This document shows positions 1 through 64,000 of a stretch of 64,000 nucleotides of DNA, in pieces. The stretch lies in sequence record NC_042136.1. The stretch is one strand, 5' to 3'. How positions within the stretch are numbered: position 1 is the stretch's first letter; each line of letters begins with the position of its first letter. A program made the position numbers and the translations under genes. The notes below the pieces were generated by a model. That model did no database searches. It was not told the origin of the DNA and saw nothing but the letters and a program-made list of their open reading frames with translations.

Positions 1-276
1 ATGGATAAAATGGTAAACCGTGTTCGTGTGGAGAAAAAAGCGTTCTCTATGGATCGTTTGTTCGTCCACACTCAACATAAAGAAGTGCGTGCGGCTAAGA
101 CCGATGCTTACATCCAGAAACACATCACTTTGATGTCTGCGGTTGTGACACTTGGTCGTAACCTACGTGATCGTCAACGTGTGGGTCGTCAAGTAGATAT
201 CGTGACACTGACTAAGGGTTACCACCCTAAAGCAGCACAAAACCTACAAAACTATTTCACTAAAACCTACGGTTAA
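1..276 (+). CDS. hypothetical protein (may be 5'-truncated by the window edge)
   Basis: 91-aa ORF with phage-like codon usage followed by a strong hairpin; no recognisable motif. Confidence 0.6.
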   Translation: MDKMVNRVRVEKKAFSMDRLFVHTQHKEVRAAKTDAYIQKHITLMSAVVTLGRNLRDRQRVGRQVDIVTLTKGYHPKAAQNLQNYFTKTYG

Positions 277-292
277 TTTACATCCGATCATA

Positions 293-327
293 ATAACTAC
301 TACTCCCTTTGCGGGAGTAGTAGTTAT
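293..327 (+). terminator. intrinsic terminator-like hairpin
   Basis: 15-bp perfect stem ATAACTACTACTCCC/GGGAGTAGTAGTTAT, 5-nt loop, T-rich downstream. Confidence 0.8.
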
Positions 328-337
328 ATCGGTGTTA

Positions 338-385
338 TTTTTAACATACAGTTTATTTCAGATCTATATAGTCTAGGTGTATAAG
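338..385 (+). promoter_or_regulatory. early (virion RNAP-type) promoter block, copy 1 of an identical 48-bp repeat
   Basis: TTTTTAACATACAGTTTATTTCAGATCTATATAGTCTAGGTGTATAAG identical to 50383-50430; contains TTTCA-N3-CTATAT-N7-GTG, similar to the phiKZ early TATATTAC motif. Confidence 0.7.
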
Positions 386-431
386 CATAAGCATGTACTT
401 AAACTATCTAACCTTTATTGAGGAAACTATC

Positions 432-788
432 ATGGAAATGACTAAAACAACTAAAGCACGCCTAGCAACAGTAGCAGCAACAGCAGTTAACGCAACAGTA
501 GCAGCAACTCTATTTGACTCTAAAGCTATCGCGGCTTACCACCTAGTTACTGGTGGTATCCAAACTGCTATGACTGAAGTACCTGACGACTTTGAATACG
601 GTAACAAAGAAATGGCAATCCACACTGGTAGCATGCTAGCAGGTGGTACACTAGCATCATCTCTACTAAAAGTAGTTGGCATGGCAATCGACAAAGCTAC
701 ACTACCTGAAGAAGATGAAGCAACTACAGAAGAAGTGAATCAATTGATCACTGAGCTTACTGGTTTAGAAAACCCAGAAGAAGCATAA
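432..788 (+). CDS. small Ala/Gly/Thr-rich membrane protein with acidic tail (early)
   Basis: ORF track starts at 393; SD GAGGA favours ATG 432; three weakly hydrophobic helices and acidic C-terminus; highly biased codons. Confidence 0.75.
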   Translation: MEMTKTTKARLATVAATAVNATVAATLFDSKAIAAYHLVTGGIQTAMTEVPDDFEYGNKEMAIHTGSMLAGGTLASSLLKVVGMAIDKATLPEEDEATTEEVNQLITELTGLENPEEA

Positions 789-794
789 TAAGAA

Positions 795-828
795 TAACTA
801 CCTACCTCCGAAAGGAGGTAGGTAGTTA
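795..828. terminator. bidirectional terminator hairpin with CCTACC core
   Basis: 15-bp stem TAACTACCTACCTCC/GGAGGTAGGTAGTTA, GAAA loop, between convergent genes. Confidence 0.85.
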
Positions 829-848
829 ACAGTTCTTTATTTTTTTGT

Positions 849-2618
849 CTAAGCTGCTTTCGGTAAAGCCTCACCGAATTCTTCTTCAAAGAGTTCTGGG
901 AAGACTTCTTCCATTTCTTCGAATCCCGGGAAACGATGTAACGTCTGACACAAACTCACCGCATTAGCTTTTGGCGAGGAAGCGTAGTTGACTCCGACTT
1001 CACGGAACTCCAATGGATTCAATCCTTGTATCGCACACGCTTCTATTCTCGTGGTCTTATTCGAAACGTTAAGCGCTACGGTGGCCGTAGGGTATGCACC
1101 CTCCACGTCAACGTCATCGGTTAAACCACGTCCTCTAGAACGTATGTGTGGCATCCCTATGAATATCGCTTTACCGTTATCCGCATTTTTCTCAGTTTCT
1201 AATAAAGCAATCCAATCACCCAATGTCGGTTTATGTTTATCCAATTCATCTTTACCACCACGTCCCTTGGTTCCCCAAATGTAACCATGCTCCGCAGCAA
1301 TGAAAGATAACTCGTTAGAGATACATTTCGGTTGAGATGGATAATCAAAGAACTCCGTAGACTTTAATAGCAATGGTAAGTTCAGTGCAATGTCGTTGGT
1401 TTTCTCATCTTGTTCTTCGATAACCAAGTTATCAGAGATGTTGTACATGCAGTATTCGAACTTAGCATTACGTTGCATCCATCTGTGCCAAGCACCTTTA
1501 CCTTGGGTTAGATGAGACCCTTTATCCGTGTAAAGCTTACCCTCGATGCCGTTGTCTTGTGCAGTGAATTCCAATGAGTAAGATTCTTTCTTACCTTTAG
1601 GAGCATTCTTAATCGCGTAGAAACTAGCACCGTCCAACCACTGCCATTTAGCCGCCGCTCGAACCGTAGGGTATTGCTCTTGCCACTCTAACGGTTGGGA
1701 GTCACCGTTCTCTTTACGTTTGTGAGTACGTCCCTTATCGTATTTGTAGTAATGAAACTCTTTAGGGATACTAGGGTCTGAGTAAACTTCTTCTAGATTA
1801 CGATTACCCATAATCAACGCATGTTCATTACGCTGCATATCGTAGGAAGCGTTCCATGATGAAATGAAATCTGGTTCCCACATATGCCAAACTTTAATGT
1901 TGTTCTCAACACATTCAGTTTGAGTATCCACTAAGTTGTAATGCACCGTAGCGTTACGTCGTCTTAGACGTTCACCGATCAGTTCTTCTTCTGACGCTTT
2001 AAGACCCTTCATGATCTCTTCGTCAGACATACCATCAAAGAAACTACGCACTACGGAGAAAAAGATTTTCTCTTTCATCGTAGTTGAAGCCATGATCACA
2101 TCTTCACCATCACCGTTGACCATATCGGTCTCTACGTCGTACGCAGCTAAGGTGGAAGGTTCAGTTTCTTGGAACTCTTCATAACGTTCAAAGTATTTGT
2201 GTTTGATCAATACTGGAACTGGGGTTTCACAACCAAAGACATAAGGGTTGTTTTTCATCATCATTAAGTCGGCGTTACGATCATTAATACCGTGTAACAC
2301 ACGCTTAATGCTCATCGCTAAACGCGCTTGTGTAGATTTATATTCTTTCACTAAACGTTTATCGATGTAATCTTTTTTCTGTTCGAACTTACGGTATTTT
2401 TCACGAACGATGTAGAATGAACGAACGTAATCCGCCACTTTCAAAAACTGATTGGTACGGTCACCGTTTTCATGGATAGTCGTTTGTTTAATGAACGTCA
2501 TATCCTTAAGCTTGTCTCGTTTTGAAGGAACGTAGACAGCGTGTTTGCACACTTTTCCTTTAACAGGAGATTCGCTCGAAGGCGGCGTGTAACTATAATC
2601 CATTTCAGCCTTCCTCAT
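849..2618 (-). CDS. family B DNA polymerase, N-terminal/3'-5' exonuclease half of a split polymerase (phiKZ gp82-like)
   Basis: ExoI AYDVETD, ExoII SWNASYD, ExoIII-like YNISD, PolB motif A variant DVEGAYPT near the C-terminus; motifs B and C absent. Confidence 0.8.
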   Translation of the reverse strand: MRKAEMDYSYTPPSSESPVKGKVCKHAVYVPSKRDKLKDMTFIKQTTIHENGDRTNQFLKVADYVRSFYIVREKYRKFEQKKDYIDKRLVKEYKSTQARLAMSIKRVLHGINDRNADLMMMKNNPYVFGCETPVPVLIKHKYFERYEEFQETEPSTLAAYDVETDMVNGDGEDVIMASTTMKEKIFFSVVRSFFDGMSDEEIMKGLKASEEELIGERLRRRNATVHYNLVDTQTECVENNIKVWHMWEPDFISSWNASYDMQRNEHALIMGNRNLEEVYSDPSIPKEFHYYKYDKGRTHKRKENGDSQPLEWQEQYPTVRAAAKWQWLDGASFYAIKNAPKGKKESYSLEFTAQDNGIEGKLYTDKGSHLTQGKGAWHRWMQRNAKFEYCMYNISDNLVIEEQDEKTNDIALNLPLLLKSTEFFDYPSQPKCISNELSFIAAEHGYIWGTKGRGGKDELDKHKPTLGDWIALLETEKNADNGKAIFIGMPHIRSRGRGLTDDVDVEGAYPTATVALNVSNKTTRIEACAIQGLNPLEFREVGVNYASSPKANAVSLCQTLHRFPGFEEMEEVFPELFEEEFGEALPKAA

Positions 2619-2685
2619 TTTATGACTGGATTGTATTTAGGTCTAGTATAATGCGCATTGTAGTAAATTTTTAAAGGTAATCCTA

Positions 2686-4020
2686 ATGATTAGTAATAAG
2701 TTTCTAGCACCACAACTTCAAGTAGCTGGTTTAGAATTTATGGATTTCCAATCTAAAGACTTCTTTAACGAGATCGTAGCAGTACTTGCTCCTATGGTTG
2801 TCGACGGACAACTACACGAAGTACCAGCTGCAACTCACCGTGTCATCGAGAAGTACTGTGGATTTGCGAACCTTAAATTCAATCTGATTGACTACGGCAA
2901 CTTAGCCATTGACACTGGCTATGTTTCTCCGGGCAACATCCTTAACTCTAAAGGTATCGAGTATTACTTCCCTAAAGGTCAAACTAACCTTTATCGTTGG
3001 TTTACTCAAAACCAGAGTAATTTGTTACGTGGTTCTATTGATTTCAAAACAGGTAAGGTAGGTGGCGCGTACGCTGAACTGCCATTCGAACTATACATCA
3101 ACACAGATCTACGTTCGTTTATTTCCGGTGACGATCTCGATGACCAAACGATTACAGAAATGCTGGCAGGTTTCTTAACTCATGAGTTAGGTCATGCTTT
3201 CTCTGGCATTTTCGCGATCCACCGTTTCCTAATGGATTCTTACGCAATCACCGCCGCACTCCATTTCTTAAGTCACCAAGAATACGGTCAGACTGAAGTA
3301 GCGATTTACAAAGATGCTTGTCGTTTGATGGAAATCGAAGAGAAGCAAATTAAAGACTTACAGAAGATTGCTGAATCTGGTAATGAAGAAATCATCGTGG
3401 CTTCTCTAACTAAGCTTGCTCAGCAACGCACCCAAATGAACTCCCAATCACTAGGTGTGGATGAGATGAACTCTGAGGTACTGGCGGACGTTTACGCGGT
3501 CCGTATGGGTTGTGATAAACACCTAATCGATGCACTAAAACGTATGGATGATTCTACGTTCGATGGTATTGGTTTGAGTATCCTTTTCAACTCTTTGATG
3601 ACGGCTATTTTCTTTACGGCCTTTGTTCCAGCTCTAGCGGTGTTCTTAGGTGTGTTCGTATTGGCTTCTGGTTTTATGTCATTGATGTTGTTCAACATGA
3701 CCATGAGTTCGGATATTTACGATACTTCTTACCGTCGCTTACTTAACGTTCATCAAGAACAAATTGCTCGTCTTAAACAGAACAAAACGCTATCGGCTAA
3801 TGATCGTCGTAAAATGCTCGCTGATTTGGATAAGAACCTTAAACTCATCAAAGAGAACAAACCGTTCTTCGAAGATACTGCGGTTCAGCGTGTCATGCAA
3901 TGGTTGTTCCAATCATCTACGTCTAACTTCGATGCTTTGGAACACTACACTAAAATCCTGCTTAACAATGAAATGAGTATTGTTAATGCGAAAATTCAAC
4001 AACTTGGTAATGGAGCGTAA
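2686..4020 (+). CDS. probable virion head protein with zincin/M48-like metallopeptidase motifs and membrane segment
   Basis: AGLE-F processing-like site at E17; HELGH at 166-170; SEVLADVYAVRMG (E264); about 45-aa hydrophobic stretch from residue 294. Confidence 0.65.
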   Translation: MISNKFLAPQLQVAGLEFMDFQSKDFFNEIVAVLAPMVVDGQLHEVPAATHRVIEKYCGFANLKFNLIDYGNLAIDTGYVSPGNILNSKGIEYYFPKGQTNLYRWFTQNQSNLLRGSIDFKTGKVGGAYAELPFELYINTDLRSFISGDDLDDQTITEMLAGFLTHELGHAFSGIFAIHRFLMDSYAITAALHFLSHQEYGQTEVAIYKDACRLMEIEEKQIKDLQKIAESGNEEIIVASLTKLAQQRTQMNSQSLGVDEMNSEVLADVYAVRMGCDKHLIDALKRMDDSTFDGIGLSILFNSLMTAIFFTAFVPALAVFLGVFVLASGFMSLMLFNMTMSSDIYDTSYRRLLNVHQEQIARLKQNKTLSANDRRKMLADLDKNLKLIKENKPFFEDTAVQRVMQWLFQSSTSNFDALEHYTKILLNNEMSIVNAKIQQLGNGA

Positions 4021-4022
4021 TA

Positions 4023-4427
4023 ATGTCTCACCTTAATCATATCCTGAAACTAAACTCTAAGTTGGTTGATCAAGGAATCACTAATCCTGAACACCATCAG
4101 TCGGTAACGACTAACGCCGTAGTACGTGCTATCGTAGCTTACACTTACATCACTGGTGGGATTGACGGTCCAGCTATGACTAATGAAGCGGTAGCGCAAA
4201 TGGAACGTACAGTAGAGATGTGGAACGAAGTTTCTCCATTGGACTACGACACGATTTTCGAACGCACTAAAGCTGTGTTCCAACGTCTTTACAACCAAGC
4301 GGTGGCTGGTGGTAAGTTCACTCCTATTCTGGCGGATCAAATCGACGATATTGATCTAATGGAAATTCCTGAGTTCGAAAGTACCTTCAAGGCACTCCTG
4401 AACGAAATGATCGCGTACAACCGCTAA
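4023..4427 (+). CDS. hypothetical protein in virion operon
   Basis: 134-aa ORF tightly coupled to neighbours. Confidence 0.75.
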   Translation: MSHLNHILKLNSKLVDQGITNPEHHQSVTTNAVVRAIVAYTYITGGIDGPAMTNEAVAQMERTVEMWNEVSPLDYDTIFERTKAVFQRLYNQAVAGGKFTPILADQIDDIDLMEIPEFESTFKALLNEMIAYNR

Positions 4428-4436
4428 GGAGCTACC

Positions 4437-5888
4437 ATGAGTAAATCTCCTAATTTCGTTGAGATGGGTACAGCGACTACCGTTGGGGTTGATAATACCG
4501 ATCGTAAGGTTCTTATCGACTTAGACGAGACTTACGACGATCCAACAAACCCAGAAGAAACTAAAGCTTTAGAAGAATACCTAAAAACGGGTAAGCTAAG
4601 CAAGAAGGCTTTACAACAAGCATTGGTTACAGGTACTGAACGTTTTGAACCGGGATGCACGACACTGAATGGTGTCTTGGGTGGTGAATCCTTCATGGAG
4701 AACCTTTCTAAGCGTGCTGGTGAATTTGTTAAGGCGGTAATTAAAGCTATCAATGCTGCCGTTGGTTGGTTTTTGAATCAAACGCGTCGCATTCTGTCTT
4801 TCTTTACCGATACTCGTGAAATCACCAAAGCGGATGAAGTATTGCGTGATATCGAAAGTAAGTTGCAAGAAATGGGCGGGCCTAACTTTAATGTTATCGA
4901 TGTTCGTGAGCTGTTTGAGAATCAACCGGTTAACAGTCGTCGTCTTGCCGTAGTTCACAGTTTGCGTGCCCGCAATGATTCTACTTTAGAAGCGTCTAAG
5001 AAGCTCCTAGAGTGTGTCCCTGCGCTTAAAGAGTTCATCGTTGACATCAACCGTCAAGAACTCAATATCCGTCGTGTGAACGATCGTTTCCGTGCTTCTA
5101 TTGGTAAACTCCGTAAACGAGTACGTGAAGATTCCCTAAGCATGGGTGATCGTGCTAACTGGCAAGCTGATGTCATGGACATGGCAGCTCAAAACTTTAA
5201 CAAGCAGAAACTGCAACGTAACTACGCTAAGTTAATTCAAATCATGACTGATCGTACTTCCGGTAATTTGGATGACGATGCATTGTTTGCGAATTCTACT
5301 AAAGCGATGAGCTCGTTGTTGATCGCCACTAAAGATGACGTTCCTATGGGTGAATTCGCTGAACTCGCCAACGTAGGTAACCAAATCCGCGACATCGTGG
5401 TGGGCAACCCAGATGAGTTTTCTGTTCGACTTGATACGGATGAACTGAAAAAGCTTCAGGACATGGTCAAGCTAGATGACCTAGAGTTCTTGAAGAACAT
5501 CCCGGGACAGGACACTAACGAACTCGTTAACGTTTACCAGATGTACGTTTCTAAAGCAGGAAGTTACATCTCGGTACTTCGTCAGTCTGCGGATGTTGCG
5601 CTTAAGTTCTCAGCAGAGATCAACTACATCGCAGAATGGGCTCAACGTTACCAGTTCTTGCTCAGTGTTTATTCTTTAGGTACTCTTGAACAACGTAAAG
5701 AGCGCATCAAAGAGATCGAAACACAAACCGGTGTACCTTTGAATACTGGTAATCTGGAAGATGTTCCAGAAGACGTACGTCAAGGTATGGATCGCTCCCT
5801 ACAACGTATTTACGATTCGTTACTACCGGGTGTGAAACGTGAGATGAATTCACTTGGACGTAAACTTAACATGAAGGTGAACCTCTAA
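4437..5888 (+). CDS. internal head protein (processed-propeptide family)
   Basis: acidic N-terminal propeptide ending in GGE-SFMENL followed by an amphipathic helix, as in the paralogues at 13-24 kb. Confidence 0.65.
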   Translation: MSKSPNFVEMGTATTVGVDNTDRKVLIDLDETYDDPTNPEETKALEEYLKTGKLSKKALQQALVTGTERFEPGCTTLNGVLGGESFMENLSKRAGEFVKAVIKAINAAVGWFLNQTRRILSFFTDTREITKADEVLRDIESKLQEMGGPNFNVIDVRELFENQPVNSRRLAVVHSLRARNDSTLEASKKLLECVPALKEFIVDINRQELNIRRVNDRFRASIGKLRKRVREDSLSMGDRANWQADVMDMAAQNFNKQKLQRNYAKLIQIMTDRTSGNLDDDALFANSTKAMSSLLIATKDDVPMGEFAELANVGNQIRDIVVGNPDEFSVRLDTDELKKLQDMVKLDDLEFLKNIPGQDTNELVNVYQMYVSKAGSYISVLRQSADVALKFSAEINYIAEWAQRYQFLLSVYSLGTLEQRKERIKEIETQTGVPLNTGNLEDVPEDVRQGMDRSLQRIYDSLLPGVKREMNSLGRKLNMKVNL

Positions 5889-6619
5889 TGATTCGTGATA
5901 TTAATAAACGCTATCGTAAGGTGCGTAACGATGTTCGAGAATACGAACCAACCGTAACGACGTTCAAAGAGAAAATCGATGAATTGTCTGATGCGATGAA
6001 GCGTCCTGTGAGTTACGACACTTTAATGGAGATGTGTAAAATTGCTGAAGCGCTACCTAGTGAAATCCGAGAGGTGAAACTTCGTTGCACTAAAGCACCT
6101 TCCCACATCAATGGTGAACAATTCCGTTATTGTGTCCGTCTTCGTAGCAACAACGGTTTCGTAGACGTAAGTGTCATCAACGAAGGTAATCGTTTGTTAC
6201 ACGCTTACTATGAGTTAGCGGAATTGATGATTAAGTACACCACGGAACATCTTCAAGCAAATCCTAGTGAAACAAACAATCATAAAGCGATTTGTTTGTT
6301 CCGTGACATTGCTCGTTTCCAAACTTACATCGACGGTCCTTACTACGATGACCGAATGGAAATAGACTGGGAACGCATTTCTCCTGATGTGGATTACCTC
6401 ACTAACGGTTACACCATCGAAACCGTTAAGGATCGTATTCTTAACATAGCGAAGCGTGACCAAGTTAAAGGTCTTTACATTTGGAACTTGAAGTGGGATG
6501 TTGATCGTTTGTTGTCTATGGTTAACGCTATGGAGCAACTCATCGCTCGCATCGCTATATTTGGTATCGCTCGATTAGAGCTAACACCAGAGCAACTGGA
6601 TGCTATCGATCCTCAATAA
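5888..6619 (+). CDS. hypothetical protein
   Basis: 243-aa ORF overlapping previous stop (TAATG). Confidence 0.75.
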   Translation: MIRDINKRYRKVRNDVREYEPTVTTFKEKIDELSDAMKRPVSYDTLMEMCKIAEALPSEIREVKLRCTKAPSHINGEQFRYCVRLRSNNGFVDVSVINEGNRLLHAYYELAELMIKYTTEHLQANPSETNNHKAICLFRDIARFQTYIDGPYYDDRMEIDWERISPDVDYLTNGYTIETVKDRILNIAKRDQVKGLYIWNLKWDVDRLLSMVNAMEQLIARIAIFGIARLELTPEQLDAIDPQ

Positions 6620-6626
6620 GCAAATA

Positions 6627-6659
6627 AAGTACTCCTACCCGATAAGGGTAGGAGTACTT
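6627..6659. terminator. bidirectional terminator hairpin with CCTACC core
   Basis: 14-bp stem AAGTACTCCTACCC/GGGTAGGAGTACTT between convergent genes. Confidence 0.85.
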
Positions 6660-6667
6660 ATGTTTTT

Positions 6668-9589
6668 TTATTTATTTTTGTAGTGTGGTAAGAAAGCAAA
6701 CGAAATGGCTTCTTTAACACTGGATACGCCATCACCGGTGTTCTCTAAACGTTTACGAACAGAGAAACTGGTTGTCGTATCTAAGTTGGACACCACATCG
6801 ATTTCGGCGTCATCCGCTAATGCGTTCAAACGTAGGTCAACCACATCATTAGGTAACGCGTCTTTCAGAGCACGAACTATCTCATTGTTAGAAACCGTGG
6901 TGTTTTTCAACATCTGGTTAATAACGTTGGAAGTAATCGACTTAATGGCTGGACGAACCGTATCACTACGAATACCAGCGGGTGTTAAATAGAACACCAC
7001 GTTGAACGACAGATCAGCACGAACTTTAGTTTCGAATTGAGAGTTCATCACCACGTTGATCAAACCAAGTTTCACTTTAGGAGCAAACATCAAATCAGTC
7101 TTATCACGCATTTGACTTTCGAAGTTAGCTAAGTCCTGCATAACGACGTCGGTGATATAAGCTTTGGTTTGTCTAGCGTAGTTTAGATCGTACTCGTCAT
7201 TTGAGAAATGATAGTTGCCATCGAAACAAACGAAGTCCATGTAGTACTTAAGTTGACTAGGAATAAGTTTGATCGGTTGTCCATTTTCATCTTTAACTAA
7301 CGAGTTCTTATAATGCAGTACGATCGGTGAACCATCTTCCGTCGTCATCACGTCGCCAGCTCGGTGTTCCAATACCAAACGATCGTTCTCGAAAACGTAC
7401 TGGTCGTTCTCATCACGTTTAAAGGTATCTTCTGGCCAAGTCTCATAGACGTCTTCTGAATAACGCTTATACTGAGCATCCCCTAACACTGGATGAGCTC
7501 GATGGTATAAGTTTTTCAGAGCCTTACCAAAGATAAGGTCGTAGCCAACTTCAATCAAACACGTCATGTTGTTAGGATATAACGCAGGATCAATCAACAG
7601 ATCTTGTTCTGTTGCTTTCTCACCTTCGGACCCTTCTACCAAGAACAGTACACGGATGTCAGATTTAAGCTCGGCTTTAACACTTGAAATCGGACGACTG
7701 AACATAAACATGTTGGTAAAGGTTATTAGGTCACGTTTATCAACATCGAAGTTAGAATCCAACTCAAATGCCCATACACGGTCATTATCACTGTTACGAC
7801 CCAATACCGTACCTTTCAACGTAGCGATGTCTCTAGAGTCCGCTGGGCTGAAGTAAAGCTGTGCACCGACTTTCTCATCGTTCATCTTACGATAAGCTTC
7901 ATCGCCACGTGTTACCATGATAATGCGGTAGCCACGATCACGATACTCCACTTTAATAGACTGCACTGATAGTTCGATCCCCAAGGTCTCTTTTTCATAC
8001 AAGAAGTTTTGGTTATCATACTTTGGTGTGTCTAATAAATAAGGGCGAACCTTGACAGTACCGCCGGTAACGTCTAACACCGTGTGATACGGTGTGTAGG
8101 TTAACATGCGGTTATTCACGTAATCCAGACGTTCATCATTCGTCATCAAACGGATGGCTTCGATTTGGGTCTTAGGTAAAATACGCGTGCCGGTGTCGGT
8201 AACGTCGAACACGGTACCCGGAGGCATGGTAATGCGTTGTTCGTTATCGTACACCACTCCCGAATTTCGGAGTTCATCCACAGAGTACATAACTTTAGCA
8301 ATGTATGCGTTAACCGTCATTACTGAGTTATCAGCATCAGTGTACGTTGGTAGTTCACGTGTGACTTGATACAAACGGTTGGTGTAAACATCGATCAGTT
8401 TCGTTGCTGAATAACCATAAGCGTTTAAGTAATTACTTAACTGGTTTTCAGAAATAGGAATCGACTGACGACGAGCATTGTTGATGGTTTCGTTCTTGAG
8501 TTCTAAGAACGTACGAGGGTTACTACCACCCGTCACTGCGGTTTGTATTTCCCATGCGGAGTTGTTGACCTCACGTATTGGGGCCGCGTATTTACTCAAC
8601 AAGTCTTTATCATAGTCAAAGTCTAAATACGTAGCGGTATGGGTAAGTGAACGTAACGTACCTAAGTCTTGTTCGTATTCCCCACGAGTCGTGTAAACGA
8701 CTAACGTCAACGTACCTACCCCTTGACCATTATTAATGAAAGTCTCTGGGATAGAATAAACGAATTGTTGGTTATCTTGATCGACGTCTATGGTTAATGT
8801 AACTTCATTTTGGTTAAAGACTTGGTTGTTGTAAGCAATACGAAGTTCACGCGTTTCTCCGTTTGTTGGTTTCAACCAAGCCCGAACTCCAAACAGTTTG
8901 TCTTTGAAGTTATAGGTTTCTTTCAAACCCGCAGATGGAGTAACCGCAATCTTGCGTTTCGTTTCACCCTTTAATTGTTTAACCGGAATATCCACATAAA
9001 GATATTCTTGGTCTAGGATGTTTACCGTACGACGCTCTAGGGAGTTGGTCGTGATGTTGAAATAAGGGTGTTGTGCTTTAGAGTCATAAACGACTTGCAC
9101 ATGTCCTGCTTCCATCAAACGAAACTCAATCGCATGTACTATGCTAAACGGAATGCCGTAGACCTCGATTACTGTATCTTTAGGCATGGTTAGTTTACGA
9201 TAACGGTTTACTACCGTACCAGATTGTTCTTCATACGCTACCGCTAAGCGACGTATTTCAGATACCGGTAAAGAGAAACGCATTACGGCATGGCTCGGAT
9301 TACCAAACAGACCATAAAACTCGTAATCACTCATGTGACGGAATAAGTCTGAAGGTTTACGGGCATGATCACGATACAGACGAGACTCCACATCGCCTAA
9401 TCGGTTGATCAGTCCCGCTGATTCTGAACAGATAGTGTCCAGCGCTCTTACAAAAGGATGAGAAGAACTTTCAAAGGAAACACGTTTCCCAGCGAAAGCT
9501 TCCGCCGTACGGTCTAACACTAACGAGATAGCTCGACTAGGGTTATTCGCAATACGGTTTAGTTCATCATAGGTTAACTCACCGTTCAT
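6668..9589 (-). CDS. baseplate wedge-like virion protein (phiKZ gp87-like)
   Basis: 973 aa, beta-rich; TAVTGGSNPRTFLELK resembles the GG-x-x-x-E-x-x-E-L motif of baseplate J/T4 gp6 proteins; synteny. Confidence 0.55.
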   Translation of the reverse strand: MNGELTYDELNRIANNPSRAISLVLDRTAEAFAGKRVSFESSSHPFVRALDTICSESAGLINRLGDVESRLYRDHARKPSDLFRHMSDYEFYGLFGNPSHAVMRFSLPVSEIRRLAVAYEEQSGTVVNRYRKLTMPKDTVIEVYGIPFSIVHAIEFRLMEAGHVQVVYDSKAQHPYFNITTNSLERRTVNILDQEYLYVDIPVKQLKGETKRKIAVTPSAGLKETYNFKDKLFGVRAWLKPTNGETRELRIAYNNQVFNQNEVTLTIDVDQDNQQFVYSIPETFINNGQGVGTLTLVVYTTRGEYEQDLGTLRSLTHTATYLDFDYDKDLLSKYAAPIREVNNSAWEIQTAVTGGSNPRTFLELKNETINNARRQSIPISENQLSNYLNAYGYSATKLIDVYTNRLYQVTRELPTYTDADNSVMTVNAYIAKVMYSVDELRNSGVVYDNEQRITMPPGTVFDVTDTGTRILPKTQIEAIRLMTNDERLDYVNNRMLTYTPYHTVLDVTGGTVKVRPYLLDTPKYDNQNFLYEKETLGIELSVQSIKVEYRDRGYRIIMVTRGDEAYRKMNDEKVGAQLYFSPADSRDIATLKGTVLGRNSDNDRVWAFELDSNFDVDKRDLITFTNMFMFSRPISSVKAELKSDIRVLFLVEGSEGEKATEQDLLIDPALYPNNMTCLIEVGYDLIFGKALKNLYHRAHPVLGDAQYKRYSEDVYETWPEDTFKRDENDQYVFENDRLVLEHRAGDVMTTEDGSPIVLHYKNSLVKDENGQPIKLIPSQLKYYMDFVCFDGNYHFSNDEYDLNYARQTKAYITDVVMQDLANFESQMRDKTDLMFAPKVKLGLINVVMNSQFETKVRADLSFNVVFYLTPAGIRSDTVRPAIKSITSNVINQMLKNTTVSNNEIVRALKDALPNDVVDLRLNALADDAEIDVVSNLDTTTSFSVRKRLENTGDGVSSVKEAISFAFLPHYKNK

Positions 9590-10628
9590 CAGGTACCCAC
9601 CATTCTAGTTCCATGGTATTAATATTAATCCATGGGTAAGCTTTGTAGTTATTGTCTAGGAATTCAGTTCGGTCTATTTTACGATAATGTTTATGACGTT
9701 TACCGTCAGCCATATCTTCATTAAACTTCACTGTTGCTCCGTTGAAAGCATCCACACATTCAAAAGTGTCCGCACGAGCACCGATACTTTTGAATTGCAC
9801 ATCAAAGGTATCTTGTCCGGGACCACGCCGACCAGCTTGAGTCATATCTATGCTCGCCAAACTACCTTGAGGGTGTGTGGTCGGAACCGAGCTAATGGTC
9901 ATGTAGATCGATTCAATATTCACCATGTTCGGGTTTAAGAACAAATGATAGATACGAGTATCAAAGTCCCAATAGTTTTGGTATTGTGCTTCCCAGTACG
10001 GTTCCATTCCGTGATCACCTAAACGGACTTCAGGGATGTAATGCTCCCACACACCAAACAAATAAGGAAGTATCCCGCCCTTTACGTTTTTGTAAGTCTG
10101 GTTAATGGTGATGATACCATTGGTTTCCATGATACCTTCAATCCATTGATAGACTTCCTGACGTATCCCGGGTTGAGTGGTGCTGGACTCGAGTTCCAAA
10201 TCAGGGAAACCATCAGACTTTTGTAACAAGTTGGTTAATAACGGCATCCACGCGTTCTTATTATCTAGAGCAGGATGGTTGTAAGTTCGACCGACACGAT
10301 AGTCTAATAAACCACGTATATAACCCCCTAAAGAGTTAGAGTCAGCTTTGAACAACTTAGCGAATCTGGGGGACTTAGAAACGTTTTCATCACTGAGGTT
10401 CAATACAGGTCGAGGGATGAACATTAATCCTATGATGTCATCAGCCATAGGTGCGAGTTGAACGCCACTGCCCAATATTTTTATGCCATGTAAAATATTG
10501 CCGAGTGGACTTAGATAACTACCACCACCGTTTTCTTTGAAGACGTCGTTTAACCAAACTTTTACTTTGGGATCGACTTCTCCAGTAAACGGATTTAGAT
10601 TATCCGGTTGTTTGTCAATATTGTCCAT
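9579..10628 (-). CDS. conserved virion/tail protein (phiKZ gp88-like)
   Basis: 349 aa, coupled to the wedge-like gene; synteny only. Confidence 0.5.
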   Translation of the reverse strand: MDNIDKQPDNLNPFTGEVDPKVKVWLNDVFKENGGGSYLSPLGNILHGIKILGSGVQLAPMADDIIGLMFIPRPVLNLSDENVSKSPRFAKLFKADSNSLGGYIRGLLDYRVGRTYNHPALDNKNAWMPLLTNLLQKSDGFPDLELESSTTQPGIRQEVYQWIEGIMETNGIITINQTYKNVKGGILPYLFGVWEHYIPEVRLGDHGMEPYWEAQYQNYWDFDTRIYHLFLNPNMVNIESIYMTISSVPTTHPQGSLASIDMTQAGRRGPGQDTFDVQFKSIGARADTFECVDAFNGATVKFNEDMADGKRHKHYRKIDRTEFLDNNYKAYPWININTMELEWWVPDER

Positions 10629-10665
10629 TTCTTATTTCCAAATTAATTAACTTAGAGAGATTATT

Positions 10666-11823
10666 ATGAGCTTTTTCGTTAGTCTAGGGAACACGTTAGC
10701 GTCAACTGCTAAGGCTGTTCTCGGTGGTACAGAATTTGAAGCTGTCGCAACAGCCGCCGAGGTTGGTGCAAAACACGGTGGCGCAGCCTACGGGACCGCT
10801 CAAGGTCAAAGTGTGGTTGCCGCAGCTCAAAAAACAATGATTCGTCCAATGGTTGTTATTGAGCAAAATCTAGTCCATCAGGACTATGCTACCGACCTAA
10901 TGACAATCATACAATTGCGTGATATTCAGGCTACTCTGACACATTTACGCATGCAAGGTACGATCGCTGGCGTGCAAATTGAGAAGTACATTGACCCTAT
11001 TCGTCCTACTCGTATGGCGGGACGTCGTCTGGGTAGCTTCGGTGGTCTGGAGTCATTCGGTGGGACTCACCTAGTGAAACCTGAACCTAAAGTTGATGGT
11101 CAAGAAGCACTAGATAATAAAGAAGAGAAACAAACACCAGATGGTGTTAACATCGATTCTAAAGCTGTGCAGACTGTGTTGACTGAATACACACCGTTAG
11201 CCCTAGGTCGTACGGTAGATGCACAAATCACGTTAGATAACAAAACGATTACGTTCCCTCTAACGTTCCGTCAAATCCCGGTACCTATGGGACAACGTGA
11301 TCTAGAACGTGTGTTCGATCACGCGAAAGGTGAAGACTCTTGGAAAACACGTTTTGATAAACTTGACGTGGGTATGATTACTACACCAGAACTACTTACT
11401 GGTCGTGATGTAATCAAAGAGAAATTCCGTGTACGTTTGGACGACCTTAAAGCCAACACGAAATACATCAACGATTCTATCGAACGTCAACGCAACCATA
11501 TCGTGAAAGCCGCTAAGACAGGTGAGATGTCCATGAACAACATGGCGAACACTTTTGTTATTAGCGACACGACTGCTCGTCAAATCGAGTTAGTAACGGG
11601 CAAACGTTTTGATAATGTTTCTCAACGTGAAACTTTGTGGAAAGGTTTGAGTGCAAACACGATTGTTATCTGTAACGAAGCACGTGGTTTGTTTACTTTC
11701 TACACCATGGGTATCAAGTTGCCTGAGCAATACACTCGCAACGACATCAAACAAAAAGCAGCTAAAGAGTCTAGTGTAGGTTCTCTGGCAGACATCATGA
11801 AACTTCTTAACGGTGGTATGTAA
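10666..11823 (+). CDS. internal head (inner-body-like) protein
   Basis: GGLE-SF and DGQE-A processing-like sites; first gene of head-protein cluster. Confidence 0.6.
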   Translation: MSFFVSLGNTLASTAKAVLGGTEFEAVATAAEVGAKHGGAAYGTAQGQSVVAAAQKTMIRPMVVIEQNLVHQDYATDLMTIIQLRDIQATLTHLRMQGTIAGVQIEKYIDPIRPTRMAGRRLGSFGGLESFGGTHLVKPEPKVDGQEALDNKEEKQTPDGVNIDSKAVQTVLTEYTPLALGRTVDAQITLDNKTITFPLTFRQIPVPMGQRDLERVFDHAKGEDSWKTRFDKLDVGMITTPELLTGRDVIKEKFRVRLDDLKANTKYINDSIERQRNHIVKAAKTGEMSMNNMANTFVISDTTARQIELVTGKRFDNVSQRETLWKGLSANTIVICNEARGLFTFYTMGIKLPEQYTRNDIKQKAAKESSVGSLADIMKLLNGGM

Positions 11824-12704
11824 TGAACATCATTGAATTTCGAAAACAACTTAAACCAGTCAAGAAACAAGATTTGTTGACTTTACTTAAAAACCACAAA
11901 GATTTCGTAGAAGGGATTCAAGACAACCTTCGTTTGTTGGAGTCTGACGGTGTAGAACTAAGTAAAGTTCTAATGGGCTGGTATGAACACCAACGTTTCA
12001 GCAAAGCGTGCCGTGCGACCACATCGAACTCTATTGCAGACGAAACCATCATTAAAGTGGCTTCTGAATCTATCGCGGCATTACTTACTTTGTTAGAGAA
12101 AGACTTCAAAGCAGGTCCTAACCTACTTGGTAAAGAAACCGTGACCATCCAACAAGTCAACGGTTTGATGTTAGACTCTTACATCACTTTTTGGGTAGAC
12201 TACTTATCTCGCCTCATGGACATGGCTACGTCTATGATGGTGAAAAACAAGCCAGCGGATAAAGTGGCACAAAAACCTGACTTAGAGTTCCTAAGTAAAA
12301 ACATTGATCGTTTTGGCGAACTAACGCACTTGTTCTTTGAACGCGGTGGTATCATCCTTAAACGTTACCGTTCTTCTCCTAAGATCGTAGCGGATGAGCA
12401 AACCATTGATGTGCTAGAACAAACCAAAGGTAAAGACTCAACGTTGGTACTAGCAACCAAACACATCGCCCCGCACAACTTCAACCCGGTCTACTGGTGG
12501 GATTACTGGATGATGGAAAACGCGCTTAAGTCTTATGAGCGTCACCAGAACTCCATCGAAGCGAATGCACAGAAGATCAGCTACTATCAAGATCTTCAAC
12601 ACCAAAACCCTTCTCCAGCTAACGAACTCATGATCGCTAAGCTAGAAGACCGCATCGTTAAAGCCCAAGCCGCAATGGAAGACATTGAAGCGAAATACGC
12701 CTAA
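11823..12704 (+). CDS. internal head protein
   Basis: 293-aa helical protein in head cluster; synteny. Confidence 0.55.
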   Translation: MNIIEFRKQLKPVKKQDLLTLLKNHKDFVEGIQDNLRLLESDGVELSKVLMGWYEHQRFSKACRATTSNSIADETIIKVASESIAALLTLLEKDFKAGPNLLGKETVTIQQVNGLMLDSYITFWVDYLSRLMDMATSMMVKNKPADKVAQKPDLEFLSKNIDRFGELTHLFFERGGIILKRYRSSPKIVADEQTIDVLEQTKGKDSTLVLATKHIAPHNFNPVYWWDYWMMENALKSYERHQNSIEANAQKISYYQDLQHQNPSPANELMIAKLEDRIVKAQAAMEDIEAKYA

Positions 12705-12715
12705 GGGAGGAAATA

Positions 12716-13234
12716 ATGAGTGATTTCCGTAAAGTAATCTACGGTTACGCCGACAGTCGTTTGATGGATCCTACTCTTACCGCCATGAACAGCATTTTAC
12801 GTGCTTACGTAAAAAGTGCGCAAGACATGGCTATGCGTATTGATCCTGCTTCTATCCAAGAAGTCCTAGATCTTGCTAACAAATTTGTTGGTGGTGATTT
12901 CAAACACTGGATGATGGCAAACTACGACCACGGTCTAGGTCCGCGAGCACGCTTAATCCGCATGATCGCTAAATACCTAGATGGTGGTATTTCTGACCGC
13001 ACACTAAGCCAAACTATCACTGCGGATGAACAGTACGTTACGACGACTGATCTTAAGTACGTGAAAGGTGCTTATCGTGGTGCAGTCGATCATCGTGATT
13101 ACGATGACATTGAACGTGTTATCGATAATCTTAAAGAAGATGATTTGTATCGTCTGGTCGAAGGGATTGGTCCTCAACTCTTTGCTCGTATGTTAATTAC
13201 CTTTAATGGAGAGTCAGCATATGGACGAGTCTGA
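12716..13234 (+). CDS. hypothetical virion-cluster protein
   Basis: 172 aa, SD GGAGG. Confidence 0.65.
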   Translation: MSDFRKVIYGYADSRLMDPTLTAMNSILRAYVKSAQDMAMRIDPASIQEVLDLANKFVGGDFKHWMMANYDHGLGPRARLIRMIAKYLDGGISDRTLSQTITADEQYVTTTDLKYVKGAYRGAVDHRDYDDIERVIDNLKEDDLYRLVEGIGPQLFARMLITFNGESAYGRV

Positions 13235-14492
13235 TCTAAACGAAGAGTTAGCGTCTATCAACGTTGTAACGTCCCCAGAACTAGCTGAACAAGCAACAGA
13301 GGGTCGTGACCTAGTACGTCTACAAGACGACATTCAACAGTCAATGGATCGTGTAGCGGCTATCAAGACAGTATTAGGTAACACGGAACCTAAAGACGTA
13401 ACGTTGTTATTCGGCAACATTATCGATCGTCAACTAGAACGTGTCGGTGTTCGTTCATTCAAAGAAGTGGATGGCTTAGAATCTCTAGGCCGTAGTATGA
13501 CACCTCGTCAATACCTAGATAGTCGCATCGCTGGATGTGAATCTTTCTTAAGCGAATTCGCTGATTGGACGAAGAACATCACTAAAAGCTTCTTATCGGA
13601 CGTCGTAGAGCGTCTAGCGTCGATTCGTCAAGACCATGAATCATTGGTCAAGAAATCCAACGCGTTGATGGAGATTGCCAAGAACCAAACCACGGTGTTC
13701 CCTAAAGACCACCTCAAACTGGGAATGGCAAACCGTGTGTTGTTGATCAACGGTCAGATGCCTAAAGATCTGGTTGCACAAGTCAACCGTTTCTCAGCAA
13801 CGACTCGAGCTATCACAACGAACTTCTACCGTATGAACCAAGCAAACACCAATGAGATCATTTCTTACTTTGGTGGTTTTGTTGGTAAGTCTGAAGAAGA
13901 AGCACGTCAGCGTTTGCTAATGATGCCGAAAGCTTTATCTAAATACCAGTTTAAAGAAGCCATGTTCCCGGTCAAAGAAGAAACAGACCAAGTTCATACT
14001 ACACGCGCTAGTGTGGAACTTATGGGTGACCGTCGTTACTTTAACTCGGTATTAGTACAACGTGACCCACTGAACAGTCAAAACGAGTTATCTGATTGGT
14101 TAGAACTTTACCGTAAATACGAAATCATCGAACTTCGTAAAGGTGAACGTGTCGACCAAGACGATCTAGAACTCACTGGCTTGGACCGCAGTAGCGTGGA
14201 TAAAGCCCTGAAAATGATTTCAGTTACTTTACGTGATATGGAAGCGCTGTTCAAAGAAGGTGATCGTTATTTGGTCAACGGTGACGAATATCGTAAGTTG
14301 CTGAATGTGGTGAAAGAAGGTGAGTGGACTGGTGAGCTTAAAGCAGACATCATTAACTCCTTTACTTCTTTGATCATGACTCGTAACAGTGAACAAGTCA
14401 AAATGCGTTCAGATGTGGTCCGTTACTCTACGTTAGTAATGATGGCTGTAATGAATGTGTGTGACGCATCAATGGAGCGTGACAATGGATAA
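13221..14492 (+). CDS. internal head protein, phiKZ_IP-like family
   Basis: likely start 13221 (SD GGAG; track start 13206); DGLE-S and AGCE-SF sites. Confidence 0.65.
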   Translation: MDESDLNEELASINVVTSPELAEQATEGRDLVRLQDDIQQSMDRVAAIKTVLGNTEPKDVTLLFGNIIDRQLERVGVRSFKEVDGLESLGRSMTPRQYLDSRIAGCESFLSEFADWTKNITKSFLSDVVERLASIRQDHESLVKKSNALMEIAKNQTTVFPKDHLKLGMANRVLLINGQMPKDLVAQVNRFSATTRAITTNFYRMNQANTNEIISYFGGFVGKSEEEARQRLLMMPKALSKYQFKEAMFPVKEETDQVHTTRASVELMGDRRYFNSVLVQRDPLNSQNELSDWLELYRKYEIIELRKGERVDQDDLELTGLDRSSVDKALKMISVTLRDMEALFKEGDRYLVNGDEYRKLLNVVKEGEWTGELKADIINSFTSLIMTRNSEQVKMRSDVVRYSTLVMMAVMNVCDASMERDNG

Positions 14493-15447
14493 CCCTGAGT
14501 ACACCCGAGAAGAACTACAGCGTGCTTTACAAGGCTTATCAGGTGAGGAATCCCTATTAAGTGACATTAAGTCCGCGCTGGGTTTTGAAACCAGTAAGGT
14601 GGAACAGGTAAAAGGTCTGGCAGACGGTAGTCTAGTCAACCAGTTTGCTCTAGGAGCAAATACGGTGGGTCGTCTAACCGCGAAGGCATTGGGGTATAAT
14701 GCAGGGGTGATCTCATCCCTGTTAACTCGTGTTAATTCGGTAGAAACCCATGACGTCTCGTGTTCTGGTAAGCTGATCAGTGACTTAACCGCCGAAGGTA
14801 ATCTAGACCATTTACTTCGTGATCAGAAAACCTTATCGGACACGATCTCTACGGTAATGAAATACCAAAGTGAACTAGAGTCGTACGGTAAAGAAATCCA
14901 GACGTTATTGAAAGCCGCATCAAATGCGAAAGATAACGCTGGTCTTACCGAAATCGCGACTAAGGTTGACATGGTGAAGTACCCGCCACTTAAGCTTGAT
15001 AAGAAAAATGGAGAGAACGACTACGAAAGTCAAGTTCTTCCAGCGGGCAAAGTGATCGGTAGTAAAGTTACTGCAAATGGTGCTTCTTATTCTTTCGACG
15101 GTTCTGGTGAATCCGTTGGAGCTCAAGATTACCATGTAGAGAAGTCAGACCTAAACAAATTCCTAAACCAAATGAAGTGGATCAACACCCAACAAAAAGC
15201 GTTGAGTGAAATGATTAACCGTTACGCCAAATTCGTTAAAGAGTGGGGTAATACGGTGAAAGATCTACAAACCAATTTGGATAAGACGGAAGGATTAAGT
15301 AAGAGCGTCACTAACCAACTGGTGACTAAGATGTCTCTTCCTACTCCTCAAGTGGAATTTTACACTTCTTTCTTACCACGTGTAATTGCTTACATTAACT
15401 ATTACGTGACACAAGGTTGCGACTTAGTAACCGAAGTCAGTAAATAA
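14485..15447 (+). CDS. internal head protein
   Basis: likely start 14485 (SD GGAG; track start 14455); SGEE-S site near N-terminus. Confidence 0.6.
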   Translation: MDNPEYTREELQRALQGLSGEESLLSDIKSALGFETSKVEQVKGLADGSLVNQFALGANTVGRLTAKALGYNAGVISSLLTRVNSVETHDVSCSGKLISDLTAEGNLDHLLRDQKTLSDTISTVMKYQSELESYGKEIQTLLKAASNAKDNAGLTEIATKVDMVKYPPLKLDKKNGENDYESQVLPAGKVIGSKVTANGASYSFDGSGESVGAQDYHVEKSDLNKFLNQMKWINTQQKALSEMINRYAKFVKEWGNTVKDLQTNLDKTEGLSKSVTNQLVTKMSLPTPQVEFYTSFLPRVIAYINYYVTQGCDLVTEVSK

Positions 15448-15456
15448 GGAGACGTC

Positions 15457-16758
15457 ATGTCTTTATCTGTTAAAGCTATTTTAGCCGCGCAAGCAGGTTG
15501 TGAAGATCTATTACCTACACCACCGGTTGCCGATCCAGAACTAACTCCACTGGAACAACACGAGTTAGAAGATGACTTAGCCCACGCTAAGCTCGCTAAC
15601 GAAATTCAAGAGAACTCGAAAGAGATCCAAAAACTAGGCGATGCCGTAGAAACCATCGACGAAGAAGTCGAAGAACTGGAACAGGTTGTTGATGGCATGG
15701 AGTTCCTATGTGCTCAACCTGAACTGAATCGTGGTGCCATTGATATCCTTTACCGTCGTGCTGTTAAACTTTCTCACAACCTAGGGGGTGAAGAAGTCCA
15801 GCCGGTAGCGGGTAACGAATCACTAGCAACCGACGATGCTTACCGTGCGGAAGTTGTCGCTGGTTGTGAAGGTTTCATGGACACTGCTAAGAAGGCCTTT
15901 AAGTCTGCTGGTGATTTCATCAAACGACTGTTCTTCCGTTTGGTGGATAACGTGGTGGCGTTCTTTAAACTCTCTTCTGACTTAACAGCTAAAGCTGAGA
16001 AAATGAAGAAAGAGCACAAAGACCACAATGTTAAAGCTAAGATCAAGCTTGGTGCATGGAACCGTTGGATTGACAAAAATATGTCCAGCACAGATAGTCT
16101 GTTTGCCGACCTAGGTAAAGCTCAGCACAAGTTCTATGAAATCATCAAGAACAGCATGAATGTTACTGAGATCAACGAATCGCACTTAACGTCATTGCAA
16201 GGTGAAATCACTGAGTTATCTCATGCGTTTCAAAAGGCAGTGCGTGGTAACAGCGGAAACTTGATCATTTTTACTCTTGGTAGTGGACGTGAATACAAAA
16301 ACAGCCGTAACACCAACTCTGACAACTTGATCGAGTGGACTTATCCTGATGAGAGCAAGAGCAAGCCTGAGACACTGGATAAGACTGTTGCGGAATTCAG
16401 TTTCAAGTTGACCAACGGTAACCAAGAAGAATTCCAAACCAAAGCTGAGATCAGTGGTGAAGTGGATGCGTTATTTACCCACTCTCAGTTGGAAGGAATC
16501 CTTAACACGGTCATCAGCAATGCTGAATTGATCAAGTCGATCAAGAAAGATGCTGAAAGCGCTAAAAGCAATGTGTCTGATATCGTGAACCGTCTAACTA
16601 AGCTAGAGTCCGGTAAAGGTGACGACAAAGCCACTAAGGTGTACGTCGCTACGCTAAAAGCACTTGCGTCTAAGTACACTCAACTTTCTAACAATCTGTG
16701 TCGTTTGATCACAGAAATCGATAAAGCGAAACTGGCCGCGGTTAAAGCACACTACTAA
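15457..16758 (+). CDS. internal head protein, phiKZ_IP-like paralogue
   Basis: AGCE, DGME, GNE-S, AGCE-GFMDT sites; acidic coiled-coil propeptide; K-x-KLG-x-W motif shared with paralogues. Confidence 0.75.
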   Translation: MSLSVKAILAAQAGCEDLLPTPPVADPELTPLEQHELEDDLAHAKLANEIQENSKEIQKLGDAVETIDEEVEELEQVVDGMEFLCAQPELNRGAIDILYRRAVKLSHNLGGEEVQPVAGNESLATDDAYRAEVVAGCEGFMDTAKKAFKSAGDFIKRLFFRLVDNVVAFFKLSSDLTAKAEKMKKEHKDHNVKAKIKLGAWNRWIDKNMSSTDSLFADLGKAQHKFYEIIKNSMNVTEINESHLTSLQGEITELSHAFQKAVRGNSGNLIIFTLGSGREYKNSRNTNSDNLIEWTYPDESKSKPETLDKTVAEFSFKLTNGNQEEFQTKAEISGEVDALFTHSQLEGILNTVISNAELIKSIKKDAESAKSNVSDIVNRLTKLESGKGDDKATKVYVATLKALASKYTQLSNNLCRLITEIDKAKLAAVKAHY

Positions 16759-16762
16759 ATAA

Positions 16763-16790
16763 AAGGGTCGGGGTTACGGCCCCGACCCTT
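16763..16790 (+). terminator. intrinsic terminator hairpin
   Basis: 11-bp stem AAGGGTCGGGG/CCCCGACCCTT. Confidence 0.7.
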
Positions 16791-16823
16791 ATTATTGGTA
16801 ATTAAAGTCAAAAAGGAAAGGTA

Positions 16824-17993
16824 ATGAAAAACAACGTCACACAAGCTCTGCGTATTTTGGCAGGGATGGAATCAGCCCCAGTAGAACTTGATTTGGAACA
16901 ACAAACCGTATTGGTTGAAGAAGTGGAAACCGTGCGTGCCGAGAATGAAGCAAATGAAGTGGCTTCTGAAATCACGGCTATGGTGAAAGAATCTGACCAA
17001 CGTGTTGAACATGAAACTGAGCTCGAACAAGTAGTAGACGGTTTAGAGTTCCTAAAGCAAAACCCTAACCCACAAGCCATGGTTCTGCTTTACGACCGCG
17101 CTGATCGTCTGCACGTTAAGCTTGGTGGTCAAACCACTAAACCGCGTGCTGGTTTAGAATCTATCGATACTCGTACCTTGGATGCACACGTCATTGTAGG
17201 TTGTGAGTCTTTCATGGATACCCTAAAACAAGGTGCTGACAACACGTTACAATTCTTAAAGTCTATTTGGAAACGTTTGGTAGAATACTTCAAAGCGAAG
17301 TTCTCTGAAACCGGTAAGATGAAGAAGCGTGCTGAAGAACTTAAGAAAAAACTTCAAGATGGCGCTGAACTAAAAGACGACCCTAAAGCGGGTCCTTGGT
17401 ATCAATTCTTAGAATATGCTAAGAAAGGGTGTGGTGCATTCGCCGGTAGTATTACATCAATGATCGAAATAATCGGACTACTGAACAACGGTACCGGTGA
17501 ACAAGTCATCAAGACTGCTCCAATACTTCATTCAATGTGTGAAGACATCCGCAAAGGTTCGCCTTCAGGAGCATCGATCAAAAAGAATGGTATCTGGACG
17601 GTTAATGCCGACGAGGGCGCGTTGGTCATCTACCCAGAGAAAGTACCTACTAACGCAGATGATGCTGTCGAGTTCTTCACTAAAGTCCGTATGGAGCTTA
17701 AGAAGTTTGAAGCTCCTAAAACCCAACCTGTTCTTAAACAAGGCGATCGTTCTAACTTGATTTCGACGTGTGAAGTGGTTTTATCTAACTTAGAAGAGAT
17801 CGGTGTTCTACAGAAGAAGATCGAGAACCAAGAGAAAAGCTTGGAAACTTCTTTGAAAGACATCGATAAAGCCGAAGCTCGTTTGATCCGCGCACAAAAC
17901 AACGCGATTGTTCGTTTGAGCACGTCGTCTTTGAACATGCGCATCCGTTCATCTAAAGCTCTACTAGAAATGGTATCGGCTTACATTAAGTAA
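16824..17993 (+). CDS. internal head protein, phiKZ_IP-like paralogue
   Basis: AGME-S, DGLE-F, AGLE-S, VGCE-SFMDT; K-AGPW motif. Confidence 0.75.
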   Translation: MKNNVTQALRILAGMESAPVELDLEQQTVLVEEVETVRAENEANEVASEITAMVKESDQRVEHETELEQVVDGLEFLKQNPNPQAMVLLYDRADRLHVKLGGQTTKPRAGLESIDTRTLDAHVIVGCESFMDTLKQGADNTLQFLKSIWKRLVEYFKAKFSETGKMKKRAEELKKKLQDGAELKDDPKAGPWYQFLEYAKKGCGAFAGSITSMIEIIGLLNNGTGEQVIKTAPILHSMCEDIRKGSPSGASIKKNGIWTVNADEGALVIYPEKVPTNADDAVEFFTKVRMELKKFEAPKTQPVLKQGDRSNLISTCEVVLSNLEEIGVLQKKIENQEKSLETSLKDIDKAEARLIRAQNNAIVRLSTSSLNMRIRSSKALLEMVSAYIK

Positions 17994-18000
17994 CGTAGTC

Positions 18001-18070
18001 TAAGGTAATCTTCGGGTTACCTTATCTTAATCTATCACGGTGGATTAAGATAAGACCGGACGCGGTCTTA
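18001..18070 (+). other. three overlapping consecutive hairpins in intergenic region
   Basis: 18001-18024 (UUCG loop), 18022-18053 (11-bp stem), 18051-18070 (8-bp stem). Confidence 0.75.
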
Positions 18071-18094
18071 GTATAACCTCATGAGGAAAATATT

Positions 18095-19339
18095 ATGTCT
18101 ATCCGTAATAAACTATCAGCAATGGCTGGTATGGAATCTTTGTCCCGAGATGAAGTGACCGATGATCTCCATAAAACGATTGTTGAAAACGTTTTCGGTG
18201 ATGGAGATCAAAACTTATCTCCTTCTATTGAAGCAGAACAACAACAAGTAGACGAAGCATTAGCTGACGCTACCACTGATGTTGAAGAATCAGTAAAACT
18301 GGTAGAAACTTACCTTGAACAAGAACAAAGTCAAGAAGAAGCCGTACAAGACCTCCATAAAGCCGTAGACGGAATGGAACAGCTTTTGATGACCGAATAC
18401 ACACCGGCAACCTTAAACGCTCTCACGCGTCATACAGAGCGTTGTGCTAAACGTGTTGGTATTCCGTTTACTTTAGGTGTGTCCGGTATGGAGTCCTTTA
18501 CTCCAGCTTCTGTTTATCTGGCGATGCGTGACGGTCTGGAATCTCTTGGGAATGTAGAGCGTGATAACGTAGGTTCTATCAAAGGCGGGTATGAGCGTCT
18601 TACTCACATATGTGATGATGTTGAAAAGCGTTTTGATCGTTTACTCGTTAATTTAGAGTTACTTCGTAAACGTCTTAAAGACAACCCTGAAATCAAATCA
18701 GAGATCGCCTTAGGGGAATGGAACAAATGGTTAGACGTACGTGACCGTACACCTAGACCGATCGTTCGTCTCGTCAACTTGATGGAAGTGGAATACATCC
18801 TAGACCGTATTAAAGTCTTGGACCTCATTGCTAAAGATGACCTAACTTCAGCGAAAGCACAAGAGTTGTTATCTAAGGACGTTAAGAAGTCGGTTGATGT
18901 ATCTCGTGAACGCACCGAAGATGGTAAGAACCACACCACGTGGGAGTTCCGTTTCAACACAGCTTGTTTCTACTTTGATCTTCCTAATCAAAACGGTACT
19001 TCGTTAGAAGCCTTGAAGGTATATAACCTTCGTATGGAACCCGCGACAGATCGTTACAACTCGAAATCTAAGAATGTTTATCAGCATCTAGACACCATGT
19101 TTAGTGAGCTAGACGAAATGATTTCTATTGCTGAGGATACCCGCTCGACTTATGTTGATTGGCGTAAGTCACTAAAGACCGAAAGTGGTATGGTGGTTTC
19201 AGCATTACAATCCGGTAAAGTCGATCCTAGTAAAGCACTGGCTTACATCGGTTTACATAACCGATTCATGGTAACCGCGCAACGCGGTATTTTCGAAGTC
19301 ATTTCAGCGTACGAACATCTGTTCCGTGCCCACATCTAA
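18095..19339 (+). CDS. internal head protein, phiKZ_IP-like paralogue
   Basis: AGME-S, DGME, SGME-SF, DGLE-S; IALGEWNKW motif. Confidence 0.75.
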   Translation: MSIRNKLSAMAGMESLSRDEVTDDLHKTIVENVFGDGDQNLSPSIEAEQQQVDEALADATTDVEESVKLVETYLEQEQSQEEAVQDLHKAVDGMEQLLMTEYTPATLNALTRHTERCAKRVGIPFTLGVSGMESFTPASVYLAMRDGLESLGNVERDNVGSIKGGYERLTHICDDVEKRFDRLLVNLELLRKRLKDNPEIKSEIALGEWNKWLDVRDRTPRPIVRLVNLMEVEYILDRIKVLDLIAKDDLTSAKAQELLSKDVKKSVDVSRERTEDGKNHTTWEFRFNTACFYFDLPNQNGTSLEALKVYNLRMEPATDRYNSKSKNVYQHLDTMFSELDEMISIAEDTRSTYVDWRKSLKTESGMVVSALQSGKVDPSKALAYIGLHNRFMVTAQRGIFEVISAYEHLFRAHI

Positions 19340-19357
19340 CTTAACAAGGAACTTATT

Positions 19358-20587
19358 ATGGTTATGAAACATAACCCTTTGATTGCTGCCATGGGTATGA
19401 CACGTGTGGCGGGTTGCGAATCTCTGGATCCTTCTACCGATACGACTGAAGAAATCCCAGCGGTAGTTGAACCTACTGAAGAAGAGAAAGCTTTGTCGGA
19501 AGCTCAAGAAAAGCTGAACGAAGCAGAACAAACTCTAGGTGAAGTTCTCCAACAAGAACAAAATCACCAAGCCACGGTTAAAGAAGCAGAAGAAGCGATT
19601 GCTGGTCTAGAGTCTATGTTCCAAGGTGAGTTCGACGAAACAGTTTATCGTCAACACGTGAACACACTGCAAGGCATCAGTAAACACACACAAATTCCTC
19701 TGTCAGTGACTGTTGATGGCATGGAGTCTTTAAGCTCTGCTCAGATCTACCTGAATACCGTGAATGGTTTAGAGTCTTTCATGGATACATTGAAAGCCGC
19801 AGGTAAGACTATTAAAGAGTTGGTCATTAGAGCTTACAATGCTTTGCTTGACTTACTACGTTCATTTAAGAACTTATTCTTGGGTTTGAACGCTAAACTA
19901 GCAAACACTAAGAAACGTCTTGACGCAACGGACGAGATTAAACCTAAAGCTAAACTGGGTAAGTGGAATAAATACCTAGGTACCGAGCATTTCTCGCCAG
20001 CCGAAATTGGGTCTATGAAAATCTTAACGGAACTAATGGTTAAGGCTTCTGAAGTCAAAATCCGTGATATGGGATCCAAGGACGATCTAGCTCGTAAAAA
20101 GGCGGTTGACGAACTGGCTTATCTCATTGCTAACGAATATGGCTTTATCCAATCTAAAGACGTAGACCGCACAGCTAACAAAGAAACCTACTACATGCGC
20201 ATCGGTAACACGGAATTCGAATATACGGTTCCGATGCGTTCATTACCAGTGGATAGTCTCTTATCGTTTGGTTTTGATCTGAAGTTCATGAAAGACACTA
20301 AAGATTCCGGAGAAGTTAAGGTCTACTTGGACAAACGACACATGGCGGATGACTTAGACGAAACTATCGAATTCGCTAAACACGCGCGTGACACGTTTGA
20401 TGAGCTAGACAAAGTGATCAAACGAGAACGCGATTCTTTGGTAGCAGCCGTCCATAATCCTGAGAGTATGGACCGACCAATGTTATTAGAGGCGATCAAA
20501 ATCAAACGTTCGCTTATTGAAAAGACTGAGCGAAGCATCTTCCATATCTTAGAAGCTAAGAATAGTTTGTTCTCTGCTCACCTTTAG
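19358..20587 (+). CDS. internal head protein, phiKZ_IP-like paralogue
   Basis: AGCE-S, AGLE-S, DGME-S, NGLE-SFMDT; KAKLGKWNKY motif. Confidence 0.75.
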   Translation: MVMKHNPLIAAMGMTRVAGCESLDPSTDTTEEIPAVVEPTEEEKALSEAQEKLNEAEQTLGEVLQQEQNHQATVKEAEEAIAGLESMFQGEFDETVYRQHVNTLQGISKHTQIPLSVTVDGMESLSSAQIYLNTVNGLESFMDTLKAAGKTIKELVIRAYNALLDLLRSFKNLFLGLNAKLANTKKRLDATDEIKPKAKLGKWNKYLGTEHFSPAEIGSMKILTELMVKASEVKIRDMGSKDDLARKKAVDELAYLIANEYGFIQSKDVDRTANKETYYMRIGNTEFEYTVPMRSLPVDSLLSFGFDLKFMKDTKDSGEVKVYLDKRHMADDLDETIEFAKHARDTFDELDKVIKRERDSLVAAVHNPESMDRPMLLEAIKIKRSLIEKTERSIFHILEAKNSLFSAHL

Positions 20588-20732
20588 TCACGTATGCATT
20601 ACAGTAATTATATGTAGAATACTATAGTACTGTAGTGCTACGCTTTTCATCATTACTTCAGTGGTGGTGTTTAGATAATTTAATTAAATTCTCTAGTCAA
20701 AAGACTAAACTAATTTTAAAGGAAACATTGAT

Positions 20733-21959
20733 ATGTCTCAAATTCGTAATATGCTTATGGCTCAAGCTGGCATGGAATCTCTAGATGCAGCTGAAGTTGC
20801 ACAAGTTGAAAAGACAGCTGAAGAAGTAGCTGAGCTAGTAGCAGATAAAGCTGCTGAAGAAATCAAAGCTGAAGTAAATGAACTGGCTGACGAAGTTGAA
20901 GAACTGTCTGAAGAGATCGAAGAGATCGAAGAAGACGTTGAAGAACTTGAAGAATGTGTTGACGGTATGGAAGCGCTGCTTAAAGCAGGTTCTTTCAACG
21001 GTGCTGCATTCGGCCTTCTTTACAACCGTGCAGAAAAACTAAACCGTAAACTTGGTGGCGCTGAAACTGGTGCTGTTGTTGGTGCTGAGTCTCTAGGTGA
21101 CGCAACTTCTGCGACTCTAGCAGCTCGCGCTGGCATGGAAGGCTTCATGGAAACTGCACGCGGCTACAAAGACGCAGCAGTTAAATTCATCATGTCTATG
21201 TACGAATCTCTAAAATCATTCGTTAAAGGCCTGTTCGACAAATCTGTAGCGATCGAAAACCAAGTTAAAGCGACTACCGCTCGTCTTGAGAAAGCTGAGA
21301 AAATGAAAGAAGACGTTAAGCCGGGCAAATGGGCTTCACTGGCTCTACTTCGTGACTCTAACAAACTTCGCGCTATCGTTACCGCAGCTGACGCAGTAGT
21401 TTCTGCTGGTGCTAAACTAACAGCTAACGATGTAGCTGGTTACGCTGGCGCTTACCGTACGCTGAAGAACGCTATCGAGAACCTAGCGAAAGACGGTCAG
21501 TCTAAAGCGAACAAATCTGGTGACGGCACTACTCACCAAATCCACTTCGGTAAAGTTGTTATCAGCGCTACTGTATTCGACGGTGAGATCAAAGAACTTG
21601 CTGACGTAAACAAAGCGGCTAAAGTAACTACTATCTCTTACTCTGTTGCAAAACAAGAAGGCGAAGTTTCTTTCAACGCGCTAACTAAAGAGTCTGCGAA
21701 AGGCTTCCTAAAATCAGCAGCGGCTGATGGCGTAATGCTTAAATCAATGAAAGAAGCGAAAGCAGGTAACGAGAAAGGTCGTGACGAGCTAGTAGCTGCG
21801 CTTAAGAAAGTTGAAGGTAAGCAAGAAGATTGGGTTAAACCATCGATCTCTGCACTGAAAGCTTCTACAGCGATGACTAACCGTGTGTTCACTGTTGTTG
21901 CTAAGATCCTAGGTAACGTTGCTGACGCGAAAATCGCGGCAGTTAAAGCATACCTTTAA
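20733..21959 (+). CDS. major (high-copy) internal head protein, phiKZ_IP-like paralogue
   Basis: AGME-S, DGME-A, GAE-S, AGME-GFMET; codon bias as strong as the capsid gene. Confidence 0.8.
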   Translation: MSQIRNMLMAQAGMESLDAAEVAQVEKTAEEVAELVADKAAEEIKAEVNELADEVEELSEEIEEIEEDVEELEECVDGMEALLKAGSFNGAAFGLLYNRAEKLNRKLGGAETGAVVGAESLGDATSATLAARAGMEGFMETARGYKDAAVKFIMSMYESLKSFVKGLFDKSVAIENQVKATTARLEKAEKMKEDVKPGKWASLALLRDSNKLRAIVTAADAVVSAGAKLTANDVAGYAGAYRTLKNAIENLAKDGQSKANKSGDGTTHQIHFGKVVISATVFDGEIKELADVNKAAKVTTISYSVAKQEGEVSFNALTKESAKGFLKSAAADGVMLKSMKEAKAGNEKGRDELVAALKKVEGKQEDWVKPSISALKASTAMTNRVFTVVAKILGNVADAKIAAVKAYL

Positions 21960-21990
21960 TCCAACTCCCGAGTGGGTTAGATAACTTCAA

Positions 21991-22020
21991 ATCGGGGAGG
22001 GGCTTCGGCTCCTCTCCGGT
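21991..22020 (+). terminator. intrinsic terminator hairpin
   Basis: 13-bp stem with G-U pairs, C(UUCG)G loop. Confidence 0.75.
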
Positions 22021-22051
22021 TTAATCACTTTCTTATTTTTTAGAGGTCACT

Positions 22052-23137
22052 ATGTTCGAAGAACAAAAAGGTGCACCGGCTCAAATCAGTACGGTTAAAA
22101 AGAAATACGAAGCGTCCAAAAGCGGAACCGATGCTGCATTGCGTGACGCCAAGGAACCTTTAGATCCGAAAGACCAAGGTGATGTGAAATCAGAACTTCC
22201 TAACGACGGTCAAGATTTCAAAGAACAAGTTGGTAATTCGGATGCACTGTATTCTTTGGGTGGGTTGAGTAGTCTCCCCGTCGATGGACAAGAGTCTTTT
22301 ATGGATACGGTTAAAGATACCGCAGAATGGCTCTGGAAGCGCGCTGTGGACATCTTTAACATGATCGTGGACTATGTGTATAACCGAGTCGCTACTGTAC
22401 GTCGTCGCATCACTCGTTTGAAATACTTGTTCAATGACCACGGTGTGTCGTTAAAAGAATGTACTTATCCCGGTACAATCACTCGTCTCACATCAGAGAT
22501 CAATGTTCCACGTACACCGGACTTTGCGTTAAAGACACTAGAACACGCACAAAAAGTCTACAACACCACGATGAGTCAACAGAACCAGATCACTAAGGTG
22601 ACTCGCCCGTTCCCACCAGAAACCACTCGAGAGCAACTACTTAACTTCGCGGAATCGGTGTCTTATTCTTACACTACCGCTTTAGGCGGAAAGAAGGTCA
22701 AAGATAACATTTACGAGATCGAGCTCCCTAGCGGTTTCCAAGTGATGAAATCAGTAATTAACCGTAAACGTGGTTTCAATGGGTTTACGTTAACTGAGTT
22801 CTTCCGTCCTAAGATCAAGATCAAAGTGCCGGAAAACTTTATTGCTTCTGCTGAAATAGTCCAACGTTTGTTGTTGAAAGCCGACGTGTTACTAATGGAC
22901 GTGGAAAAAACCCATAAGTCTCAACGTAGTTTTTCTAATGCTTTCCAACGTTCAGTGGATCCTTTGAAAAAGTCGGTGAGAGATTACCCACCGGCGACTA
23001 AAGAGGAATTACTGAAATACTACCGTTGGTTAGTTAACTATCAACACCGCACGGTTACCATTCCTTTGAACTACTATTTGAGTGTTATCTCAGCTTCGGT
23101 TGATTTAGCCAAAGCTCAAATACACAAAACCAAATAA
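22052..23137 (+). CDS. internal head protein (propeptide family)
   Basis: acidic propeptide ending DGQE-SFMDT followed by amphipathic helix. Confidence 0.65.
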   Translation: MFEEQKGAPAQISTVKKKYEASKSGTDAALRDAKEPLDPKDQGDVKSELPNDGQDFKEQVGNSDALYSLGGLSSLPVDGQESFMDTVKDTAEWLWKRAVDIFNMIVDYVYNRVATVRRRITRLKYLFNDHGVSLKECTYPGTITRLTSEINVPRTPDFALKTLEHAQKVYNTTMSQQNQITKVTRPFPPETTREQLLNFAESVSYSYTTALGGKKVKDNIYEIELPSGFQVMKSVINRKRGFNGFTLTEFFRPKIKIKVPENFIASAEIVQRLLLKADVLLMDVEKTHKSQRSFSNAFQRSVDPLKKSVRDYPPATKEELLKYYRWLVNYQHRTVTIPLNYYLSVISASVDLAKAQIHKTK

Positions 23138-23146
23138 GGGTTAAAC

Positions 23147-24565
23147 ATGATTAATGTTTTCAATCATTTGTTTTTCTTAAACTACCTTTACCAAACAGTG
23201 AATCGTCATTCGGCCATCACTGATCACCGTGACGTGATTCGTATTCGCGAGACTGCCGATTTATTGGGTATTGATGTCAGTATCATAAACACCTTTACGT
23301 TGTCTGAACCTTACCAGTTGATGAGTGCCATGTCTCATGAGCTCACTTTACATCTGGCAGAGATTGAGTCGTTTATTGATGGTGTGGATACGGTAATCCC
23401 TGAATCACTAGAGACTTTACTCCAAAACCAAAATTACGAAGACTATCGTAAGTTCTGCCCAGACGTTAAGTTTGATCACGCTGGTTTCTTGCGTTACGTT
23501 ACCCCTCGTAAAGTAGAAGGTGGTTTAGTAGAGTCTGGGATGCTGGCTAGCCATGCCGCTAATTTCTCTTTGGATTTAGAAGCGGTACTGCGTGAACTAC
23601 GTAAAGACTACGACCGTGATCATGATCTACTGGAACGTTGTACTCGTGAGATGATGTTCATCTTTGCTATCTTCGAAAACGTGGAAAGTAAAGGTGTTGA
23701 ACTCTTTTTACCGGATGATGATGCGGAAACGATTTGGTACAAGAAATTCCGTGATGGTGTGACCGCAGTAAATACGTTGGTGGATGAAGCACCTGTTATG
23801 TTGACTAATCCTCATGAAGTTGCCGAGGAACAACGAGCGGAAGTTACTAAAGCCGCAGAAGAACTGAACGTAGACGGAATGGAATCGTTTTGGCTCCACG
23901 CTGGTAACACTGAGTCTTTACACTTGCTGGGTGTGACGGGTAACGAAGCTTTCTCTGAAGATGTTCGTAAGATGGCAGGTAAAGCAGCAGAGATGCTGTC
24001 TACTGCGATGAAGTCTTTAAAAGCTCGTTTCGATGAGCGTAAGAAAGAAGGTTCGAAAGAAGCGGAAAGCATCAAAGAAGCCATCGACACATCTATCAAT
24101 AAGTTGAAGGGTAAAGCGGGTGAAGTGGATGGTGCGTTAATTGATCAGTTGAAGAAACAGTTAGATAAAGCTGGCTTCGGTGAACTAGCGGCTAAGCTGA
24201 ACGGCGCTAAGAGTTTTACTCAACTTACCCAAGCGTTGGATAGCATCTCTAGTGAGTTCACTAGCAAGATCAAATCCATGAAAGAAGCGGAAGATGCTTT
24301 AGCTAAAGCAGAAGCCAAAGTGAAAGAAGCTTCTACCCCACCATCAGGTACGTCAGACGGCGCGACCGCAGAATCACAAGGTCAAATCAAGAACCAACTT
24401 AGCGAAGCAAGTAAAGATGCGAAAGCACTAATGAAGTCTGCTTCAGATGCGATCGGTGTATCACTCAAAGGTTTGGTGGCGTTGCGTAGTATTAAAGCAA
24501 CTCTAGAACGTATTGAGAAATCTGCTGAACCTAAAGTCGATGGACAAGAGTCTTGGATGTTGTAA
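23147..24565 (+). CDS. internal head protein
   Basis: central DGME-SF and GNE-AF sites; C-terminal DGQE-SWML; coiled-coil second half. Confidence 0.6.
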   Translation: MINVFNHLFFLNYLYQTVNRHSAITDHRDVIRIRETADLLGIDVSIINTFTLSEPYQLMSAMSHELTLHLAEIESFIDGVDTVIPESLETLLQNQNYEDYRKFCPDVKFDHAGFLRYVTPRKVEGGLVESGMLASHAANFSLDLEAVLRELRKDYDRDHDLLERCTREMMFIFAIFENVESKGVELFLPDDDAETIWYKKFRDGVTAVNTLVDEAPVMLTNPHEVAEEQRAEVTKAAEELNVDGMESFWLHAGNTESLHLLGVTGNEAFSEDVRKMAGKAAEMLSTAMKSLKARFDERKKEGSKEAESIKEAIDTSINKLKGKAGEVDGALIDQLKKQLDKAGFGELAAKLNGAKSFTQLTQALDSISSEFTSKIKSMKEAEDALAKAEAKVKEASTPPSGTSDGATAESQGQIKNQLSEASKDAKALMKSASDAIGVSLKGLVALRSIKATLERIEKSAEPKVDGQESWML

Positions 24566-24571
24566 TATAAA

Positions 24572-24597
24572 AGAGTGGGTCTTCACGGACCCACTCT
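24572..24597 (+). terminator. intrinsic terminator hairpin
   Basis: 10-bp stem AGAGTGGGTC/GACCCACTCT followed by T-rich run. Confidence 0.75.
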
Positions 24598-24636
24598 CTT
24601 TATTCGATTTTATGATTATTAACTAGGAGAGAGTTT

Positions 24637-26232
24637 ATGCTCAAGGCGTTATTTGACGCTGGCGAAACGTACCGTAATGCGACTCGTCCGGCTATTCTCG
24701 ACAGCATTTACTCTGTATTGGAGTACTATCAAGTTCGAGAAAAAGATCTATTAGTTTACTTGAATGGGGAAGCGACTGATGCAAGACCTATGTACTCCAG
24801 TCACGAAGACCCTTCTCGTTCAGGTCAGTTCACCGACTTCATCTATCGCAATAAATTGTTTGCCATAGCGGAAGTCGTCACTACCGACTTCAACTCAGGT
24901 TACGGCAACTTAGGTAGACAAATCAACAACGTACCATTATGGGAAGATAAAGACACCCGCACTTATCTTACACCTATATTTGAAGGTCGTAAAGTTAACG
25001 TGGATTGCAATGTGCACTTTAATACGCGACAACAAGCAATGAATTTCCGTAACCGTTTGCAACGCATCTATGACTTACAAGGTGCGAATCCTTGGTTCCG
25101 TGCACACATCCATTATCCGGTACCGTATGAGTTCATGGCGTTAACGGGTCATCTACAACAGCTTTCTATCAATGGCGGGTATTCTGATCCAGATACTACT
25201 TACCCAGATTGGTTCTTAAAGCGCTGTACTGTCCCTTCTAGCGTGATTAGTAATGCGGTAGGTAATAACCCTATCTTTGCGATGAAACGTCGTATAGAGA
25301 ACTCTGAGGTGATTCTGGAAGAACCGACCTTAGCGTTAGTTCAAAAGAATCCTGAGGTGTTAGGGAAATACGAGGTCAGTTTCCGTTATTCTTTCTACTG
25401 GCAAGAACTCATTAATTGGCAAGCTAATTATCCTATTATGGTGAAACAGCAACCCATTAGTAGTGACTTTATCATCACACCTTATGAAGAACCGGGTGTC
25501 CCGCACTCCCCTTACAAATTCTTCGAGTTACAAGCCGGGGATAACATTAAAGGTTTCGATGGCACCAAGTATTATGAATACGCTCGTTATCCATTGTACG
25601 ACCCGTGGTTCCCTCCTGCTAACTACGATCGAGTAGAACCTAAAGTTATCGTTAACTTTATCGTGGAAGACGTAGAAGAACAATTGCTGTTCAACATCAA
25701 AGATATTCCTGACATGGAATGGAATCCCACCATACTCGCGTTCGTCTTAAAATACCACGACCTCATCACCATACGCAGTAATCTGGTATTATGGTTACAG
25801 CTTTACTCTGATGATACTCCCGTAGTACAAGAAGACATTCGTTTAGACGCTAATGGTGATCTTTGGTTACTCCGTAATCCGGTAATCGAAAACAACTATC
25901 GGATGGTCTTAAACATTGACGGTATGTTAGGGTTGCTAACGAGTGAAGGGAAAGATCTCATTATTAATGACGACTTCTATCGTGACGAACTCTTACCGGA
26001 GATATTCCCGTGGTGGCATTGGAGTAAACAACTGGCGAGTAACTTAACTGGTGAATGGGGATCCACCGGGACACCAATTCCGGGATGGAACCAAGATGGG
26101 GAACCAGAACAATTCTACTCCAACATCGAAACCCGTGATGAACTAGAACAAGCCATTGATATTATCTCCGCTTTACCAGAGTTCCCGAATACGCCATCGT
26201 TCATGATGAACATGTCGCTACGAGTAAAATAA
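24637..26232 (+). CDS. conserved virion structural protein (phiKZ gp98-like)
   Basis: 531 aa aromatic/beta-rich; synteny. Confidence 0.5.
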   Translation: MLKALFDAGETYRNATRPAILDSIYSVLEYYQVREKDLLVYLNGEATDARPMYSSHEDPSRSGQFTDFIYRNKLFAIAEVVTTDFNSGYGNLGRQINNVPLWEDKDTRTYLTPIFEGRKVNVDCNVHFNTRQQAMNFRNRLQRIYDLQGANPWFRAHIHYPVPYEFMALTGHLQQLSINGGYSDPDTTYPDWFLKRCTVPSSVISNAVGNNPIFAMKRRIENSEVILEEPTLALVQKNPEVLGKYEVSFRYSFYWQELINWQANYPIMVKQQPISSDFIITPYEEPGVPHSPYKFFELQAGDNIKGFDGTKYYEYARYPLYDPWFPPANYDRVEPKVIVNFIVEDVEEQLLFNIKDIPDMEWNPTILAFVLKYHDLITIRSNLVLWLQLYSDDTPVVQEDIRLDANGDLWLLRNPVIENNYRMVLNIDGMLGLLTSEGKDLIINDDFYRDELLPEIFPWWHWSKQLASNLTGEWGSTGTPIPGWNQDGEPEQFYSNIETRDELEQAIDIISALPEFPNTPSFMMNMSLRVK

Positions 26233-26242
26233 CGAGGTTAAT

Positions 26243-27529
26243 ATGTCCTTTCTAAAACCTGCTCCGGGGTTAAATGATCAGCCGGAGTTAAACAAACCAA
26301 CGATTTATTCGAAAGAGTACCGACACGCTATCGTCGACTCAGAATACGTCCCTCATACCAGTTTGTTGCATAACGTCAGTGGTCAACCGATTCGTTGTGA
26401 TTACTACCGACAATACTCTGGTCAGTCTGAAGAACTCATTGGTTTACAACTTAACGATATTTCCACTTACCAGTCTTATACGGAAATCCGTAATCTTGTT
26501 TACAAACGAGATGGGGACAAGAGTCGTAACTGGGACGGGGAACGTTATGAAGTCAATGAAACGTGGAACGGTTATTTCATCTTTGATTTGTTACCGCTGA
26601 AAGGTGACATATTCATTGAAGACATTGGTGATGGTCGTGCTGGTTTAATCCAGATCATGAACACCCCAGAACCTATGTCAACAGCTCGAGATAAAGTGTA
26701 TTTGTGTGAGTGTAAACTGCTTGCAGAAATGACTCAAGAAATCGAAGACAACATTCGTTCTAAAGTCGTCGAGACTTCTTGGTTCTCAGCGGAGTCTGCT
26801 CTAAAAGGTGGACACGCCATCATTACTGAGCAAGATCGTAGACTCAATGACCAACTGGATCGCTGGGCGTACATGATCTCTCAACATCTGTTAACTAACC
26901 ATTATTGGAACCCGGAACGTACCATCGCCATTCGCGACGATAAGGAATTCATTTATGACCCTTATCTCGTACGTTACTTGCAACGTGTTATCCCACACAA
27001 ATACATACCGGGTGCAAATCCAATCGAGTCTCTGAACTTTACCGTGGGTCGTAATTACAACTACGATAAAGAGATGACTATTTGGGATTGTTTCACCCAA
27101 GGTTCCTTTGATTTCTTACCTATGATTGATCGCAAGTTATATAAGTACAGTCGTTTAACCATGATGAACACTCGTGGTTATACCGGCTTCTTAGCAACGA
27201 AGTTCGATTACATCGTGTTACCTAACAAACTGGAGTTCAATGAACTCAACCATCTGTACGTCGCTAGAGACAACGGGTTAGCGTACCGACCACCCGTACA
27301 AGAACCAGAAGAATACGAAAACTATTTTTCTGAAGAGTTCTATAACGGATCCTACAACAATGATTTCGAACGTTGGTGTAAGGAATTCTTTGGTGATCGC
27401 ACGGTTGATCGTGAACAACTATTGAAACTCTGCAAAGATTATGCTAATTGGGAACCTATCGATCAGATCTATCGAGCCGGGTTGTTGGTTTCCGCAGTCA
27501 TGATCTCTAAACGCGTCTTCGGAGGATAA
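26243..27529 (+). CDS. conserved virion structural protein (phiKZ gp99-like)
   Basis: 428 aa; synteny. Confidence 0.5.
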   Translation: MSFLKPAPGLNDQPELNKPTIYSKEYRHAIVDSEYVPHTSLLHNVSGQPIRCDYYRQYSGQSEELIGLQLNDISTYQSYTEIRNLVYKRDGDKSRNWDGERYEVNETWNGYFIFDLLPLKGDIFIEDIGDGRAGLIQIMNTPEPMSTARDKVYLCECKLLAEMTQEIEDNIRSKVVETSWFSAESALKGGHAIITEQDRRLNDQLDRWAYMISQHLLTNHYWNPERTIAIRDDKEFIYDPYLVRYLQRVIPHKYIPGANPIESLNFTVGRNYNYDKEMTIWDCFTQGSFDFLPMIDRKLYKYSRLTMMNTRGYTGFLATKFDYIVLPNKLEFNELNHLYVARDNGLAYRPPVQEPEEYENYFSEEFYNGSYNNDFERWCKEFFGDRTVDREQLLKLCKDYANWEPIDQIYRAGLLVSAVMISKRVFGG

Positions 27530-27530
27530 C

Positions 27531-28229
27531 GTGGATTTCGTCAGTTACAAATACACTCGTGAACGTCTAATTGATTTATGGCATGAATTGTCATACGAAG
27601 GTTTTCGTATGATGGTCCCACCGCACATGTTTATGACGACCAAAGAAATAGAAAACCATGAACATGTTACTTATGAGAACAGCTACGATATGGGAGGTGA
27701 GATCCATCAACAACGACCTTACCTAGTAACCGTACCTCATCTTAGTCGTTTGATTAAAGGGATGAATAAAGAGTCTAGAATCGGGTTCTTTGATGCTGGC
27801 GATTCCATCACGCTATTCAAAAAGATCACCGAGTATTTAGATTTGTGGATGGACATTGCTAATGATTGTCCACAGTATTTCATTCCTCACTTGGATGAAC
27901 TGTATGAGTTGGAAGAAGTCGCGTTATGGATTTTCCATACTTATCGTCCAGCTATGATCACTCGAATGAACATCCGAATGAGAAAACAACAAAGAGATGC
28001 TGAACATGAACCTAAAGGTCAAAACCCGTTCTTGTTATTGCTAAGGATGGGGGCGACGGAATCGGTTGATGAAATACCAGAAGACATCTCTTTTATCTCG
28101 GTGCTGGATGCTCGTTTACCAGAACGACTCAGTACGTACTACCAAGCGACGAAGAAAGCAAAACCTTCTTTGAGTCTAGAGGAAGAATGGAAAATCAATA
28201 TGTCTGACATCGCTGACCTTATCGGGTAA
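27531..28229 (+). CDS. conserved hypothetical protein
   Basis: 232 aa, GTG start with SD GGAGG. Confidence 0.7.
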   Translation: MDFVSYKYTRERLIDLWHELSYEGFRMMVPPHMFMTTKEIENHEHVTYENSYDMGGEIHQQRPYLVTVPHLSRLIKGMNKESRIGFFDAGDSITLFKKITEYLDLWMDIANDCPQYFIPHLDELYELEEVALWIFHTYRPAMITRMNIRMRKQQRDAEHEPKGQNPFLLLLRMGATESVDEIPEDISFISVLDARLPERLSTYYQATKKAKPSLSLEEEWKINMSDIADLIG

Positions 28230-28239
28230 GAGGTGAAAG

Positions 28240-29571
28240 ATGATTCCATTAGAACTCAGTAACTTATTAGAACAAGCTTCTTTGAACGCCACGGAACCTA
28301 GCCCGACGACTTATGAGGTAACAGGTTCCTTTATTATCCCAGATGGTTACGTTTCCATTATAGGGATAGAACGTATTACTGGTATGGGAAACTACGTTAA
28401 AAACCGAGGAGAAGATATACGTATCCGTGTCCGTATACAACCCGGTGTTTATCAAAGAGAAGTACTACCGTTTAAAGACGACTTACAATTCGAGATGATC
28501 ACCGCTTCTCCTTACGGTGCTTATTTGCGTTATTACCGTTGTATTCCATTATCGATCAACGATACCGAGGTATTAGGTAATACTACCAAAGAACTGGATT
28601 TGTCCATCTACGATTCTCAAAACTTCATTAGCATCGATTTCCAATTGATGGATCTAGGTTTCTCTAAGTTACGCACACTACCGTTTTCCCAAACGTATTT
28701 GAGTGCTCGTGTTAAGGATGTCATCCACTACGCGTTAACCACTGAAACCATGAAACTGGAACTCCAAGGACAAGACCAGTTCAAAGGAGTGTTCATCGAA
28801 GAACCGGTGGATAACAAAGTCGTGTACCGTCAAGTCTTAATACCGCAAGGTGAGACTGATCTCATTAACTTGGTTCAGTATTTACAAGAACACGATTACG
28901 GGGTTTATTCTCGTGGTGTGGGGTCTTACTATGACCAAGGAGAATGGCGAATATACACACTCTGGAATACCACTAAGTACGATCGTTCTGATTATACGTT
29001 AGACATCATTCGTATACCGGAAGATGTCATGCCGACCCTCGAACATTCGTACTATTTGAATGACACGAACTTAAGTATCGTTTCATCAGGTCGTGGTGAG
29101 CTCATCAACTCGGTCGATGTGAATATACAAAACAAAGGCGTGGGTGCTCAGATCATTTCATCTAAAGCTGCTAGCGGTGATGTAGGTCAGCACTACAACA
29201 ACGGGCAAACGATATTAACACGGAAAGATACGTTAACCCAATACCGAACCGTTGAACGAAAGTCCGGAGAAGAAAGGGTAAACGTTAACCCTAATCCGAC
29301 TAACAACGTGGCTAGAGAGCTGTCTAAAGCTCGTGTGAATAACGGAGAGATCTTAACCATACCTTGGAAGAACGGAGACCATAATCTGATTCGTCCGGGG
29401 ATGCCATTCCGATACTATTATTTAACAGGGGATGGTTTGTTGAAGATGCGAGAAGGTACAGTAATAGGTAAGGCTTATGACTATGCTCCAACCGACTCCA
29501 CTCCTAACTACAAGTTTTATTGTAATCTTAATTTAACTTTATTTATGGGACTCGAAGAACAATTCGCTTAA
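28240..29571 (+). CDS. virion protein, possible baseplate hub-like (phiKZ gp101-like)
   Basis: 443 aa; C-terminal LIRPGMPF resembles hub-protein beta-barrel motif; synteny. Confidence 0.45.
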   Translation: MIPLELSNLLEQASLNATEPSPTTYEVTGSFIIPDGYVSIIGIERITGMGNYVKNRGEDIRIRVRIQPGVYQREVLPFKDDLQFEMITASPYGAYLRYYRCIPLSINDTEVLGNTTKELDLSIYDSQNFISIDFQLMDLGFSKLRTLPFSQTYLSARVKDVIHYALTTETMKLELQGQDQFKGVFIEEPVDNKVVYRQVLIPQGETDLINLVQYLQEHDYGVYSRGVGSYYDQGEWRIYTLWNTTKYDRSDYTLDIIRIPEDVMPTLEHSYYLNDTNLSIVSSGRGELINSVDVNIQNKGVGAQIISSKAASGDVGQHYNNGQTILTRKDTLTQYRTVERKSGEERVNVNPNPTNNVARELSKARVNNGEILTIPWKNGDHNLIRPGMPFRYYYLTGDGLLKMREGTVIGKAYDYAPTDSTPNYKFYCNLNLTLFMGLEEQFA

Positions 29572-29576
29572 AATAT

Positions 29577-29598
29577 CTGGGGGAGGAAACTCTCCCAG
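29577..29598 (+). terminator. intrinsic terminator
   Basis: 9-bp stem, GAAA loop, T9 tail; ends the late virion operon. Confidence 0.85.
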
Positions 29599-29620
29599 TT
29601 TTTTTATACCTTTTAATTTA

Positions 29621-29644
29621 TTTCAAACCTATATTACTAGGGTG
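29621..29644 (+). promoter_or_regulatory. early promoter
   Basis: TTTCA-AAC-CTATAT-TACTAGG-GTG; contains TATATTAC, the phiKZ early consensus. Confidence 0.7.
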
Positions 29645-29691
29645 AACCATCAACGGTTTTAATTATTTAACTTTTTTATTAAGGAAACATC

Positions 29692-31269
29692 ATGACTAAG
29701 AAAACAGACAAACCGACTCTTGACACTAGCGAATACTTTGGTCGTAAATTAGGTTTAGTAAAAACGGCAATTGGTGATAGTGAATACTTTGGTCATAAAT
29801 CAGGTTTGACAAAGACAACAATGGAAGTCTACGAAAACCAACACGATAACATTAAAGCGTTGGTACGTACGGTTAATCATCCTCGAGTCGAAGGACAAGG
29901 TGAAATCCGTATCACCGAACCTCTTAAATTGAGTGGGTACATTAAAGACCGAGCGCCAGAAAAGACATGTTGCCTAATCGACGGTCGTCCTGCAACTCCA
30001 GAGCAACTAACCGAATCTGCGACGGTAGGGGATTTATTCCGAATTAAGTTGACTCCAGAATCAGCTACACTGGAATTGGTGAAGTGTTTAGGGACTTGTG
30101 TTTACGCTATTGCAGGTGAACCAGTAGAGTTGATCAAACGCTTGACCGAAGAACTCCAACCTCAAGAAATACACTTCTACCATGGCAACCGAGAGGTCAC
30201 TGAGACAACCATGTGTCACCATGTAAGGCTCGAAGATTCTTTCATGGTGGAAGCGTTCGGTGGGCGCATTAACATCACACTATTGGACGGAGAGAAACAA
30301 CCTAAGGTCTACCGTATGCAGGACACTGACACTTTGGTAGGTCTGTCTTCTTTGTGGGTCGAACATCTTAAGCAAGTGGACGTTGAGAATCCGATGACTC
30401 GATTAAAGGGACGTGCATTAACCACACAAGGGCGTGACGGAAGAACGATAGGTAAAAGCAGTCGTCACTCTATCTACGGTCCACATATTGAGTTCTCTAC
30501 GCGTATTGTGGAAGGTTTCATGACCGAGGAACGAACTGATCAACTTCGTGCCTTAGCTGAAACCCTAGAGTGTTACGTGGGGAACACTAAGTGTGATGTG
30601 GAAGAGTTTCTTCACATCATCGAACCTGATGACATTTTGTTGTTGCAGGTCTTCACCAGTTCTGCTCGTTTGGTGATTAACCAAGCAGTAGGTGTTTTCC
30701 AACACCCAATTAAAGACGTTACAGAAGAAACCAAAAAGGTTGTTCTGAGACGTGCGTGGAGTATGCTCATGAACTCGACCTTTGGTGCCTTTGGAACTCC
30801 GTACACACTAACTGCTCCTAAGACCTACCTTGGACCTAAGATAGCAACATCTCCGGTATTCATTAACTACCTAACCAAAGATGATCTTTTGATTTCTCAT
30901 TCGTTGGGTGCGTCTTCGGCGATCAGTTGTCAACGTGCGGATAAAGAAGATTATTCAGAGTCTAAGTTGTTGGTGAACTGCGAAATCTACCCGACTAACA
31001 ACGACGGCGTGTATACAGACTTGCTTGATAATGAGTTCATCAAAGACTTAACTGACACTTTGGTGGAACGTGATCTAATTCTACCTAATTGGGAGACCAG
31101 AGCTAACCACAACATTCTTAAAAATGATGCTGAGTTCTTTAGCCTGAAACATACCAACCCGGTCGATGGTCTGGATGTGAAGCATGCTCGTGCTAGAGCA
31201 GAAGCCAAAGCTAAACAACCACGTAAAGAACTTTCACCATTAATGAAACACATGTTGAAGCGTCTTTAA
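29692..31269 (+). CDS. early hypothetical protein with PolB motif B/C-like strings
   Basis: 525 aa; LMNSTFGAFG (N361) and IYPTNNDGVY (D438); N-terminal 17-aa duplication. Confidence 0.7.
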   Translation: MTKKTDKPTLDTSEYFGRKLGLVKTAIGDSEYFGHKSGLTKTTMEVYENQHDNIKALVRTVNHPRVEGQGEIRITEPLKLSGYIKDRAPEKTCCLIDGRPATPEQLTESATVGDLFRIKLTPESATLELVKCLGTCVYAIAGEPVELIKRLTEELQPQEIHFYHGNREVTETTMCHHVRLEDSFMVEAFGGRINITLLDGEKQPKVYRMQDTDTLVGLSSLWVEHLKQVDVENPMTRLKGRALTTQGRDGRTIGKSSRHSIYGPHIEFSTRIVEGFMTEERTDQLRALAETLECYVGNTKCDVEEFLHIIEPDDILLLQVFTSSARLVINQAVGVFQHPIKDVTEETKKVVLRRAWSMLMNSTFGAFGTPYTLTAPKTYLGPKIATSPVFINYLTKDDLLISHSLGASSAISCQRADKEDYSESKLLVNCEIYPTNNDGVYTDLLDNEFIKDLTDTLVERDLILPNWETRANHNILKNDAEFFSLKHTNPVDGLDVKHARARAEAKAKQPRKELSPLMKHMLKRL

Positions 31270-31334
31270 TTCAACAAACCGATTTTACCATTATCTCTCT
31301 AAAACTGATTTAAACTATTTAAGGATTTATTGCC

Positions 31335-31706
31335 ATGACTATTAAGAAAGAAGGCACCATGAACCAAGTCAAAATCTTCGCTTTGACACAACTAAGCAGT
31401 TGGTTATACCGTAACCACCGCGTTAAGAGCATCAAGGCGATGGCTTTGGAAGCGAGCTGTTCCCCAACCACCCTTAGCGGTATTAAGAACGGTACCATCA
31501 AGTGTGTGTCTTTAAATCGTACTTTGGATATCATGGATCGTTTGAACATCAACTACGTGATGCAAATCCAACGTCGTAAAGGGGTAACTCATTATTCCTT
31601 TGCAATGGATAAGTACAATGTTCGTAAATCCAGTACAGCGTACCCAGAAGTCGAATACAAAGACGAATTCGATTACGCTCGTCGTATTGCAAACAAAACT
31701 GAATAA
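31335..31706 (+). CDS. XRE/Cro-like helix-turn-helix protein
   Basis: IKAMALEASCSPTTLSGIKNGTIKCVSLNRTLDIMDRL fits the HTH_XRE pattern; SD AAGGA. Confidence 0.65.
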   Translation: MTIKKEGTMNQVKIFALTQLSSWLYRNHRVKSIKAMALEASCSPTTLSGIKNGTIKCVSLNRTLDIMDRLNINYVMQIQRRKGVTHYSFAMDKYNVRKSSTAYPEVEYKDEFDYARRIANKTE

Positions 31707-31761
31707 CCTCTCAGAATCGATTACAGGAGCTCCTACACGGGGTTCCTGTATGGAGACCATT

Positions 31762-31941
31762 ATGATTAAACCTGTTTGTCAAACTAACCCTATTAATGAA
31801 CACCGTGTTAAAGAGAAACCTAAATCTAACACTACGGATTTCGATCAAGTATTGGGTAAAGTTATGCGTGTTGTTCATGAAGAAAAAGAATTATTTTTAA
31901 CTGAGAAATCTATTCTAATGGGGGAGGGGGTAAAGACTTGA
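31762..31941 (+). CDS. small hypothetical protein (59 aa)
   Basis: 3' part of track ORF 31600-31941; SD GGAG upstream of ATG 31762. Confidence 0.55.
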   Translation: MIKPVCQTNPINEHRVKEKPKSNTTDFDQVLGKVMRVVHEEKELFLTEKSILMGEGVKT

Positions 31942-31952
31942 AAACATCGAAG

Positions 31953-32094
31953 ATAATTTAATTAATATTAATATTAATATACTTTAGTATAAGTAAATAA
32001 ATATATATTAGTTAAATATACCTTAGAGTGAACAACGTGAACGGTGAGTGTTGTAGTACGAAGTACGTAGACACGTAACAAAGGTATTTAACTA
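31953..32094. other. AT-rich tract plus branched inverted-repeat element (origin-like)
   Basis: 64 of 68 nt A/T at 31953-32020 with (ATTAAT)x3; outer IR 32009-32024/32081-32094 enclosing two smaller hairpins. Confidence 0.5.
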
Positions 32095-32140
32095 TACCTA
32101 ACCCATGACCTTTTTAACTATCTGAGAAAGAGATACTATC

Positions 32141-32995
32141 ATGAAACAAGATCAAAACATCTTTACTACTAAATACGCTTCTAAGTTTGAACAAGAAATA
32201 GTGAAACAAGAACCTACTCATTATAAACTTTATTTGCGCATTCTTAATTTCGATTACTGGTTCCGTGAATCAGATTGCAATGCAACATGGCGTGGTGGTT
32301 TAGAATCAGAAAAAGAAATCCTAGAGTCTTTAGATCAAGCTAAAGACCATCCTGATTATTACATCCTACAAGAACTATGGGCAAGCAACGGAGATCGTGG
32401 TCTACTAAGTTGTACTACTAACCCGTTTGAAATCTATGCTGAACGATACAAAGACGAGTCCATGGGGATGTACCATTTCTTGAAAACATTAGACCTACTA
32501 GGGATTACAGAAACACAAGCCGCTGAAATGTTACGAGCTGCTCGATTTATAGCACGGTTCTTATTGGAACGAGAATCAATGGAATCCTTCTTACCAGTCT
32601 ATCCTAACTACTTAGTTTATACACCACACCTAGGAGGTAAACGAGAAGCAGGACGTTATACGAGTAAGATGGCGTTATCTAACAAACTACACCGTTTCAT
32701 GAACAAAGGGACAGAACGTGTCACTTGGGGAGACTTCGATGCCTTTGGTCGACTATGCTCTATTGCGGGTACTACAAACACAACTCAGTTCAACGCTGAT
32801 CCTGATGATGAAAGAGAACTGCTGTTATGTTACATCAAGGGTTGTTATTTCTCAGCGCCGTTCTACATTCACGAAGAACTCCGTACTAAGATCAGTCGTA
32901 CAGACTTGCGTTTCATCCGTCTGGTTAGAGCAGTACTATCGAACACTGCTGATATTAGCGAACTCCGTAATACGAAGTATACCGCGAGAGTCTGA
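32141..32995 (+). CDS. hypothetical protein
   Basis: 284-aa ORF with SD. Confidence 0.8.
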   Translation: MKQDQNIFTTKYASKFEQEIVKQEPTHYKLYLRILNFDYWFRESDCNATWRGGLESEKEILESLDQAKDHPDYYILQELWASNGDRGLLSCTTNPFEIYAERYKDESMGMYHFLKTLDLLGITETQAAEMLRAARFIARFLLERESMESFLPVYPNYLVYTPHLGGKREAGRYTSKMALSNKLHRFMNKGTERVTWGDFDAFGRLCSIAGTTNTTQFNADPDDERELLLCYIKGCYFSAPFYIHEELRTKISRTDLRFIRLVRAVLSNTADISELRNTKYTARV

Positions 32996-32997
32996 TC

Positions 32998-33507
32998 ATG
33001 GATGTGAAACACTACGAACGTGATTGGTTGACGTCTGATGAAGGGTTGTTGTCATGTGCAGAATTCTTCATCCGTACTGAGTACAAAGCTAAGTATTATA
33101 CCATCGGGTTTAGCATCAAGAACCGGAATCAATGTGGCGTCTTTTTGATGATCGATCGAGATGGTAAAAAGGCTTCGATTAAGCAGTTCAGAGCCCATGA
33201 GAAATACTTGGAAGATTTAATCTCGACATTAGATCAAATTCATGATGTATTGATTAAATCTGTGGGCCGCGGGTATGATACAAAGAAATGGTCGGTTGAT
33301 CACGTCGACATGTTTAGTCTCACCACTATCACCATGGAGTCGGTAACTGGCAGTGCACATCGGATGTTATTCCAAATAGGGACAAAGACGGCCTTTTTCA
33401 ATTATGACACGCAAACCATGATTGATCTGGTGTTGACATTAAGTGATATGGTTAAGAACCAACATCGTAAAATGAAGGGGTTGATTGTTCATGAAGAAAC
33501 TAAGTAG
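32998..33507 (+). CDS. hypothetical protein, paralogue of next gene
   Basis: 169 aa; KYLEDLISTLDQIHDVL. Confidence 0.75.
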   Translation: MDVKHYERDWLTSDEGLLSCAEFFIRTEYKAKYYTIGFSIKNRNQCGVFLMIDRDGKKASIKQFRAHEKYLEDLISTLDQIHDVLIKSVGRGYDTKKWSVDHVDMFSLTTITMESVTGSAHRMLFQIGTKTAFFNYDTQTMIDLVLTLSDMVKNQHRKMKGLIVHEETK

Positions 33508-33997
33508 ACGCGGTTTCTTTAGCCGTATGAGTCTGGATGGTTTTGTTAGTAAAGTCACCATCTCTAAGCGCGGATTGTTCGATATGCATTTTTCTATCTT
33601 CATCCGCCAAGACGTCACTTTACATCGTTCATTCATGGTGTGTGATTCCAATAAAAATTTGGAGAAAGACCGAGCAAGCGCGACCAAGAAAATTCAAGAC
33701 TTAATCGACACGCTGGATATCTATGTGGATCGTTTACGTGAGAAAGCCCTATATCAAGACTGTCGTCCTATAGGAGTTATGCGAGATCCTGTCACTAACG
33801 AATACCACGGAGAATCCAGCACGGTCTGCCTACAAACTGATAGAGATGAATGCATTTTTTGTATCACGAGTTGTGAACACAAACTGCGTCTGACTTTATC
33901 TCATGAAGAAACAGCTAAAATACTGGTTAAGATCATTGACCAGCTTCGATTACACCTAGCTGATATGAATCAGCTATTAGACGAATATCTTTCGTAA
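33491..33997 (+). CDS. hypothetical protein, paralogue of previous gene
   Basis: ATG 33491 (track uses TTG 33485); KKIQDLIDTLDIYVDRL. Confidence 0.75.
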   Translation: MKKLSRRGFFSRMSLDGFVSKVTISKRGLFDMHFSIFIRQDVTLHRSFMVCDSNKNLEKDRASATKKIQDLIDTLDIYVDRLREKALYQDCRPIGVMRDPVTNEYHGESSTVCLQTDRDECIFCITSCEHKLRLTLSHEETAKILVKIIDQLRLHLADMNQLLDEYLS

Positions 33998-34007
33998 GGA
34001 CTAAATT

Positions 34008-34421
34008 ATGTCTGTAAACCGAACTTTTATTAACCATTATCGATCCCTGCTTGGAATGGAACCCAAACTAAAACCTGTGGACTTAAAACGTGGGGAATTC
34101 CTAGCTAAGGAAATGTGTGTGGAGGATGAAGAAGCCAAAGCGCTCTTTATCGTGCTTTATTACCAAATACGCATTCGTACTAGGCTGAGTGAGCCAAAAG
34201 CCCTACTAGTCGCTTACACGACGTCTGAAGGGGTAAGACTCTTAGGGACCGGGATGACCAAACAACAAACCGTGACGGAGATGATCGCTATCCCTGCTAA
34301 GTTTGTTGAAGAAGAAACCGTCATCGTGCAGATCGCTGATTTGGCGTTAGATTATTTTGAAGCGTTAATCGGTACAGCACAAGAATTATTGAATAAGTCT
34401 TCAGAAGGTACACCAGCATGA
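34008..34421 (+). CDS. hypothetical protein
   Basis: 137 aa, SD AAGGA. Confidence 0.75.
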   Translation: MSVNRTFINHYRSLLGMEPKLKPVDLKRGEFLAKEMCVEDEEAKALFIVLYYQIRIRTRLSEPKALLVAYTTSEGVRLLGTGMTKQQTVTEMIAIPAKFVEEETVIVQIADLALDYFEALIGTAQELLNKSSEGTPA

Positions 34422-34858
34422 TTAAATATTACTTAGGTGTTTACATTAAGTGGTTCTATCGTTGTGTGTATAAACTGGATCCTGATCAAGAAGTCTTTAA
34501 GGGTTATTTGAAACATTACTTGGGGATGATGGGGATAAGTGAAAGTCATTTACTTATTCATAATGAACGAGTGGTGCGTCAATTGGAATTTCTTAACATG
34601 CACAACTATAAGTGTGATTTCAACGGGGCCGTCTTTATAGCGGGCTGTATCTACGCTGAGCGTGTTTTGGGGTATCGGATGCACCATCAGTGTCTTTCTT
34701 TCGGAAATGCGCTCTCAGACGTTTTCAGACACCGTCATCAGTTCACTACGACTTCTATCCACGAAGTGGTGACCCAATCACTAGAACGAGTGTGCTTAAC
34801 TGAGACTCACAAACTATCTAAAGATTTAACCAATGCTGTCAAAAGCATTATTAGCTAA
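34418..34858 (+). CDS. hypothetical protein
   Basis: 146 aa, ATGA overlap with previous gene. Confidence 0.7.
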   Translation: MIKYYLGVYIKWFYRCVYKLDPDQEVFKGYLKHYLGMMGISESHLLIHNERVVRQLEFLNMHNYKCDFNGAVFIAGCIYAERVLGYRMHHQCLSFGNALSDVFRHRHQFTTTSIHEVVTQSLERVCLTETHKLSKDLTNAVKSIIS

Positions 34859-34878
34859 CTTCCGTCATTAACAACTTC

Positions 34879-34905
34879 CCTGTACTTCCCAACCGGAAGT
34901 ACAGG
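34879..34905 (+). terminator. terminator-like hairpin
   Basis: 11-bp stem CCTGTACTTCC/GGAAGTACAGG. Confidence 0.7.
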
Positions 34906-34931
34906 TTATTTTAAGTTTTAAGGAAATCATT

Positions 34932-37340
34932 ATGTCTACTATTCGCGTATCTCAACTTATCGAAATGAACACTGAAACTCTTCTTACTACATTAACTGTA
35001 GGAGAAGCTCGCACTTACGCATCCACAGCACCGGAACAACTTGTCCCTTACTGCCACGACTTTGGTAAGTGTCGTCAACTGCACATGACTTCACTAGATG
35101 TTGTCAGTCTACTGGACTGTCTATCAGCAGGTTTCCAGTTTGTTACAGAAGACTCTACGGTTATGGATGCTTGCGTGGCGTATTTGTTTAACTCGTTTGC
35201 TTTAGAAAACACTGAAGCTCGTTTAACGGTTAATGCTTACTTTAATCTACTGATCGATCGTCCGATCAGTGTCAGTGCTCGATCACAAGAACAAATGCAG
35301 GTATTCTTTATGAACGCACAACACCGTCAACGTAATGTTGTTGATCGTTTAAGAGATGTATTTAACACCCAAGCCCAAGTTCGTCCTGCGACCTACGGGT
35401 ACAATGCTCAAACTACACCACAAGCTTTAAACCGAGTGATCGACAACATCAATCGACAACATCAAGATAAGGAGATTGCTAAAACGGTTACGGTAGGGGA
35501 GTTCCGAGTCTACCAAGAAACACTACGCAACCGAAATAAGTTTGGTTCATTGCACGACATGCGTTTGCAAACGGTCATGAACCGTGTTGAGTTGATCGAT
35601 CACGTTAACCACTTGATGGCCAGCTTGACCGGAGAACCATCTGGAGCTAAAGAACCTACTACGGTAATCTATGAACACATGTTGAAACTGGCTGAAAGTT
35701 ACTTTGAAGGCTGTGATCACACGACTTATACCGTAATGTTGGCCACTATTTGTTTTGGTGAAGCATTGTTAAGCACTAATCATCTGACCATCACACAAGT
35801 ATTACGTGATCGTGTTTTGATGATTGTTCCTGCTACACATCCTTACTACCAAACCGTATTAAGTATGTTGGAACTCCCTGCCGGTGGCGCATGGGGAAGA
35901 GGGAAGTCGACTTCTGCCGGTCATTCAGCACAGTCTTGTTTCCTCCCTCCACAAGTAGAGAAAGCGTTCCTCCAGTACAATTCTGGTAACATGGAACAAC
36001 TCATCGACCGTATGAATGCACATCTAATGACTGATATCATTAACGCCACAGGTCACGCGCCACTCACTCTTCCAATGGGTTCTATCCCAGACGATGTAGC
36101 TCGTTTCGGCGGGATTATCCACAAAGCGGAGTTGGTCTTTAGAACCTTAGAAACTGGAAAGGGTGGTTACGGTTGCCACATGATCAACATCAACAACCCT
36201 ACACCGATCGCAACCCTAGCAGCGGAAACCTTAGCTCAACAGCTCGAAGTTCGTATTTTAGATAACATCAAACCGTTGACTAAAGCGCTACTGTTCGGAA
36301 TGAGATCTGGTGTTAAGACCGTATTAACTCAAGACCAACTCAATAAACTGGATGAGATTCTAGAAACTCTGCATCTAGAACCATTACACTACACTGCGGT
36401 TAGAGAGTCCTATGCGGTGGAAGTTAAACCATCTAAGGCAGACGACGAGATGATGGAGACCTTAATGAGAGCAAATGCTGAGGCTACATTAGACCATGCC
36501 ATGGTGGATGGTTTAATCAATATTTCTCATGAGGCCACTCCTAGTAAGATCAAAGCGTTTTGGTTGGATTTGTTGTTTAACCCAGTAGATCAGTTAAAGG
36601 GTAAATACCCAACTGCGATTTTTGATGCTGTACATAACGGTGCTCGTCGTATGGCGGAGGAAGAACACGGATTTTACCAAGGTGCGTTGGAGCTGTTGAC
36701 CGCTATGCACGAACTACGTGTTGAATCAGTAAAAGAACCTGAGGAGGAAGTCAATTCACTTAACAACATCGTTCTCCGTGCTCGTAATAATGCTACCGAA
36801 ATCTTAAAAGAGGAATCTCCTTGGATTTTGGAAGTCGATGAGCTCAACGAAGGACAACTTAGTCAGATCAAGGAACTGTGTAAAAATCCTCTTTACACTT
36901 TGGCGTTAGCTACTTTACCGGTTAAAACTTGGGAAGAAGATACGTTGTATGAAGGAGAAGACGCGGTTGTGGTTGGACTTAAAGATTTAAAGGAAGAAGA
37001 ATCAGGAGAACCTAATTCCCTAGGGAGTGTATCGGAATGTACCACCATTATTGAGCAGGTAGTGGAAGGTATGAAAGAACTAGACATGATCCCTCGTCCC
37101 GGTGAAAAGAACCTACATGAACTGTTGATTAACTACTTTAATGAAAGTGGAACGTCGATGAATCAGTTGGTCTCTTCTTTAGCACTGATTTATAGTGAAC
37201 GTGATGTCACCTTAGAATCTAAGAATGCCATCATAGAAGCTTACGAGTTTTGTGTTAATAACGGAGAACAAGAAACCAGCGTCGCTTATTTACCAGAAGT
37301 GAATATCGGACGTTTGCTACACCTTGTTCTAAATAAATAA
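34932..37340 (+). CDS. large hypothetical helical protein
   Basis: 802 aa; SD AAGGA; GAWGRGKST at residues 319-327; acidic C-terminal third. Confidence 0.8.
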   Translation: MSTIRVSQLIEMNTETLLTTLTVGEARTYASTAPEQLVPYCHDFGKCRQLHMTSLDVVSLLDCLSAGFQFVTEDSTVMDACVAYLFNSFALENTEARLTVNAYFNLLIDRPISVSARSQEQMQVFFMNAQHRQRNVVDRLRDVFNTQAQVRPATYGYNAQTTPQALNRVIDNINRQHQDKEIAKTVTVGEFRVYQETLRNRNKFGSLHDMRLQTVMNRVELIDHVNHLMASLTGEPSGAKEPTTVIYEHMLKLAESYFEGCDHTTYTVMLATICFGEALLSTNHLTITQVLRDRVLMIVPATHPYYQTVLSMLELPAGGAWGRGKSTSAGHSAQSCFLPPQVEKAFLQYNSGNMEQLIDRMNAHLMTDIINATGHAPLTLPMGSIPDDVARFGGIIHKAELVFRTLETGKGGYGCHMININNPTPIATLAAETLAQQLEVRILDNIKPLTKALLFGMRSGVKTVLTQDQLNKLDEILETLHLEPLHYTAVRESYAVEVKPSKADDEMMETLMRANAEATLDHAMVDGLINISHEATPSKIKAFWLDLLFNPVDQLKGKYPTAIFDAVHNGARRMAEEEHGFYQGALELLTAMHELRVESVKEPEEEVNSLNNIVLRARNNATEILKEESPWILEVDELNEGQLSQIKELCKNPLYTLALATLPVKTWEEDTLYEGEDAVVVGLKDLKEEESGEPNSLGSVSECTTIIEQVVEGMKELDMIPRPGEKNLHELLINYFNESGTSMNQLVSSLALIYSERDVTLESKNAIIEAYEFCVNNGEQETSVAYLPEVNIGRLLHLVLNK

Positions 37341-37349
37341 GTGTACATG

Positions 37350-37367
37350 GGGGGTCCTAGGACCCCC
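37350..37367 (+). terminator. terminator-like perfect palindrome
   Basis: GGGGGTCCTAGGACCCCC followed by T-rich run. Confidence 0.65.
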
Positions 37368-37401
37368 TACAAGTTTCCCTTTTTATTTTCTAAGGTTACC
37401 T

Positions 37402-37743
37402 ATGCCATTGACCAACGAAATTGAATCTCCGTTGTTTAGGGCGCTTTACACACACCTTAACCAACACACTTATGAACTCCATCAGTTAGAGGATCCAGAG
37501 TTCGCTTCAGCTTTACAAAACAAACTCACGGATGACTTGTTTGAGATCTATCGTCCTGCTATGCAAAAGCGTCCTGATCTCCAAGCTAAATATGAACGTG
37601 CTGATTTTCGTGTTCATATTAACGTCACTCCTTACGAGATTAGACCTTGTGTAAAACCTTGTGTGTTAGAGTTATCTCATGACCTGATGCATGAGACCAT
37701 ACCAGACTACAGTAAACTTCGTGAATCATTCGTAAATAAATAA
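37402..37743 (+). CDS. hypothetical protein
   Basis: 113 aa with SD. Confidence 0.7.
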   Translation: MPLTNEIESPLFRALYTHLNQHTYELHQLEDPEFASALQNKLTDDLFEIYRPAMQKRPDLQAKYERADFRVHINVTPYEIRPCVKPCVLELSHDLMHETIPDYSKLRESFVNK

Positions 37744-37788
37744 AGTTCTATATAACTTAAATGTACGAGCAACTAAAATGGAGGATGA

Positions 37789-38076
37789 GTGAACTTAGCA
37801 GCACTAGCAGGCGCTGTATTCGGAACTGGAATCACTTACGCTAGTACTGAATCAACAGGGCTCACTATTTTAAGTGCCGCTGCTGGTCTAGCGACCACAG
37901 TTATATTGGAAGATAAAGAGAACGAGTATTCGGGACCGGGTGATTTTACTAAAGCAGCTTGCGCTTCTTTAGCTCCTATATTACTCCACCGAGAAGAACC
38001 AGAACCCATCCCTTTCTCTTTCGATGAAGAGGATGAAGATTTCGACATACTTGATATGCCGCTTTATTTTGATTAA
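37789..38076 (+). CDS. small Gly/Ala-rich membrane protein with acidic tail
   Basis: GTG start after GGAGG; hydrophobic hairpin LAALAGAVFGTGITYAST...ILSAAAGLATTVI; acidic end; partial early-promoter match at 37748-37763. Confidence 0.65.
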   Translation: MNLAALAGAVFGTGITYASTESTGLTILSAAAGLATTVILEDKENEYSGPGDFTKAACASLAPILLHREEPEPIPFSFDEEDEDFDILDMPLYFD

Positions 38077-38083
38077 ATGCAGT

Positions 38084-38121
38084 AGAAGTTCCCTACCTCC
38101 ATTTGGAGGTAGGGAACTTCT
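38084..38121. terminator. bidirectional terminator hairpin with CCTACC core
   Basis: 17-bp perfect stem AGAAGTTCCCTACCTCC/GGAGGTAGGGAACTTCT between convergent genes. Confidence 0.85.
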
Positions 38122-38142
38122 TTTCCTTTATTTTTTTACCGG

Positions 38143-39681
38143 TTACGCGTCCCAATCATCGAACTCATCTCCGTTCTCATCGAGTTGAACTTTGAATGAA
38201 CGACGACATTGGTTCTTACCATTAATGTCATGCATCAGCCCCTTGGTAGGGTCTAGGTTGTAAATACCGAAACGGTCACTTAATGGAGAACCTTCACCAC
38301 CACGAGCTTTACCCAAACACCAAGTGAAGTAGGCTTTGTCGTCTCCCATCTTAGCAACGTGGAATGTGAACTCGTAATCTACTTCGTTCGTAATCTTAGT
38401 CGAGGTTTCCGTCATGGACTTACCACCAACTTCACGAGCAAAGTAAAGTTCTGATTCATCATCAGCTTCTCGTAGGTGTTTCTTGGCTTCTGGGGATAAC
38501 TGGTGCGGGGTAACAAACGCGATGCCTCGGTTCACCATGAACGCTCGGGTTCGGCGGTACAAGTCTTGGAGTTTGTCACCTTTGGTTTCACCTGTCATGC
38601 CTTTCAAGTCAGCCATTGCCAAATAGTCGTAAGCATAGAAAATGATTTCATGTCCTTTCATCTCTAACTTACGAATACGGTCCGTGATGTTGTAGTAGTT
38701 ATCTTCCGTCGGGTTAACACGGTTGATTTTCAACACCCATCCGTTTTCTGAAAACGCGTCGATGATGACCTTAGCAATATCCGCTGCCGGGGTATTAGCA
38801 AAGTCACCGTTTTCACCGGTACGGTTCACCATGATGAGTTTGTAGATACGTTCAATGATTACGTCCAACGCATCTTCTGCTGAGTCCAACAACACCGTAG
38901 GTATACGACTACGGTCTCGCAACATCGGTTTGTTGTATAAACCAACAGACGCTACTACGTGACCCAGACCAAAAGATTTACCACGGTTCGTTAGTGCATT
39001 AATTAAGTAGAACTTACCACGACGTAATCCACAGTCAGGATACAGTGCACGGTTCATCCCTTGCAGACCTAACTTAAGTACCCCCTCCGAGGACGATTCT
39101 TCTTTAGCCCGTTCTATGATCGCCGTGAAAGAATCAGGATCATCCGTATCGACTGATTCAACTAATGAAGGGTCTTGGTCACCCAACATTTTCTCGGTCA
39201 GTTTCTGTTCGATCATCTCCGCCAATGCTGCCCATTTCTCTTTGGTCATCTTAGATGGATCACCGAAGAACGGTTCTTTAATGGCTTCTTTAAAATCTAA
39301 ACCGAATTTCTCATCTGAACGAGCTTTACGGATTTCTTTAATGTGCTGGTAGATAACTTGACGAGTTCGTTCTTCGGACGGATAGTCTTCTAGACCGTAC
39401 TCAATACTGCTTTTTAATTCGGGTGCTTCTTTAGAGAAATCTAACACACGCTGCATCAAGTTCGATTTTATGACCGCTTCATCTTTTGGCTGGTCTAAAA
39501 CCCACTTAATGGTATCTCTGATAGAACCTTCGATCTTTTTATCTTGAGTAAAAACATCGCCCTTAGACTCTGGTATGAGCTCCAAGGTGTCTAGGAGTTC
39601 TCGAGTCAAAGATTCGTCTGTGAGTTTACTTGCCTGATAGAGAGACGTTAGTATCTTGACTAATTGTAACAGCGGACTCAT
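38143..39681 (-). CDS. dnaB: DnaB-like (SF4) replicative helicase (phiKZ gp118-like)
   Basis: Walker A variant INALTNRGKS, LLDSAED (catalytic E), FYAYDYL (Walker B), TPHQLS, KARG arginine finger. Confidence 0.85.
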   Translation of the reverse strand: MSPLLQLVKILTSLYQASKLTDESLTRELLDTLELIPESKGDVFTQDKKIEGSIRDTIKWVLDQPKDEAVIKSNLMQRVLDFSKEAPELKSSIEYGLEDYPSEERTRQVIYQHIKEIRKARSDEKFGLDFKEAIKEPFFGDPSKMTKEKWAALAEMIEQKLTEKMLGDQDPSLVESVDTDDPDSFTAIIERAKEESSSEGVLKLGLQGMNRALYPDCGLRRGKFYLINALTNRGKSFGLGHVVASVGLYNKPMLRDRSRIPTVLLDSAEDALDVIIERIYKLIMVNRTGENGDFANTPAADIAKVIIDAFSENGWVLKINRVNPTEDNYYNITDRIRKLEMKGHEIIFYAYDYLAMADLKGMTGETKGDKLQDLYRRTRAFMVNRGIAFVTPHQLSPEAKKHLREADDESELYFAREVGGKSMTETSTKITNEVDYEFTFHVAKMGDDKAYFTWCLGKARGGEGSPLSDRFGIYNLDPTKGLMHDINGKNQCRRSFKVQLDENGDEFDDWDA

Positions 39682-39726
39682 AAATGCTCCAATTTAATGT
39701 ATATCTTTAAAGGTTAAAGGTTGAAT

Positions 39727-40299
39727 ATGAAATTTGTGAATAAAGGTCTGTCTGGTCCTCAAACCGTTTGGGTGCTAACGGACCAACAATTGTTCACTCT
39801 GGAAAAAGCTGGTATAGGATTTGACCAACTGTCTAAACTCCCTACTTTGCTTGACCAGTTATCTGAACAAGACGTTATCGATATTGCGGTAACACAATAC
39901 CGCGCCGGTTTAAAACTTGGGGTCGAAGTTGACGTAAAAGAAGTCTTCGAGCAATTTAATGATGACTATAAAGATATTCTGTGCAGTAAAATTAAAACCG
40001 AACAGAATCGCCTTTCTAAGGTGGAACATCTTAAAGAACTTGCTAACTACAGTAAATTCTATGTACAAAACACTAATGGCATGTTGGTGTTAGTCATCGC
40101 AGACCCACAAGTGTCTATGAATTATATTAGTGAACTCTGTGCTTCGTTCACTGAGCTACATGTCGCGACGTACACACACGCTATGCTTAAAGCGGTTTAC
40201 TTAATGCACGGTTACACTTACCTTCATAACAAAGAGTGCATCCCTGTGTTACCGAGTGAATCGTTCAGTTTAGCAACGTTGTATCGTGCACTAGTCTAG
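39727..40299 (+). CDS. conserved protein upstream of major capsid gene
   Basis: ATG 39727 with SD AAGG (track start TTG 39721); position between helicase and capsid as in phiKZ-like phages. Confidence 0.7.
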   Translation: MKFVNKGLSGPQTVWVLTDQQLFTLEKAGIGFDQLSKLPTLLDQLSEQDVIDIAVTQYRAGLKLGVEVDVKEVFEQFNDDYKDILCSKIKTEQNRLSKVEHLKELANYSKFYVQNTNGMLVLVIADPQVSMNYISELCASFTELHVATYTHAMLKAVYLMHGYTYLHNKECIPVLPSESFSLATLYRALV

Positions 40300-40398
40300 T
40301 CGTGTTGTAACATTCTATGTGCAACTAAAAAGCACAAACAAATATTTGTTTATGTTTTATCATTAAAAGAATACATTTTTTCGATAAAGGAAAGAGTA

Positions 40399-42591
40399 AT
40401 GAAAAGAAATATCGTAGCTCAGCTAGGTTCTTCTAACGCTGGCGTTTACCTTGGTATTAAGAACGCGCTAAACTCTGGTGCTTTTGACGCTGTAGCTGGC
40501 ACAGAGTCTTTCTCTACAGCACAAACAGCTCTTGAAGCAGTAACAGGTTCTGAGTCTTTTGGCGGTCAAGCTAAAGAAACTCTAAAAGGCATGGGTTCTG
40601 AACAAGTTCATGCTGTGATCGGTACGGTTCAACGTATGATCAACAGCAACGCTGTTGCAGGCATGGAATCTTTGATCGAATCTGAAAAATCAGTTGCTGG
40701 TCTTGAAGGTTTCTCTTGGGCACAATCTGCTGGTCTTTCTAACGAATCTAAAGCAGCGTCTATCACACTTAACGCTCTAGCACACCGTCAAACTGACGCA
40801 GCTGAAGCGATGTTCAAAACAGTAAGCATCCCTTACGAAAGTGAACAACTAGAGTACACGGTTCGTACATCAGGCCTAGGTCGTTACATCTACGGCGCGT
40901 CTGCTTACGACCAAGCTTCTCAACTACAACCAGTAACTAGCCTACTTCGTCAATCTCAATACTTCCTTGACGACACGCTAGAACTACACCCAGTTTTCCC
41001 AGCGTCTAAAGACAGCCCTGCGCGTAAACTATTCGTAGATCCAACTGACTTCACTCCTTGGGAGCAAAGCTATTCTGAAGCAGATTCTCTACGTCGTGAC
41101 ACTCACGAAACTTCTTTCCTACGTGTAGGTAAGTCTATCCCTAACCTTCTAGGTCTATCTGAAGTACCGGGACAAACTCCTTACGATTCTTCAGTTGATG
41201 AAATCGAAGCGAACTCAATCACTGTACAGAAAGTTCTGTTCAAAGTGAACATTGACGGTACTGAGCAAGTAGTTGTTCTTCCTACTTTCAACTTCACTAA
41301 CTCATCTTTCGGTGTAACTTCAACTGGTCAATCATCTGATGATCGTCAACTAAGCATGACTGTTAAAGGTCTGCCAGTATCAGCGTTCACAGACAAAGAT
41401 GGTGCGGCTTCTACAGCGTTTGATGCACTACAAGCAGCTGGTGCTAAAGCATTCTTCGGCTTTAACCTAAGCGGTACTTTCCAACGTCAAACTTACTCTC
41501 TAAGCACTTCAGCTTCTGATCTGAACCTAGAGTACATTGAGCTAGACGGTGTGAAACACAACGCTTCTACTAAGAACACTGCTGTTAAAGCACTGTTCGC
41601 TAAGTACGCTGAAGGTGAAGTAATCGGTTGGTTGCCTTCTTACAACCACAACAACGTTAACCGTACTAACTTCGGTTACCGTGTTGAAGTGTTCGATGCA
41701 CACAAAGTAATGAACGTTCGTCGTGAAACTCCTATCTCTGTGAAATACCCAGTTGATAAGCAAGACGTAAACGAAGGTTCTCTAAGCTTCGCGATCGACG
41801 AAATGAACACCATCCTGCAAGCACAAACAACTGCCAAAGCTTACAAAGCAGCAGCAGGTCACATTGCACGTGTTGCTTCACTAAACGGTCACGCTATCGT
41901 TGGTAACGAGCAATCTGCTTCAGTAATGGCTGGCATGCACTTCGTTAACGCTTCTTACCTAAAACGTAGCATGAAACTAGCTGACGCTGTGTCTGCACTA
42001 GATTCAACTACCGTTCTAGAAGCGGTAGAGAAAACAATCACTATGAACATCACAGAAATCTGTGCTGCTCTAAGTACTGTTTCTGGTCTAGCTGCAATCA
42101 GCGAATACCGTCGTATCGAGAAAAAGTGGACTATCATCGGTCACCAAAACTTGGCTCGTTACATGATCCGTCAAGGCGACGCTCGTACTCTTGGTAATGG
42201 CATCAGCTTCAAGACTATCGACTCTAACCTAGATGAAATGATCGGTAAGTTCTACATCATCCCTGAGTCAGAAACTACTGATAACAACATCGACGTGATC
42301 GGCGGCATGGGTGTAATGATCTCTAAAGAGCATCAAGTAATCCAAGCTAACCTAACTCGTAACAACGCGGACTTCGGTATCGTGATCACTCAACCAGCGT
42401 ACAAACACCACTCAGTGTGTCCAATCGTTGGTGTGCTAGAGATCGAAGATGCAGTACACGCGCTAGACGAAGAAGGCCTAATCCGTTACCTAAACAAACA
42501 ACGTGTGAGCGTTGTTAACGCTGGCGAATTCCCAGCAGCAGGCGCAGCGGACAACGCAGCAACTGAAACTGAAACTGGTAAACTACCTTAG
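40399..42591 (+). CDS. major capsid protein (phiKZ gp120-like)
   Basis: 730 aa, extreme codon bias, propeptide with G-x-E sites at E36, E52, E90, E103; strong terminator after; gene order helicase-192aa-MCP-356aa-RNAP. Confidence 0.85.
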   Translation: MKRNIVAQLGSSNAGVYLGIKNALNSGAFDAVAGTESFSTAQTALEAVTGSESFGGQAKETLKGMGSEQVHAVIGTVQRMINSNAVAGMESLIESEKSVAGLEGFSWAQSAGLSNESKAASITLNALAHRQTDAAEAMFKTVSIPYESEQLEYTVRTSGLGRYIYGASAYDQASQLQPVTSLLRQSQYFLDDTLELHPVFPASKDSPARKLFVDPTDFTPWEQSYSEADSLRRDTHETSFLRVGKSIPNLLGLSEVPGQTPYDSSVDEIEANSITVQKVLFKVNIDGTEQVVVLPTFNFTNSSFGVTSTGQSSDDRQLSMTVKGLPVSAFTDKDGAASTAFDALQAAGAKAFFGFNLSGTFQRQTYSLSTSASDLNLEYIELDGVKHNASTKNTAVKALFAKYAEGEVIGWLPSYNHNNVNRTNFGYRVEVFDAHKVMNVRRETPISVKYPVDKQDVNEGSLSFAIDEMNTILQAQTTAKAYKAAAGHIARVASLNGHAIVGNEQSASVMAGMHFVNASYLKRSMKLADAVSALDSTTVLEAVEKTITMNITEICAALSTVSGLAAISEYRRIEKKWTIIGHQNLARYMIRQGDARTLGNGISFKTIDSNLDEMIGKFYIIPESETTDNNIDVIGGMGVMISKEHQVIQANLTRNNADFGIVITQPAYKHHSVCPIVGVLEIEDAVHALDEEGLIRYLNKQRVSVVNAGEFPAAGAADNAATETETGKLP

Positions 42592-42622
42592 TAGTAAGCT
42601 AGCTTAGGTTTTACTTAAGTTA

Positions 42623-42656
42623 ATAAACCCCACTGCCCAAAAGCAGTGGGGTTTAT
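42623..42656 (+). terminator. intrinsic terminator
   Basis: 14-bp stem ATAAACCCCACTGC/GCAGTGGGGTTTAT, T-rich tail. Confidence 0.85.
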
Positions 42657-42685
42657 ACTGCTTTTTATTTTTTATCCTTATATTT

Positions 42686-42709
42686 TTTCAGGTCTATATT
42701 ATCCAAGTG
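42686..42709 (+). promoter_or_regulatory. early promoter
   Basis: TTTCA-GGT-CTATAT-TATCCAA-GTG. Confidence 0.65.
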
Positions 42710-42770
42710 ATGCATGACGATGTATTAATTTTTAACCTTAATTAAGTAAAACCCTCATGAGGAAAATATT

Positions 42771-43841
42771 ATGACTGTAAAAATTCCAACTAATCTAGAA
42801 GGCGACCCTAACTTTAGCGACGCTGCTATCTTTGAAAGATGTGAAATAACCCACACCGTTGTTAACCAATCTAATAAAGATTTGTTAGTAAAATACAATG
42901 CGTGGAACTTAGCACTTGAAGGTAAACCTATCGGAGATCAAGATCTTAACAACATCTTGATTAATATTGGAGGTGGAATGGATTTAGTGAGAGCTGAATT
43001 CCTAGAACCAGAAACTCCATTGGATGCATACATCATCGACCGACTTAAGTCAAAAATCGATGAAAACTTCACCAATGGAATCCATATTCTAGAACCGAAT
43101 AGAACCGCTATAGAAATCAAAGTTAGGATCAATAAAGCCAATCTACCTGAGTACGTAGGTGCCGACGGCGGCGTCCATTCTCGGCTATTAGGGATGTCTC
43201 TGTATGGTTTTGGGGAGTGGGAAGAAGAAGACCTTCACACTCCTGCTCCGTTCACTAATAAAGAAGTTTGTGACGAGCATGGCAATAAAATAAGCGCCAA
43301 CCCTAAATCACAGATCGTGTATGAGTACGTGAACAACACCGATCCAGAACTCGTGCTTTACGCACCAGTCGGGAAAGAAGTTATTAAACTCGTACCTATG
43401 CAAGATCCTAGTACCCAGAACGAAATCCGCATCTCGATTAAATCCGGAGGAGGCAAAGTGAGAAAGATAACGCAATCACTCCCTGAATTCTCAGGGAATC
43501 AAGAAGCGTTTTTCAAGACGTTGGAAACGCTTGGTTACTATTTGCAACATTCCGATGCAGCAAAAGCAATCAGCAGCAAATCTTTACAGCATGCAGAATC
43601 TATGGTGAAGGAGTTGACTAAAGAAGTAGAAACTCTGAATACCAAGCTAGTCAAACTAGAGGACTCTAAAGGCAAGCTTAAAGAAGCTAACAGTAAGCAG
43701 CAACTGAAACAGGAACAATCTTCGATATGGAACAAGTTGTTCGAGTCCGTCATCAAGGTTCCCTTTAGCATCATCGCTAGCCTGCTTGAACGCAAGCTAA
43801 CAGCGTTGGTCGCAACAAGGTTGCTTGCTGCACTTATTTAA
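42771..43841 (+). CDS. conserved early protein with C-terminal coiled coil and hydrophobic tail
   Basis: 356 aa; heptad stretch then LFESVIKVPFSIIASLLERKLTALVATRLLAALI. Confidence 0.75.
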   Translation: MTVKIPTNLEGDPNFSDAAIFERCEITHTVVNQSNKDLLVKYNAWNLALEGKPIGDQDLNNILINIGGGMDLVRAEFLEPETPLDAYIIDRLKSKIDENFTNGIHILEPNRTAIEIKVRINKANLPEYVGADGGVHSRLLGMSLYGFGEWEEEDLHTPAPFTNKEVCDEHGNKISANPKSQIVYEYVNNTDPELVLYAPVGKEVIKLVPMQDPSTQNEIRISIKSGGGKVRKITQSLPEFSGNQEAFFKTLETLGYYLQHSDAAKAISSKSLQHAESMVKELTKEVETLNTKLVKLEDSKGKLKEANSKQQLKQEQSSIWNKLFESVIKVPFSIIASLLERKLTALVATRLLAALI

Positions 43842-43876
43842 TCTAGCCCGTGAGTCCTCATAACCGAGGAAACACG

Positions 43877-45556
43877 ATGGACCCTAGATTGTTAGACGCT
43901 ATAGACCAAACGATGCCCAAGTTCAATACTGATTTGACCAAAGGCTTTCACGCGAGACAGTTCGACGACATACTTAAGTGGTATGAAAGACAACTCCGCA
44001 TGACGTTACAGTCTCTAGAATCTAAGGGGGTGAAATTCCATGGACTGCGCCCAGTTCGCCCCGACGAGATGTTTAAGGTTATAAGCGAGACTACCCAAAA
44101 CAAAACATTCGAAACCAACCGTGAATCTTTGTACCCAACCAATATCCATTTGACGTACACAGACCACCAAGGTGTTGAACACGCATTTGACAATGTTTAC
44201 GTGATGCTTCCTTTTACGGATGAATACGGAGACATCTATATACGTGATTCCTTATGTTCATTGCAGATAGTGTTAGCCGACCGAGGACTGAGTGTTACTA
44301 AAGACGAACAAATCTTTGTAAAAATTCTTGGTTACAAGTTCAAGATTGGGACGGAAAATGTCGGATTCGTACGACTTTATCCGGGACCCACTGGCACCCG
44401 TTCAGCCCGTATGCAGTTAAACCTGCCTGCGAACCGCTTCTATACGCCAAAAGAAGCGTGGCGAGTAAACCCTAAGAAAGTACCCGAGCCTTTATTGGCT
44501 TGGTACATGTTTGCGGAACACGGGGTAACCAAAACGATGGAAAAATATGGTGAATGCGAAATCGCCGTAGGGGATGTTGAGGTCATTCGCGACTCCTACC
44601 CCGAAAGCGAAGGTTGGGAAATCTATGCAAGTGCTGGTCGTCGTACTGAAAGACAGTTGACGAAGACCTTCATTTACAACCCGTTTGCAATTGCGGTTCG
44701 TCCGAACAATCGCAAGCGCGGAGAAATACCAACAGTGGCATTACAATACGTAGCAAGTTTATTATTCTTGTTTGATTGTGGCTCAGCTCTAGTTGATCTA
44801 GATCGACTGGACGACCGAATGTTCTGGCGTCTTATTATAGGTATGTCATCGATGTCCTCTCGTGGGGGATCTGATAACATCCTGAGACAAATGTCAGACC
44901 ATTTTCAAAGCATCTATGAATACATGGATGAAAGTTCAATCAAGCGCTTTGCAGCGCAACGCATTGTTGTCGATGATATGTTCGATTTGTTCAACTACAT
45001 CATCGCGAACCGTACAGAGATCGTTAAAACTGTCGATCGAGCCGATATGCTCCACAAAGAAGTTTGTTCTCTCGAATACACGATGGACCGTCTCATTATA
45101 CGCGCTAATCGTTTTAAACATGAAATTAAAAACATTACGGATCTGAATACGAGTAAGGTATCGCAGACTATAGTACGTTGGTTTGGCTTAAGAGACATCG
45201 AGCCAGCCGCAAGGGAATCTAACCTTATCCAAGAGTCCACACCGACCGACTGCCCATTGGCAGATTACGCGTTAGGTGTCATGACCCAAGCTAAGGTATG
45301 CTCATCACGTGGAGGGAAGCGAGCTGGTTTTAACGTTAGCGACCCTGCTAACGGAATCCATCCTTCGTTACCTTTTACGATGTCAGCAGAACGCATCACC
45401 AAACCCGACCCAGATGGACGTGGCTATTTAGCACCATGTGTTTCTGTTAATATGTCGAATTGTGTGGTGTTGGATCCTAAGCTCAGAGAACTATACGAGC
45501 GCACTACCTCCCGTTTGACAGTCCGTCAGCCGAGAGTCTTCAACAATGAGCCATAA
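43877..45556 (+). CDS. non-virion RNA polymerase subunit, beta N-terminal fragment (phiKZ gp123-like)
   Basis: SD GAGGA before ATG 43877 (track start 43850); C-terminal HPSLPFTMSAERITKPDPDGRGYLAPCV resembles the beta-subunit H-x-S region; size and synteny. Confidence 0.7.
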   Translation: MDPRLLDAIDQTMPKFNTDLTKGFHARQFDDILKWYERQLRMTLQSLESKGVKFHGLRPVRPDEMFKVISETTQNKTFETNRESLYPTNIHLTYTDHQGVEHAFDNVYVMLPFTDEYGDIYIRDSLCSLQIVLADRGLSVTKDEQIFVKILGYKFKIGTENVGFVRLYPGPTGTRSARMQLNLPANRFYTPKEAWRVNPKKVPEPLLAWYMFAEHGVTKTMEKYGECEIAVGDVEVIRDSYPESEGWEIYASAGRRTERQLTKTFIYNPFAIAVRPNNRKRGEIPTVALQYVASLLFLFDCGSALVDLDRLDDRMFWRLIIGMSSMSSRGGSDNILRQMSDHFQSIYEYMDESSIKRFAAQRIVVDDMFDLFNYIIANRTEIVKTVDRADMLHKEVCSLEYTMDRLIIRANRFKHEIKNITDLNTSKVSQTIVRWFGLRDIEPAARESNLIQESTPTDCPLADYALGVMTQAKVCSSRGGKRAGFNVSDPANGIHPSLPFTMSAERITKPDPDGRGYLAPCVSVNMSNCVVLDPKLRELYERTTSRLTVRQPRVFNNEP

Positions 45557-48008
45557 CAACCCAAACTTTCCACAACAGCCGTTTACACGCGCTGCGGCAG
45601 GACGTCAAATCGACGATCCTTCTGATAACTGGAACGGCATGAACACCATGCCACAAAACAACATGGGCATGCCACAAATGGGTATGCCTTCTATGAACGC
45701 TGGTATGCCATCTATGGGTGGGACACCTGCGATGGGACAGCGTCAAATGTCACCAATTGCTCAACTTGAAGCGGTATCGCGTCAGATTGGGTTAGACAAT
45801 GACTATGCACCTAAAACAACCACCAATAATGACTACTCTGTTGTGAATGAATTCATCAACGGAGGGGCTCAAGGTGGCGATCAGGATTTGGTTCGTCTTA
45901 AAACAGAAGAAGCAAAATCTGTTGTCGCTGCTTTACCTATTGCCATTATGGGTGACTTCCAACATCGTAAGGGTCACTACAGTGCGTTCGAGGTAGCGAT
46001 AAATGAGTTTGCTCACAAATTCACTACACCGAACCAAGTACAGATCGTGTACAAATTCCGTGACATGATTAACAACAGCTTGAAGTTCCGTCAAAACATC
46101 GGTTTCAACGTTGGGGTTATCGTAGCAGCGAACACCGCTACTGCAATCATTAATGACAAACCACACTCATTAAGAGAAACTAACCTCTTGTTGTTGGGTG
46201 CGTTGGATAACGTGATTGCCATGGAGTTAGTGAAATGGTTAAGTGCAAGCACACAAGCGCGTAATGAGCTAATGGCGGAAGGACAAATCGGTCAATACTT
46301 CCGTCGTCGTCTAGCTGACCAATTCCGTGATCGTCGTGATCACGTTAACGAATCCTTTAACTTCTTAAACGTTCCTTCACCTTATGATGGCATGGAGTCT
46401 AAAATGGAGATCGTTATGGATATGTCTAGCGACCCTACACCATATGCTCATAACCCAACGGTTCATGGTTACCGCCCACCATCATTAAACTTTGGTGATG
46501 TCGGTGCTGAAATGTCAGGTCGTACTATGTCTGACGAAGAACTGTTGGCTTACAACCGTCATCTGGAAGAAACCTTCCTACGACCTAAACCACCAACCAT
46601 GCCAGAACCTTCTTATAATCACTACGAGGAAGAAGCACCAACGACTATCGTATTTGGTGAATCTCATGCTCCGCGTGAAGACTTGGAAGAGATGACGGCA
46701 CAAAACCACGAAGAGTTCGATTGGATGTCTAAGCTCGTAGTTGTGCCTAAATCGCAATTATGGACTGCCGACAACGAAACAGTAGATTATCTACGCAATG
46801 CGTTCTACGATGGTCGTTATGATTGTCTACGCACGGCACCGGGTTGTTTGACTGTATTCACGTTGGACATTAATGGCAAACCAAATTCGGATGATCGTAT
46901 CATTAACTTAGGCGGGAGACCTATGGAAACGTTCTTGACGAATCCTAAACTACTACTACCACTGCTAGAAGAAACACCAGCTGGCGTTGTGGAAGTAGAA
47001 CAAGTTGAGGTGAAACTCGACGAAAACGAACAGTACGATCTAGCCGCTTTGAAAGAAGCAGCGAAAGCCACGCCTAACATCCGCAACACACTGATCGAAG
47101 ATTTCGCATCTAGTGATCTGGAAGCTTACGATCGTGAAGCTGAAGTTATCCACTTCGGTGGTAAACGTGAAGGAATCGTACACGCGACTTCTAACGTTGA
47201 AATTCACTACCAAGGTGTTGTCTTAGGCAACCCTGAAGAAGTGAAAGAAGTATACCGCACCATGGGTATGCTAGTAAAAGGCAATGAACAAAACCTTAAC
47301 TACTTTGATTGGATTAAAACGGTCTACACTGCACTAGGTCAACGTCACATTGAAAAAGGTGAGTTCCTACAGATGGTAGACTCTTATTTGTCACAAGAGC
47401 TAGAACGTCATGTGGTAGACCGTTATGGTTTCAGCAATGATAGTAGTCACGCTCGTCCATTCACCGTAGATACGTTAACTGACTGTTTCCTAGATGCAGC
47501 CGAATCTATTCAACGTATTTGCCCAGAAGCTTATGAGGAATTGTCCAATGTCAAAACTTCGCGTACTTTGATCGCTAAATCTCAGTGTCTACTAGATCAT
47601 GTAGAAGGTCTGATGGTGATGTGTAAGAATGCGCGTATCAAATCTCGTATTGTAAGTGTTGAAAACTACAACGCATCAATAAGAGTGTGTTTTGCTCGTG
47701 AAGTTATTGTTACTCGTGTTTCTAACATGGTTCCACCAGTGGAGCGTGCGGAAGAAACAGTAGCCGTAATGAAGCGTAGTGAAAACCCAGACTTTTTCTC
47801 TGTTATCACCGCTGCTTATACGACAGCCATAGCGCGTTTACATGAGGGGGCGGAACAGATCGTAATCTTCACTGATGTGCCGAAAGGCGGTCGTTGGGTA
47901 TTCCAAACGAACCGCTATGATGGTAGTAACGTTGGTAGTATTCGTAAGGTTAAACCTAACCACTCGAATCTTACCATCATGCCATTGGAAACCACACATC
48001 GACTGTGA
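45546..48008 (+). CDS. large conserved protein with low-complexity M/Q/N/G/P N-terminus
   Basis: 820 aa, coupled to RNAP subunit gene. Confidence 0.8.
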   Translation: MSHNNPNFPQQPFTRAAAGRQIDDPSDNWNGMNTMPQNNMGMPQMGMPSMNAGMPSMGGTPAMGQRQMSPIAQLEAVSRQIGLDNDYAPKTTTNNDYSVVNEFINGGAQGGDQDLVRLKTEEAKSVVAALPIAIMGDFQHRKGHYSAFEVAINEFAHKFTTPNQVQIVYKFRDMINNSLKFRQNIGFNVGVIVAANTATAIINDKPHSLRETNLLLLGALDNVIAMELVKWLSASTQARNELMAEGQIGQYFRRRLADQFRDRRDHVNESFNFLNVPSPYDGMESKMEIVMDMSSDPTPYAHNPTVHGYRPPSLNFGDVGAEMSGRTMSDEELLAYNRHLEETFLRPKPPTMPEPSYNHYEEEAPTTIVFGESHAPREDLEEMTAQNHEEFDWMSKLVVVPKSQLWTADNETVDYLRNAFYDGRYDCLRTAPGCLTVFTLDINGKPNSDDRIINLGGRPMETFLTNPKLLLPLLEETPAGVVEVEQVEVKLDENEQYDLAALKEAAKATPNIRNTLIEDFASSDLEAYDREAEVIHFGGKREGIVHATSNVEIHYQGVVLGNPEEVKEVYRTMGMLVKGNEQNLNYFDWIKTVYTALGQRHIEKGEFLQMVDSYLSQELERHVVDRYGFSNDSSHARPFTVDTLTDCFLDAAESIQRICPEAYEELSNVKTSRTLIAKSQCLLDHVEGLMVMCKNARIKSRIVSVENYNASIRVCFAREVIVTRVSNMVPPVERAEETVAVMKRSENPDFFSVITAAYTTAIARLHEGAEQIVIFTDVPKGGRWVFQTNRYDGSNVGSIRKVKPNHSNLTIMPLETTHRL

Positions 48009-48018
48009 ATGTTTTAAT

Positions 48019-48041
48019 GTAGGGGACTTCGGTCCCCTCAC
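48019..48041 (+). terminator. intrinsic terminator
   Basis: AGGGGAC-TTCG-GTCCCCT then T-run. Confidence 0.8.
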
Positions 48042-48061
48042 TTTTTATTGGATTATTTTTT

Positions 48062-48589
48062 ATGTTTTTCTCTAAATTATTTTACCCACGTACCGTAGAA
48101 ACTTTTGCTGGCAAACTTGAACTTCGCTTAGCCGAACTTGCTCGCACTAATAAACCGGGTTATTACGATAACTTATTTAGTATCCTTACGGAAGAATATA
48201 AGAAGTGGGTAGATTACCGTGTTAGTGGTAAATCGGATGAAGTACGACTTATTAACGTTGGCATTCCGTTGAACAACCGCAGCCGAGAAGTTCTCTTTTT
48301 CCGTTTACCTGTCCCAGTGAATACTCGTTTAGATAGTTCTACTGATCGAACCGATCTTGCTTATTGTCGTGGTTTGAACGAACAAGCTCTAAAGAACGAT
48401 GATCGTCGTCGTCCTACTAACACGAGTTATGCAGACACTCCACTGAGCGCGTCTAAAATGAACTACACGTCGTTTTTCTACGCCCATGTTGGCTTTGCCT
48501 TGCTTCGACGCAATGGCGCGGTACAACGCACTGTGGATCAAGCTCGTTTATGGGATTACTTAACCCCTAACTTTAAGAAGGTAAAATAA
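48062..48589 (+). CDS. hypothetical protein
   Basis: 175 aa. Confidence 0.7.
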   Translation: MFFSKLFYPRTVETFAGKLELRLAELARTNKPGYYDNLFSILTEEYKKWVDYRVSGKSDEVRLINVGIPLNNRSREVLFFRLPVPVNTRLDSSTDRTDLAYCRGLNEQALKNDDRRRPTNTSYADTPLSASKMNYTSFFYAHVGFALLRRNGAVQRTVDQARLWDYLTPNFKKVK

Positions 48590-49560
48590 TGGATCCTTTC
48601 ATCTTTGATTTAGACGAATTAGTTACGGCTATTCGTTATCGTCTACAATGTACTTTAGGTGGTAAAACCACTGACCAAACTTCGGACATTATACGCGGTA
48701 TTTATGAGTCATATCCCTTCACCAGTGATATGATTGATTTACCGGATATGTGTATTGGTTTAGACGATGCTTGGTTAGTGATTAAGTTCCCTAAGAACGA
48801 AGTAGAACTACGTTTGTTCAATAAAGAACCACAGGTCTACTTTACCGCACCTAACAACAACCTTGTTATTTGTTCAGGGGATTGCCCTATTGAGCCATTA
48901 GCTCCGACATGGGTGGTAACTAAATATATGTTCACTCGTCTATACCTTGGTCAGAAACTCCCTGATCAACCATGGCAGGAACAATACGCTCGTTATCCAT
49001 TCAAAGGGGTGTTGCGTTTCAATAGTGGTGAATTTGATCACCCTCAGACTTACTACATGCTGCTACCGTCTGAAGAAGTACGTTACCGTGGCAATCAATC
49101 TTTGAAACCATACAACGTCATGTTCCCTAGTGTGAAACACGAACCGGACTTCATGCAGATCGCTAAACTAGAAGCCTACCGCTTAGCAGAACTGTTGAAT
49201 GACGCTGAGACGTCCGGAGAGGCTTATGAGACGTTCGTTGACTGGTTTAATGCACCACGTTACCCATTATACAAAACAACGCCTGAAGCACGTTTTGGGA
49301 ACGTTACGGTTCAATACCCATTCGATCAACGTGTGTTGTACCGTATCCTTGCGCACCCAGATAAGTACTTCTTATCATCTATCGATTTTGAGAACCCTTT
49401 ACCAAAGTCAATAGAAGCTGAGGAAATCCGAACACTGGATCCCAAGATAGTCAACACGGTAAGAAAGATTAACGAACTGCGTTCGGAACTCGGTCTACCT
49501 AAACAACGCCCTGTGTGGGCTTCTAACGACACCATAGCTCGACTCGTTGATGAGGAATAA
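48589..49560 (+). CDS. hypothetical protein
   Basis: 323 aa, TAATG coupling. Confidence 0.8.
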   Translation: MDPFIFDLDELVTAIRYRLQCTLGGKTTDQTSDIIRGIYESYPFTSDMIDLPDMCIGLDDAWLVIKFPKNEVELRLFNKEPQVYFTAPNNNLVICSGDCPIEPLAPTWVVTKYMFTRLYLGQKLPDQPWQEQYARYPFKGVLRFNSGEFDHPQTYYMLLPSEEVRYRGNQSLKPYNVMFPSVKHEPDFMQIAKLEAYRLAELLNDAETSGEAYETFVDWFNAPRYPLYKTTPEARFGNVTVQYPFDQRVLYRILAHPDKYFLSSIDFENPLPKSIEAEEIRTLDPKIVNTVRKINELRSELGLPKQRPVWASNDTIARLVDEE

Positions 49561-49563
49561 AGA

Positions 49564-50328
49564 ATGTCAAAATCATTGAAAGTAGAACCTACGGTCCAAG
49601 ATAAAGTTTTAAAGGAGCTCCAGTCTTACGCAACTAAGATCAAAACGATTCGTCTTAATGCTGAGCAAGAAATGGCCGAATGGTTAAATGGATTAACACC
49701 AAAGGAATTCAGTTATCTTCCTGAGTCTGTGGGTTGGGAGGTATTAGGTGGTCGCCGTACAATACTGCTCCCTACCACCAAAGCCCAATTAGAGTGGGTT
49801 AATGATTTTGGGTTGATTGCGGTTAAATCTAAGACTCAGCAAGAACTCGATTTAGAAGAGTTATTGAAACTCCACGTTTTAGAATCCTACGTCATTCACG
49901 GATCAATGCAAACCAAAACCCGCATGGCGATTGTTGCTTGGTCTAAAGGTGATTACCCGTACATCTTCGAAGCGGTACGTGGTAAAGAGCGAATGACCGT
50001 ATCGATCATATCTCCGGAAGTCTTAGACCTAGATGCAGAGGAGTTTAATAAACTCTACGTTAATTTCGCTCCTGTCGAGTCTGAACCTTATGACCGTAAA
50101 GAGCTCGATGAGCGTTACGAGGAAGGTCCTACTAATTCAACGGACGAGATGTTCGAAGAAGTCTCTAACGCTGTTCAGGAAGCCGCACGCGAACAAATAG
50201 AACCGGTTATGGGTGAACGTTGTCAATTAGCGACAATGGACAATGGTCGCTACGGTGTTGAGCTGTTTCGAGAGTTCCCTGACCGTGAAGCCGCGGTTGC
50301 GTTTATGAAAGCCCAATTAGAACTATAA
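49564..50328 (+). CDS. hypothetical protein
   Basis: 254 aa. Confidence 0.8.
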   Translation: MSKSLKVEPTVQDKVLKELQSYATKIKTIRLNAEQEMAEWLNGLTPKEFSYLPESVGWEVLGGRRTILLPTTKAQLEWVNDFGLIAVKSKTQQELDLEELLKLHVLESYVIHGSMQTKTRMAIVAWSKGDYPYIFEAVRGKERMTVSIISPEVLDLDAEEFNKLYVNFAPVESEPYDRKELDERYEEGPTNSTDEMFEEVSNAVQEAAREQIEPVMGERCQLATMDNGRYGVELFREFPDREAAVAFMKAQLEL

Positions 50329-50334
50329 GTTAAT

Positions 50335-50368
50335 CTTACCATCCTCCCCTAAGCGGGAGGATGGTAAG
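50335..50368 (+). terminator. intrinsic terminator hairpin
   Basis: 14-bp stem CTTACCATCCTCCC/GGGAGGATGGTAAG. Confidence 0.8.
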
Positions 50369-50382
50369 TATCTCTGCTTTAT

Positions 50383-50430
50383 TTTTTAACATACAGTTTA
50401 TTTCAGATCTATATAGTCTAGGTGTATAAG
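50383..50430 (+). promoter_or_regulatory. early promoter block, copy 2 of identical 48-bp repeat
   Basis: identical to 338-385. Confidence 0.7.
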
Positions 50431-50473
50431 TATACAAGTATTTAATCTACCAACTTTTATTAAGGATACTATT

Positions 50474-50920
50474 ATGTCAAACGAAGCTATGAACAAAATC
50501 CCAGCTAAATTACCACAAGAGCTACGCAACCTTATGAATGAAGACCAACTTAAAACCATGGATGAACTCGATGCTGAAATTGAAAAAGCTCGTGAGACTC
50601 TAAACAATGAACGTAAAGGCTACAACTCTGCTACTCTACTAGGCGGTCTAGTTGGTGCAGCTGGTGTTGCTATTACAACTCGCAGCATCGAAGCAGCGGT
50701 AACAGGTACCGTAGCCGCAGTAGCTGCTTCTTACCTAACTTCAGAAACCAACCGCGAAATCCAAACACTAAAAGACACTGGTATTGGTCTAGCGTCTGGT
50801 GCTACTGGCGCAGGTCTAGGTTTCCTAGGTTCTAAACTTCTTACTCACTTACTAGACGGTACTGGTGAGACTGAAACAACTGACGTTCCAGTAACCACTA
50901 CTGTTACTGAAGAACAATAA
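50474..50920 (+). CDS. glycine-zipper membrane protein with acidic tail (early)
   Basis: LLGGLVGAAGVAITTRSIEAAVTGTVAAVAAS and GIGLASGATGAGLGFLGS; strong codon bias. Confidence 0.8.
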   Translation: MSNEAMNKIPAKLPQELRNLMNEDQLKTMDELDAEIEKARETLNNERKGYNSATLLGGLVGAAGVAITTRSIEAAVTGTVAAVAASYLTSETNREIQTLKDTGIGLASGATGAGLGFLGSKLLTHLLDGTGETETTDVPVTTTVTEEQ

Positions 50921-50961
50921 TTAAATCCCTTTAACATCCCCACAACAGAGAGATATTCATC

Positions 50962-51444
50962 ATGTCAAACAAAGCAAACAACAACCAAGAAATCGAACGT
51001 GTAGAAGCAGCAGTAATGGGTGAAAACACTCAATCATCAGAAGTCGTTTACTCAACTGAACTCGCCGACGAGAACGGTGGACCTACTGAAGCTGAACTTA
51101 ACGATTTCCAAGAGAAACTTAAAGAAGCTGTAGAAACACAAGAAGCAAACGCTAAGGAAGCAAAAGAAACCGTGGAAGCTCTACGTGTTCGTGTAAACCT
51201 TAATCGTGTAGCGGGTGGTCTAGTAGGAACTTTAGCATCCGCTTTAGTAACACGCAACTACAGTGCAGTTGCTAGTGGCGTATGCGCAACCATCGCAGTA
51301 AGTGCTTCGATGGACAATGGACCTAGTGAAGAAGGTGCGTTATACAACACCGGTGTAGGATTCGCAGCTGGATTCACAACAGGTCTATTAGGTGGTACAC
51401 TAACTAACTTCCTAACAGGTTCTGATGAATCTGAAGAAGCATAA
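50962..51444 (+). CDS. glycine-zipper membrane protein, paralogue of previous gene
   Basis: VAGGLVGTLASALVTRNYSAVASGVCATIAVS and GVGFAAGFTTGLLGGTL. Confidence 0.8.
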   Translation: MSNKANNNQEIERVEAAVMGENTQSSEVVYSTELADENGGPTEAELNDFQEKLKEAVETQEANAKEAKETVEALRVRVNLNRVAGGLVGTLASALVTRNYSAVASGVCATIAVSASMDNGPSEEGALYNTGVGFAAGFTTGLLGGTLTNFLTGSDESEEA

Positions 51445-51449
51445 AAGTT

Positions 51450-51490
51450 GGGTGGGGATGTTATGGGTCTACGGACTCATAACTCCATCC
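51450..51490 (+). terminator. intrinsic terminator
   Basis: GTTATGGGTC-TACG-GACTCATAAC stem plus outer pairs and T-run. Confidence 0.7.
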
Positions 51491-51524
51491 TCTTTATTTT
51501 TTTTGTTTAAATCAAGGTTATGAC

Positions 51525-51887
51525 ATGTGTGACGTTTTAAATCATTCAGTTCCTTTTTTATCACTAGCGTTAGATCTAAGTGAGTTGGATGACTTCAAAG
51601 CTAAGCTGCAACAGATCCACGATATGGAGAACCTTCCTTTGGACATCCCGGACGATGTAGGTGAACTTTGTAAACACATACTGTACGGGAAACAATGGTA
51701 CCGAGGTGACTCGGAACTCCCAACCTTAGTGAGTGTCGTGTTCTGGTCTTGGTTATCGATCGATGGAACCATTAAAGGTATACTAGATCGTGCTCGACGT
51801 TATTTCTATTTGTTAGGGGAACTTAACTTTAAGTTCTTTGAACATCTTAATGTGTTGTACCACGACTATAACAAACACAAACAATAA
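51525..51887 (+). CDS. hypothetical protein
   Basis: 120 aa. Confidence 0.65.
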   Translation: MCDVLNHSVPFLSLALDLSELDDFKAKLQQIHDMENLPLDIPDDVGELCKHILYGKQWYRGDSELPTLVSVVFWSWLSIDGTIKGILDRARRYFYLLGELNFKFFEHLNVLYHDYNKHKQ

Positions 51888-51889
51888 TA

Positions 51890-51921
51890 CTTACCTACCG
51901 CCCTAGTGGACGGTAGGTAAG
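51890..51921. terminator. bidirectional terminator hairpin with CCTACC core
   Basis: 11-bp stem CTTACCTACCG/CGGTAGGTAAG between convergent genes. Confidence 0.8.
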
Positions 51922-51939
51922 CTATGTTATTTATTTTTT

Positions 51940-54819
51940 TTATTCTAAATCATCTTCTTCTTCTTCGGTTTCTTCCTCTTGCTCAGATTCTTCAGACTCA
52001 CCGTCTTTTTCTTCTTCGCTAGGTTCTTCCTCAGATTCTTCAGATTCTTCAGACTCACCTTCCGGTGTTTCTTCTTCGTTGAAGTCGTCCTCGAATTCAG
52101 GTTGTTCTTCTTCCGCAGGAGCGTCACCGATTGGATCCCCCTCACCATCAGGATTGTCTTGGAACTCGTCTTCTAACTCCCCTTTCGGTTGTGGCATCAT
52201 CTTGACCAGTTTCTCTGAACGCTTATCGAATTGTTTCTTGTATTCCACCATGAACAACGACAAGTTTTCATTGAAGTAATCCAGATCATTAAGCAGTGAG
52301 TACATGCCACCTTCACGACCTTTGTTGATGATGTCATCGAATGGTGTAGGTACGTTGAACAATTTAAAGGCACGGAAACGAATTACCGCAGCAAACTGTC
52401 TAGCGATTTCATCAGCGTCAATTTCTTCGACATCAACCCCAGCACGTTTCAGTAACGGTTCCATCAAGCCCTTCGTTGCTGACATCTCAATCACTTTCTC
52501 AGCCCAGTCTTCCGCTAATTCCATTTTCTCTTTAATCTTAGTTACAGACTCCATAGTGGTAGGAGCTGGCAACATAACAAAGAAGTTCTGGATAAAGTCA
52601 TTTAAGATAGTCATGACTTTAGTACGATCATCACCTTCAATAGTCGTTTTAGAATCTGGAACCCAAAGGTTCTTAGGTGTATCCATGATGGTGTCGATCA
52701 AGAGGTTCATTACGACTTCGTTTACCATCAAGTTTTTACGGATACAATCAGTTAAGAAATCCCCGAGTTGAGATTGATACATGATCGTTTGGTTACGTAA
52801 TGTTTCTTGTTCTGCTAACGCTTCTACTTGGAAGTTGTTACCGTTCTCATCTCGTTCGTCCAGCCAGCTACGCGGTAAACCAAAGAAGTTAGCGATAGAA
52901 CTTAACAAGTATTGACGAGAATCATCATCCACTCGACGGAAGTTAGTGCGATCCATTTGGTTCAACTGCATTTGAGGTGCGGTGATGAATTTGTTATCAC
53001 CAGCTTCCACACGTACTAACAGTGACTGTTCTTTCAACGCATCTACAATCATCGGCATAGATAACGTCCCAGTGGAGATCAAGTTGTGGACGGTAGGGTT
53101 CGATTTAAAGAACTCATAACGAGCCATACTGATGGTAGAGTCTGGATCCGTATCTTGGGACTCTAACGCTACCACTAACTCATTACGAGTTTGAGCGTTA
53201 TCGAGCTGAGCTAGAGCATCCGCAATATCCAATGCCGCCAGACGAGCGATGAAGTCTTTGGCTTGAGTAGTTAGAGACTCACCGATACCTAAACGGTTAT
53301 GTTGGAACGCCATGTACGTGAAGTAACATTCTGGAATGTACAACACCCGAGTACGTTGTTGTTGGAATGCACGTTCTAGGAACAGTTTCAGTACCGATTC
53401 TTCTAGATCGATAGAGATATCTTCTCCATCACCACCAGAATAAATAGACTGATACAATTCTTTCTCAATCTGAGTTTTCGCCAACATTGCGAATTCAGAC
53501 ATGTCGAAGTCACACTCACCACCTTGTTGAACTTTACGTAGATTAGAAATCAACATGTTGGTAGTCGTACCACCCGGCTTCTCATCGATCTTGCTGTTTT
53601 GTTTAGACAGCGACTGATAGAACTGGTAGTCCTTAGACATTTTCAAGAACTCACCGTTATCATCGATCAACGCATAAGCTCCGCGTAGACGTTTAACGTC
53701 ACCGTGAACGTGAATAGGGATGAAACACTCACTAGGAGGATGATAACCCAACGGAGTACCCCAAGGTGCTTGAGTGTAAACATTAGGCTTACGAATCGAC
53801 TGAGTGTGTTTCGTAGCAAAGTTACGAGCACCCGGCATGATTTGTTGTAACGCTTCTTGTTGAGCTAAGTTCAAGTTCTTGGTTTTAGCACCCGGGTTAG
53901 GTTGTTTCTTCCCTTTCTTAAGATCCGCGTTATCTTTGGAATCCAATACATCACTTTTCTCGAATCGGTTAGAAATGTAATTCTTTAACGACTCGTTACC
54001 TTGGATACGCTCCATGTTAACTTTTAGACGCTGGGTGACGTTACGCATCGCCAAACAACTCACGTTATCCGTTACCGTGATTCCAAAAGATTTGTCAATG
54101 ATAGGAAACTCGTAGTTATCTTCGTCCCCTGCACCCCAAATCGATTCCATACCACCAACTTTAGAAGCATTAGGATTACGAACAAACCCAACGTTCTTAG
54201 CCAGCAATTGTTTGGTTTCTTGATCTTCTTTGAATTCTTTGCGAATACCAGCATCTACTTCTTTACGGTAAGTCTCTGCACTAAAAGCTTCATTACCTTC
54301 AACTAACTGGTTGCCGTTAATCAGGTTATCCAAAGCAGGACGAGTAATGTTTAGCTTAACGTAACTACCACTACCCACCAAAAGGTCTCTAACGATGTCA
54401 GGGAGTTCCTGCTCGATTTTATAGTCGTTAGTGTAGTATTCACTTAAGATCTTTAAAAGACTTTCGTGCATTTTGGTGTTTTTGAATTTAGACGAATTCG
54501 AATCGTACTCTAAGACATTTTTTCTAGCACCGTTAGGGTGTAAGATTAACGTCTTCCAAATGATCTCCGCTTTACTAATGTACGGTGTGATTTTCTTTAA
54601 GTCTACCGTCGCATTAATTGAGTTAGCGATTATATCGCCTAAGCTTTTGAGCTTACGGTTCTGAATACGGCGAAGTTGTTCGTCTTCGTCCCCTCTACCA
54701 GCGGGACGTTCTTCTTCAACTCGTACATTCAAAATAGCTTCTACTGACTTAGGTATTTTCTTCACGTTCTTCCGCAACTCGGTGCGGTCGACACGTGTGT
54801 TACCTCTGTTTCCTGACAT
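51940..54819 (-). CDS. portal protein (phiKZ gp129-like)
   Basis: 959 aa, G-x-E sites at E177, E225, E276, about 80-aa D/E-rich C-tail; size, orientation and neighbours match the phiKZ portal locus as recalled. Confidence 0.65.
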   Translation of the reverse strand: MSGNRGNTRVDRTELRKNVKKIPKSVEAILNVRVEEERPAGRGDEDEQLRRIQNRKLKSLGDIIANSINATVDLKKITPYISKAEIIWKTLILHPNGARKNVLEYDSNSSKFKNTKMHESLLKILSEYYTNDYKIEQELPDIVRDLLVGSGSYVKLNITRPALDNLINGNQLVEGNEAFSAETYRKEVDAGIRKEFKEDQETKQLLAKNVGFVRNPNASKVGGMESIWGAGDEDNYEFPIIDKSFGITVTDNVSCLAMRNVTQRLKVNMERIQGNESLKNYISNRFEKSDVLDSKDNADLKKGKKQPNPGAKTKNLNLAQQEALQQIMPGARNFATKHTQSIRKPNVYTQAPWGTPLGYHPPSECFIPIHVHGDVKRLRGAYALIDDNGEFLKMSKDYQFYQSLSKQNSKIDEKPGGTTTNMLISNLRKVQQGGECDFDMSEFAMLAKTQIEKELYQSIYSGGDGEDISIDLEESVLKLFLERAFQQQRTRVLYIPECYFTYMAFQHNRLGIGESLTTQAKDFIARLAALDIADALAQLDNAQTRNELVVALESQDTDPDSTISMARYEFFKSNPTVHNLISTGTLSMPMIVDALKEQSLLVRVEAGDNKFITAPQMQLNQMDRTNFRRVDDDSRQYLLSSIANFFGLPRSWLDERDENGNNFQVEALAEQETLRNQTIMYQSQLGDFLTDCIRKNLMVNEVVMNLLIDTIMDTPKNLWVPDSKTTIEGDDRTKVMTILNDFIQNFFVMLPAPTTMESVTKIKEKMELAEDWAEKVIEMSATKGLMEPLLKRAGVDVEEIDADEIARQFAAVIRFRAFKLFNVPTPFDDIINKGREGGMYSLLNDLDYFNENLSLFMVEYKKQFDKRSEKLVKMMPQPKGELEDEFQDNPDGEGDPIGDAPAEEEQPEFEDDFNEEETPEGESEESEESEEEPSEEEKDGESEESEQEEETEEEEDDLE

Positions 54820-54839
54820 AACACCCTCTTGGATAAATT

Positions 54840-56948
54840 ATGGAAAATATTGAATTTAACGCCCACGTGGAGAGCGTATTCAGTCTGGTGCGAACACTTG
54901 TTATTAAATGTGAAGCCATTGGTGACACGGATAACAAGTTATTAGCAGACGCGGGTTATCCGGTATCTGAAGATAAACGCCAGTGGCGTTATTATCTCAA
55001 TATGACCGGTGAGTACCACGCGACAGACACCCCGATGTACGTTACCTCTATCGATAACGGTGAATTGATATTGTTCAACAAAAAGAACTTAGACATACAC
55101 TTGGCTACACGCCGGGCGTATCAACCGGGTTCTTATTGGTACAAACAACTATCAGAACAACATCCGGGTCAAATCGACTTAATCAACGGGATTATGGATC
55201 CCATCGATATGGAATACGCCATTGGAGCCGAAGACTATAAGATCCTTCGTTACAACAAAGATCTCATAGAAGACAACGAGGACCAGTTAATCCCTAGCTT
55301 ACAACGCTGGATTAATGCGTACACTCAACGTCACTTCGAATCCGATTACATCCATACCGAAAACTTACAACTCCCTATTGATCTAGCCACGTTATATGGC
55401 TTAATGATTCCCCTTATATTGATCATACGGTTAGAAGCCTTCGGAACTCGTAATGTTTCAGATTACCATATTTGGAATCGATTGAACTCTTACGGGGATT
55501 TCCGTGTCTATCGTAACGGGATTTCAGATCAACAAAAAATGTGGTTGTATCGTAACATCGAATACATCACCAACAACCTAGGTAAAAATTTCACCCTAGA
55601 ACAACTCATCGAAAACTTATTGACACCAGAGTCCATTCCTATTTTCCACTACCGTACTTTGATTAATACGGAAGAAATGGAGAACGCGGGTCAACCTACT
55701 GGTTTGTTCATCAAAGAACGTTTGAACTTTAAAGAACTCGATTACGATACCGGTGAACGATTTACCAACCGTCAGATCATCAACTTAGAAAAACGTATGG
55801 CACGAGATAACGATTTGCTAGCGGATTACTATGAAGAGATCACGACTCCGGATTCTAAAGAGTCCACGCACAATAATCTTTCTACGAAGATCTTAGACTC
55901 TACCATGGAAGATTACACCAACCGTCACGCTGACACGCTCATGAAGACGTTGTATCACGAATGGATATACATGAGTAAGCATGGTCTCTATGACGCCGTG
56001 GTGGACTTCATAGACCCGTTAAACGGGAACCACATTCGTTTGAATACTCGAGACGCGTTGATCTACTGGCAGCTACTAACCCGTAAGCTGCGGGATGAAC
56101 CTTTGGAAGCCATTGACCCGTTTTGGTTCCAAGACGTCATGACTAAGAAACTCCGTTCACATGAAGTCTTCCAAGAAGCAGGTCCGACAGACATCCTTCA
56201 CCACGAAACCGTAGTGGGAATACGCAAACAGTGGCAACCTACCTTAAAGGTTATTTCTCCAGATAAATTCTTCGAGCAATCTTTTGGTATTCACCAAGCT
56301 AAATGGCGAGCTAAGAAGATTTACTCTCAGTTTGATGAATTGCACGAACACGCTTATACCAAAGAGTGTGTGCGCCGTTTGTACGATCACGGACTTTACT
56401 GGTTGCACGATCCTGAACAATTCCCTACGGTCGATGCTTGGTTAGAATCACAAGAACTCAACCTCCATAAATACGGGGAAACGGAACTGATCGAACTGAG
56501 CTGGGATATTTTCTCCAAAGCTACCGGTTGGGACGTTAAGGGAATAGTGTCACTTCGTCAAATCCAAAGTAATCTAGTTTCTTTAATGTCGGAATTAAGT
56601 TCTTACACCATCCAGTTTATCAAAGATATTGATGATGGTAACGAGACCGCAGAAAACACTGACGTTGTTCATCTAGGATTAACCAAAGGCAATAAGGTTA
56701 GTAACAGTGGTGACTATTTATTAACTCCATCTCTACCGGTGTTAATAAAGGCTAGACCGGAACCCGCTTTAGTCACTTCCGTAAAAGCTGAGGATGTACG
56801 CAACCATTTAGAAACGCTAGAGTTCCATATGGCGGGTACGGTGAAAGGTGACGTAGACATTAAACTTAACGAAGTTGTTGCTGATCGAGCAAGTACGATT
56901 CGCATTCCTATTACCGTAGGAGTAAGAGAAGCAACGTGGGCTTATTAA
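54840..56948 (+). CDS. virion/baseplate protein (phiKZ gp128-like)
   Basis: 702 aa, divergent from portal; YYLNMTGEYH motif typical of this conserved jumbo-phage family as recalled. Confidence 0.55.
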   Translation: MENIEFNAHVESVFSLVRTLVIKCEAIGDTDNKLLADAGYPVSEDKRQWRYYLNMTGEYHATDTPMYVTSIDNGELILFNKKNLDIHLATRRAYQPGSYWYKQLSEQHPGQIDLINGIMDPIDMEYAIGAEDYKILRYNKDLIEDNEDQLIPSLQRWINAYTQRHFESDYIHTENLQLPIDLATLYGLMIPLILIIRLEAFGTRNVSDYHIWNRLNSYGDFRVYRNGISDQQKMWLYRNIEYITNNLGKNFTLEQLIENLLTPESIPIFHYRTLINTEEMENAGQPTGLFIKERLNFKELDYDTGERFTNRQIINLEKRMARDNDLLADYYEEITTPDSKESTHNNLSTKILDSTMEDYTNRHADTLMKTLYHEWIYMSKHGLYDAVVDFIDPLNGNHIRLNTRDALIYWQLLTRKLRDEPLEAIDPFWFQDVMTKKLRSHEVFQEAGPTDILHHETVVGIRKQWQPTLKVISPDKFFEQSFGIHQAKWRAKKIYSQFDELHEHAYTKECVRRLYDHGLYWLHDPEQFPTVDAWLESQELNLHKYGETELIELSWDIFSKATGWDVKGIVSLRQIQSNLVSLMSELSSYTIQFIKDIDDGNETAENTDVVHLGLTKGNKVSNSGDYLLTPSLPVLIKARPEPALVTSVKAEDVRNHLETLEFHMAGTVKGDVDIKLNEVVADRASTIRIPITVGVREATWAY

Positions 56949-57277
56949 TACTCATATCACAATGGTATGGTTAACTCATTTATTAGAACAGCAAGTACGA
57001 TTNAGCAAGTACGATTATCTCTACCGGTGTTAATAAAGGCTAGACCGGAACCCGCTTTAGTCACTTCCGTAAAAGCTGAGGATGTACGCAACCATTTAGA
57101 AACGCTAGAGTTCCATATGGCGGGTACGGTGAAAGGTGACGTAGACATTAAACTTAACGAAGTTGTTGCTGATCGAGCAAGTACGATTCGCATTCCTATT
57201 ACCGTAGGAGTAAGAGAAGCAACGTGGGCTTATTAATACTCATATCACAATGGTATGGTTAACTCATTTATTAGAAC
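56729..57277 (+). repeat. 261-bp exact direct repeat separated by 13mer-N-13mer (probable assembly artefact)
   Basis: 56729-56989 equals 57017-57277; spacer AGCAAGTACGATT-N-AGCAAGTACGATT, the 13mer also at 56888-56900 inside the repeat. Confidence 0.9.
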
Positions 57278-57295
57278 GTAAAGGATTCCTTTAAC

Positions 57296-58210
57296 ATGGC
57301 AACCGAAAACGATATTATCAGAGAATCTGATAACTCCCGCGTGCCTGCGCAGATGGTCAGTATTCAGCCAATGGGTACAAACATCATGATCGCTAAGGCG
57401 TGTGACAAACCACTGAACATTCCACCTAACACCACCCTTAACGAACATCACGAAGTAGAAGCTACCAAATCACTCGGCATGAAAAACGGTGGTGACTTCC
57501 GTCTAGGTTACTTCGGTGTGGGGATCAAAGGTTATCAAATCGTAGGTAATCACCCGGTAACACAAATCCCGGTAAACTACACGAACCAACACCAACCGTT
57601 TGACCAAAACTTGTTCTACTCGATTCCGATGTGCGCTCGTCCTTTGGATGACGACTTGACGGAACAAGAACGTGAACCTTACCGTATGCGTACGGTTAAG
57701 ATCATCGATGGTGTTCCTACCGCGTTCTACTGGTTACACACCGTAGGTAGTGATGAATTCATTCCTAAGACCAAACGTGGTTATCGTAACCCATCAACCG
57801 GTAACGAAGTTCCTGAAGATTACGTGTATCGTCCAGAGTCCCTAAACCCGACTCCGATTGCGTTGAACTCTGACGGTACAGTTCCGCTATCTAACTCTTT
57901 CTTGATGTCTTCAGGTTTGTTAGATCTTTCTTTAACAGGTAGTCAGCTAGAAGAACTTCGTAACGTATGTCGTTTGCTGTTCGGTGATCCTAGCTTAGCG
58001 GCAGTCAGCGAATACCAGATCGTGTGGGGAATCGAATCCACTACCGAAGGTCAAGGTGCAGGTGGTACGACTTTCCGTTACAAAGAACTTATCTCAGCAG
58101 TTACTCAATACGTAGTATCAGAACGCCATGCGCGCGACGCCAACGCGAACGGTGAGATCGTATTGAAATTCGACCTAGGCGGAGCATACCCAATGCTCTT
58201 GGAAGAATGA
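57296..58210 (+). CDS. virion/baseplate protein (phiKZ gp127-like)
   Basis: 304 aa; FRLGYFGVGIKG; synteny. Confidence 0.5.
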   Translation: MATENDIIRESDNSRVPAQMVSIQPMGTNIMIAKACDKPLNIPPNTTLNEHHEVEATKSLGMKNGGDFRLGYFGVGIKGYQIVGNHPVTQIPVNYTNQHQPFDQNLFYSIPMCARPLDDDLTEQEREPYRMRTVKIIDGVPTAFYWLHTVGSDEFIPKTKRGYRNPSTGNEVPEDYVYRPESLNPTPIALNSDGTVPLSNSFLMSSGLLDLSLTGSQLEELRNVCRLLFGDPSLAAVSEYQIVWGIESTTEGQGAGGTTFRYKELISAVTQYVVSERHARDANANGEIVLKFDLGGAYPMLLEE

Positions 58211-58806
58211 TTGTATTACCTTTAAGCGAAGGCTGGGTACGATCAATAGCGATAGACCCATCTACTAAACGGATGGGTATATCGGTTATCGACATTAACT
58301 TAACGGAATGTGCGAAGTTTAAACTACAATGGGTGGAAACCATCCATGGTGAGAAACTGGAACATTACGGATCAGTTAACTATGATGACGACGGTGCGGT
58401 ACAATCTCGTATCCACGGTCTCTCTAAGAGCTATCGCCAACTCTTAGAGTTCTTTAAACCAACGATAGCGGTGTGTGAGGATAACTTCTTAGGAGCGTCC
58501 CCAGATACCTTTAAACGGTTAATAGAAGCTGTGTCTCTCTTACGTATGGAAACGGAATCCTACGGTGAAGGGTTGTACATGGTCAACGTTCCTCCTCGAG
58601 TTGCCAAAGAAACTGTTGGCGCTAACTTCAAAGGAACACAAAAAGAAGACGTGACCAAAGGGATCAAGAAGTACGAGGCGATTGATCTTAACGGACACGA
58701 CTTGGATGTACTCGATGAACACTCTATCGATGCTATAGCGATAAACTTAACGGTGTGTGAAAGAATCGCTAAAGATAGAGGAAAGTTCTATGAGTCAAAA
58801 AAATAA
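58207..58806 (+). CDS. ruvC: RuvC-like Holliday junction resolvase
   Basis: RNase H-fold catalytic pattern IAIDPSTKRMGISV, IAVCEDNF, KETVG...KEDV, EHSIDAIAI. Confidence 0.8.
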   Translation: MIVLPLSEGWVRSIAIDPSTKRMGISVIDINLTECAKFKLQWVETIHGEKLEHYGSVNYDDDGAVQSRIHGLSKSYRQLLEFFKPTIAVCEDNFLGASPDTFKRLIEAVSLLRMETESYGEGLYMVNVPPRVAKETVGANFKGTQKEDVTKGIKKYEAIDLNGHDLDVLDEHSIDAIAINLTVCERIAKDRGKFYESKK

Positions 58807-59155
58807 AGAACAACCTCAAACTTCCACTGAAGGCATCGTCCTAGGTAAATGGGGGACACGATTCCGTACGTTGTGTGGGATCGTCGCTGTACTTACTACT
58901 TGCTGGGTATCTTACTCTGGCATGAGTTCTATAGTAGCGTCTGTTAATGCTGGGAAAGGTTGGCCGAGTGACATGACTGTATTCCTTATTACGTTTGGCC
59001 CTGTGGCTATAGCGTGGCAATACATGAGTGTTAACAAACTGTTGTCCTTGTTATTCAGTTCTAATGATCCAACCGCGATCAATCTTAAAGATCGTTTGCG
59101 TGGGTTCTTGGATCCGAATGCGAAACCGGAAGGGAAGACCACAGGTTCTTCTTAA
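58790..59155 (+). CDS. two-TM membrane protein, candidate class II holin
   Basis: ATG 58790 with SD GAGGA (track start 58757); two hydrophobic helices and charged C-tail. Confidence 0.5.
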   Translation: MSQKNKEQPQTSTEGIVLGKWGTRFRTLCGIVAVLTTCWVSYSGMSSIVASVNAGKGWPSDMTVFLITFGPVAIAWQYMSVNKLLSLLFSSNDPTAINLKDRLRGFLDPNAKPEGKTTGSS

Positions 59156-59168
59156 TTAAAAAGTAATA

Positions 59169-59202
59169 AAACTCCCTACCTCCTTTCGGGGGTAGGGAGT
59201 TT
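59169..59202. terminator. bidirectional terminator hairpin with CCTACC core
   Basis: 15-bp stem AAACTCCCTACCTCC/GGGGGTAGGGAGTTT between convergent genes. Confidence 0.85.
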
Positions 59203-59218
59203 CTATGCAATTTGCGGA

Positions 59219-59716
59219 TTACTTGCTATCATCCGGGGGTTGTGCTTCTAAGATAGCATAGATGCGATTTAGCGTTTTAATCAATTGGTTAACGGTGGTC
59301 TTGGCTCCGTGGAGCTGTTCATTCCCGTCATCCGCTCGGTTAGCTAATTCGATCGAATAAATAACGGTGGTTAACAAGCAACTCTTAGGAACTGGGTCAC
59401 CCTCACACTGATGAGAGTCCAAGAACACTTTAAGTGCTTCCAGTTCACTCGGTGGGAAGACAGGCGGATCTTCCTTTAGATACGGTGGAATGTCAACCAC
59501 ACTGCTTCTTAACGAACCAATGTTTGCCCGGATGACATCCATCTTTGCTATTTCTGTTTCAGCTTTAAGTTGAGCTGAGCCTTCTACAAAACTCGGTTGG
59601 TTACTACACCCCGTCATGAAATAAATCGCGACGAGAACCAAGATAGCGGTTATCCCTAATTTACTTATCAGGAATCTCAGTATCCCCAACCAACGGAACA
59701 GGGTCAATAGGTACAC
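59219..59716 (-). CDS. lipoprotein, candidate o-spanin
   Basis: GTG start 9 nt after AAGGAG; signal peptide with lipobox MTG-C(37), Ser at +2; Pro-rich IPPYLKEDPPVFPP then helix. Confidence 0.6.
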   Translation of the reverse strand: MYLLTLFRWLGILRFLISKLGITAILVLVAIYFMTGCSNQPSFVEGSAQLKAETEIAKMDVIRANIGSLRSSVVDIPPYLKEDPPVFPPSELEALKVFLDSHQCEGDPVPKSCLLTTVIYSIELANRADDGNEQLHGAKTTVNQLIKTLNRIYAILEAQPPDDSK

Positions 59717-60047
59717 TAGGTATTACTCCTTCCATTTCATTTTGATATTTTGACATTAACTCATTGTACGTCTCATTTCGGTTCGTTCTTTTTTCTTGTA
59801 AGAACTGACTGAGAGCTAAGTTACTGGCACGGTTCTGGTTCACTAGGTCACGAGACTCTTTATTGAGCGCTTGAAGTGATTCCACCACTTGTTCCATGCG
59901 ACCAATAGTTTCGTCGGACATTCCCTTAGAACGACCAGAAAAAACGTTAGCGGTACTTAATAAAACGATTACTATCAGTAACCCCACGACGGTACCGAAT
60001 TGTACGGTACTCCATGCCATGTTTTTGTCACGATCAGGCATAATCAT
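59661..60047 (-). CDS. single-TM coiled-coil protein, candidate i-spanin
   Basis: N-terminal TM FGTVVGLLIVIVLLST then coiled coil; 3' end overlaps lipoprotein gene by 56 bp. Confidence 0.55.
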   Translation of the reverse strand: MIMPDRDKNMAWSTVQFGTVVGLLIVIVLLSTANVFSGRSKGMSDETIGRMEQVVESLQALNKESRDLVNQNRASNLALSQFLQEKRTNRNETYNELMSKYQNEMEGVIPSVPIDPVPLVGDTEIPDK

Positions 60048-61279
60048 AGATCCTTGAATATCGAATAGATTTTGAAGTGATAAGCTTCGACCAAAGTATG
60101 AGGATGAGACCAGTTCACTTTATCATGGTACAGATCACCCCCGTTATCGGGACCCGTGGAATAATCCATCGGCACATCTAGTAAACGAACATCAAAATCT
60201 AACAGTCTACGTCCTGCTCCCTCGCGATGTCGGTACGTTGGGAAACGTCCGTCCGAAAACATCACTGGATGATGGAAACGATCTTCCGTTGCGAAAGTCG
60301 TTGGAAACGTATATTGTTCCAGTGGAGAAATGTCAACGCCGATATACGGGTTGGATAGCACCACTAAGAAACTATTAAAGTTAGTGAATAGTTCCTCGAT
60401 GACCTTAGGGTTATCTAAGAGTCCAGCTTCGACAATACCGCTTTTACAATTAGCGATGTTGTCCAAGTCAATGTGCTTCGCTGATTGGATCAGTAAACGA
60501 CCTAAGTCCAAAGCACGTAAATCTATACGGATAGTGTTATGTCCTGTTTTAGCCACCGCAGGAGCACCACAAATCAGTTTGCCTGCTACTACGAACCAAA
60601 TGGTCTCATGTAAAACATCGCGATCTAGCGTGACGTATACGGCGTGTTTCTTGAGATCGATGTCCATGGACTCGGCTTTAAATGGAAGAGTCTCTACACT
60701 AGATATTCCTTTAAAGTCCAATGCACCGACGTGACCTTGATCATTTATCTGGAAATTCTTACCTGCACCTTCCAAATAAATGCCTTCTGGACGTCCGTGC
60801 GCTCGAACAAAATAACCGTTATAAGTAAACAACGTCGTTTGTACGAACAAAGGATAATTAGGATTAGCGACCTCGATATGTTTTACCAAGATATCTTTCG
60901 CACCCACGGCGGTGACTTGGGGTTGTCGTCCTCCGGCGAGTTCCATGCGAGCTGGGAGTAGTTTGTATCCCATGAGTTGTAAGTCTTCAGCACGGACATA
61001 ATAAAACTGTTCACCGATCTTCCCGGTGAAGGTTTTTAAAGGTACTTTTTCTTTGGTGTCTAACCAATCTTGAACTGAGCCTTTAAAGTCAATGGTTTCT
61101 GTGCGGTAATCCGACATATCAATCGTTGACTCTTTGAGTAAAAGCTTATCGTAAACCGTAATGAACAAAGCACGTGTCTTACTAACCACGTCACCGAGCT
61201 TGGCGTTTTCTATGTTCAACGGTTGCAGACCAGCCAAGTCTCCTTGGAAGGCCCCGATAGCTCGTCTGTAAAGATACAT
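60044..61279 (-). CDS. virion structural protein (phiKZ gp130-like)
   Basis: 411 aa; synteny with tail fibre locus. Confidence 0.5.
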   Translation of the reverse strand: MYLYRRAIGAFQGDLAGLQPLNIENAKLGDVVSKTRALFITVYDKLLLKESTIDMSDYRTETIDFKGSVQDWLDTKEKVPLKTFTGKIGEQFYYVRAEDLQLMGYKLLPARMELAGGRQPQVTAVGAKDILVKHIEVANPNYPLFVQTTLFTYNGYFVRAHGRPEGIYLEGAGKNFQINDQGHVGALDFKGISSVETLPFKAESMDIDLKKHAVYVTLDRDVLHETIWFVVAGKLICGAPAVAKTGHNTIRIDLRALDLGRLLIQSAKHIDLDNIANCKSGIVEAGLLDNPKVIEELFTNFNSFLVVLSNPYIGVDISPLEQYTFPTTFATEDRFHHPVMFSDGRFPTYRHREGAGRRLLDFDVRLLDVPMDYSTGPDNGGDLYHDKVNWSHPHTLVEAYHFKIYSIFKDL

Positions 61280-61357
61280 TATAGATTGTCTCCTAGGTGA
61301 ATTCTATAGAATCGTATCGATACTTGGACGATTTGACACTAACATAAGGCCTTTGTT

Positions 61358-63796
61358 ATGAGTTACCTAAATTATCCTTGGAACCCCTTTGGGGACAATC
61401 CAGAATGTTTGGTACCGAACGAGTCTGTTACTGCTTTAGGTGACGAGCGTGATCTATTGGTCCCTCGCTACGGCCCGTTCTTTGAGAAAGATTTCATTCT
61501 TAAAGATGCGCAAACGGGTGCCGTACTAAAGCCGGGACGAGACTTTGTATTCGTGTACCCATTCGTGGAGTTCATTAAGCAATACAGCCGTACCGTTTAC
61601 GGCGGTTTAACGTTACTAAGTAGTGGTAAGAACCGACAGCTCACGATCGAGTCTTACAAAACACTTGGTGAACCGTTTACGATGTCTGACCAAGACTTCA
61701 TCAATTTGTCTGCCAGCATCATCCACACCGATCGCATCGCGAACTGGAGTCAAGTCGTTAACCTTCCTATGGAAGGCTTCCCACCGGACCCGCACGCTCA
61801 CGAACCTGATCTTACTTACAACTATCAAGCATTGATCGATGTTCTTACCCGACTTGATCAGGGACAACGTGACGAGTTCAATAACCCTACCGTGGCGTCT
61901 GAACTCGTAGAACACATCAACAAAGCCTTTAAGTTAGCTCACCCTAGTGCTTCAGCGGAAGACTTTAACCTAGGTAAAGTGGCTAACTTTGCCCCGGCTA
62001 CGGATGCTGACTTAGCGGGTAACTCCGATCAGTTATACTTAACCCTTGCTAAAGGTCGTAAACTAACGGAACAAATCCTAGATGACTTAGGATTAACTCC
62101 TGATACGGATCCCGTTGCACCGGGTGACACTGAAGATCTCGATGCCCCTATCACGCTTAAAGAAGCCCTAGCGTTGTTCTTATCTAAAGAAGGACTCTTG
62201 GGGGAAGTGCATGTCGAAGGCAGTGCTGCTCAGCGTGAGGCTCGTTTAAACTTAGGTCTTAAGTCGGGTGCTGTGGCAGAAGTTGTACAAGCGTTAGGCA
62301 CGTCTATTCGTGACGTGGTTTCTCAAAAGTTATTAACTGAAGAACTGGCTAAGAAAGTTCCTGAAACCCGTAAGATCAACGGTAAACCATTAACATCTGA
62401 CATTACCATTGATTCAGACTCAGCAGGTACTTATCCTAAGAAATACATCGATGATGAGCTGAATAAAAAGTTCGATAAAGCGAACGTCGTTCAAGCCACA
62501 GGTTCTGCGACAGATAAAGTCATCTCTCAAAAAGTGGTGACGGATGAGTTGAGCACCAAAGTCCCGAATAGTCGCAAGGTCAATGGTAAGCCGTTGACTT
62601 CGGATATTTCTTTAGGTCCAGCGGATGTCGGTACTTATTCTAAATCAGAGATCGATGCTAACGACAAAGCAATTCGTGATGCGGCGGTATTGAAAGCACA
62701 ACTATCGGAGTCTACTGGTAATAACACCGAGATAGCAATGTCTCAAAAAGGTGTGACTAACGCTATCAATACTCGTGTGCCTAATGGTCGAAGAGTTAAC
62801 GGTAAACCCCTATCGTCTGATATCACTCTTAATGCTGGTGACGTAGGTGCTTACTCTAAATCAGAAGCAGACAATCGTTACAACAATTACATCTTGAAAT
62901 CTCGTATGACGAACTCTACTGGGTCGTCAACAAATTACGTGATGACTCAAAAAGGTGTAACTGACCAGCTTAATGATAAAGTACCACGTTCTCGTAAGGT
63001 AAATGGTAAGGTCTTAACCTCAGACATCACTTTGAATGCATCTGACGTAGGGGCTTATACCAAAGCGGAAGTAGACGCTCGAGATAAGAACTACATTCCT
63101 AAGTCAGCAATGACGAATTACATGGGAACATCGACTAACCACGTCGTGACTCAAAAAGGGGTGTATGACGCCATCTTGGGTCGTGTACCTACTAACCGTA
63201 CGGTGAACGGGAAAGCACTAACTGGTAACATCACGTTATCCGCAGGGGATGTGGGCGCTTACACTAAGTCCGAGGTAAATGCTCGAGATAATAATAAGCT
63301 CGATAAATCTAAACTCGTTCAAGGTGTTGGTCCTTATTCTGATAATATCATGTCGCAAAAAGCGGTGACAGACGAACTCTATAAACGAGTCCCTACGTCC
63401 CGTAAAGTGAACGGGAAAGCACTAACTGGTAACATCACACTGACCGCTTCCGACATTGGTTTATCTAATGTAGAAAACAAAAAGTGGACGAAGATCAAAA
63501 CTGGTACCGCTTCTTGGAACTTAGCAAACGGACGAGACGTATACCGTGGTGAGTTCTACACCGGGGTAATTAACGGCGGTCGTCGTTTTGATGAAGCTCG
63601 TTATAAACTGGTGTTAGAAACCGATAGTCGAGTAGAAAGTTCTAACCCGAATGCGTGTTGGTGGTCTTGTTGGCACCGTCTAGAGTTCCGTCAATACTGG
63701 AATAAAGGTAACCAACTATGGGGTCGTGTTTACTGTTCTGGTAACGCGATTACCTCTGGTAAGGTTGACGGCTGGCAGCTTTGGGAATGGCGTTAA
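61358..63796 (+). CDS. tail fibre / receptor-binding protein
   Basis: baseplate-attachment-like N-terminus, six 68-72-aa repeats with SQKxVT and NGKxLxxDITL, Trp-rich C-terminal domain. Confidence 0.8.
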   Translation: MSYLNYPWNPFGDNPECLVPNESVTALGDERDLLVPRYGPFFEKDFILKDAQTGAVLKPGRDFVFVYPFVEFIKQYSRTVYGGLTLLSSGKNRQLTIESYKTLGEPFTMSDQDFINLSASIIHTDRIANWSQVVNLPMEGFPPDPHAHEPDLTYNYQALIDVLTRLDQGQRDEFNNPTVASELVEHINKAFKLAHPSASAEDFNLGKVANFAPATDADLAGNSDQLYLTLAKGRKLTEQILDDLGLTPDTDPVAPGDTEDLDAPITLKEALALFLSKEGLLGEVHVEGSAAQREARLNLGLKSGAVAEVVQALGTSIRDVVSQKLLTEELAKKVPETRKINGKPLTSDITIDSDSAGTYPKKYIDDELNKKFDKANVVQATGSATDKVISQKVVTDELSTKVPNSRKVNGKPLTSDISLGPADVGTYSKSEIDANDKAIRDAAVLKAQLSESTGNNTEIAMSQKGVTNAINTRVPNGRRVNGKPLSSDITLNAGDVGAYSKSEADNRYNNYILKSRMTNSTGSSTNYVMTQKGVTDQLNDKVPRSRKVNGKVLTSDITLNASDVGAYTKAEVDARDKNYIPKSAMTNYMGTSTNHVVTQKGVYDAILGRVPTNRTVNGKALTGNITLSAGDVGAYTKSEVNARDNNKLDKSKLVQGVGPYSDNIMSQKAVTDELYKRVPTSRKVNGKALTGNITLTASDIGLSNVENKKWTKIKTGTASWNLANGRDVYRGEFYTGVINGGRRFDEARYKLVLETDSRVESSNPNACWWSCWHRLEFRQYWNKGNQLWGRVYCSGNAITSGKVDGWQLWEWR
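62300..63460 (+). repeat. coding tandem repeats in tail fibre
   Basis: NGK codons at 62378, 62582, 62798, 63002, 63206, 63410 (spacing 204, 216, 204, 204, 204 nt). Confidence 0.9.
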
Positions 63797-63804
63797 TTTA
63801 AACT

Positions 63805-63844
63805 TATTAAGTCTGGGGGTTCGAGAGAACCCCCGGGCTTAATA
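63805..63844 (+). terminator. intrinsic terminator hairpin
   Basis: 18-bp stem with G-U pairs, GAGA loop. Confidence 0.8.
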
Positions 63845-63950
63845 TTTTATTACTCCCCTTAGGATTTTATGATATTGACCAAAGAGGTTACCCCATTATT
63901 CATTTCCTTCCACCTTACGGTGTGACAGGAACTACCCGTAAGGACAGATT

Positions 63951-64000
63951 ATGAATCTACCTGAAATTAAACAGTTCCGAGTAGACGTCTCCGGTAAGTC
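63951..64000 (+). CDS. 5' end of next gene (possibly a tail-fibre-family paralogue), truncated by window
   Basis: SD AAGGA then MNLPEIKQFRVDVSGK. Confidence 0.5.
   Translation, partial: MNLPEIKQFRVDVSGK

What the first reader, a model, noticed from the sequence alone, without database searches (positions are those of the whole stretch)
432..51444. Dispersed family of early, highly expressed Gly/Ala-zipper membrane proteins
Four small ORFs (432-788, 37789-38076, 50474-50920, 50962-51444) share one layout: small-residue hydrophobic hairpin, short polar linker, third hydrophobic helix, acidic tail. The 50 kb pair align clearly (GGLVG-x7-TR-x3-A-x3-G; TG-x-G-x-A-x-G). The 432 and 50474 loci sit directly behind the same 48-bp early promoter block, 37789 has a partial match, and three of the four show capsid-level codon bias. 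Inference: an undescribed early membrane-remodelling or pore system, for example acting on the early phage infection (EPI) vesicle known in chimalliviruses, or superinfection exclusion or membrane depolarisation.
Basis: partly seen in the sequence, partly recalled or inferred. Interest (0 to 1): 0.78.

Follow-up and report, generated by a model that had tools for sequence, protein, structure and literature searches.

The report
Small co-regulated early jumbo-phage proteins
Four small, acidic, glycine/alanine-rich genes of the Vibrio jumbo phage VP4B do share an odd three-helix layout, and two of their loci sit behind a unique, near-invariant early promoter. Only three of the four look related, and nothing shows yet that they are membrane proteins or what they do.

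Summary
The window is Vibrio phage VP4B (Tidunavirus, a nucleus-forming chimallivirus), record positions 124001-188000. The four ORFs are gp106, gp140, gp150 and gp151, all annotated as hypothetical.

**Confirmed**
- All four share the described layout, and they are the only 4 of 229 ORFs in the genome that do.
- gp150 and gp151 are tandem paralogues.
- gp106 and gp150 follow the same 48-nt block (47 of 48 identical).
- gp106 and gp150 have capsid-like codon usage. gp151 is intermediate and gp140 is not.

**New**
- The block is an extended version of a roughly 24-copy early-promoter motif. That motif matches the virion-RNA-polymerase promoter mapped in phage AR9 and also precedes the nuclear-shell gene.
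- The extended block occurs exactly twice per genome in six related phages. In every genome examined it lies in front of the gp106-like and gp150-like genes.

**Family claim: partly supported**
- gp140 is probably a distant relative of gp150/151.
- gp106 is not demonstrably related.

**Membrane claim: unproven**
- Hydropathy is at or below the usual transmembrane threshold.
- There are no significant hits to any characterised family or fold.
- There is no evidence for a link to the early infection vesicle or for a pore.

Best reading: abundant immediate-early small proteins restricted to this clade. They probably self-associate through small-residue helices, possibly at the membrane.

The parts
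293..327 (+). Perfect 15-bp stem-loop (likely terminator of the upstream unit) just before the gp106 promoter
   Evidence: Read directly from the sequence. The simple scan did not flag it because the T-run starts more than 2 nt after the stem.
338..389 (+). Extended early-promoter block of gp106. The 16-nt core is at 364-379 and the predicted transcription start is the G at 379.
   Evidence: 51/52 identical to 50383-50434. The core belongs to the roughly 24-copy genome motif. The spacing to the G matches the AR9 early promoter (PMC5312081). It is conserved in front of the orthologues in 7 phages.
380..431 (+). Predicted 52-nt leader of gp106 with its ribosome-binding site (420-425)
   Evidence: The leader is only about 51% identical to the gp150 leader.
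432..788 (+). gp106, 118 aa, phrog_24498. It has a basic N-flank, two charge-free small-residue helices, an acidic loop, a third charge-free helix and a conserved acidic C-terminal helix motif. The annotated start at 393 is probably wrong.
795..828 (.). Bidirectional 15-bp hairpin terminator between gp106 and the convergent DNA polymerase gene
37748..37763 (+). Partial (15/16) match to the early-promoter core, 25 nt before the gp140 start codon. Its function is uncertain.
   Evidence: It lacks the upstream extension. The mismatch lies in the final GTG that holds the predicted start base.
37789..38076 (+). gp140, 95 aa, GTG start, phrog_30612. It starts directly with the helical hairpin and has a short third segment with a conserved Cys pair. 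Its strongly acidic tail ends in an invariant D-I-L-D-x-P motif.
38084..38121 (+). 17-bp hairpin terminator after gp140, facing the convergent DnaB-like helicase gene
50335..50368 (+). 14-bp stem-loop followed by a T-rich run, just before the gp150 promoter
   Evidence: Read directly from the sequence.
50383..50434 (+). Extended early-promoter block of gp150. The core is at 50409-50424 and the predicted start is the G at 50424.
50474..50920 (+). gp150, 148 aa, phrog_24719, the 'a' copy of the tandem pair. It has a polar helical N-region, then the three-helix core and an acidic Thr-rich tail.
50962..51444 (+). gp151, 160 aa, phrog_24719, the 'b' copy. An acidic, low-confidence N-region covers residues 1-77. 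The three-helix core covers roughly residues 80-159 and has invariant Gly positions, including a GxxxG in helix 3. The gene has no promoter of its own, so it is probably co-transcribed with gp150.
51525..51887 (+). gp152, 120 aa, phrog_26115. It is not a family member but lies in the same predicted transcription unit, with no terminator before it.
   Evidence: It is syntenic in all relatives.
51889..51922 (.). Hairpin (15 pairs), scored as a terminator on the minus strand only, at the point where the gp150-151-152 unit meets the convergent virion-protein gene; the likely end of that unit

Best explanation
Two transcription units (gp106 alone; gp150-gp151, probably with gp152) are driven by a unique, near-invariant, extended version of the phage's early promoter, of the virion-RNA-polymerase type. 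gp106 and gp150 also use capsid-like codons. These proteins are therefore most likely among the first and most abundant products after genome injection.

The products, together with gp140, are small and very acidic and are restricted to the Tidunavirus/Aphroditevirus clade. Their conserved core has three parts: two short charge-free helices rich in Gly/Ala/Ser/Thr joined by a 3-5-residue turn, a 12-15-residue acidic loop, and a third charge-free helix carrying conserved Gly positions. An acidic tail follows.

gp150 and gp151 are an old tandem duplication kept as a pair. gp140 is probably a distant relative. gp106 is an analogue whose common descent is not shown.

Inferred mechanism (not shown): the small-residue helices pack against each other into homo- or hetero-oligomers. 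The hairpin probably sits in, or on the cytoplasmic face of, the inner membrane, with the acidic N-regions and tails left in the cytoplasm to bind partners. The role would lie in early host take-over at the cell envelope.

My rough probabilities:
- Early and abundant expression: about 0.8.
- gp140 related to gp150/151: about 0.6.
- gp106 related to them: about 0.25.
- Membrane association: about 0.45.
- Any specific function, such as superinfection exclusion or an EPI-vesicle role: 0.15 or less each.

The confidence given for this explanation (0.4) is for the statement as a whole, including the membrane-associated oligomer reading.
For: Promoter
- The 16-nt core has 17 exact and 8 one-mismatch copies in the genome, 24 of them on the + strand. 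They lie in front of the nuclear shell protein, DHFR, an RNA polymerase subunit, GroEL and others, and are absent before capsid and internal-head genes.
- Its form (a TATATTAT-like element, six bases, then G) equals the mapped AR9 early promoter.
- The extended block is 51/52 identical at the two loci.
- In IMG/VR it occurs 12 times, exactly 2 per genome in 6 genomes.
- It precedes the gp106-like and gp150-like genes in every genome examined.
- The promoter stays 87-91% identical between phages whose proteins are only 25-45% identical.

Codon usage
- Ranks 3, 4 and 8 of 57 genes.
- No ACG codons for Thr, and for gp106 and gp150 no GGA/GGG codons for Gly, as in the capsid gene.

Family relations
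-.

Core structure
- AlphaFold2 on 13 sequences gave pLDDT 76.6 and three helices.
- Charge-free runs of 14-20 columns are conserved in all three alignments.
- Gly positions are invariant.
- In the alignments, basic and aromatic residues flank the base of the hairpin.
- The layout is unique to these four of 229 ORFs.

Distribution
- Only 11 hits at E <= 0.001 among 1.84 billion representative proteins. All but one spurious repeat protein are 140-163 aa; those I could match to a record (by identity or near-identity, or through the Foldseek hits) come from this phage clade.
Against: - No expression data exist for this phage group. Timing and abundance are inferred only from the motif and codon usage.
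- Hydropathy is not that of classical transmembrane helices. The Kyte-Doolittle 19-residue maxima are 1.22-1.60, and 38% of all phage ORFs reach 1.2.
- The charge-free runs are only 12-20 residues long.
- The loop between helices 2 and 3 is acidic, which does not fit the positive-inside rule for a three-pass topology (sequence).
- In the gp106 family, some members carry Glu/Lys inside helix 1.
- There is no significant match to any membrane-protein family or solved fold.
- The holin matches in the viral structure library are not significant, E 0.5-9.
- The full-length gp151 model is poor, pLDDT 46.9.
- AR9 data show that a single deviation can inactivate such a promoter, so the gp140 promoter is doubtful.
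Confidence: 0.4

Rival explanations
1. They are soluble, strongly acidic oligomeric proteins with no membrane role. The charge-free small-residue helices form the buried core of a helical bundle, for example a gp150/gp151 heterodimer. The acidic tails and N-regions act in the cytoplasm, for instance as decoys or binders of host or defence proteins.
For: - Hydropathy is below or at the transmembrane threshold and is typical of many soluble phage proteins.
- The helices are short, at 12-20 charge-free residues.
- Net charge is -9 to -15.
- Each family conserves its own C-terminal acidic motif: an invariant helix motif in gp106 and D-I-L-D-x-P in gp140. These look like interaction motifs.
- The tandem pair is retained in five further phages (pTD1, phiKT1028, phiKT1019, PDCC-1, 2 TSL-2019) besides VP4B itself.
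Against: - All three helices lack any charged residue across 8-14 divergent homologues, although the rest of each protein is about 20% charged. That is unusual for the exposed helices of an 80-residue soluble domain.
- Basic and aromatic residues flank the hairpin base, as at a membrane interface.
- The nearest non-family structural neighbours, though not significant, are three-helix membrane proteins.
Confidence: 0.3
2. This is not one dispersed family. It is three unrelated clade-specific small-protein families (gp106; gp140; gp150/151) that converged on a similar low-complexity composition and length pattern. The shared promoter would reflect only a common need for strong early expression.
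For: - They fall into three different PHROGs.
- BLASTP finds nothing between the families.
- gp106 against gp150/151 is marginal: probability 11.7%, and 5 of 150 block shuffles reach the score.
- gp106 against gp140 gives probability 0.7%.
- gp106 is absent from the HMM hits and the structure hits.
- gp140 differs in codon usage and lacks the extended promoter.
Against: - gp140 against gp150/151 aligns in register over 47 columns, with E = 6.5e-5 and z = 5.5 over shuffles that preserve composition.
- gp140 is the top non-member of 1293 genome ORFs for the family HMM.
- gp140 appears at rank 11 in the structure search.
- Segment lengths match closely in all four proteins.
Confidence: 0.3
3. They are virion or assembly components made in large amounts. 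Capsid-like codon usage would then reflect structural abundance, with the proteins packaged or used late.
For: - Codon usage resembles that of the capsid and an internal head protein.
- The gp150-152 unit abuts a virion structural gene.
Against: - The promoter is of the class found before the nuclear shell, DHFR and RNA polymerase genes. It is absent before capsid and internal-head genes.
- RefSeq does not label any of them as a virion protein, although it does label neighbouring genes that way.
- No virion proteome for this clade was found.
Confidence: 0.07
4. They are holin-like lysis proteins: three helices plus a charged C-terminal tail.
For: - They are small, with three helices and a charged tail.
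- Several annotated holins appear among the weak structure-library matches, TM-score 0.43-0.57.
Against: - Those matches are not significant, E 0.5-9.
- No holin family is hit in PHROGs, Pfam or NCBIfam.
- Hydropathy is too low.
- The promoter is of the early type.
- The neighbours are replication genes and unknowns, not an annotated endolysin.
Confidence: 0.03

Closest known systems
Virion-RNA-polymerase early promoters of phiKZ-related jumbo phages (mapped in AR9; PMC5312081)
   Same: [quoted passage not shown] There are tens of copies per genome, placed before early genes.
   Different: The gp106 and gp150 copies carry about 25 extra near-invariant upstream bases and a variant core. This extended form occurs only twice per genome. 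No transcript mapping exists for this clade.
PHROG families phrog_24498, phrog_30612 and phrog_24719 (unknown function)
   Same: The four proteins are full-length members, with E from 1e-48 to 1e-73.
   Different: The PHROGs treat them as three unrelated families without annotation. The probable gp140 to gp150/151 link and the shared promoter are not captured there.
Class I (three-helix) phage holins
   Same: Small size, three helices and a charged C-terminal tail. They are weak structural neighbours.
   Different: There is no significant sequence or fold match. Hydropathy is lower, the tail is acidic rather than mixed or basic, the promoter is early, and there is no lysis-cassette context.
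Glycine-zipper small membrane proteins (the Gly-zipper Pfam families, SlyB/PCP-type hairpins; recalled from general knowledge)
   Same: Short helical hairpins rich in Gly/Ala with GxxxG-type spacing. Gly residues at i and i+4 are invariant in gp140 helix 1 and in helix 3 of gp150/151.
   Different: No profile match at E <= 1. There is no lipoprotein or signal sequence. These proteins add a third helix and long acidic regions.
Small early membrane proteins of other phages that block superinfection (T4 Imm/Sp type; recalled from general knowledge)
   Same: Small, expressed early, partly hydrophobic, and an accessory gene set restricted to one clade.
   Different: No named relative came back from any search. 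The hydrophobic segments here are far weaker. No functional evidence exists.

Membership tests
PHROG phrog_24719 (gp150, gp151), phrog_24498 (gp106), phrog_30612 (gp140) | Significant full-length match to the family profile | tested here: met
   E = 1.4e-50, 2.4e-73, 1.8e-61 and 1.7e-48 respectively.
   BLASTP E = 6e-9. Both belong to the same PHROG. Syntenic tandem pairs occur in five further phages.
   hhalign probability 64%, E = 6.5e-5. The score was 31.6 against 18.5 +/- 2.4 in 150 block shuffles, none of which reached it. HMM E = 0.0035, the best non-member of 1293 ORFs. The strength is moderate, not conclusive.
   Probability 11.7% against gp150/151, with 5 of 150 shuffles reaching the score. 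Probability 0.7% against gp140. No HMM hit and no structure-library hit.
Integral membrane protein with classical transmembrane helices | At least one segment of about 19 or more residues with Kyte-Doolittle mean of about 1.6 or more | tested here: inconclusive
   Maxima are 1.57 (gp106), 1.60 (gp140), 1.33 (gp150) and 1.22 (gp151). True hydrophobic ORFs of the same phage reach 2.1-2.9. No dedicated topology predictor was available.
Class I holin | Profile or fold match to a holin family | tested here: not met
   No holin family in Pfam, PHROGs or NCBIfam. Structure-library matches to holins have E 0.5-9.
Class I holin | Late expression within a lysis cassette next to an endolysin | tested here: not met
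   The promoter motif is of the early type. The neighbours are DNA polymerase, helicase, unknowns and a virion protein. Expression itself was not measured.
Glycine-zipper Pfam families | Match to a Gly-zipper profile | tested here: not met
   No such family at E <= 1.
Glycine-zipper Pfam families | Conserved GxxxG or GxxxGxxxG spacing in a helix | tested here: met
   Gly residues at i and i+4 are invariant in gp140 helix 1 (positions 8 and 12) and in helix 3 of gp150/151 (gp151 positions 133 and 137). gp151 itself continues to position 141.
Early (virion RNA polymerase) promoter class of phiKZ-related phages | Conserved AT-rich element with a G six bases downstream, repeated before early-type genes | tested here: met
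   There are 17 exact and 8 one-mismatch copies. They lie in front of the nuclear shell, DHFR, RNA polymerase subunit and GroEL genes, and are absent before capsid genes. The form equals the AR9 element.
Early (virion RNA polymerase) promoter class of phiKZ-related phages | Transcripts that start at the predicted G within minutes of infection, independent of protein synthesis | not testable with these tools
   No transcriptome for VP4B or its relatives was found.

The most novel reading that the evidence does not exclude
gp106 and gp150/151 (with gp140) would be phage-made hairpin proteins whose helices are too short to cross the bilayer. They would insert as wedges into one leaflet of the inner membrane or of the early infection (EPI) vesicle. 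There they would shape or open it for hand-over of the genome to the protein nucleus. That would make them a bacterial-virus counterpart of the membrane-shaping hairpin proteins of eukaryotic cells and their viruses. It would also make them the first phage-encoded membrane components of the chimallivirus early compartment.
Probability: 0.07. Interest if true: 0.85.

Novelty: new member of a known kind. Interest (0 to 1): 0.4.

Why it matters
If the inference from promoter and codon usage holds, these are among the first and most abundant proteins made by a whole clade of nucleus-forming Vibrio and Photobacterium phages, yet they have no annotation and no relatives outside it.

The exclusive pairing gives a concrete, testable handle on the immediate-early programme of chimalliviruses. 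An invariant 48-nt promoter occurs twice per genome, and in each of the genomes examined it precedes the same two small-gene loci.

If the proteins do sit in membranes, they would be candidates for the still unknown phage-encoded factors that act on the early infection vesicle or the cell envelope. If they are soluble, they are candidates for abundant early decoys or host-factor binders.

The work also corrects several annotations: the gp106 start codon, unannotated homologues in phiKT1028, and a truncated homologue in pTD1.

Tried and rejected
**Searches that gave nothing significant**
- Pfam, NCBIfam, PDB sequence profiles and the PDB fold library. The weak top hits are all far below threshold, and I treat them as noise. 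They were a Tim17-like outer envelope pore protein, an alpha-xenorhabdolysin subunit and a thylakoid protein.
- The word-based protein search found only 2-4 close relatives per query.
- tblastn with gp150 or gp151 found only VP4B, because the low-complexity filter masks most of the protein. I recovered the orthologues by synteny, using gp149 as the anchor.
- Rfam found nothing in the window.
- The promoter pattern gave no hit in JGI metagenome contigs.
- Literature searches found no transcriptome or virion proteome for this clade, and no known phage-encoded membrane protein of the EPI vesicle. JADA, the known early EPI-associated protein, is a 721-aa unrelated protein.

**Controls and side tests**
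- Full column shuffling is too lenient a control for hhalign, because both family pairs beat it. I replaced it with block shuffles that keep local composition.
- The conserved 4-bp CCUU/AAGG stem in the leader shows no covariation.
- Three other genes have promoters with 38 of 52 matches to the block: gp025, gp041 and gp082. I tested them as extra family members. None shows profile similarity, although all three have hydrophobic or small-residue segments.
- Within-genome gene conversion of the promoter was rejected. Promoter identity is about 87-91% in every type of comparison.

I went on using the larger alignment only for local statistics in scripts.

- Slip: while reasoning about glycine-rich helices, I wrote out from memory a fragment of a cellular protein (an ATP synthase subunit).
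- I also did a hand estimate with octanol-scale values recalled from memory. It pointed the same way as the Kyte-Doolittle result, and I do not rely on it.
- The IUPAC search patterns are short regulatory motifs that I derived from the aligned promoter copies.

Full report
**What the window is.**
A 2.5-kb piece is 100% identical to Vibrio phage VP4B, NC_042136.1. The window equals record positions 124001-188000. VP4B is a Tidunavirus (Gorgonvirinae), a nucleus-forming jumbo phage with an annotated nuclear shell protein and split RNA polymerases. The four ORFs are gp106, gp140, gp150 and gp151, all labelled 'hypothetical protein'.

**The ORFs are real genes.**
Each has full-length, indel-in-frame homologues in the seven other cultured relatives:
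- gp106-like genes were read in six further phages. Five are aligned in A1: pTD1, phiKT1019, phiKT1028, PDCC-1 and 2 TSL-2019. Aphrodite1 was read from its ORF.
- gp140-like genes were found in all seven by tblastn, and six are aligned.
- gp150-like genes occur at a syntenic site in six further phages. Five carry a tandem pair and Aphrodite1 has a single copy.

Position 432 has a ribosome-binding site and matches the whole PHROG profile. The upstream ATG is missing in relatives.

**The shared layout.**
All four proteins read the same way:
- a short basic flank (absent in gp140);
- a charge-free helix of 15-18 residues;
- a turn of 3-4 residues;
- a second charge-free helix of 16-17 residues;
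- an acidic loop of 12-15 residues;
- a third charge-free segment of 11-26 residues;
- an acidic tail.

I turned this into a rule and applied it to 229 non-overlapping ORFs of the whole genome. Each fetched piece was scanned separately. Eighteen stretches have three such runs. Only these four ORFs combine them with a small-residue share of 0.57-0.68 and a short acidic tail. All other matches are at 0.44 or below. The charge-free runs are conserved columns in all three family alignments.

**Are they one family?**
- gp150 and gp151 are clear paralogues. BLASTP gives E = 6e-9 and both belong to phrog_24719.
- In the core region, cross-genus identities are slightly higher for a-a (32%) and b-b (30%) than for a-b (25-27%). 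This suggests the duplication predates the two genera.
- gp140 against gp150/151: the profile comparison aligns the hairpins in register over 47 columns, with probability 64% and E = 6.5e-5.
  - With the hairpin columns shuffled among themselves, the score falls from 31.6 to 18.5 +/- 2.4, and none of 150 shuffles reaches the observed value.
  - The gp150/151 HMM ranks gp140 first among the 1291 remaining genome ORFs, with E = 0.0035.
  - The gp151 core model finds the database model of gp140 at rank 11 in the viral structure library. That hit is not significant on its own.
  - I take gp140 as a probable distant relative.
- gp106 has no BLASTP, HMM or structure hit. Its profile probabilities are 11.7% and 0.7%. 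Five of 150 block shuffles reach its score. Homology is not shown.

**The promoter.**
- The block at 338-389 recurs at 50383-50434 with 51 of 52 bases identical. Each copy follows a perfect stem-loop.
- Its 16-nt core (window 364-379) belongs to a genome-wide motif with 17 exact and 8 one-mismatch copies, 24 of them on the + strand. They lie 20-95 nt before genes that include the nuclear shell protein, DHFR, an RNA polymerase subunit and GroEL.
- Capsid and internal-head genes lack the motif.
- The form is a TATATTAT-like element, six bases, then G. This is the experimentally mapped virion-RNA-polymerase early promoter of AR9. That paper states that such promoters are shared by phiKZ-related phages (PMC5312081).
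- Early timing is therefore a well-grounded inference, not a measurement.
- The extended block is special. A pattern covering it matches IMG/VR 12 times, exactly twice in each of six genomes.
- Upstream alignments from seven phages show it only before gp106-like and gp150-like genes, with 47 invariant columns.
- Promoter identity is 87-91% in all comparisons, while the proteins are 25-45% identical. This points to purifying selection rather than recent copying.
- The leaders are only about 51-83% alike.
- gp140 has just the core, 15 of 16, with the mismatch in the final GTG. AR9 data warn that single deviations can abolish activity.
- gp151 has no promoter and lies 41 nt after gp150. The next terminator-like hairpin (scored on the opposite strand) follows gp152. 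So gp150-151-152 is one predicted unit and gp106 is monocistronic.

**Codon usage.**
The reference was capsid + sheath + nuclear shell, and 57 window genes were ranked:

| Gene | Score | Rank of 57 |
|---|---|---|
| gp106 | 0.734 | 3 |
| gp150 | 0.647 | 4 |
| gp151 | 0.517 | 8 |
| gp140 | 0.335 | 44 |

gp106 and gp150 avoid GGA/GGG, and gp106, gp150 and gp151 avoid ACG, as the capsid gene does.

**What the proteins are.**
- No characterised family or solved fold matches.
- A profile search of 1.84 billion representative proteins found 11 hits at E <= 0.001. Ten are 140-163-aa proteins, and those I could match to a record belong to the same phage clade; one is a spurious repeat protein.
- AlphaFold2 on full-length gp151 with 4 sequences was poor (pLDDT 46.9), and the N-terminal 77 residues had low confidence.
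- The core alone with 13 sequences gave pLDDT 76.6, pTM 0.66 and three helices.
- In the viral structure library only the orthologues are significant. Next come non-significant three-helix holins, gp150, a phage EL protein and gp140.

**Membrane or not.**

Against:
- Kyte-Doolittle 19-residue maxima are 1.22-1.60. In this genome 38% of ORFs reach 1.2, including capsid (1.39), shell (1.46) and sheath (1.25). Truly hydrophobic ORFs of this phage reach 2.1-2.9.
- The runs are short.
- The loop between helices 2 and 3 is acidic.

For:
- Charged residues are completely and consistently absent from all three helices, in proteins that are otherwise about 20% charged.
- GxxxG-type glycines are invariant.
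- Basic and aromatic residues flank the base of the hairpin.

I put membrane association at about 0.45 and a soluble oligomer at about 0.3. Nothing bears on EPI vesicles, pores or exclusion. The papers I read describe host membrane proteins and the soluble early protein JADA at the vesicle, but no phage-encoded membrane protein.

**Verdict.**

The genes are clade-restricted ORFans, an ordinary category in jumbo phages. What lifts them above ordinary is the exclusive, invariant promoter pairing and the capsid-like codon usage in early genes.

**Housekeeping.**
- I slipped once by writing a remembered fragment of a cellular protein in my reasoning. It was used nowhere.

Noticed in passing
window 56729-56989 and 57017-57277: An exact 261-nt direct repeat with 288-nt spacing. 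The annotated 69-aa gp155 (57027-57236) is an in-frame, identical copy of the last 69 codons of gp154 (54840-56948). This is either a real tandem duplication or an assembly artefact.
   Followed up: partly
L003 30715-33930 (VP4B record coordinates; outside the window): Six consecutive small genes (gp025-gp030) each carry a strongly hydrophobic segment, with Kyte-Doolittle 19-residue maxima of 1.7-2.9. gp025 sits behind an early promoter that shares 38 of 52 bases with the gp106/gp150 block. This cluster is a better candidate than the finding's genes for early phage-made integral membrane proteins.
   Followed up: partly
L003 41293-41638 and L005 230-441 (VP4B gp041 and gp082): Two more small genes lie behind promoters with 38 of 52 matches to the block. 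gp041 (87 aa) has three segments rich in Gly/Ala/Thr/Val. gp082 (44 aa) has a hydrophobic C-terminus. Neither shows profile similarity to the three families.
   Followed up: yes
window 38047-38076 (gp140 C-terminus): The acidic tail ends in a motif that is invariant at D-I-L-D-x-P in all eight homologues, and there is a conserved Cys pair in the third segment. It looks like a short docking motif. The gene always lies tail-to-tail with the DnaB-like helicase gene.
   Followed up: partly
window 726-770 (gp106 C-terminus): A C-terminal acidic helix motif is the best-conserved part of the gp106 family, with 8 invariant positions in residues 101-112. The gene always lies tail-to-tail with a DNA polymerase gene.
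   Followed up: partly
window 364, 29629, 42694, 50409 (exact or family-type cores); 20622 and 37748 (one-mismatch cores): These are the copies of the early-promoter core inside the window. They precede gp106, gp130, gp144 and gp150. Weak copies lie before the internal head protein gp123 and before gp140.
   Followed up: yes
L011 2201-2914, L018 401-685, L019 401-688: There are annotation gaps in relatives. The phiKT1028 record has no CDS for its gp149-like and gp140-like genes. pTD1 annotates only the last 56 codons of its gp140-like gene.
   Followed up: no
window 411-423 and 50452-50464: A conserved 4-bp stem (CCUU/AAGG) in the leaders overlaps the ribosome-binding site in nearly all 13 upstream regions. 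It is very weak (-3.5 kcal/mol consensus) and shows no covariation.
   Followed up: yes
window 62510-63447 (tail fibre gene gp162): Diverged direct repeats with a period of about 204 nt or multiples of it, 62-78% identical, lie inside the tail fibre gene. This suggests a repeated domain (families D2 and D8).
   Followed up: no
window 4680-22315: A 30-nt motif recurs in five genes, including the paralogous internal head protein genes (family D4). This is consistent with a shared N-terminal processing or targeting region in these paralogues.
   Followed up: no

Follow-up and report, generated by a model that had tools for sequence, protein, structure and literature searches.

Hairpins at the convergent gene junctions of Vibrio phage VP4B as predicted bidirectional terminators

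The convergent gene junctions in a 64-kb stretch of the Vibrio phage VP4B genome (bases 124001–188000, record NC_042136.1; hereafter the window) all carry long hairpins that are very probably bidirectional intrinsic (factor-independent) terminators of the type found in phiKZ-like Chimalliviridae. The anatomy of these hairpins, their positions, their tails, their pattern of conservation and their distribution can be read directly from the genomes and are described below. VP4B is a phiKZ-like, nucleus-forming jumbo phage (Chimalliviridae, Gorgonvirinae). Its taxonomy and annotation, which includes a nuclear shell protein and several RNA polymerase beta fragments (split beta subunits), place it among the chimalliviruses that carry their own multisubunit RNA polymerases. 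SbcCD-like proteins are also encoded by this phage.

Hairpins and tails at convergent junctions

RefSeq annotation agrees with the original prediction that the window contains exactly five convergent junctions, and each is occupied by a perfect or near-perfect stem of 13–17 pairs at the predicted position (Table 1). In all five hairpins the 5′ arm contains CCTACC and the 3′ arm GGTAGG, and together the five account for 10 of the 26 occurrences of CCTACC in the window. They start 3–14 nt past the stop codon of the plus-strand gene and end 9–22 nt before that of the minus-strand gene. Both strands give folding energies between -23 and -33 kcal/mol (z-scores between -5 and -8). T-rich tails are weak in 2 of the 10 transcript directions, namely on the minus strand at 38084 and on the plus strand at 59169. 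The loops and flanks had been described as different, which needs amending for the flanks: several hairpins share the outer stem bases, so that ATAA precedes and TTAT follows the hairpin. Scans of the 64-kb window against Rfam at gathering thresholds and for tRNAs returned no match.

Table 1. Intergenic hairpins of the window. G-poor denotes hairpins with at most one G in the 5′ arm; hexamer denotes CCTACC/GGTAGG.
Feature	Position	Strand	Flanking genes	Details
Terminator hairpin, predicted bidirectional	795–828		gp106 (+, ends 788) / DNA polymerase gene gp107 (-, ends 849)	15 pairs; GAAA/TTTC loop; CCTACC in 5′ arm
Terminator hairpin, predicted bidirectional	6627–6659		gp111 (+, ends 6619) / gp112 (-, ends 6668)	14 pairs; 5-nt loop; + strand followed by T-run, - strand by TTTAT
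Terminator hairpin, predicted bidirectional	38084–38121		gp140 (+, ends 38076) / DnaB-like helicase gene gp141 (-, ends 38143)	17 pairs; T tail poor on - strand
Terminator hairpin, predicted bidirectional	51890–51921		gp152 (+, ends 51887) / virion structural protein gene gp153 (-, ends 51940)	13 pairs and one mismatch (C.A/G.T position); pTD1 orthologue fully paired
Terminator hairpin, predicted bidirectional	59169–59202		gp158 (+, ends 59155) / gp159 (-, ends 59219)	14 pairs and one T.G wobble; + strand tail weak, - strand TTTTAT
Co-directional hairpin, G-poor class	293–327	+		15 pairs; ATAA...TTAT outer stem; without exact hexamer
Co-directional hairpin, G-poor class	50335–50368	+		14 pairs; without exact hexamer
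Comparator: co-directional terminator-like hairpin, opposite polarity (G-rich 5′ arm)	16761–16792	+		followed by TTAT
Comparator: co-directional terminator-like hairpin, opposite polarity	24569–24600	+		
Comparator: co-directional hairpin	42623–42656	+	after major head protein gene	without hexamer; 5′ arm C-rich with one G

Three left arms do contain ACCTCC and two right arms GGAGGT, as had been noted. We rejected a reading of these motifs as Shine-Dalgarno and anti-Shine-Dalgarno sequences: the matches are a by-product of the CCTCC/GGAGG inner stem, the motif is paired inside that stem, and no gene starts after the GGAGG arm at convergent junctions.

The same arrangement extends over the whole genomes of VP4B, pTD1 and Aphrodite1. 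All 48 convergent junctions, which are syntenic and were taken from the RefSeq annotations of the three phages, carry a strong hairpin just past both stop codons, with arms of about 14 bp and a folding energy of about -24 kcal/mol. Strong hairpins occur at only 2 of 47 divergent junctions and at about 20% of co-directional junctions, a class that was here and below assigned with an ORF caller that misplaces a few junctions. In the 12 nt downstream of the convergent hairpins, T content is 54% in both directions (96 directions) compared to a genome value of 28%, and 6 or more of the first 10 nt are T in 58% of directions. In 53% of directions the motif TTAT is located between -3 and +6 relative to the stem end, the background being 4%. 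Co-directional hairpins are T-rich chiefly in the sense direction. A stable, GC-containing hairpin after both stop codons and a U-rich tract in both directions are among the features of an intrinsic bidirectional terminator. Complete occupancy of convergent junctions, T tails on both sides and near absence from divergent junctions argue for the originally proposed bidirectional stop signal.

From these features we predict that transcripts end at the hairpins and that a polymerase responds to them, most plausibly as follows. Either transcript would present the C/T-rich, G-poor 5′ arm first, then a short loop, the complementary G-rich 3′ arm and a T-rich stretch, often with TTAT. According to the general model of intrinsic termination, an RNA hairpin of 13–17 bp in the exit channel, together with a weak U-rich hybrid, would then release the transcript. 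Both converging transcripts would meet the same signal, because the element is a near-perfect palindrome with ATAA and TTAT as the outer bases of its two sides. Such a two-way stop would keep polymerases from reading antisense into the opposite gene.

Hexamer, hairpin class and conservation

Within the window, the hexamer does single out the convergent junctions. The other strong intergenic hairpins, at 293, 16761, 18021, 24569, 34879, 42623, 50335 and 63813, lack it, and the full overlap between the 5 hairpins with the core and the 5 convergent ones among 13 hairpins has a p value of 0.0008. The genome-wide comparison suggested with the original prediction shows enrichment, but not exclusivity. 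In VP4B the hexamer is found at 9/16 convergent and 4/38 co-directional junctions; in pTD1 it occurs at 8/16 convergent and 5/32 co-directional junctions, and in Aphrodite1 at 3/16 convergent ones. Much of this contrast follows the type of hairpin. Long, near-perfect hairpins of the G-poor class make up 40/48 of the convergent but only 33/108 of the co-directional hairpins of the three phages, and inside this class the hexamer is similarly frequent at the two junction types (19/40 convergent, 12/33 co-directional, p=0.35). CCTACC/GGTAGG is the commonest word of the G-poor hairpin class in the VP4B/pTD1 lineage and no separate convergent signal. Convergent junctions would be conspicuous because a strong stop is needed at every one of them and the G-poor class supplies it at almost all, whereas co-directional junctions use mixed classes.

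Comparison of orthologous junctions shows which property of the hairpins is maintained. Their arms diverge by 8% (VP4B versus pTD1) to 24% (pTD1 versus Aphrodite1), while loops diverge by 60–67% and flanks by 29–42%. Pair changes were counted with a loop-anchored script; a MAFFT alignment of 29 hairpins contained gaps and register shifts and was not used. By this count, a change in one arm is matched by a change in the other in 17/17, 49/50 and 52/53 cases, and the stems remain paired. The hexamer is often lost through such paired changes in both arms and is retained at only the three Aphrodite1 junctions counted above, which shows that pairing is what is kept. The peculiarities of each junction, in the form of stem variants, are inherited across the three phages, and the flanks are not common to different junctions.

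The claim that sequence rather than only structure is conserved is borne out only in part, given this replacement of the hexamer within intact stems. GC pairs are placed nearly always with the C in the 5′ arm, which is rich in C and pyrimidines, and the G in the 3′ arm, which is rich in G and purines. This polarity is strictest at the loop, where the closing pairs are C-G in 41/42 and 42/42 hairpins. Bidirectionality does not account for this bias, and neither do the tails, since a comparison of co-directional sites between the two polarity classes revealed no difference in T tails. Furthermore, the hexamer far exceeds its frequency in composition shuffles in VP4B (9/16), in pTD1 (8/16) and, independently, in the distant phage EL (5/9). 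This excess hints at an additional constraint at the sequence level, and arm polarity together with the excess of the same word in EL points to a soft sequence preference.

Relation to known terminators and distant chimalliviruses

For phiKZ, which has 61 terminators and 6 bidirectional regions, a conserved motif of intrinsic terminators has been described that combines a C-rich 5′ arm and a G-rich 3′ arm with TTAT (Putzeys et al. 2024, PMC10914365). The phage 201phi2-1 (terminator motifs A/B) uses a motif similar to that of phiKZ, and its mapped terminators include 15 that were classed as bidirectional (PMC11512511). The hairpins of both phages have been mapped as ends of primary transcripts (PMC10914365, PMC11512511). 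Those of 201phi2-1 stop a reporter in the uninfected host, and longer stems are stronger (PMC11512511). The VP4B hairpins resemble those of phiKZ in the pyrimidine-rich, G-poor 5′ arm, the loop of about 4 nt, the purine-rich 3′ arm and the TTAT after the stem, and also in their genome-wide spread, in the presence of the phage's own multisubunit RNA polymerases and in the bidirectional cases between convergent genes. They differ in stem word, which is of the CCCTCC type in phiKZ, and in stem length, with 8–12 bp in phiKZ and 13–17 bp in VP4B. The phiKZ terminators were mapped from transcripts, whereas the VP4B terminators are predicted from sequence. The hairpins of 201phi2-1 are likewise conserved in sequence, and the better termination by longer stems fits the long convergent stems of VP4B; the 201phi2-1 motifs were derived from mapped 3′ ends and tested in a reporter, whereas the VP4B terminators are, here too, predicted from sequence.

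Our own scans covered the first 200 kb of phiKZ and the first 150 kb of EL. A hairpin of this kind is present at 16/16 convergent junctions examined in phiKZ. The phiKZ core occurs at 14/16 convergent and 13/38 co-directional junctions (p=0.0007), and at the convergent ones it lies within a palindrome with ATAA before and TAT(G) after the stem. In EL, 9/10 convergent junctions carry a hairpin, and 8 of these 9 are G-poor. With up to 3 mismatches allowed, the literal phiKZ consensus has 30 matches in the 200 kb of phiKZ and none in the window, VP4B, pTD1 or Aphrodite1, so that membership of the Vibrio phage hairpins in the phiKZ-type motif is a matter of architecture only.

Exact copies of the 9+9-base hairpin number 62 in IMG/VR. 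Some 50 of them fall in contigs of 205–250 kb, which include EL, SPN3US, Wellington and RisingSun, and a control hairpin of reverse polarity is scattered. Bacterial and archaeal genomes contain 61 exact matches in 596 Gb, which is about the number given by a rough chance estimate, and none of these 61 is in the host genera. We can thus discard the idea that the hairpin came from the host.

Bidirectional intrinsic terminators of bacteria are symmetric hairpins between convergent genes with A- and U-tract flanks. Like them, the phage hairpins are near-perfect palindromes that separate two stop codons and have an A-rich and a T-rich side. To our knowledge, bacterial bidirectional terminators have no genome-wide common stem word or fixed arm polarity, in contrast to the common word and fixed polarity seen in VP4B.

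The VP4B hairpins are a local version of terminator hairpins already described in phiKZ-type phages, and the finding, although real, is mostly ordinary. It provides a predicted terminator map, independent of RNA data, for Vibrio jumbo phages (Gorgonvirinae), in which each of the 16 conserved convergent junctions has one terminator and co-directional junctions add further predicted sites. The conserved-terminator phenomenon of phiKZ and 201phi2-1 would hence extend over chimalliviruses of four host genera. By a limited literature search, two aspects appear to be new: the near-universal presence of the class at convergent junctions, phiKZ and EL included, and the polarity of GC pairs that is held through compensatory evolution. 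If polarity and word reflect the needs of the phage polymerases or of an RNA-handling factor, they offer a handle on how these polymerases, which are poorly understood, terminate; if not, the hairpins are good markers for annotating transcription units.

Alternative readings of the hairpins

The strict polarity raises the question as to whether the hairpins, as terminators or as marks of mRNA 3′ ends, are also recognized by a phage-encoded factor that reads both word and polarity as a sequence-specific signal. Possible readers of this kind are a polymerase subunit, a protein that acts in termination or binds RNA, and the machinery for which the hairpin is a 3′-end tag for RNA stability or export from the phage nucleus. 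The near-absolute C-G closure of the loops, the excess of the hexamer over shuffles in VP4B, pTD1 and EL, and the concentration of the 9+9-base hairpin in IMG/VR against a scattered control and chance-level bacterial matches are consistent with this reading. Against it, paired changes freely substitute other sequences for the hexamer, which is rare in Aphrodite1, phiKZ has a different word, and the terminators of 201phi2-1 work in uninfected cells without phage factors (PMC11512511). We consider a factor-read signal rather unlikely. The same guarded estimate applies to its most specific form, in which the G-poor 5′ arm, the polarity and CCTACC(T)CC/GG(A)GGTAGG constitute a genuine, if soft, sequence code that a conserved component of the phage recognizes. 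This code may be common to chimalliviruses of Vibrio, Pseudomonas (EL), Salmonella (SPN3US) and Erwinia, and the unusual multisubunit polymerases are one possible reader, a protein that handles mRNA 3′ ends inside or at the phage nucleus another. In that case the hairpins would go beyond generic intrinsic terminators.

Somewhat less probable still is a role chiefly as 3′ protective structures or processing sites, with transcripts reading through and being trimmed back to the stem. Protective and processing roles are known for other intergenic palindromes such as REP elements, and the very stable stems as well as the two directions with weak T tails would be compatible with such a role. However, T-rich TTAT tails abut the stem ends in both directions far above background, and the hairpins of phiKZ and 201phi2-1 are primary transcript ends, those of 201phi2-1 with stopping activity in a reporter (PMC10914365, PMC11512511).

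The suggestion of a small mobile or dispersed repeat (MITE/REP-like), of which copies landed between genes, is largely refuted by orthologous occupancy, and we regard it as very improbable. REP/BIME elements of enterobacteria sit in the chromosome, are associated with a dedicated transposase-like protein and are present in some strains but not in others. Like them, the phage hairpins are a family of intergenic palindromes that resemble one another and are dispersed over gene 3′ ends, and identical 32-nt hairpins at two different pTD1 junctions, one of which has a differing VP4B orthologue, suggest occasional replacement of one copy by another. Unlike REP/BIME, the phage hairpins are fixed at orthologous junctions and possess terminator tails: all 16 convergent junctions are filled in three phages with no presence/absence polymorphism, junction-specific variants are inherited, common flanks are missing, and divergent junctions are almost devoid of hairpins.

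The least probable proposal, with hardly any weight left, is that the palindromes work at the level of DNA, as cruciforms or as sites bound by protein, and thereby mark strand switches for replication, recombination or packaging; perfect DNA palindromes and phage-encoded SbcCD-like proteins would suit it, but the scarcity of hairpins at divergent strand switches argues against a general strand-switch DNA element, and the presence of the same hairpin class at co-directional 3′ ends, with direction-specific T tails, fits a signal at the RNA level.

Convergent junctions of Vibrio phage VP4B

By megablast, the window corresponds to bases 124001–188000 of Vibrio phage VP4B (NC_042136.1) with 100% identity. 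This 236 kb phage belongs to the subfamily Gorgonvirinae of the Chimalliviridae. VP4B is annotated with several genes for split RNA polymerase beta subunits and with a nuclear shell protein; it is thus a phiKZ-like phage and relies on multisubunit polymerases of its own for transcription. According to the original prediction, every convergent gene junction of the window is marked by a hairpin whose 5' arm contains CCTACC and whose 3' arm contains GGTAGG, a core absent from the co-directional terminators examined. Within the window this description is accurate: the annotation contains exactly five convergent junctions, each has such a hairpin with 13–17 pairs at the predicted position (see the table), and the hexamer is absent from the other strong intergenic hairpins (13 hairpins in all; the 5 with the core are the 5 convergent ones, p = 0.0008). 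Both strands of the five hairpins fold with −23 to −33 kcal/mol and z-scores of −5 to −8, and the hairpins contain 10 of the window's 26 copies of CCTACC. Because a palindrome is identical on both strands, the C-rich arm comes first in every transcript, and how the hairpin is oriented with respect to the genes is therefore uninformative.

Selected hairpins and junctions
Feature	Sequence	Position
Convergent hairpin 1	window	795-828
Convergent hairpin 2	window	6627-6659
Convergent hairpin 3	window	38084-38121
Convergent hairpin 4	window	51890-51921
Convergent hairpin 5	window	59169-59202
gp119-gp123	window	15457-21959
Hairpin in gp119-gp123 gap, opposite polarity	window	16761-16792
Hairpin in gp119-gp123 gap	window	18021-54
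Opposite-polarity hairpin	window	24569-24600
Opposite-polarity hairpins	VP4B record	33933, 35350, 78119
Thymidylate kinase site	VP4B record	74655-75026
Region before gp100	VP4B record	118360-118581
Identical hairpin a	pTD1 record	52771-52802
Identical hairpin b	pTD1 record	73632-73663
36-nt stretch	RisingSun (retrieved sequence)	6341-6376
36-nt stretch	phiKT1019	81821-81855

A strong hairpin is present at each of the 16 convergent junctions of the complete VP4B genome. Nine of these hairpins carry the hexamer in the predicted polarity, one in reverse (GGTAGG first), four are closely similar variants whose 5' arm is G-poor, and the remaining two are either unrelated or mixed. Identical 15-base arms are found at three junctions, and several outer stems read ATAA to one side of the hairpin and TTAT to the other. 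Among 38 strong co-directional hairpins, 4 contain the hexamer as well, and 2 more have it in reverse polarity. Hence, enrichment at convergent junctions is real (9/16 versus 4/38, p = 0.0008), but exclusivity is not.

The related phages pTD1 and Aphrodite1 (about 80% and 75% DNA identity to VP4B) contain the same 16 junctions in synteny, and hairpins occupy 48 of 48 positions in the three phages. The exact hexamer is retained at 8 of 16 junctions in pTD1 and at 3 of 16 in Aphrodite1, where it was converted to neighbouring words through paired changes. Hairpins with no more than one G in their 5' arm (the G-poor class) make up 40 of 48 convergent and 33 of 108 co-directional cases (p = 9e-10), in counts that are pooled from mutually related, non-independent genomes and with co-directional classes that rest on a simple ORF caller. 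Within this class the hexamer is equally frequent at both junction types (19/40 convergent, 12/33 co-directional, p = 0.35). Therefore, the hallmark of convergent junctions is the hairpin class, of which the hexamer is the commonest word in the VP4B lineage.

Pairing and polarity of the hairpin arms

Arm divergence is 8% for VP4B versus pTD1 and 22–24% for either phage versus Aphrodite1, compared to 60–67% for the loops and 29–42% for the 20-nt flanks of orthologous hairpins. Arm differences are mirrored in the opposite arm in 17/17, 49/50 and 52/53 cases in the three phage comparisons, and the stems are nearly perfectly paired. This pattern indicates compensatory evolution with pairing under selection. 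The proposal that sequence is conserved in addition to structure thus survives in part: the hexamer itself erodes, while pairing and a polarity rule persist. Stem pairs interchange among C-G, T-A and A-T and almost never become G-C, so that GC pairs keep C in the 5' arm; at the two positions that close the loop, 41/42 and 42/42 hairpins have a C-G pair. Junction-specific peculiarities are retained across the three phages, and the hairpins are therefore mostly inherited in place.

In pTD1, 32-nt hairpins of identical sequence are present at two different convergent junctions. In VP4B, the orthologue of the second one differs in the outer stem and loop (compare convergent hairpin 3), which suggests that family members are occasionally replaced by copies of one another. 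With the flanking orthologous genes as reference, the central part of convergent hairpin 5 (loop and adjacent T.G position) is inverted compared to pTD1 hairpin a, as if the part enclosed by the arms had been flipped. A second terminator-like group of co-directional hairpins has the opposite polarity, with a G-rich 5' arm. Some members contain the reverse word GGTAGG...CCTACC, and in the sense direction their T tails are equal to those of G-poor hairpins.

A probable terminator and its relatives

From their sequence features, the five hairpins are most probably bidirectional intrinsic terminators of the chimallivirus type. The first 12 nt 3' of convergent hairpins contain 54% T in both transcription directions (genome, 28%), and in 53% of directions TTAT stands at the end of the stem (background, 4%). 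At co-directional hairpins, T enrichment is seen mainly in the sense direction. All convergent junctions (100%), about 20% of co-directional and 2 of 47 divergent ones have a strong hairpin, frequencies that fit a 3'-end transcript signal and argue against a DNA element marking strand switches. Convergent hairpins are also longer and more stable (about −24 versus −17 to −21 kcal/mol for co-directional ones, p < 1e-4 in each genome). On this reading, convergent junctions look special because both polymerases need a strong stop there, and because nearly all use the canonical class; co-directional hairpins are a mixture of classes.

Long-read mapping of phiKZ identified 133 terminators and six bidirectional regions between convergent genes; 61 of the terminators share a conserved motif in which TTAT follows a hairpin with a C-rich 5' arm, short loop and G-rich 3' arm (PMC10914365). 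The main motif of phage 201phi2-1 is similar; 15 of its terminators were assigned as bidirectional, and its terminators are active in uninfected cells, with longer stems performing better (PMC11512511). This kind of element is already known from these two phages. The literature searched contains no description of terminators from VP4B, pTD1 or Aphrodite1; the descriptive additions made here are the near-universal use of the class at convergent junctions and the polarity rule.

The published phiKZ consensus string has no match in VP4B at up to 3 mismatches, so the VP4B hairpins represent the phiKZ architecture with a different stem word. In the 200 kb of phiKZ scanned, all 16 convergent junctions examined contain such a hairpin, 14 with the phiKZ word (co-directional hairpins, 13/38; p = 0.0007). 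The flanks are palindromic (ATAA before the stem, TAT(G) after). In 150 kb of phage EL, a strong hairpin is present at 9 of 10 convergent junctions; 8 of these 9 hairpins are G-poor and 5 contain CCTACC (composition-shuffle mean, 0.46).

An exact hairpin pattern (9-base word, 3–8 nt loop, complement) matched 62 stretches in 2.9 million viral contigs. Contigs of 205–250 kb, including those of VP4B relatives, EL, SPN3US, Wellington and RisingSun, hold about 50 of these, and 40 of the 62 are flanked by convergent ORFs. The reverse-polarity control returned 33 scattered stretches, 1 in a contig above 200 kb and 5 convergent. Bacterial and archaeal genomes (596 Gb) contain 61 matches against a rough chance estimate of about 50, and none in host genera. 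This distribution identifies the word as typical of chimalliviruses. Borrowing from the hosts is ruled out by the near-chance bacterial count and its absence from host genera.

The originally proposed sequence-specific signal survives in a softer form, in which a phage component prefers the hairpin sequence. We consider this unlikely, but two features keep it alive: the polarity is fixed although a palindrome would not need it to be, and the same word is in excess in lineages as distant as EL and VP4B. Still less likely, the hairpins serve as 3'-end stabilisers or processing sites, possibly alongside termination. A mobile dispersed repeat is contradicted by the fixed occupancy of orthologous junctions, and a DNA cruciform by the near absence of strong hairpins from divergent junctions.

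Individual loci

The eight metagenomic or unidentified loci tested among those with the exact hairpin encode proteins with only 21–28% identity to phiKZ or VP4B proteins. Erwinia phage RisingSun and Vibrio phage phiKT1019 share 36 nt across the hairpin with 97% identity, the sole match between both phages (4-kb megablast query). In VP4B, gp119-gp123 are five tandem paralogous internal head protein genes, and at least two of the gaps among them contain co-directional hairpins of other sequence classes. Ahead of gp100, an RNA polymerase beta gene, lies a 220-nt convergent intergenic region with the terminator hairpin at one end only; the other ~170 nt are unannotated. A further convergent junction, located outside the window, is 370 nt long. 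In pTD1 and Aphrodite1 this site contains a thymidylate kinase gene. Since VP4B retains only a short C-terminal piece (43 aa, 42% identity by tblastn), its gene was broken once, by a large deletion.

What the first reader, a model, noticed from the sequence alone, without database searches (positions are those of the whole stretch)
2686..4020. Probable head-packaged membrane zinc metalloprotease
Seen: AGLE-F site at E17 like the other head proteins; HELGH (166-170); SEVLADVYAVRMG (E264), matching the E-x-x-A-D-x-x-A third-ligand motif of M48/HtpX-type zincins; a 45-aa hydrophobic block (about 294-338). Established: the known chimallivirus head protease is a serine protease, so this would be a second, different enzyme. 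Inference: an ejected protease that anchors in the inner membrane or EPI vesicle and cleaves phage ejection proteins or host defence proteins in the first minutes of infection.
Basis: partly seen in the sequence, partly recalled or inferred. Interest (0 to 1): 0.75.

Follow-up and report, generated by a model that had tools for sequence, protein, structure and literature searches.

The report
Head-packaged M48-like zinc protease
This Vibrio jumbo-phage gene is the local copy of a core, apparently essential head protein of nucleus-forming phages (phiKZ gp84 / SPN3US gp45) that carries unvarying zinc-protease residues and a membrane-type hydrophobic hairpin, so it is probably a second protease carried inside the capsid; what it cuts has never been tested.

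Summary
The window is Vibrio phage VP4B. ORF 2686-4020 (444 aa) has AGLE|F at 14-18, HELGH at 166-170, the E264 ExxAD motif and an uncharged 294-342 block.

It is the orthologue of phiKZ gp84, SPN3US gp45 and Goslar gp067, which is Chimalliviridae core gene cg22. SPN3US gp45 is shown by mass spectrometry to be a head protein cut by the prohead protease at ASE-20, and that Glu aligns with VP4B E17. In 170 diverse relatives E17, H166, E167, G169, H170 and E264 are 100% conserved.

The closest family is M48:
- 30 of 110 relatives hit Pfam Peptidase_M48, and five of ten tested pass its cut-off.
- ZMPSTE24 and HtpX align co-linearly over both motifs.
- VP4B's own protein gives no Pfam hit.
- Foldseek against the PDB found nothing, and the geometry of the metal site could not be measured.

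phiKZ TnSeq shows no disruptive insertions in gp84.

Head packaging and the M48-like active site are well supported. Ejection, membrane anchoring and early substrates remain inference. Some GenBank records already call orthologues M48 proteases, so this is a new member of a known but uncharacterised family. Interest is moderate.

The parts
2686..4020 (+). Whole gene: 444-aa precursor (50.1 kDa), orthologue of phiKZ gp84 / SPN3US gp45 / Goslar gp067 (Chimalliviridae core gene cg22; PHROG 2767)
   Evidence: PHROG 2767, E 1.9e-120, full length; 100% identical to VP4B KC131130 126686-128020; hhalign to phiKZ gp84, 99.3%; core-gene table
2686..2736 (+). Predicted N-terminal propeptide M1-E17 (1.9 kDa), a short capsid-targeting-type leader removed by the prohead protease
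   Evidence: E17 is 100% conserved and P3 is G/S/A in 94%. E17 aligns with the mass-spectrometry-proven SPN3US gp45 site ASE-20 (PMC10052503 Table 2). pLDDT is below 50 for residues 1-16
2725..2739 (+). Cleavage motif A14-G-L-E17 | F18
   Evidence: AG[LM]E is enriched about 11-fold in window head proteins. The S/A/G-x-E rule for phiKZ-type prohead proteases is given in PMC10449902
2755..3564 (+). Catalytic domain, residues 24-293: N-terminal helices, a small beta-sheet, the active-site helix, helical inserts and the Glu helix
   Evidence: AF2 domain model has pLDDT 85 and pTM 0.82. Full model has pLDDT 79 and pTM 0.80
3031..3066 (+). Family-specific motif G116-x-x-D119-x-x-T-G-K-V-x-G127 (G127 invariant), just before the strand that precedes the active-site helix; role unknown
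3181..3195 (+). H166-E-L-G-H170: two zinc ligands plus the catalytic glutamate, inside helix 153-196
   Evidence: 100% conserved. Aligned to HELGH of ZMPSTE24 and HEISH of HtpX
3472..3510 (+). S263-E264-V-L-A-D268...R273-M-G275: putative third zinc ligand in the M48-type E-x-x-A-D motif, at the start of helix 263-273
   Evidence: E264 100%, D268 99.4%, R273 94%, G275 98%. Aligned to E415-F-Q-A-D of ZMPSTE24 and to the E-F-H-A-D motif of HtpX
3565..3711 (+). Uncharged hydrophobic block 294-342, predicted as two helices (295-313, 317-340) joined by a 3-residue turn at P315: a membrane-type hairpin
   Evidence: pLDDT 83-93; the only TM-like segment in any of 170 relatives, always at this position
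3718..3738 (+). Y345-D-x-x-x-x-R351 (family consensus Y-D-x-P-x-x-R), right after the hairpin; possible counterpart of the C-terminal H-x5-R motif of M48 enzymes
   Evidence: Y is 97% conserved (His in the other 3%) and R is 99.4% conserved. The hhalign alignment runs co-linearly into the HtpX H-P-P-L-D-K-R region. Suggestive only
3727..4017 (+). C-terminal all-helical domain, residues 348-444; function unknown
   Evidence: five helices, pLDDT 66-89
4023..4427 (+). Downstream neighbour, phiKZ gp85-like head protein (134 aa)
   Evidence: PHROG 14520, E 7e-55. Same order as in phiKZ, SPN3US, EL, Goslar, Moabite and PCH45
4437..5888 (+). Second downstream neighbour, phiKZ gp86-like head protein (483 aa)
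   Evidence: PHROG 14541, E 1.2e-206. Synteny as above
849..2618 (-). Divergent upstream neighbour, DNA polymerase (conserved synteny marker)
   Evidence: PHROG 3011, E 4e-222. Same arrangement in EL and Goslar

Best explanation
The gene encodes VP4B's copy of Chimalliviridae core protein cg22 (phiKZ gp84 / SPN3US gp45).

Steps shown here or by experiment on orthologues:
- It is a head-internal virion protein made as a precursor. Its short N-terminal leader, ending in A-G-L-E17, is the substrate of the phage's prohead protease.
- The mature protein would run from F18 to A444 (48.3 kDa).
- The family keeps an invariant HExxH...ExxAD gluzincin signature, and its nearest family is M48 (HtpX / Ste24).
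- The gene tolerates no disruptive transposon insertion in phiKZ.

Inferred:
- H166, H170 and E264 hold one zinc ion, and E167 activates water, so the protein is an active metalloprotease distinct from the prohead protease.
- The two hydrophobic helices (295-340) form a hairpin. This puts both flanking catalytic elements, the E264 helix before it and Y345/R351 after it, at a membrane surface, as in HtpX, Ste24 and BlaR1.
- The protein leaves the capsid with the DNA and the other internal head proteins, inserts into the cytoplasmic-membrane-derived envelope of the early infection (EPI) vesicle, and cuts membrane-proximal phage or host proteins in the first minutes of infection.

My estimates: head protein processed at E17, about 0.9. 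Active M48-like zinc protease, about 0.75. Ejected and membrane-inserted, about 0.35.
For: - Identity and orthology: (cg22 = Goslar gp067 / phiKZ gp084 / RAY gp286).
- Head location and processing: phiKZ gp84 is annotated 'structural head protein'. SPN3US gp45 was found in purified tailless heads and is cut at ASE-20, giving a mature mass of 48.2 kDa. That Glu aligns with E17, which is 100% conserved with G/S/A at P3 in 94%. AG[LM]E is enriched in VP4B head proteins.
- Protease: H166, E167, H170 and E264 are 100% conserved in 170 relatives down to 17% identity.
- Pfam: 30 of 110 relatives hit Peptidase_M48, and no other family is hit by more than 2. Five of ten tested pass the 20.3-bit cut-off with one stretch spanning both motifs.
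- Family profile against PDB sequences: ZMPSTE24 scores E 0.0047 with both motifs co-linear.
- hhalign against 79 HtpX sequences: P 1.3e-4, co-linear over HExxH, ExxAD and the C-terminus.
- Foldseek against the viral library: matches to 'Zincin protease' (phage AR9), 'Peptidase M48 domain-containing protein' and 'Beta-barrel assembly-enhancing protease' at E 5e-5 to 3e-3.
- The GenBank note for Moabite gp103 reports HHpred 98% to HtpX 3CQB.
- Hairpin.
- Essentiality: phiKZ TnSeq shows 0 filtered insertions in a 1242-bp gene against one insertion per 42 bp genome-wide.
- All 14 cleavages seen in SPN3US heads obey A-x-E, so this enzyme leaves no visible mark on head proteins, which fits a post-ejection role.
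Against: - The VP4B protein itself gives no Pfam, NCBIfam or PDB sequence hit.
- Foldseek of both AF2 models against the PDB found no protease and nothing with E below 0.7.
- hhalign probability to HtpX is only 54-56%.
- The hairpin lies after the Glu helix, not between HExxH and Glu as in HtpX.
- On a crude insertion scale only 18 of 170 relatives show two clear TM windows, 106 show one and 46 show none.
- No data show ejection of gp84 or gp45. It was not among the proteins tested in the phiKZ injection assay.
- The TnSeq result could be a polar effect on gp85 or gp86.
- VP4B virions have not been analysed.
Confidence: 0.6

Rival explanations
1. Capsid-internal housekeeping protease. The enzyme works inside the prohead or head during assembly and is not an ejected effector. 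It might degrade released propeptides or scaffold fragments, or process inner-body proteins. The hydrophobic hairpin would be a protein-protein interface or core element.
For: It is a head protein and apparently essential. Long propeptides of 111-254 residues must be cleared from these heads. The full-length AF2 model is compact, with pTM 0.80 and the hairpin at high pLDDT, so the hairpin may pack against the rest.
Against: Every cleavage detected in SPN3US heads and virions fits the A-x-E rule of the prohead protease, and recombinant gp245 reproduces gp53 processing in vitro. A conserved 30-49-residue uncharged segment placed next to the catalytic elements is typical of membrane-bound M48/M56 enzymes, not of soluble ones.
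Confidence: 0.2
2. Ejected soluble enzyme. The protein is an active metalloprotease delivered with the DNA but acts in the EPI-vesicle lumen or cytoplasm. The hairpin stays buried and never spans a bilayer.
For: 46 of 170 relatives have no window passing a crude membrane-insertion threshold, and the median uncharged run is only 32 residues. The protein must be stored water-soluble inside the capsid.
Against: The segment is the only strongly hydrophobic one in the protein. It is kept at one position in 98% of relatives and reaches KD 2.6 in VP4B.
Confidence: 0.15
3. Non-catalytic structural or ejection-channel protein. The zincin site serves only as a structural metal site or a relic, and the essential role is mechanical, for example part of a trans-envelope conduit built by hydrophobic helices.
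For: No activity has ever been shown. Foldseek against the PDB finds no protease. Other phages do eject membrane-inserting proteins (general knowledge of T7 and P22 ejection proteins).
Against: The catalytic Glu E167, which is not a metal ligand, is as invariant as the ligands in 170 sequences at 17-20% identity, as are D268 and R351. Relics do not stay invariant at that depth.
Confidence: 0.07
4. Chance motifs in an ordinary hypothetical protein.
For: HExxH alone is common by chance, and the single sequence has no Pfam hit.
Against: The motifs are invariant across 170 relatives (2377 clusters at E 0.001 or better in the profile search) and match M48 co-linearly.
Confidence: 0.01

Closest known systems
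SPN3US gp45 / phiKZ gp84 / Goslar gp067 (Chimalliviridae core gene cg22; PHROG 2767)
   Same: Full-length homologue with the same gene order (DNA polymerase | cg22 | gp85 | gp86 | gp87), the same invariant residues, the same short leader ending in G/S/A-x-E, and the same mature mass (48.2-48.3 kDa).
   Different: Only 17-18% identity to these three; 79% to Vibrio phage pTD1. The published entries say 'head, unknown function' or 'putative virion structural protein', and no function has been assigned in the papers I could search.
HtpX (M48B, bacterial inner-membrane zinc protease)
   Same: HExxH, the E-x-x-A-D third-ligand motif followed by K/R-x-G, a C-terminal aromatic/His-x5-R motif, and an active site placed next to membrane helices.
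   Different: HtpX has two N-terminal TM helices and a TM pair between HExxH and the Glu. The phage protein has no N-terminal TM and its hairpin follows the Glu helix. It also has about 60 extra residues with its own invariant Gly motif before the active-site helix, a 100-residue C-terminal helical domain and a capsid-targeting leader. Similarity is below family thresholds for VP4B itself.
ZMPSTE24 / Ste24p (M48A, CAAX prenyl protease)
   Same: Best true hit among solved structures by sequence profile. HELGH and E415-F-Q-A-D align co-linearly with H166-H170 and E264-D268.
   Different: ZMPSTE24 is a seven-TM barrel enzyme. E-values are only 0.005-0.05, and Foldseek gave no match.
BlaR1 / MecR1 (M56 membrane gluzincins)
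   Same: A membrane-anchored HExxH...E zincin that cleaves at the membrane surface. This comparison rests on my own knowledge and was not tested here.
   Different: A sensor-transducer with a penicillin-binding domain. No sequence hit was obtained here.
T4 internal proteins with capsid-targeting sequences (IPI-III, Alt)
   Same: A short N-terminal leader ending at the prohead-protease site directs packaging into the head and is removed; the proteins are ejected with the DNA. The SPN3US authors make the same comparison for gp45.
   Different: No homology, and none of these T4 proteins is known to me as a metalloprotease or as carrying a membrane hairpin (from my own knowledge).
phiKZ gp175 / SPN3US gp245 prohead protease
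   Same: Also a protease inside the prohead.
   Different: A serine protease (from my knowledge of Thomas & Black 2013, cited) that cuts after S/A/G-x-E. The protein studied here is its substrate, not its relative.

Membership tests
Chimalliviridae core gene cg22 (phiKZ gp84 / SPN3US gp45; PHROG 2767) | Full-length sequence homology | tested here: met
   PHROG 2767 E 1.9e-120 over residues 4-440. Profile against phiKZ gp84: 99.3% probability, E 4.7e-20. tblastn finds 157 jumbo-phage records.
Chimalliviridae core gene cg22 (phiKZ gp84 / SPN3US gp45; PHROG 2767) | Conserved gene neighbourhood (DNA polymerase divergent upstream in most; gp85-like and gp86-like head genes downstream; gp87-like gene convergent) | tested here: met
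Chimalliviridae core gene cg22 (phiKZ gp84 / SPN3US gp45; PHROG 2767) | Short N-terminal propeptide ending in the prohead-protease motif | tested here: met
   AGLE17 aligns with SPN3US ASE-20. E is 100% conserved and P3 is G/S/A in 94%. The actual cleavage in VP4B has not been observed.
Chimalliviridae core gene cg22 (phiKZ gp84 / SPN3US gp45; PHROG 2767) | Physical presence in the head of the virion | not testable with these tools
   Shown for SPN3US and annotated for phiKZ. No VP4B proteome is available.
Peptidase M48 (Pfam PF01435; MEROPS clan MA gluzincins) | HExxH on a helix | tested here: met
   HELGH 166-170 lies within predicted helix 153-196 and is invariant.
Peptidase M48 (Pfam PF01435; MEROPS clan MA gluzincins) | Third ligand Glu in E-x-x-A-D on a downstream helix | tested here: met
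   E264-V-L-A-D268 at the start of helix 263-273. Aligned to the ZMPSTE24 and HtpX motifs. E 100% and D 99.4% conserved.
Peptidase M48 (Pfam PF01435; MEROPS clan MA gluzincins) | Score above Pfam's gathering cut-off (20.3 bits) | tested here: not met
   VP4B protein: no hit even at E 10. Relatives do pass: P0108 25.2, P0067 25.0, P0118 24.9, P0102 21.3 and Moabite gp103 20.4 bits. 30 of 110 hit at E 0.01 or better. Membership therefore rests on transitive homology.
Peptidase M48 (Pfam PF01435; MEROPS clan MA gluzincins) | Fold similarity to a solved M48 structure | tested here: inconclusive
   Foldseek against the PDB with the full model and with the 24-293 domain model gave nothing below E 0.7. 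The viral library gives zincin/M48-named proteins at E 5e-5 to 3e-3. A GenBank note reports HHpred 98% to 3CQB for an orthologue; I could not rerun that.
Peptidase M48 (Pfam PF01435; MEROPS clan MA gluzincins) | C-terminal His-x5-Arg motif near the active site | tested here: inconclusive
   Y345-x5-R351 (Y 97%, H 3%; R 99.4%). hhalign extends co-linearly into the HtpX H-P-P-L-D-K-R region, but the residue register is not exact.
Peptidase M48 (Pfam PF01435; MEROPS clan MA gluzincins) | Ligands converge on one metal site; zinc-dependent peptidase activity | not testable with these tools
HtpX-type membrane topology (M48B) | TM helices N-terminal to the catalytic domain and between HExxH and the Glu ligand | tested here: not met
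   The only hydrophobic segment is 294-342, after the Glu helix. None was found elsewhere in 170 relatives.
Secreted protein or lipoprotein (as implied by the 'M48 family lipoprotein protease' label on Moabite gp103) | N-terminal signal peptide or lipobox | tested here: not met
   The N-terminus has no hydrophobic core or Cys, and it is the prohead-protease leader.

The most novel reading that the evidence does not exclude
cg22 is the (or a) virion-delivered integral membrane enzyme of the early phage infection vesicle. Ejected with the genome, its hairpin enters the membrane that wraps the incoming DNA, and its juxtamembrane zinc site performs an essential cut. The cut could activate another ejected protein, remodel or seal the vesicle, release the genome to the nascent nucleus, or remove a host membrane-bound defence or quality-control factor. 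If so, this would be the first identified membrane component, and the first enzymatic step, of a phage-made membrane organelle.
Probability: 0.15. Interest if true: 0.8.

Novelty: new member of a known kind. Interest (0 to 1): 0.5.

Why it matters
Nucleus-forming jumbo phages first enclose their injected genome in a membrane vesicle. The 2025 review of the field says that the vesicle's formation, its channels and the hand-over of the genome to the nucleus are all unexplained.

cg22 combines properties that no protein studied so far in these phages combines:
- conserved in all chimalliviruses examined, and also beyond them;
- intolerant of disruption in phiKZ;
- packaged in the head behind a T4-like targeting leader;
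- carrying both an invariant metalloprotease site and the only membrane-type segment in the protein.

This turns a protein listed as 'head, unknown function' into a concrete hypothesis that a point mutation can test. It also means these capsids probably carry two unrelated proteases with different jobs.

If the enzyme instead acts inside the capsid, it would revise the current one-protease picture of giant-head maturation.

Tried and rejected
Searches that gave nothing:
- Single-sequence searches of the VP4B protein against Pfam, the PDB and NCBIfam: nothing usable.
- Foldseek against the PDB, twice, with the whole model and with a purpose-built domain model of residues 24-293: no protease and no significant hit.
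- phmmer of two Pfam-positive relatives against the PDB: nothing.

Weak results:
- hhalign against my HtpX alignments reached only 54-56% probability. The alignments had 12 and then 79 sequences, all at 64% identity or more to E. coli HtpX, and the two database calls used to build them returned only close relatives.

Literature:
- Searches for gp84, gp084 and PHIKZ084, for metalloprotease or M48 or HtpX with jumbo phages or chimalliviruses, and text searches of the phiKZ and Goslar structural atlases, the EPI-vesicle papers and the 2025 review: no functional statement on this protein.
- Thomas 2012 (phiKZ head proteolysis) is not held in the library.

Readings rejected:
- Signal peptide or lipoprotein: the N-terminus is the protease leader.
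- Chance HExxH: the motif is invariant across the family.
- HtpX-like topology: the hairpin is on the other side of the Glu helix.
- Neighbours gp85-like and gp86-like as obvious membrane partners: neither has a hydrophobic segment.

Full report
WHAT THE WINDOW IS. The 1335-base stretch is 100% identical to Vibrio phage VP4B (KC131130 / NC_042136) 126686-128020, where it is annotated 'hypothetical protein'. VP4B (Tidunavirus) is listed among the chimallin-encoding jumbo phages in Prichard et al. 2023. The ORF 2686-4020 (+) is intact, with an ATG start and 444 codons.

OBSERVATION CHECK.
- AGLEF is at 14-18, so E17 is P1.
- HELGH is at 166-170.
- SEVLADVYAVRMG is at 263-275 (E264).
- A stretch with no charged residue runs from 294 to 342, with 19-residue Kyte-Doolittle means up to 2.6.

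The phrase 'like the other head proteins' also holds. AG[LM]E occurs 9 times in the window's ORFs of at least 100 aa, against 0.83 +/- 0.90 in residue shuffles with a maximum of 5 in 500. Apart from this ORF, the motif occurs only in four tandem 'internal head protein' paralogues (16824-21959) and in the major head protein at 40399-42591.

WHAT FAMILY IT IS. The protein matches PHROG 2767 ('unknown function') end to end at E 1.9e-120. tblastn finds it in 157 jumbo-phage records, including EL, OBP, SPN3US, Goslar, PCH45, RSL2 and many Erwinia, Aeromonas and Serratia phages. A profile search of 1.84 billion representatives finds 2377 clusters at E 0.001 or better, and nearly all of the 150 best are 410-480 aa.

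The phiKZ member is gp84, with hhalign probability 99.3% and E 4.7e-20. In the core-genome table of Prichard et al. the gene is cg22 = Goslar gp067 / phiKZ gp084 / RAY gp286, described as 'putative virion structural protein'. It is not marked as unique to chimallin phages.

Gene order is conserved: cg22, a gp85-like gene and a gp86-like head gene downstream in all of them; the divergent DNA polymerase upstream is annotated in EL and Goslar and the convergent gp87-like gene in phiKZ and Moabite.

HEAD LOCATION AND PROCESSING. This is experimental for orthologues and inferred for VP4B.
- phiKZ gp84 is annotated 'structural head protein'.
- In SPN3US, gp45 was found by mass spectrometry in virions and in purified tailless heads.
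- It is one of only nine substrates of the prohead protease gp245. It is cut at ASE-20, with a predicted mass of 50.3 kDa and a mature mass of 48.2 kDa, and is listed as 'Head, unknown function'.
- Its 20-residue leader is compared by those authors with T4 capsid-targeting sequences.

In my alignment the SPN3US E20 falls in the same column as VP4B E17. Across 170 family representatives that Glu is 100% conserved, P3 is G/S/A in 160 of 170, and most leaders are 7-21 residues long. This matches the S/A/G-x-E rule re-confirmed for phiKZ. The predicted VP4B mature protein, F18-A444, is 48.25 kDa.

Some metagenomic relatives carry 400-800 extra N-terminal residues and still keep an x-x-E junction (G at P3 in three of the four, T in P0113). 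If those gene calls are real, the site works as an internal release site there.

IS IT A ZINC PROTEASE? Conservation is the strongest argument. At 17-20% overall identity, H166, E167, G169, H170 and E264 are invariant in 170 of 170 sequences. D268 is 99.4% conserved, R273 94%, G275 98%, Y345 97% (the rest His) and R351 99.4%. The catalytic E167, which is not a metal ligand, is as fixed as the ligands, and this argues against a relic or purely structural site.

Family assignment is weaker but consistent.
- The VP4B protein alone has no Pfam hit.
- However, 30 of 110 relatives hit Peptidase_M48 at E 0.01 or better, while no other family is hit by more than two.
- Five of ten relatives tested pass Pfam's own cut-off (20.3 bits; scores 20.4-25.2); in the four metagenomic ones a single stretch covers both HExxH and ExxAD, while the Moabite gp103 stretch (50-180) reaches only HExxH.
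- A 148-sequence profile finds ZMPSTE24 as the best genuine solved-structure hit, at E 0.0047. HELGH aligns to HELGH and E264-x-x-A-D to E415-F-Q-A-D.
- hhalign against 79 HtpX sequences gives one co-linear alignment over HExxH, ExxAD and the C-terminus, with P 1.3e-4 and probability 54%.
- In the viral structure library the full model matches family members. Below them it matches proteins named 'Zincin protease' (two in Bacillus phage AR9), 'Peptidase M48 domain-containing protein' and 'Beta-barrel assembly-enhancing protease', at E 5e-5 to 3e-3.
- GenBank already labels Moabite gp103 'M48 family lipoprotein protease (HHpred 98% to 3CQB HtpX; BLAST hit to phiKZ084)', and the Proteus phage 7 orthologue 'beta-barrel assembly-enhancing protease'.

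Several results count against the assignment.
- Foldseek against the PDB found nothing, neither with the full model (pLDDT 79, pTM 0.80) nor with a domain model of residues 24-293 (pLDDT 85, pTM 0.82).
- NCBIfam gave only noise.

My reading is that this is a divergent M48-like gluzincin by transitive homology, with probability about 0.75 of being catalytically active.

ARCHITECTURE. The predicted order is:
- a disordered leader (1-16);
- two helices;
- a small sheet (63-75, 117-139) interrupted by a low-confidence loop, with a family-specific invariant motif G116...D119..TGKV.G127;
- a long active-site helix (153-196) carrying HELGH;
- helical inserts;
- the Glu helix (263-273) and one more helix (277-292);
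- two hydrophobic helices (295-313, 317-340) joined by a three-residue turn at P315;
- immediately after, Y345-x5-R351;
- a five-helix C-terminal domain.

The hydrophobic segment is the only one in the protein in all 170 relatives and always sits at this place. A hairpin is therefore the AF2 prediction and fits VP4B's 49 uncharged residues, but a shorter re-entrant or monotopic anchor is possible in other members.

Topology differs from HtpX, where the TM pair lies between HExxH and the Glu. If Y345/R351 is the counterpart of the M48 C-terminal His-x5-Arg motif, then a hairpin brings it back beside the E264 helix. The active site would then sit at the membrane surface. The spacing is the same as HtpX H276...R282, but the register is not exact.

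HOW IT MOST LIKELY WORKS.

Shown:
- head protein by orthology;
- a leader ending in the prohead-protease motif;
- an invariant gluzincin signature;
- a conserved hydrophobic hairpin;
- apparent essentiality. In the phiKZ TnSeq, PHIKZ084 has 0 filtered insertions in 1242 bp against one per 42 bp genome-wide, as do gp85-87, with the authors' own caveat about polar effects.

Inferred:
- The precursor is targeted to the prohead, and the prohead protease removes residues 1-17.
- The mature zinc enzyme is stored among the internal head proteins.
- Like many of these (vRNAP and inner-body proteins) it leaves with the DNA.
- The hairpin inserts into the membrane that forms the EPI vesicle.
- The juxtamembrane site then cleaves phage or host proteins.

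One piece of indirect support for a post-ejection role comes from SPN3US. All 14 cleavages seen in its heads follow A-x-E, so this second protease leaves no detectable mark on head proteins.

The main rival is a capsid-internal clean-up or maturation role. It cannot be excluded, and I give it 0.2. Other rivals are a soluble ejected enzyme whose hairpin stays buried (0.15) and a non-catalytic structural role (0.07).

COMPARISON AND NOVELTY. The protein is a clear member of cg22 / gp84 / gp45. It works like a membrane-proximal M48 enzyme (HtpX / Ste24) but differs from them in four ways:
- it fails the Pfam threshold on its own;
- it has a different TM arrangement;
- it carries phage-specific inserts;
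- it has a capsid-targeting leader.

The papers I could search call it only a head or virion protein of unknown function. The structural atlases of phiKZ and Goslar, the EPI-vesicle papers and the 2025 review do not mention it or any metalloprotease. The M48 reading does already exist in a few database annotations. So the finding is a new member of a known, functionally uncharacterised family.

VERDICT.
- Observation: confirmed.
- Interpretation: partly supported.
- Confidence in the combined best explanation: 0.6. Head protein processed at E17 about 0.9, active M48-like protease about 0.75, ejected and membrane-inserted about 0.35.
- Interest: 0.5.

Noticed in passing
window 16824-17993, 18095-19339, 19358-20587, 20733-21959 (+): Four tandem paralogous 'internal head protein' genes (PHROG 5750, about 390-414 aa). 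Three carry AGME|S at residues 11-16, and three have a further AG[LM]E site at about 82-137. This predicts a short leader plus, in three of them, a second more distal cut, like the SPN3US gp53/gp54 and phiKZ gp93-95 families.
   Followed up: partly
window 40399-42591 (+): The major head protein (PHROG 3231) has AGME|S at 87-91 and AGLE|G at 100-104. These are candidate maturation sites that would remove a propeptide of about 90-103 residues (SPN3US removes 130).
   Followed up: partly
proteins P0098, P0113, P0122, P0134 (metagenomic relatives): The complete cg22 module sits at the C-terminus of 825-1237-aa proteins. The extra 400-800 N-terminal residues match no PHROG, and the junction keeps the x-x-E motif (G-I-E, T-T-E, G-M-E, G-M-E). 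These are either real fusions released by the prohead protease or gene-calling artefacts.
   Followed up: partly
window 3031-3066 (+), residues 116-127: A family-specific Gly-rich motif, G-x-x-D-x-x-T-G-K-V-x-G (G127 100%, G116 92%, V125 89% conserved). It has no counterpart in the HtpX alignment and no assigned role. It lies just before the strand that precedes the active-site helix, so it may shape the substrate cleft.
   Followed up: no
window 849-2618 (-) and 4437-5888 (+): The longest ORFs start upstream of the GenBank CDS starts. GenBank has 849-2552 for the DNA polymerase and 4464-5888 for the gp86-like gene, so the start codons of both neighbours are uncertain.
   Followed up: no
BFVD matches to model md67186bb2297: Bacillus phage AR9, a jumbo phage with phiKZ-type RNA polymerases that as far as I know lacks chimallin, has two proteins named 'Zincin protease' that match the model at E 3e-4 and 3e-3. 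This fits cg22 not being marked as unique to chimallin phages and suggests the module predates the phage nucleus.
   Followed up: no
window 5888-6619 (+): A 243-aa ORF (PHROG 27739, unknown function) sits between the gp86-like gene and the gp87-like gene. EL has a gene of the same size at this place, but phiKZ does not.
   Followed up: no

Follow-up and report, generated by a model that had tools for sequence, protein, structure and literature searches.

The window analyzed here is a 64,000 nt stretch of the 236,053 bp genome of Vibrio phage VP4B (Gorgonvirinae, Tidunavirus). Window positions are genome positions minus 124000. The Gorgonvirinae are counted in the literature on nucleus-forming phages, where the VP4B relatives Aphrodite1 and pTD1 are named. 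The longest non-coding gap of the window, as the preliminary description had noted, is at positions 31942–32140 if the annotated small open reading frame gp132 is taken as its edge, or at 31879–32140 by a cruder gene call. The gap lies between gp132 and gp133 and the neighboring genes are all on the + strand. gp133 (positions 32141–32995, + strand) encodes a fast-evolving protein of 284 aa that belongs to phrog_27923 and has no Pfam match. Elsewhere in the VP4B genome a crude gene call gives three larger non-coding gaps of 552–661 nt, at genome positions 20091–20751, 79340–79903 and 100232–100783.

The locus in the window, termed c1, is syntenic in phages pTD1, phiKT1028, phiKT1019, PDCC-1, Aphrodite1, USC-1 and 2 TSL-2019, and was found in 5 TSL-2019 by blastn. 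A 1.2 kb query centered on the gap gives a cross-genus DNA match that is confined to about 100 nt of non-coding sequence, with the flanking coding sequence unmatched. A Blast search of the gap against the whole VP4B genome shows a second copy, c2, at genome positions 83932–84040, in the 329 nt that separate gp063 from gp064, with three AraC-type regulator genes downstream. c2 is the better preserved of the two VP4B copies. A covariance model detects exactly two copies in VP4B (E-values of 4e-29 and 1e-21), with no further hit at E ≤ 10, and recovers the pair in every relative tested. c1 and c2 are present, at fixed syntenic places, in 9/9 sequenced Gorgonvirinae.

The 5′ part of the c1 gap contains several features that precede the structured element. 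A two-part promoter-like motif is at positions 31894–31920 (+ strand) and consists of TTTTTAACTG, 7–8 nt, CTATTCT and TG; it is the putative promoter of the leader. This is followed by a G5-A-G5 run and AAAG at positions 31919–31935 (+ strand), which are conserved in relatives and are candidates for the first transcribed bases. An AT-rich leader segment at positions 31943–31969 (+ strand), with TTAATTAATAT at its 3′ end, varies little or not at all among the eight c1 loci. Between this segment and the structured element, positions 31970–32007 (+ strand) are an AT-rich insertion specific to the VP4B lineage, which is missing from pTD1, phiKT1028, PDCC-1 and Aphrodite1.

The A/T content of positions 31953–32020 is 64/68, and ATTAAT is found three times in succession at positions 31961–31978; both were correctly given in the preliminary description, where the tract was called unwinding-like. 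The tract is conserved in part: about 28 nt of it are common to relatives, and about 40 nt are the VP4B-lineage insertion, which is not a conserved unwinding element. The unwinding-like tract is largely a recent insertion, since these approximately 40 nt are missing from the relatives and a metagenome contig of an Aphrodite-type relative is without positions 31966–32009. There is a direct repeat inside the VP4B gap (positions 31973–88 and 31997–32012), and from its sequence the insertion at positions 31970–32007 appears to be a decayed duplicate of the 5′ half of the element itself. The c2 copy has neither the AT tract nor the G-run.

The element itself is predicted to fold into a three-way junction. 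In the aligned relatives the order from 5′ to 3′ is stem P1, AGA, hairpin P2, GGUGA, hairpin P3, a joining strand of 5–8 nt that is often GAUAA-like, and P1′. All parts of the VP4B c1 copy are on the + strand. The 5′ arm of P1 is at positions 32009–32024 and its partner, the 3′ arm, at 32081–32094. An outer stem had been recognized here before, and it is borne out by the perfect pairing of positions 32009–32018 with 32085–32094 and by the adjacent CCTT (32021–32024) and AAGG (32081–32084). In c2 the P1 arm has an unrelated sequence that also pairs. The first junction strand, AGA (positions 32025–32027), is invariant in 16/16 copies. P2 (positions 32028–32042) is truncated in VP4B to a GUGAAC-AAC-GUGAAC hairpin with tandem G.A mismatches; in relatives it is 26–36 nt long. 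The second junction strand, GGUGA (positions 32043–32047), is part of ACGGTGAGT, which is likewise invariant in 16/16 copies. P3 (positions 32048–32074) consists of GUGU, an internal loop, GUAC-GAA-GUAC, an internal loop and ACAC, and the third junction strand is GUAACA (positions 32075–32080), which is G(G)AUAA in relatives.

The GTAC-GAA-GTAC sequence that had been pointed out earlier is at positions 32056–32066, within P3, and the C-GAA-G mini-hairpin occupies positions 32059–32063. The other inner stem proposed at that time, ACAAC with GTTGT, takes no part in the minimum-energy fold and is missing in relatives; the conserved arms are P2 and P3. These arms display C-GAA-G-type triloops and G.A-rich internal loops, and the unpaired AGA, GGUGA and G-AUAA strands are conserved. 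The GAA loop is replaced by GCA in phiKT1028 and by GGA in several c1 copies. In relatives with a short, c1-type P3, Watson-Crick pairs are found where the long P3 has G.A or U.U.

Taken alone, the VP4B c1 sequence does not fold clearly beyond chance as RNA (z = -0.85; 44 of 200 shuffles are as good), and as DNA it is modestly better than shuffles (z = -2.09). The significance of the fold is derived solely from the relatives. The minimum free energy fold gives the same junction in 12/12 distinct sequences, with z values of -3.2 to -5.8, and -1.9 for VP4B c1. P1 of c1 and P1 of c2 are unrelated apart from the inner CCUU/AAGG, yet 14–17 pairs are formed in both. Within c1 the P1 stem is invariant, and within c2 GAGUAC/GUACUC is exchanged for UAGUAC/GUACUA. 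The base of P2 in c1 changes from GUAUGUA/UACAUAC to GUAUAUA/UAUAUAC, A-U becomes G-C between the two types of P3, and a small hairpin 3′ of c1 flips from GGUC/GACC to GACC/GGUC.

When seven c1 loci are aligned by MAFFT alone, RNAalifold recovers P1, P2, P3 and the 3′ hairpin, with six pairs changed on both sides. In this alignment 97% of the cells are paired, compared to 30%–43% with slid partners. The six double-sided changes are matched in 2 of 500 shuffles, and the covariation score of 0.138, as against 0.083, is reached in 0 of 500. When c1 and c2 are aligned together by fitting to the model, 76% of the cells are paired compared to 71.5% in shuffles; this alignment misregisters P1 and P2 of c1, so that its pair counts understate the structure. 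The comparative sample consists of 12 distinct sequences from one subfamily, and the case is made by several independent compensatory changes rather than by a formal test.

The + strand folds better than the - strand by 3.4–10.7 kcal/mol in 12/12 sequences. This advantage fits the presence of G.U pairs, tandem G.A pairs and purine-rich loops on the gene-sense strand. Cross-phage identity is 0.88–0.89 in the junction versus 0.42–0.50 in the adjoining spacer, and in c2 the conservation collapses directly after P1. The element is thus retained with compensatory changes, and the possibility raised earlier, that it is unconserved and merely a promoter region of gp133, is contradicted. The covariation is compatible with RNA and with single-stranded DNA of the + strand alike; RNA is the most likely form. 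From sequence and structural modelling, the gap most likely specifies a structured RNA domain that is complete in itself and about 95–110 nt long, in which a long P1 closes a three-way junction.

Searches for known families and for further copies were extended to several libraries. Rfam 15 has no family that matches within the gap at E ≤ 10. Three weak Rfam matches in positions 31000–33000 are outside of the gap and are snoRNA noise, and ARAGORN finds no tRNA or tmRNA genes in the same region. In five outgroup jumbo phages, whose DnaB identity is 65%–48%, the best covariance model hit has E = 1 and is noise. A pattern scan of IMG/VR shows no real further element among 25 loci, ten of which are known phages. 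Two single matches inside long open reading frames are due to chance, as is a family of eight contigs, in which the pattern of substitutions resembles that of coding sequence. Four further contigs, also chance matches, form a family that looks like a group I intron encoding a GIY-YIG endonuclease; the anchor words have a different topology there. One lone pattern hit (L025) is assigned neither to the known phages nor to the chance classes. The unrelated contigs that share the anchor words have no Rfam match. With a tighter pattern, neither JGI metagenomes nor a set of 185,579 genomes of bacteria and archaea gave a real match. No RNA-seq run was found to contain this phage, and DNA contigs aligned to the region showed natural variants only. 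As far as these libraries go the element is a new family, most likely of RNA.

The apparent group I intron is at L019:8447–8939 (- strand) and L031:1142–1634, and also in L033 and L038; it has an R-like box, GTTCAGAGACTA, and the GIY-YIG endonuclease open reading frame is in L019. These intron-like contigs are not called at Rfam gathering thresholds.

The VP4B c1 copy is the most degenerate of all copies. Its P2 is a 15 nt hairpin from which 12 nt are missing; these 12 nt are present in an almost identical phage from an aquaculture metagenome, where they make the base of P2 Watson-Crick paired throughout. A 39 nt stretch of c1 (positions 32037–32075), which includes all of P3, is identical to VP4B c2. 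The situation in phiKT1028 is similar, where a private GCA loop is found in both copies. The identity of P3 within these two genomes is consistent with gene conversion between copies and shows, at the level of sequence, that the two P3 arm types are interchangeable. By its sequence, VP4B c1 is a partly decayed recombinant with a c2-like P3, a deleted P2 tip and an expanded AT tract.

The genes next to the two copies diverge rapidly. Protein identity to relatives is 38%–47% for gp133, 60%–76% for gp064 and 94% for the DnaB-like helicase. The low identity of gp133 holds even within the genus. The gp133 and gp064 proteins are unrelated to each other, and searches of Pfam, PHROG and Atlas gave no informative result for either. 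The gp133 allele class tracks the variant of the 3′ half of c1: VP4B goes with phiKT1028 (47% aa identity) and not with its own genus (pTD1, 38%). This linkage suggests cassette exchange at the element, as judged from the sequences.

The two-part motif upstream of c1 is also found elsewhere in the form TTA(A)CTG, 7–8 nt, a TAT-rich box and then TG, with fixed spacing. In all phages checked it precedes c1, c2 and a third locus, and there is a fourth VP4B site at genome position 77473. From the sequence we infer that it is a rare promoter class. Of five phages checked, four have two G5-A-G5 runs per genome and phiKT1028 has one. In VP4B the two sites are in the c1 gap and upstream of gp176 (genome position 206426), and at c1 and the third locus the two-part motif runs into the G5-A-G5 tract. 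The third locus is at genome positions 206404–206440 (L054:1479–1515), before gp176, and has no junction; its motif and G-run are conserved in pTD1, Aphrodite1 and PDCC-1. In addition, TTTTTAACT...CTGAGAAA at positions 32111–32138, just before the gp133 start, is 75% identical over 20 nt to the motif at 31894–31917. This echo is partly common to phiKT1028.

The gap was described before as being without the terminator-plus-promoter pattern of other spacers. This is correct: positions 31300–32400 have no terminator-like site and the gap has no consensus early promoter. The early promoters of VP4B, of the TATATTAC class that serves the virion RNA polymerase in chimalliviruses, display a T-rich region, C-TATATTA-Y, and GTG 4 nt later. 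TATATTA[CT] is found at 20 sites on the VP4B + strand; 18 of these are intergenic and about 15 of the 18 have the wider consensus. The sites in the window are at positions 29630–29637 and 42695–42702 (genome positions 153630 and 166695) and there are about 13 more elsewhere. The early motifs of phiKZ and 201phi2-1 match this family (PMC7058600; also PMC8244752, PMC11512511). Several candidate sites at the two copies were rejected. TATATTAG at positions 32004–32011 is without the flanking consensus and is not kept in relatives. The start of the junction (the shared AGAGTG) is not a disguised early promoter, since the upstream box fails to align and c2 is without it. The word TCGAAGA, which is upstream of both copies, occurs often in coding sequence, and chance alone would be expected to give a 7-mer match.

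At c2 an invariant early promoter, TCTATATTAC, is located between the junction and gp064. A bulged GC hairpin with a U-run is found by RNAalifold between the two-part motif and the c2 junction; it is not called by a simple terminator scan. The same scan shows no terminator after either copy, and between c1 and the gp133 start codon no separate gp133 promoter was recognized. As to other hairpins, (C)GATTTTATG is found directly 3′ of GC hairpins at window positions 24607–24614 (genome position 148607) and at other intergenic sites. In Aphrodite-type phages, intergenic GC hairpins with a CUUAG-type loop are present upstream of the gene before c2 (L012:330–380, L013:325–375, L014:320–370), and these are probably terminators of a local style.

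The explanation favored here, which is considered fairly probable, is that the gp133 transcript has the element in its leader as a structured RNA domain, downstream of a rare conserved promoter-like motif, and that the element acts on the transcripts that carry it. The claim is based on sequence comparison and modelling; we infer from these that the molecule is RNA, where the transcript would start and what its role may be. The element would be transcribed together with the + strand genes from the two-part motif, which is about 110 nt upstream in VP4B and about 70 nt upstream in relatives. c1 would then lie within the leader of the gp133 message, and its paralogue c2 is found ahead of gp064. 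A factor of the phage or the host may recognize the surface formed by the invariant junction and loops and, once bound, would control how the transcript carrying the element is processed or translated, or how stable it is. A simple cis-leader role is less tidy at c2, because there the early promoter follows the junction and the hairpin with its U-run precedes it.

In phages 201phi2-1 and phiKZ a conserved folded RNA, sRNA005 of 201phi2-1 and the gp182 leader of phiKZ, is located upstream of a conserved tail gene (PMC11512511). Like that RNA, the VP4B element is a conserved fold in a leader, here a putative one, of a nucleus-forming jumbo phage and was found by means of synteny and shared structure. 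The two are set apart by their description, as the VP4B element is before two fast-evolving genes and has two paralogous copies. The put sites of phage HK022, putL and putR, are two paralogous RNAs with two hairpins each that act on the host RNA polymerase to suppress termination. The VP4B element resembles these in having two compact copies per genome, in transcription sense and downstream of promoters, with structure conserved more than sequence. However the put RNAs are two adjacent stem-loops with no closing P1, whereas the VP4B element is closed by a long P1. In addition VP4B uses its own polymerases, and the terminator-like hairpin of c2 is upstream of the element. The general layout of purine-class riboswitches is also similar, i.e. 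a P1 that closes a junction, joining strands that are the most conserved part and two hairpin arms. Unlike these, the VP4B element has 3 nt loops that give no loop-loop contact, a P1 of 14–17 bp that greatly exceeds the P1 of a switch in length, no Rfam match and no expression platform that was recognized. A hammerhead ribozyme was considered and rejected: the junction strands AGA, GGUGA and G-AUAA differ from the core CUGANGA/GAAA, and there is no Rfam match.

A possible though clearly less likely explanation is that c1 and c2 are paralogous and encode a small non-coding RNA that stands alone. Processed free, this RNA would not act on the adjacent gene but in trans, perhaps titrating an RNA-binding protein of host or phage as a decoy or sponge. 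The module has a closing P1 of its own and is present in two unrelated contexts, the gene after c2 has its own early promoter after the element, and conservation there ends where P1 ends. Small RNAs derived from 5′ untranslated regions are reported in the phiKZ-like phage 201phi2-1 (PMC11512511). However neither copy is followed by a terminator, and c1 has no recognized separate promoter for gp133.

The preliminary description had left the choice between a replication origin or priming site, a genome-anchoring site and a non-coding RNA. Of these, the non-coding RNA is favored by the conserved fold, the + strand bias and the promoter-like motif upstream, and the origin gains no support from the AT insertion, from c2, which has no AT tract, or from the skew, which has no inflection at either copy. 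The element is probably not a replication origin. As a DNA-level element it would be an origin or priming site at which the unwound + strand folds into a branched hairpin, perhaps primed by transcription, and this is unlikely. A promoter-like motif, the G5-A-G5 run and an AT-rich stretch do precede c1, the DNA fold of VP4B c1 gives z = -2.09, and two dispersed copies would suit multiple origins. C-GAA-G loops, as in d(GCGAAGC) hairpins, are very stable in single-stranded DNA; the GAA loop is nevertheless GCA or GGA in some copies. The AT tract amounts to about 28 nt in relatives, c2 lacks it together with the G-run, and the third G-run locus is without the junction. Invariant unpaired junction bases and G.A loops conserved on one strand are typical of functional RNA, which counts against an origin. 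The cumulative GC-skew of the genome, which had been suggested as a check, rises steadily and has no turn at 83.9 or 156.0 kb; skew here follows gene orientation and is weak evidence.

A transcription-primed origin has known parallels. G-rich RNA-DNA hybrids matter in ColE1 and at mitochondrial CSB II. As in T4 oriF/oriG and ColE1 RNA II, a promoter-like motif, an AT stretch, a G-run near the putative start and a folded transcript are found at c1. Unlike these, the AT tract is mostly lineage-specific, c2 is without the G-run and AT tract, and there is no skew signal. By this analogy the motif, G-run, AT leader and junction would together make up an origin of a nucleus-forming phage, where a transcript that begins at the motif forms a stable hybrid and its folded part sets the primer end, at two or three sites per genome; this is regarded as improbable. 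The origin reading is corrected here in that the AT tract that prompted it is mostly a recent insertion.

It is also improbable that the element is primarily a recombination-prone regulatory cassette, or the remnant of a selfish element, that shuffles adjacent variable genes. PeSL cassettes of T4-type phages are an example of such modules and consist of many short copies with an early promoter and a simple stem-loop. Like PeSL, the VP4B copies are repeated intergenic regulatory modules beside variable genes and show recombination between copies; unlike PeSL, there are two copies and these are branched and have invariant junction bases. The identity of P3 between copies within VP4B and within phiKT1028, the association of the c1 3′-half class with the gp133 allele rather than with the genus, and the rapid evolution of both downstream genes relative to DnaB are all in line with such a cassette. 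However each of the nine phages has just the two copies, and these keep the same syntenic positions, there is no transposase or endonuclease nearby, and the strongly conserved unpaired bases argue for a function beyond recombination homology.

That the gap is nothing more than an AT-rich promoter region of gp133 with a chance inverted repeat is very improbable: the VP4B copy alone is indeed no better than shuffles as RNA and TATATTAG resembles an early-promoter box, but that box is without flanks and unconserved and its start, about 10 nt downstream, would fall inside P1, and the conservation, the compensatory changes and a second copy with a different P1 contradict it.

An RNA domain in the leader of the gp133 transcript may have significance for the biology of these phages. 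A conserved element of about 100 nt is kept in two fixed places in all known members of the subfamily while the adjoining genes diverge to 38%–76% identity, which points to a function under strong selection. Regulation at the RNA level is little known in nucleus-forming jumbo phages, which transcribe with their own polymerases. The two fast-evolving genes next to the element are candidates for host-interaction functions, and their expression may be controlled by it.
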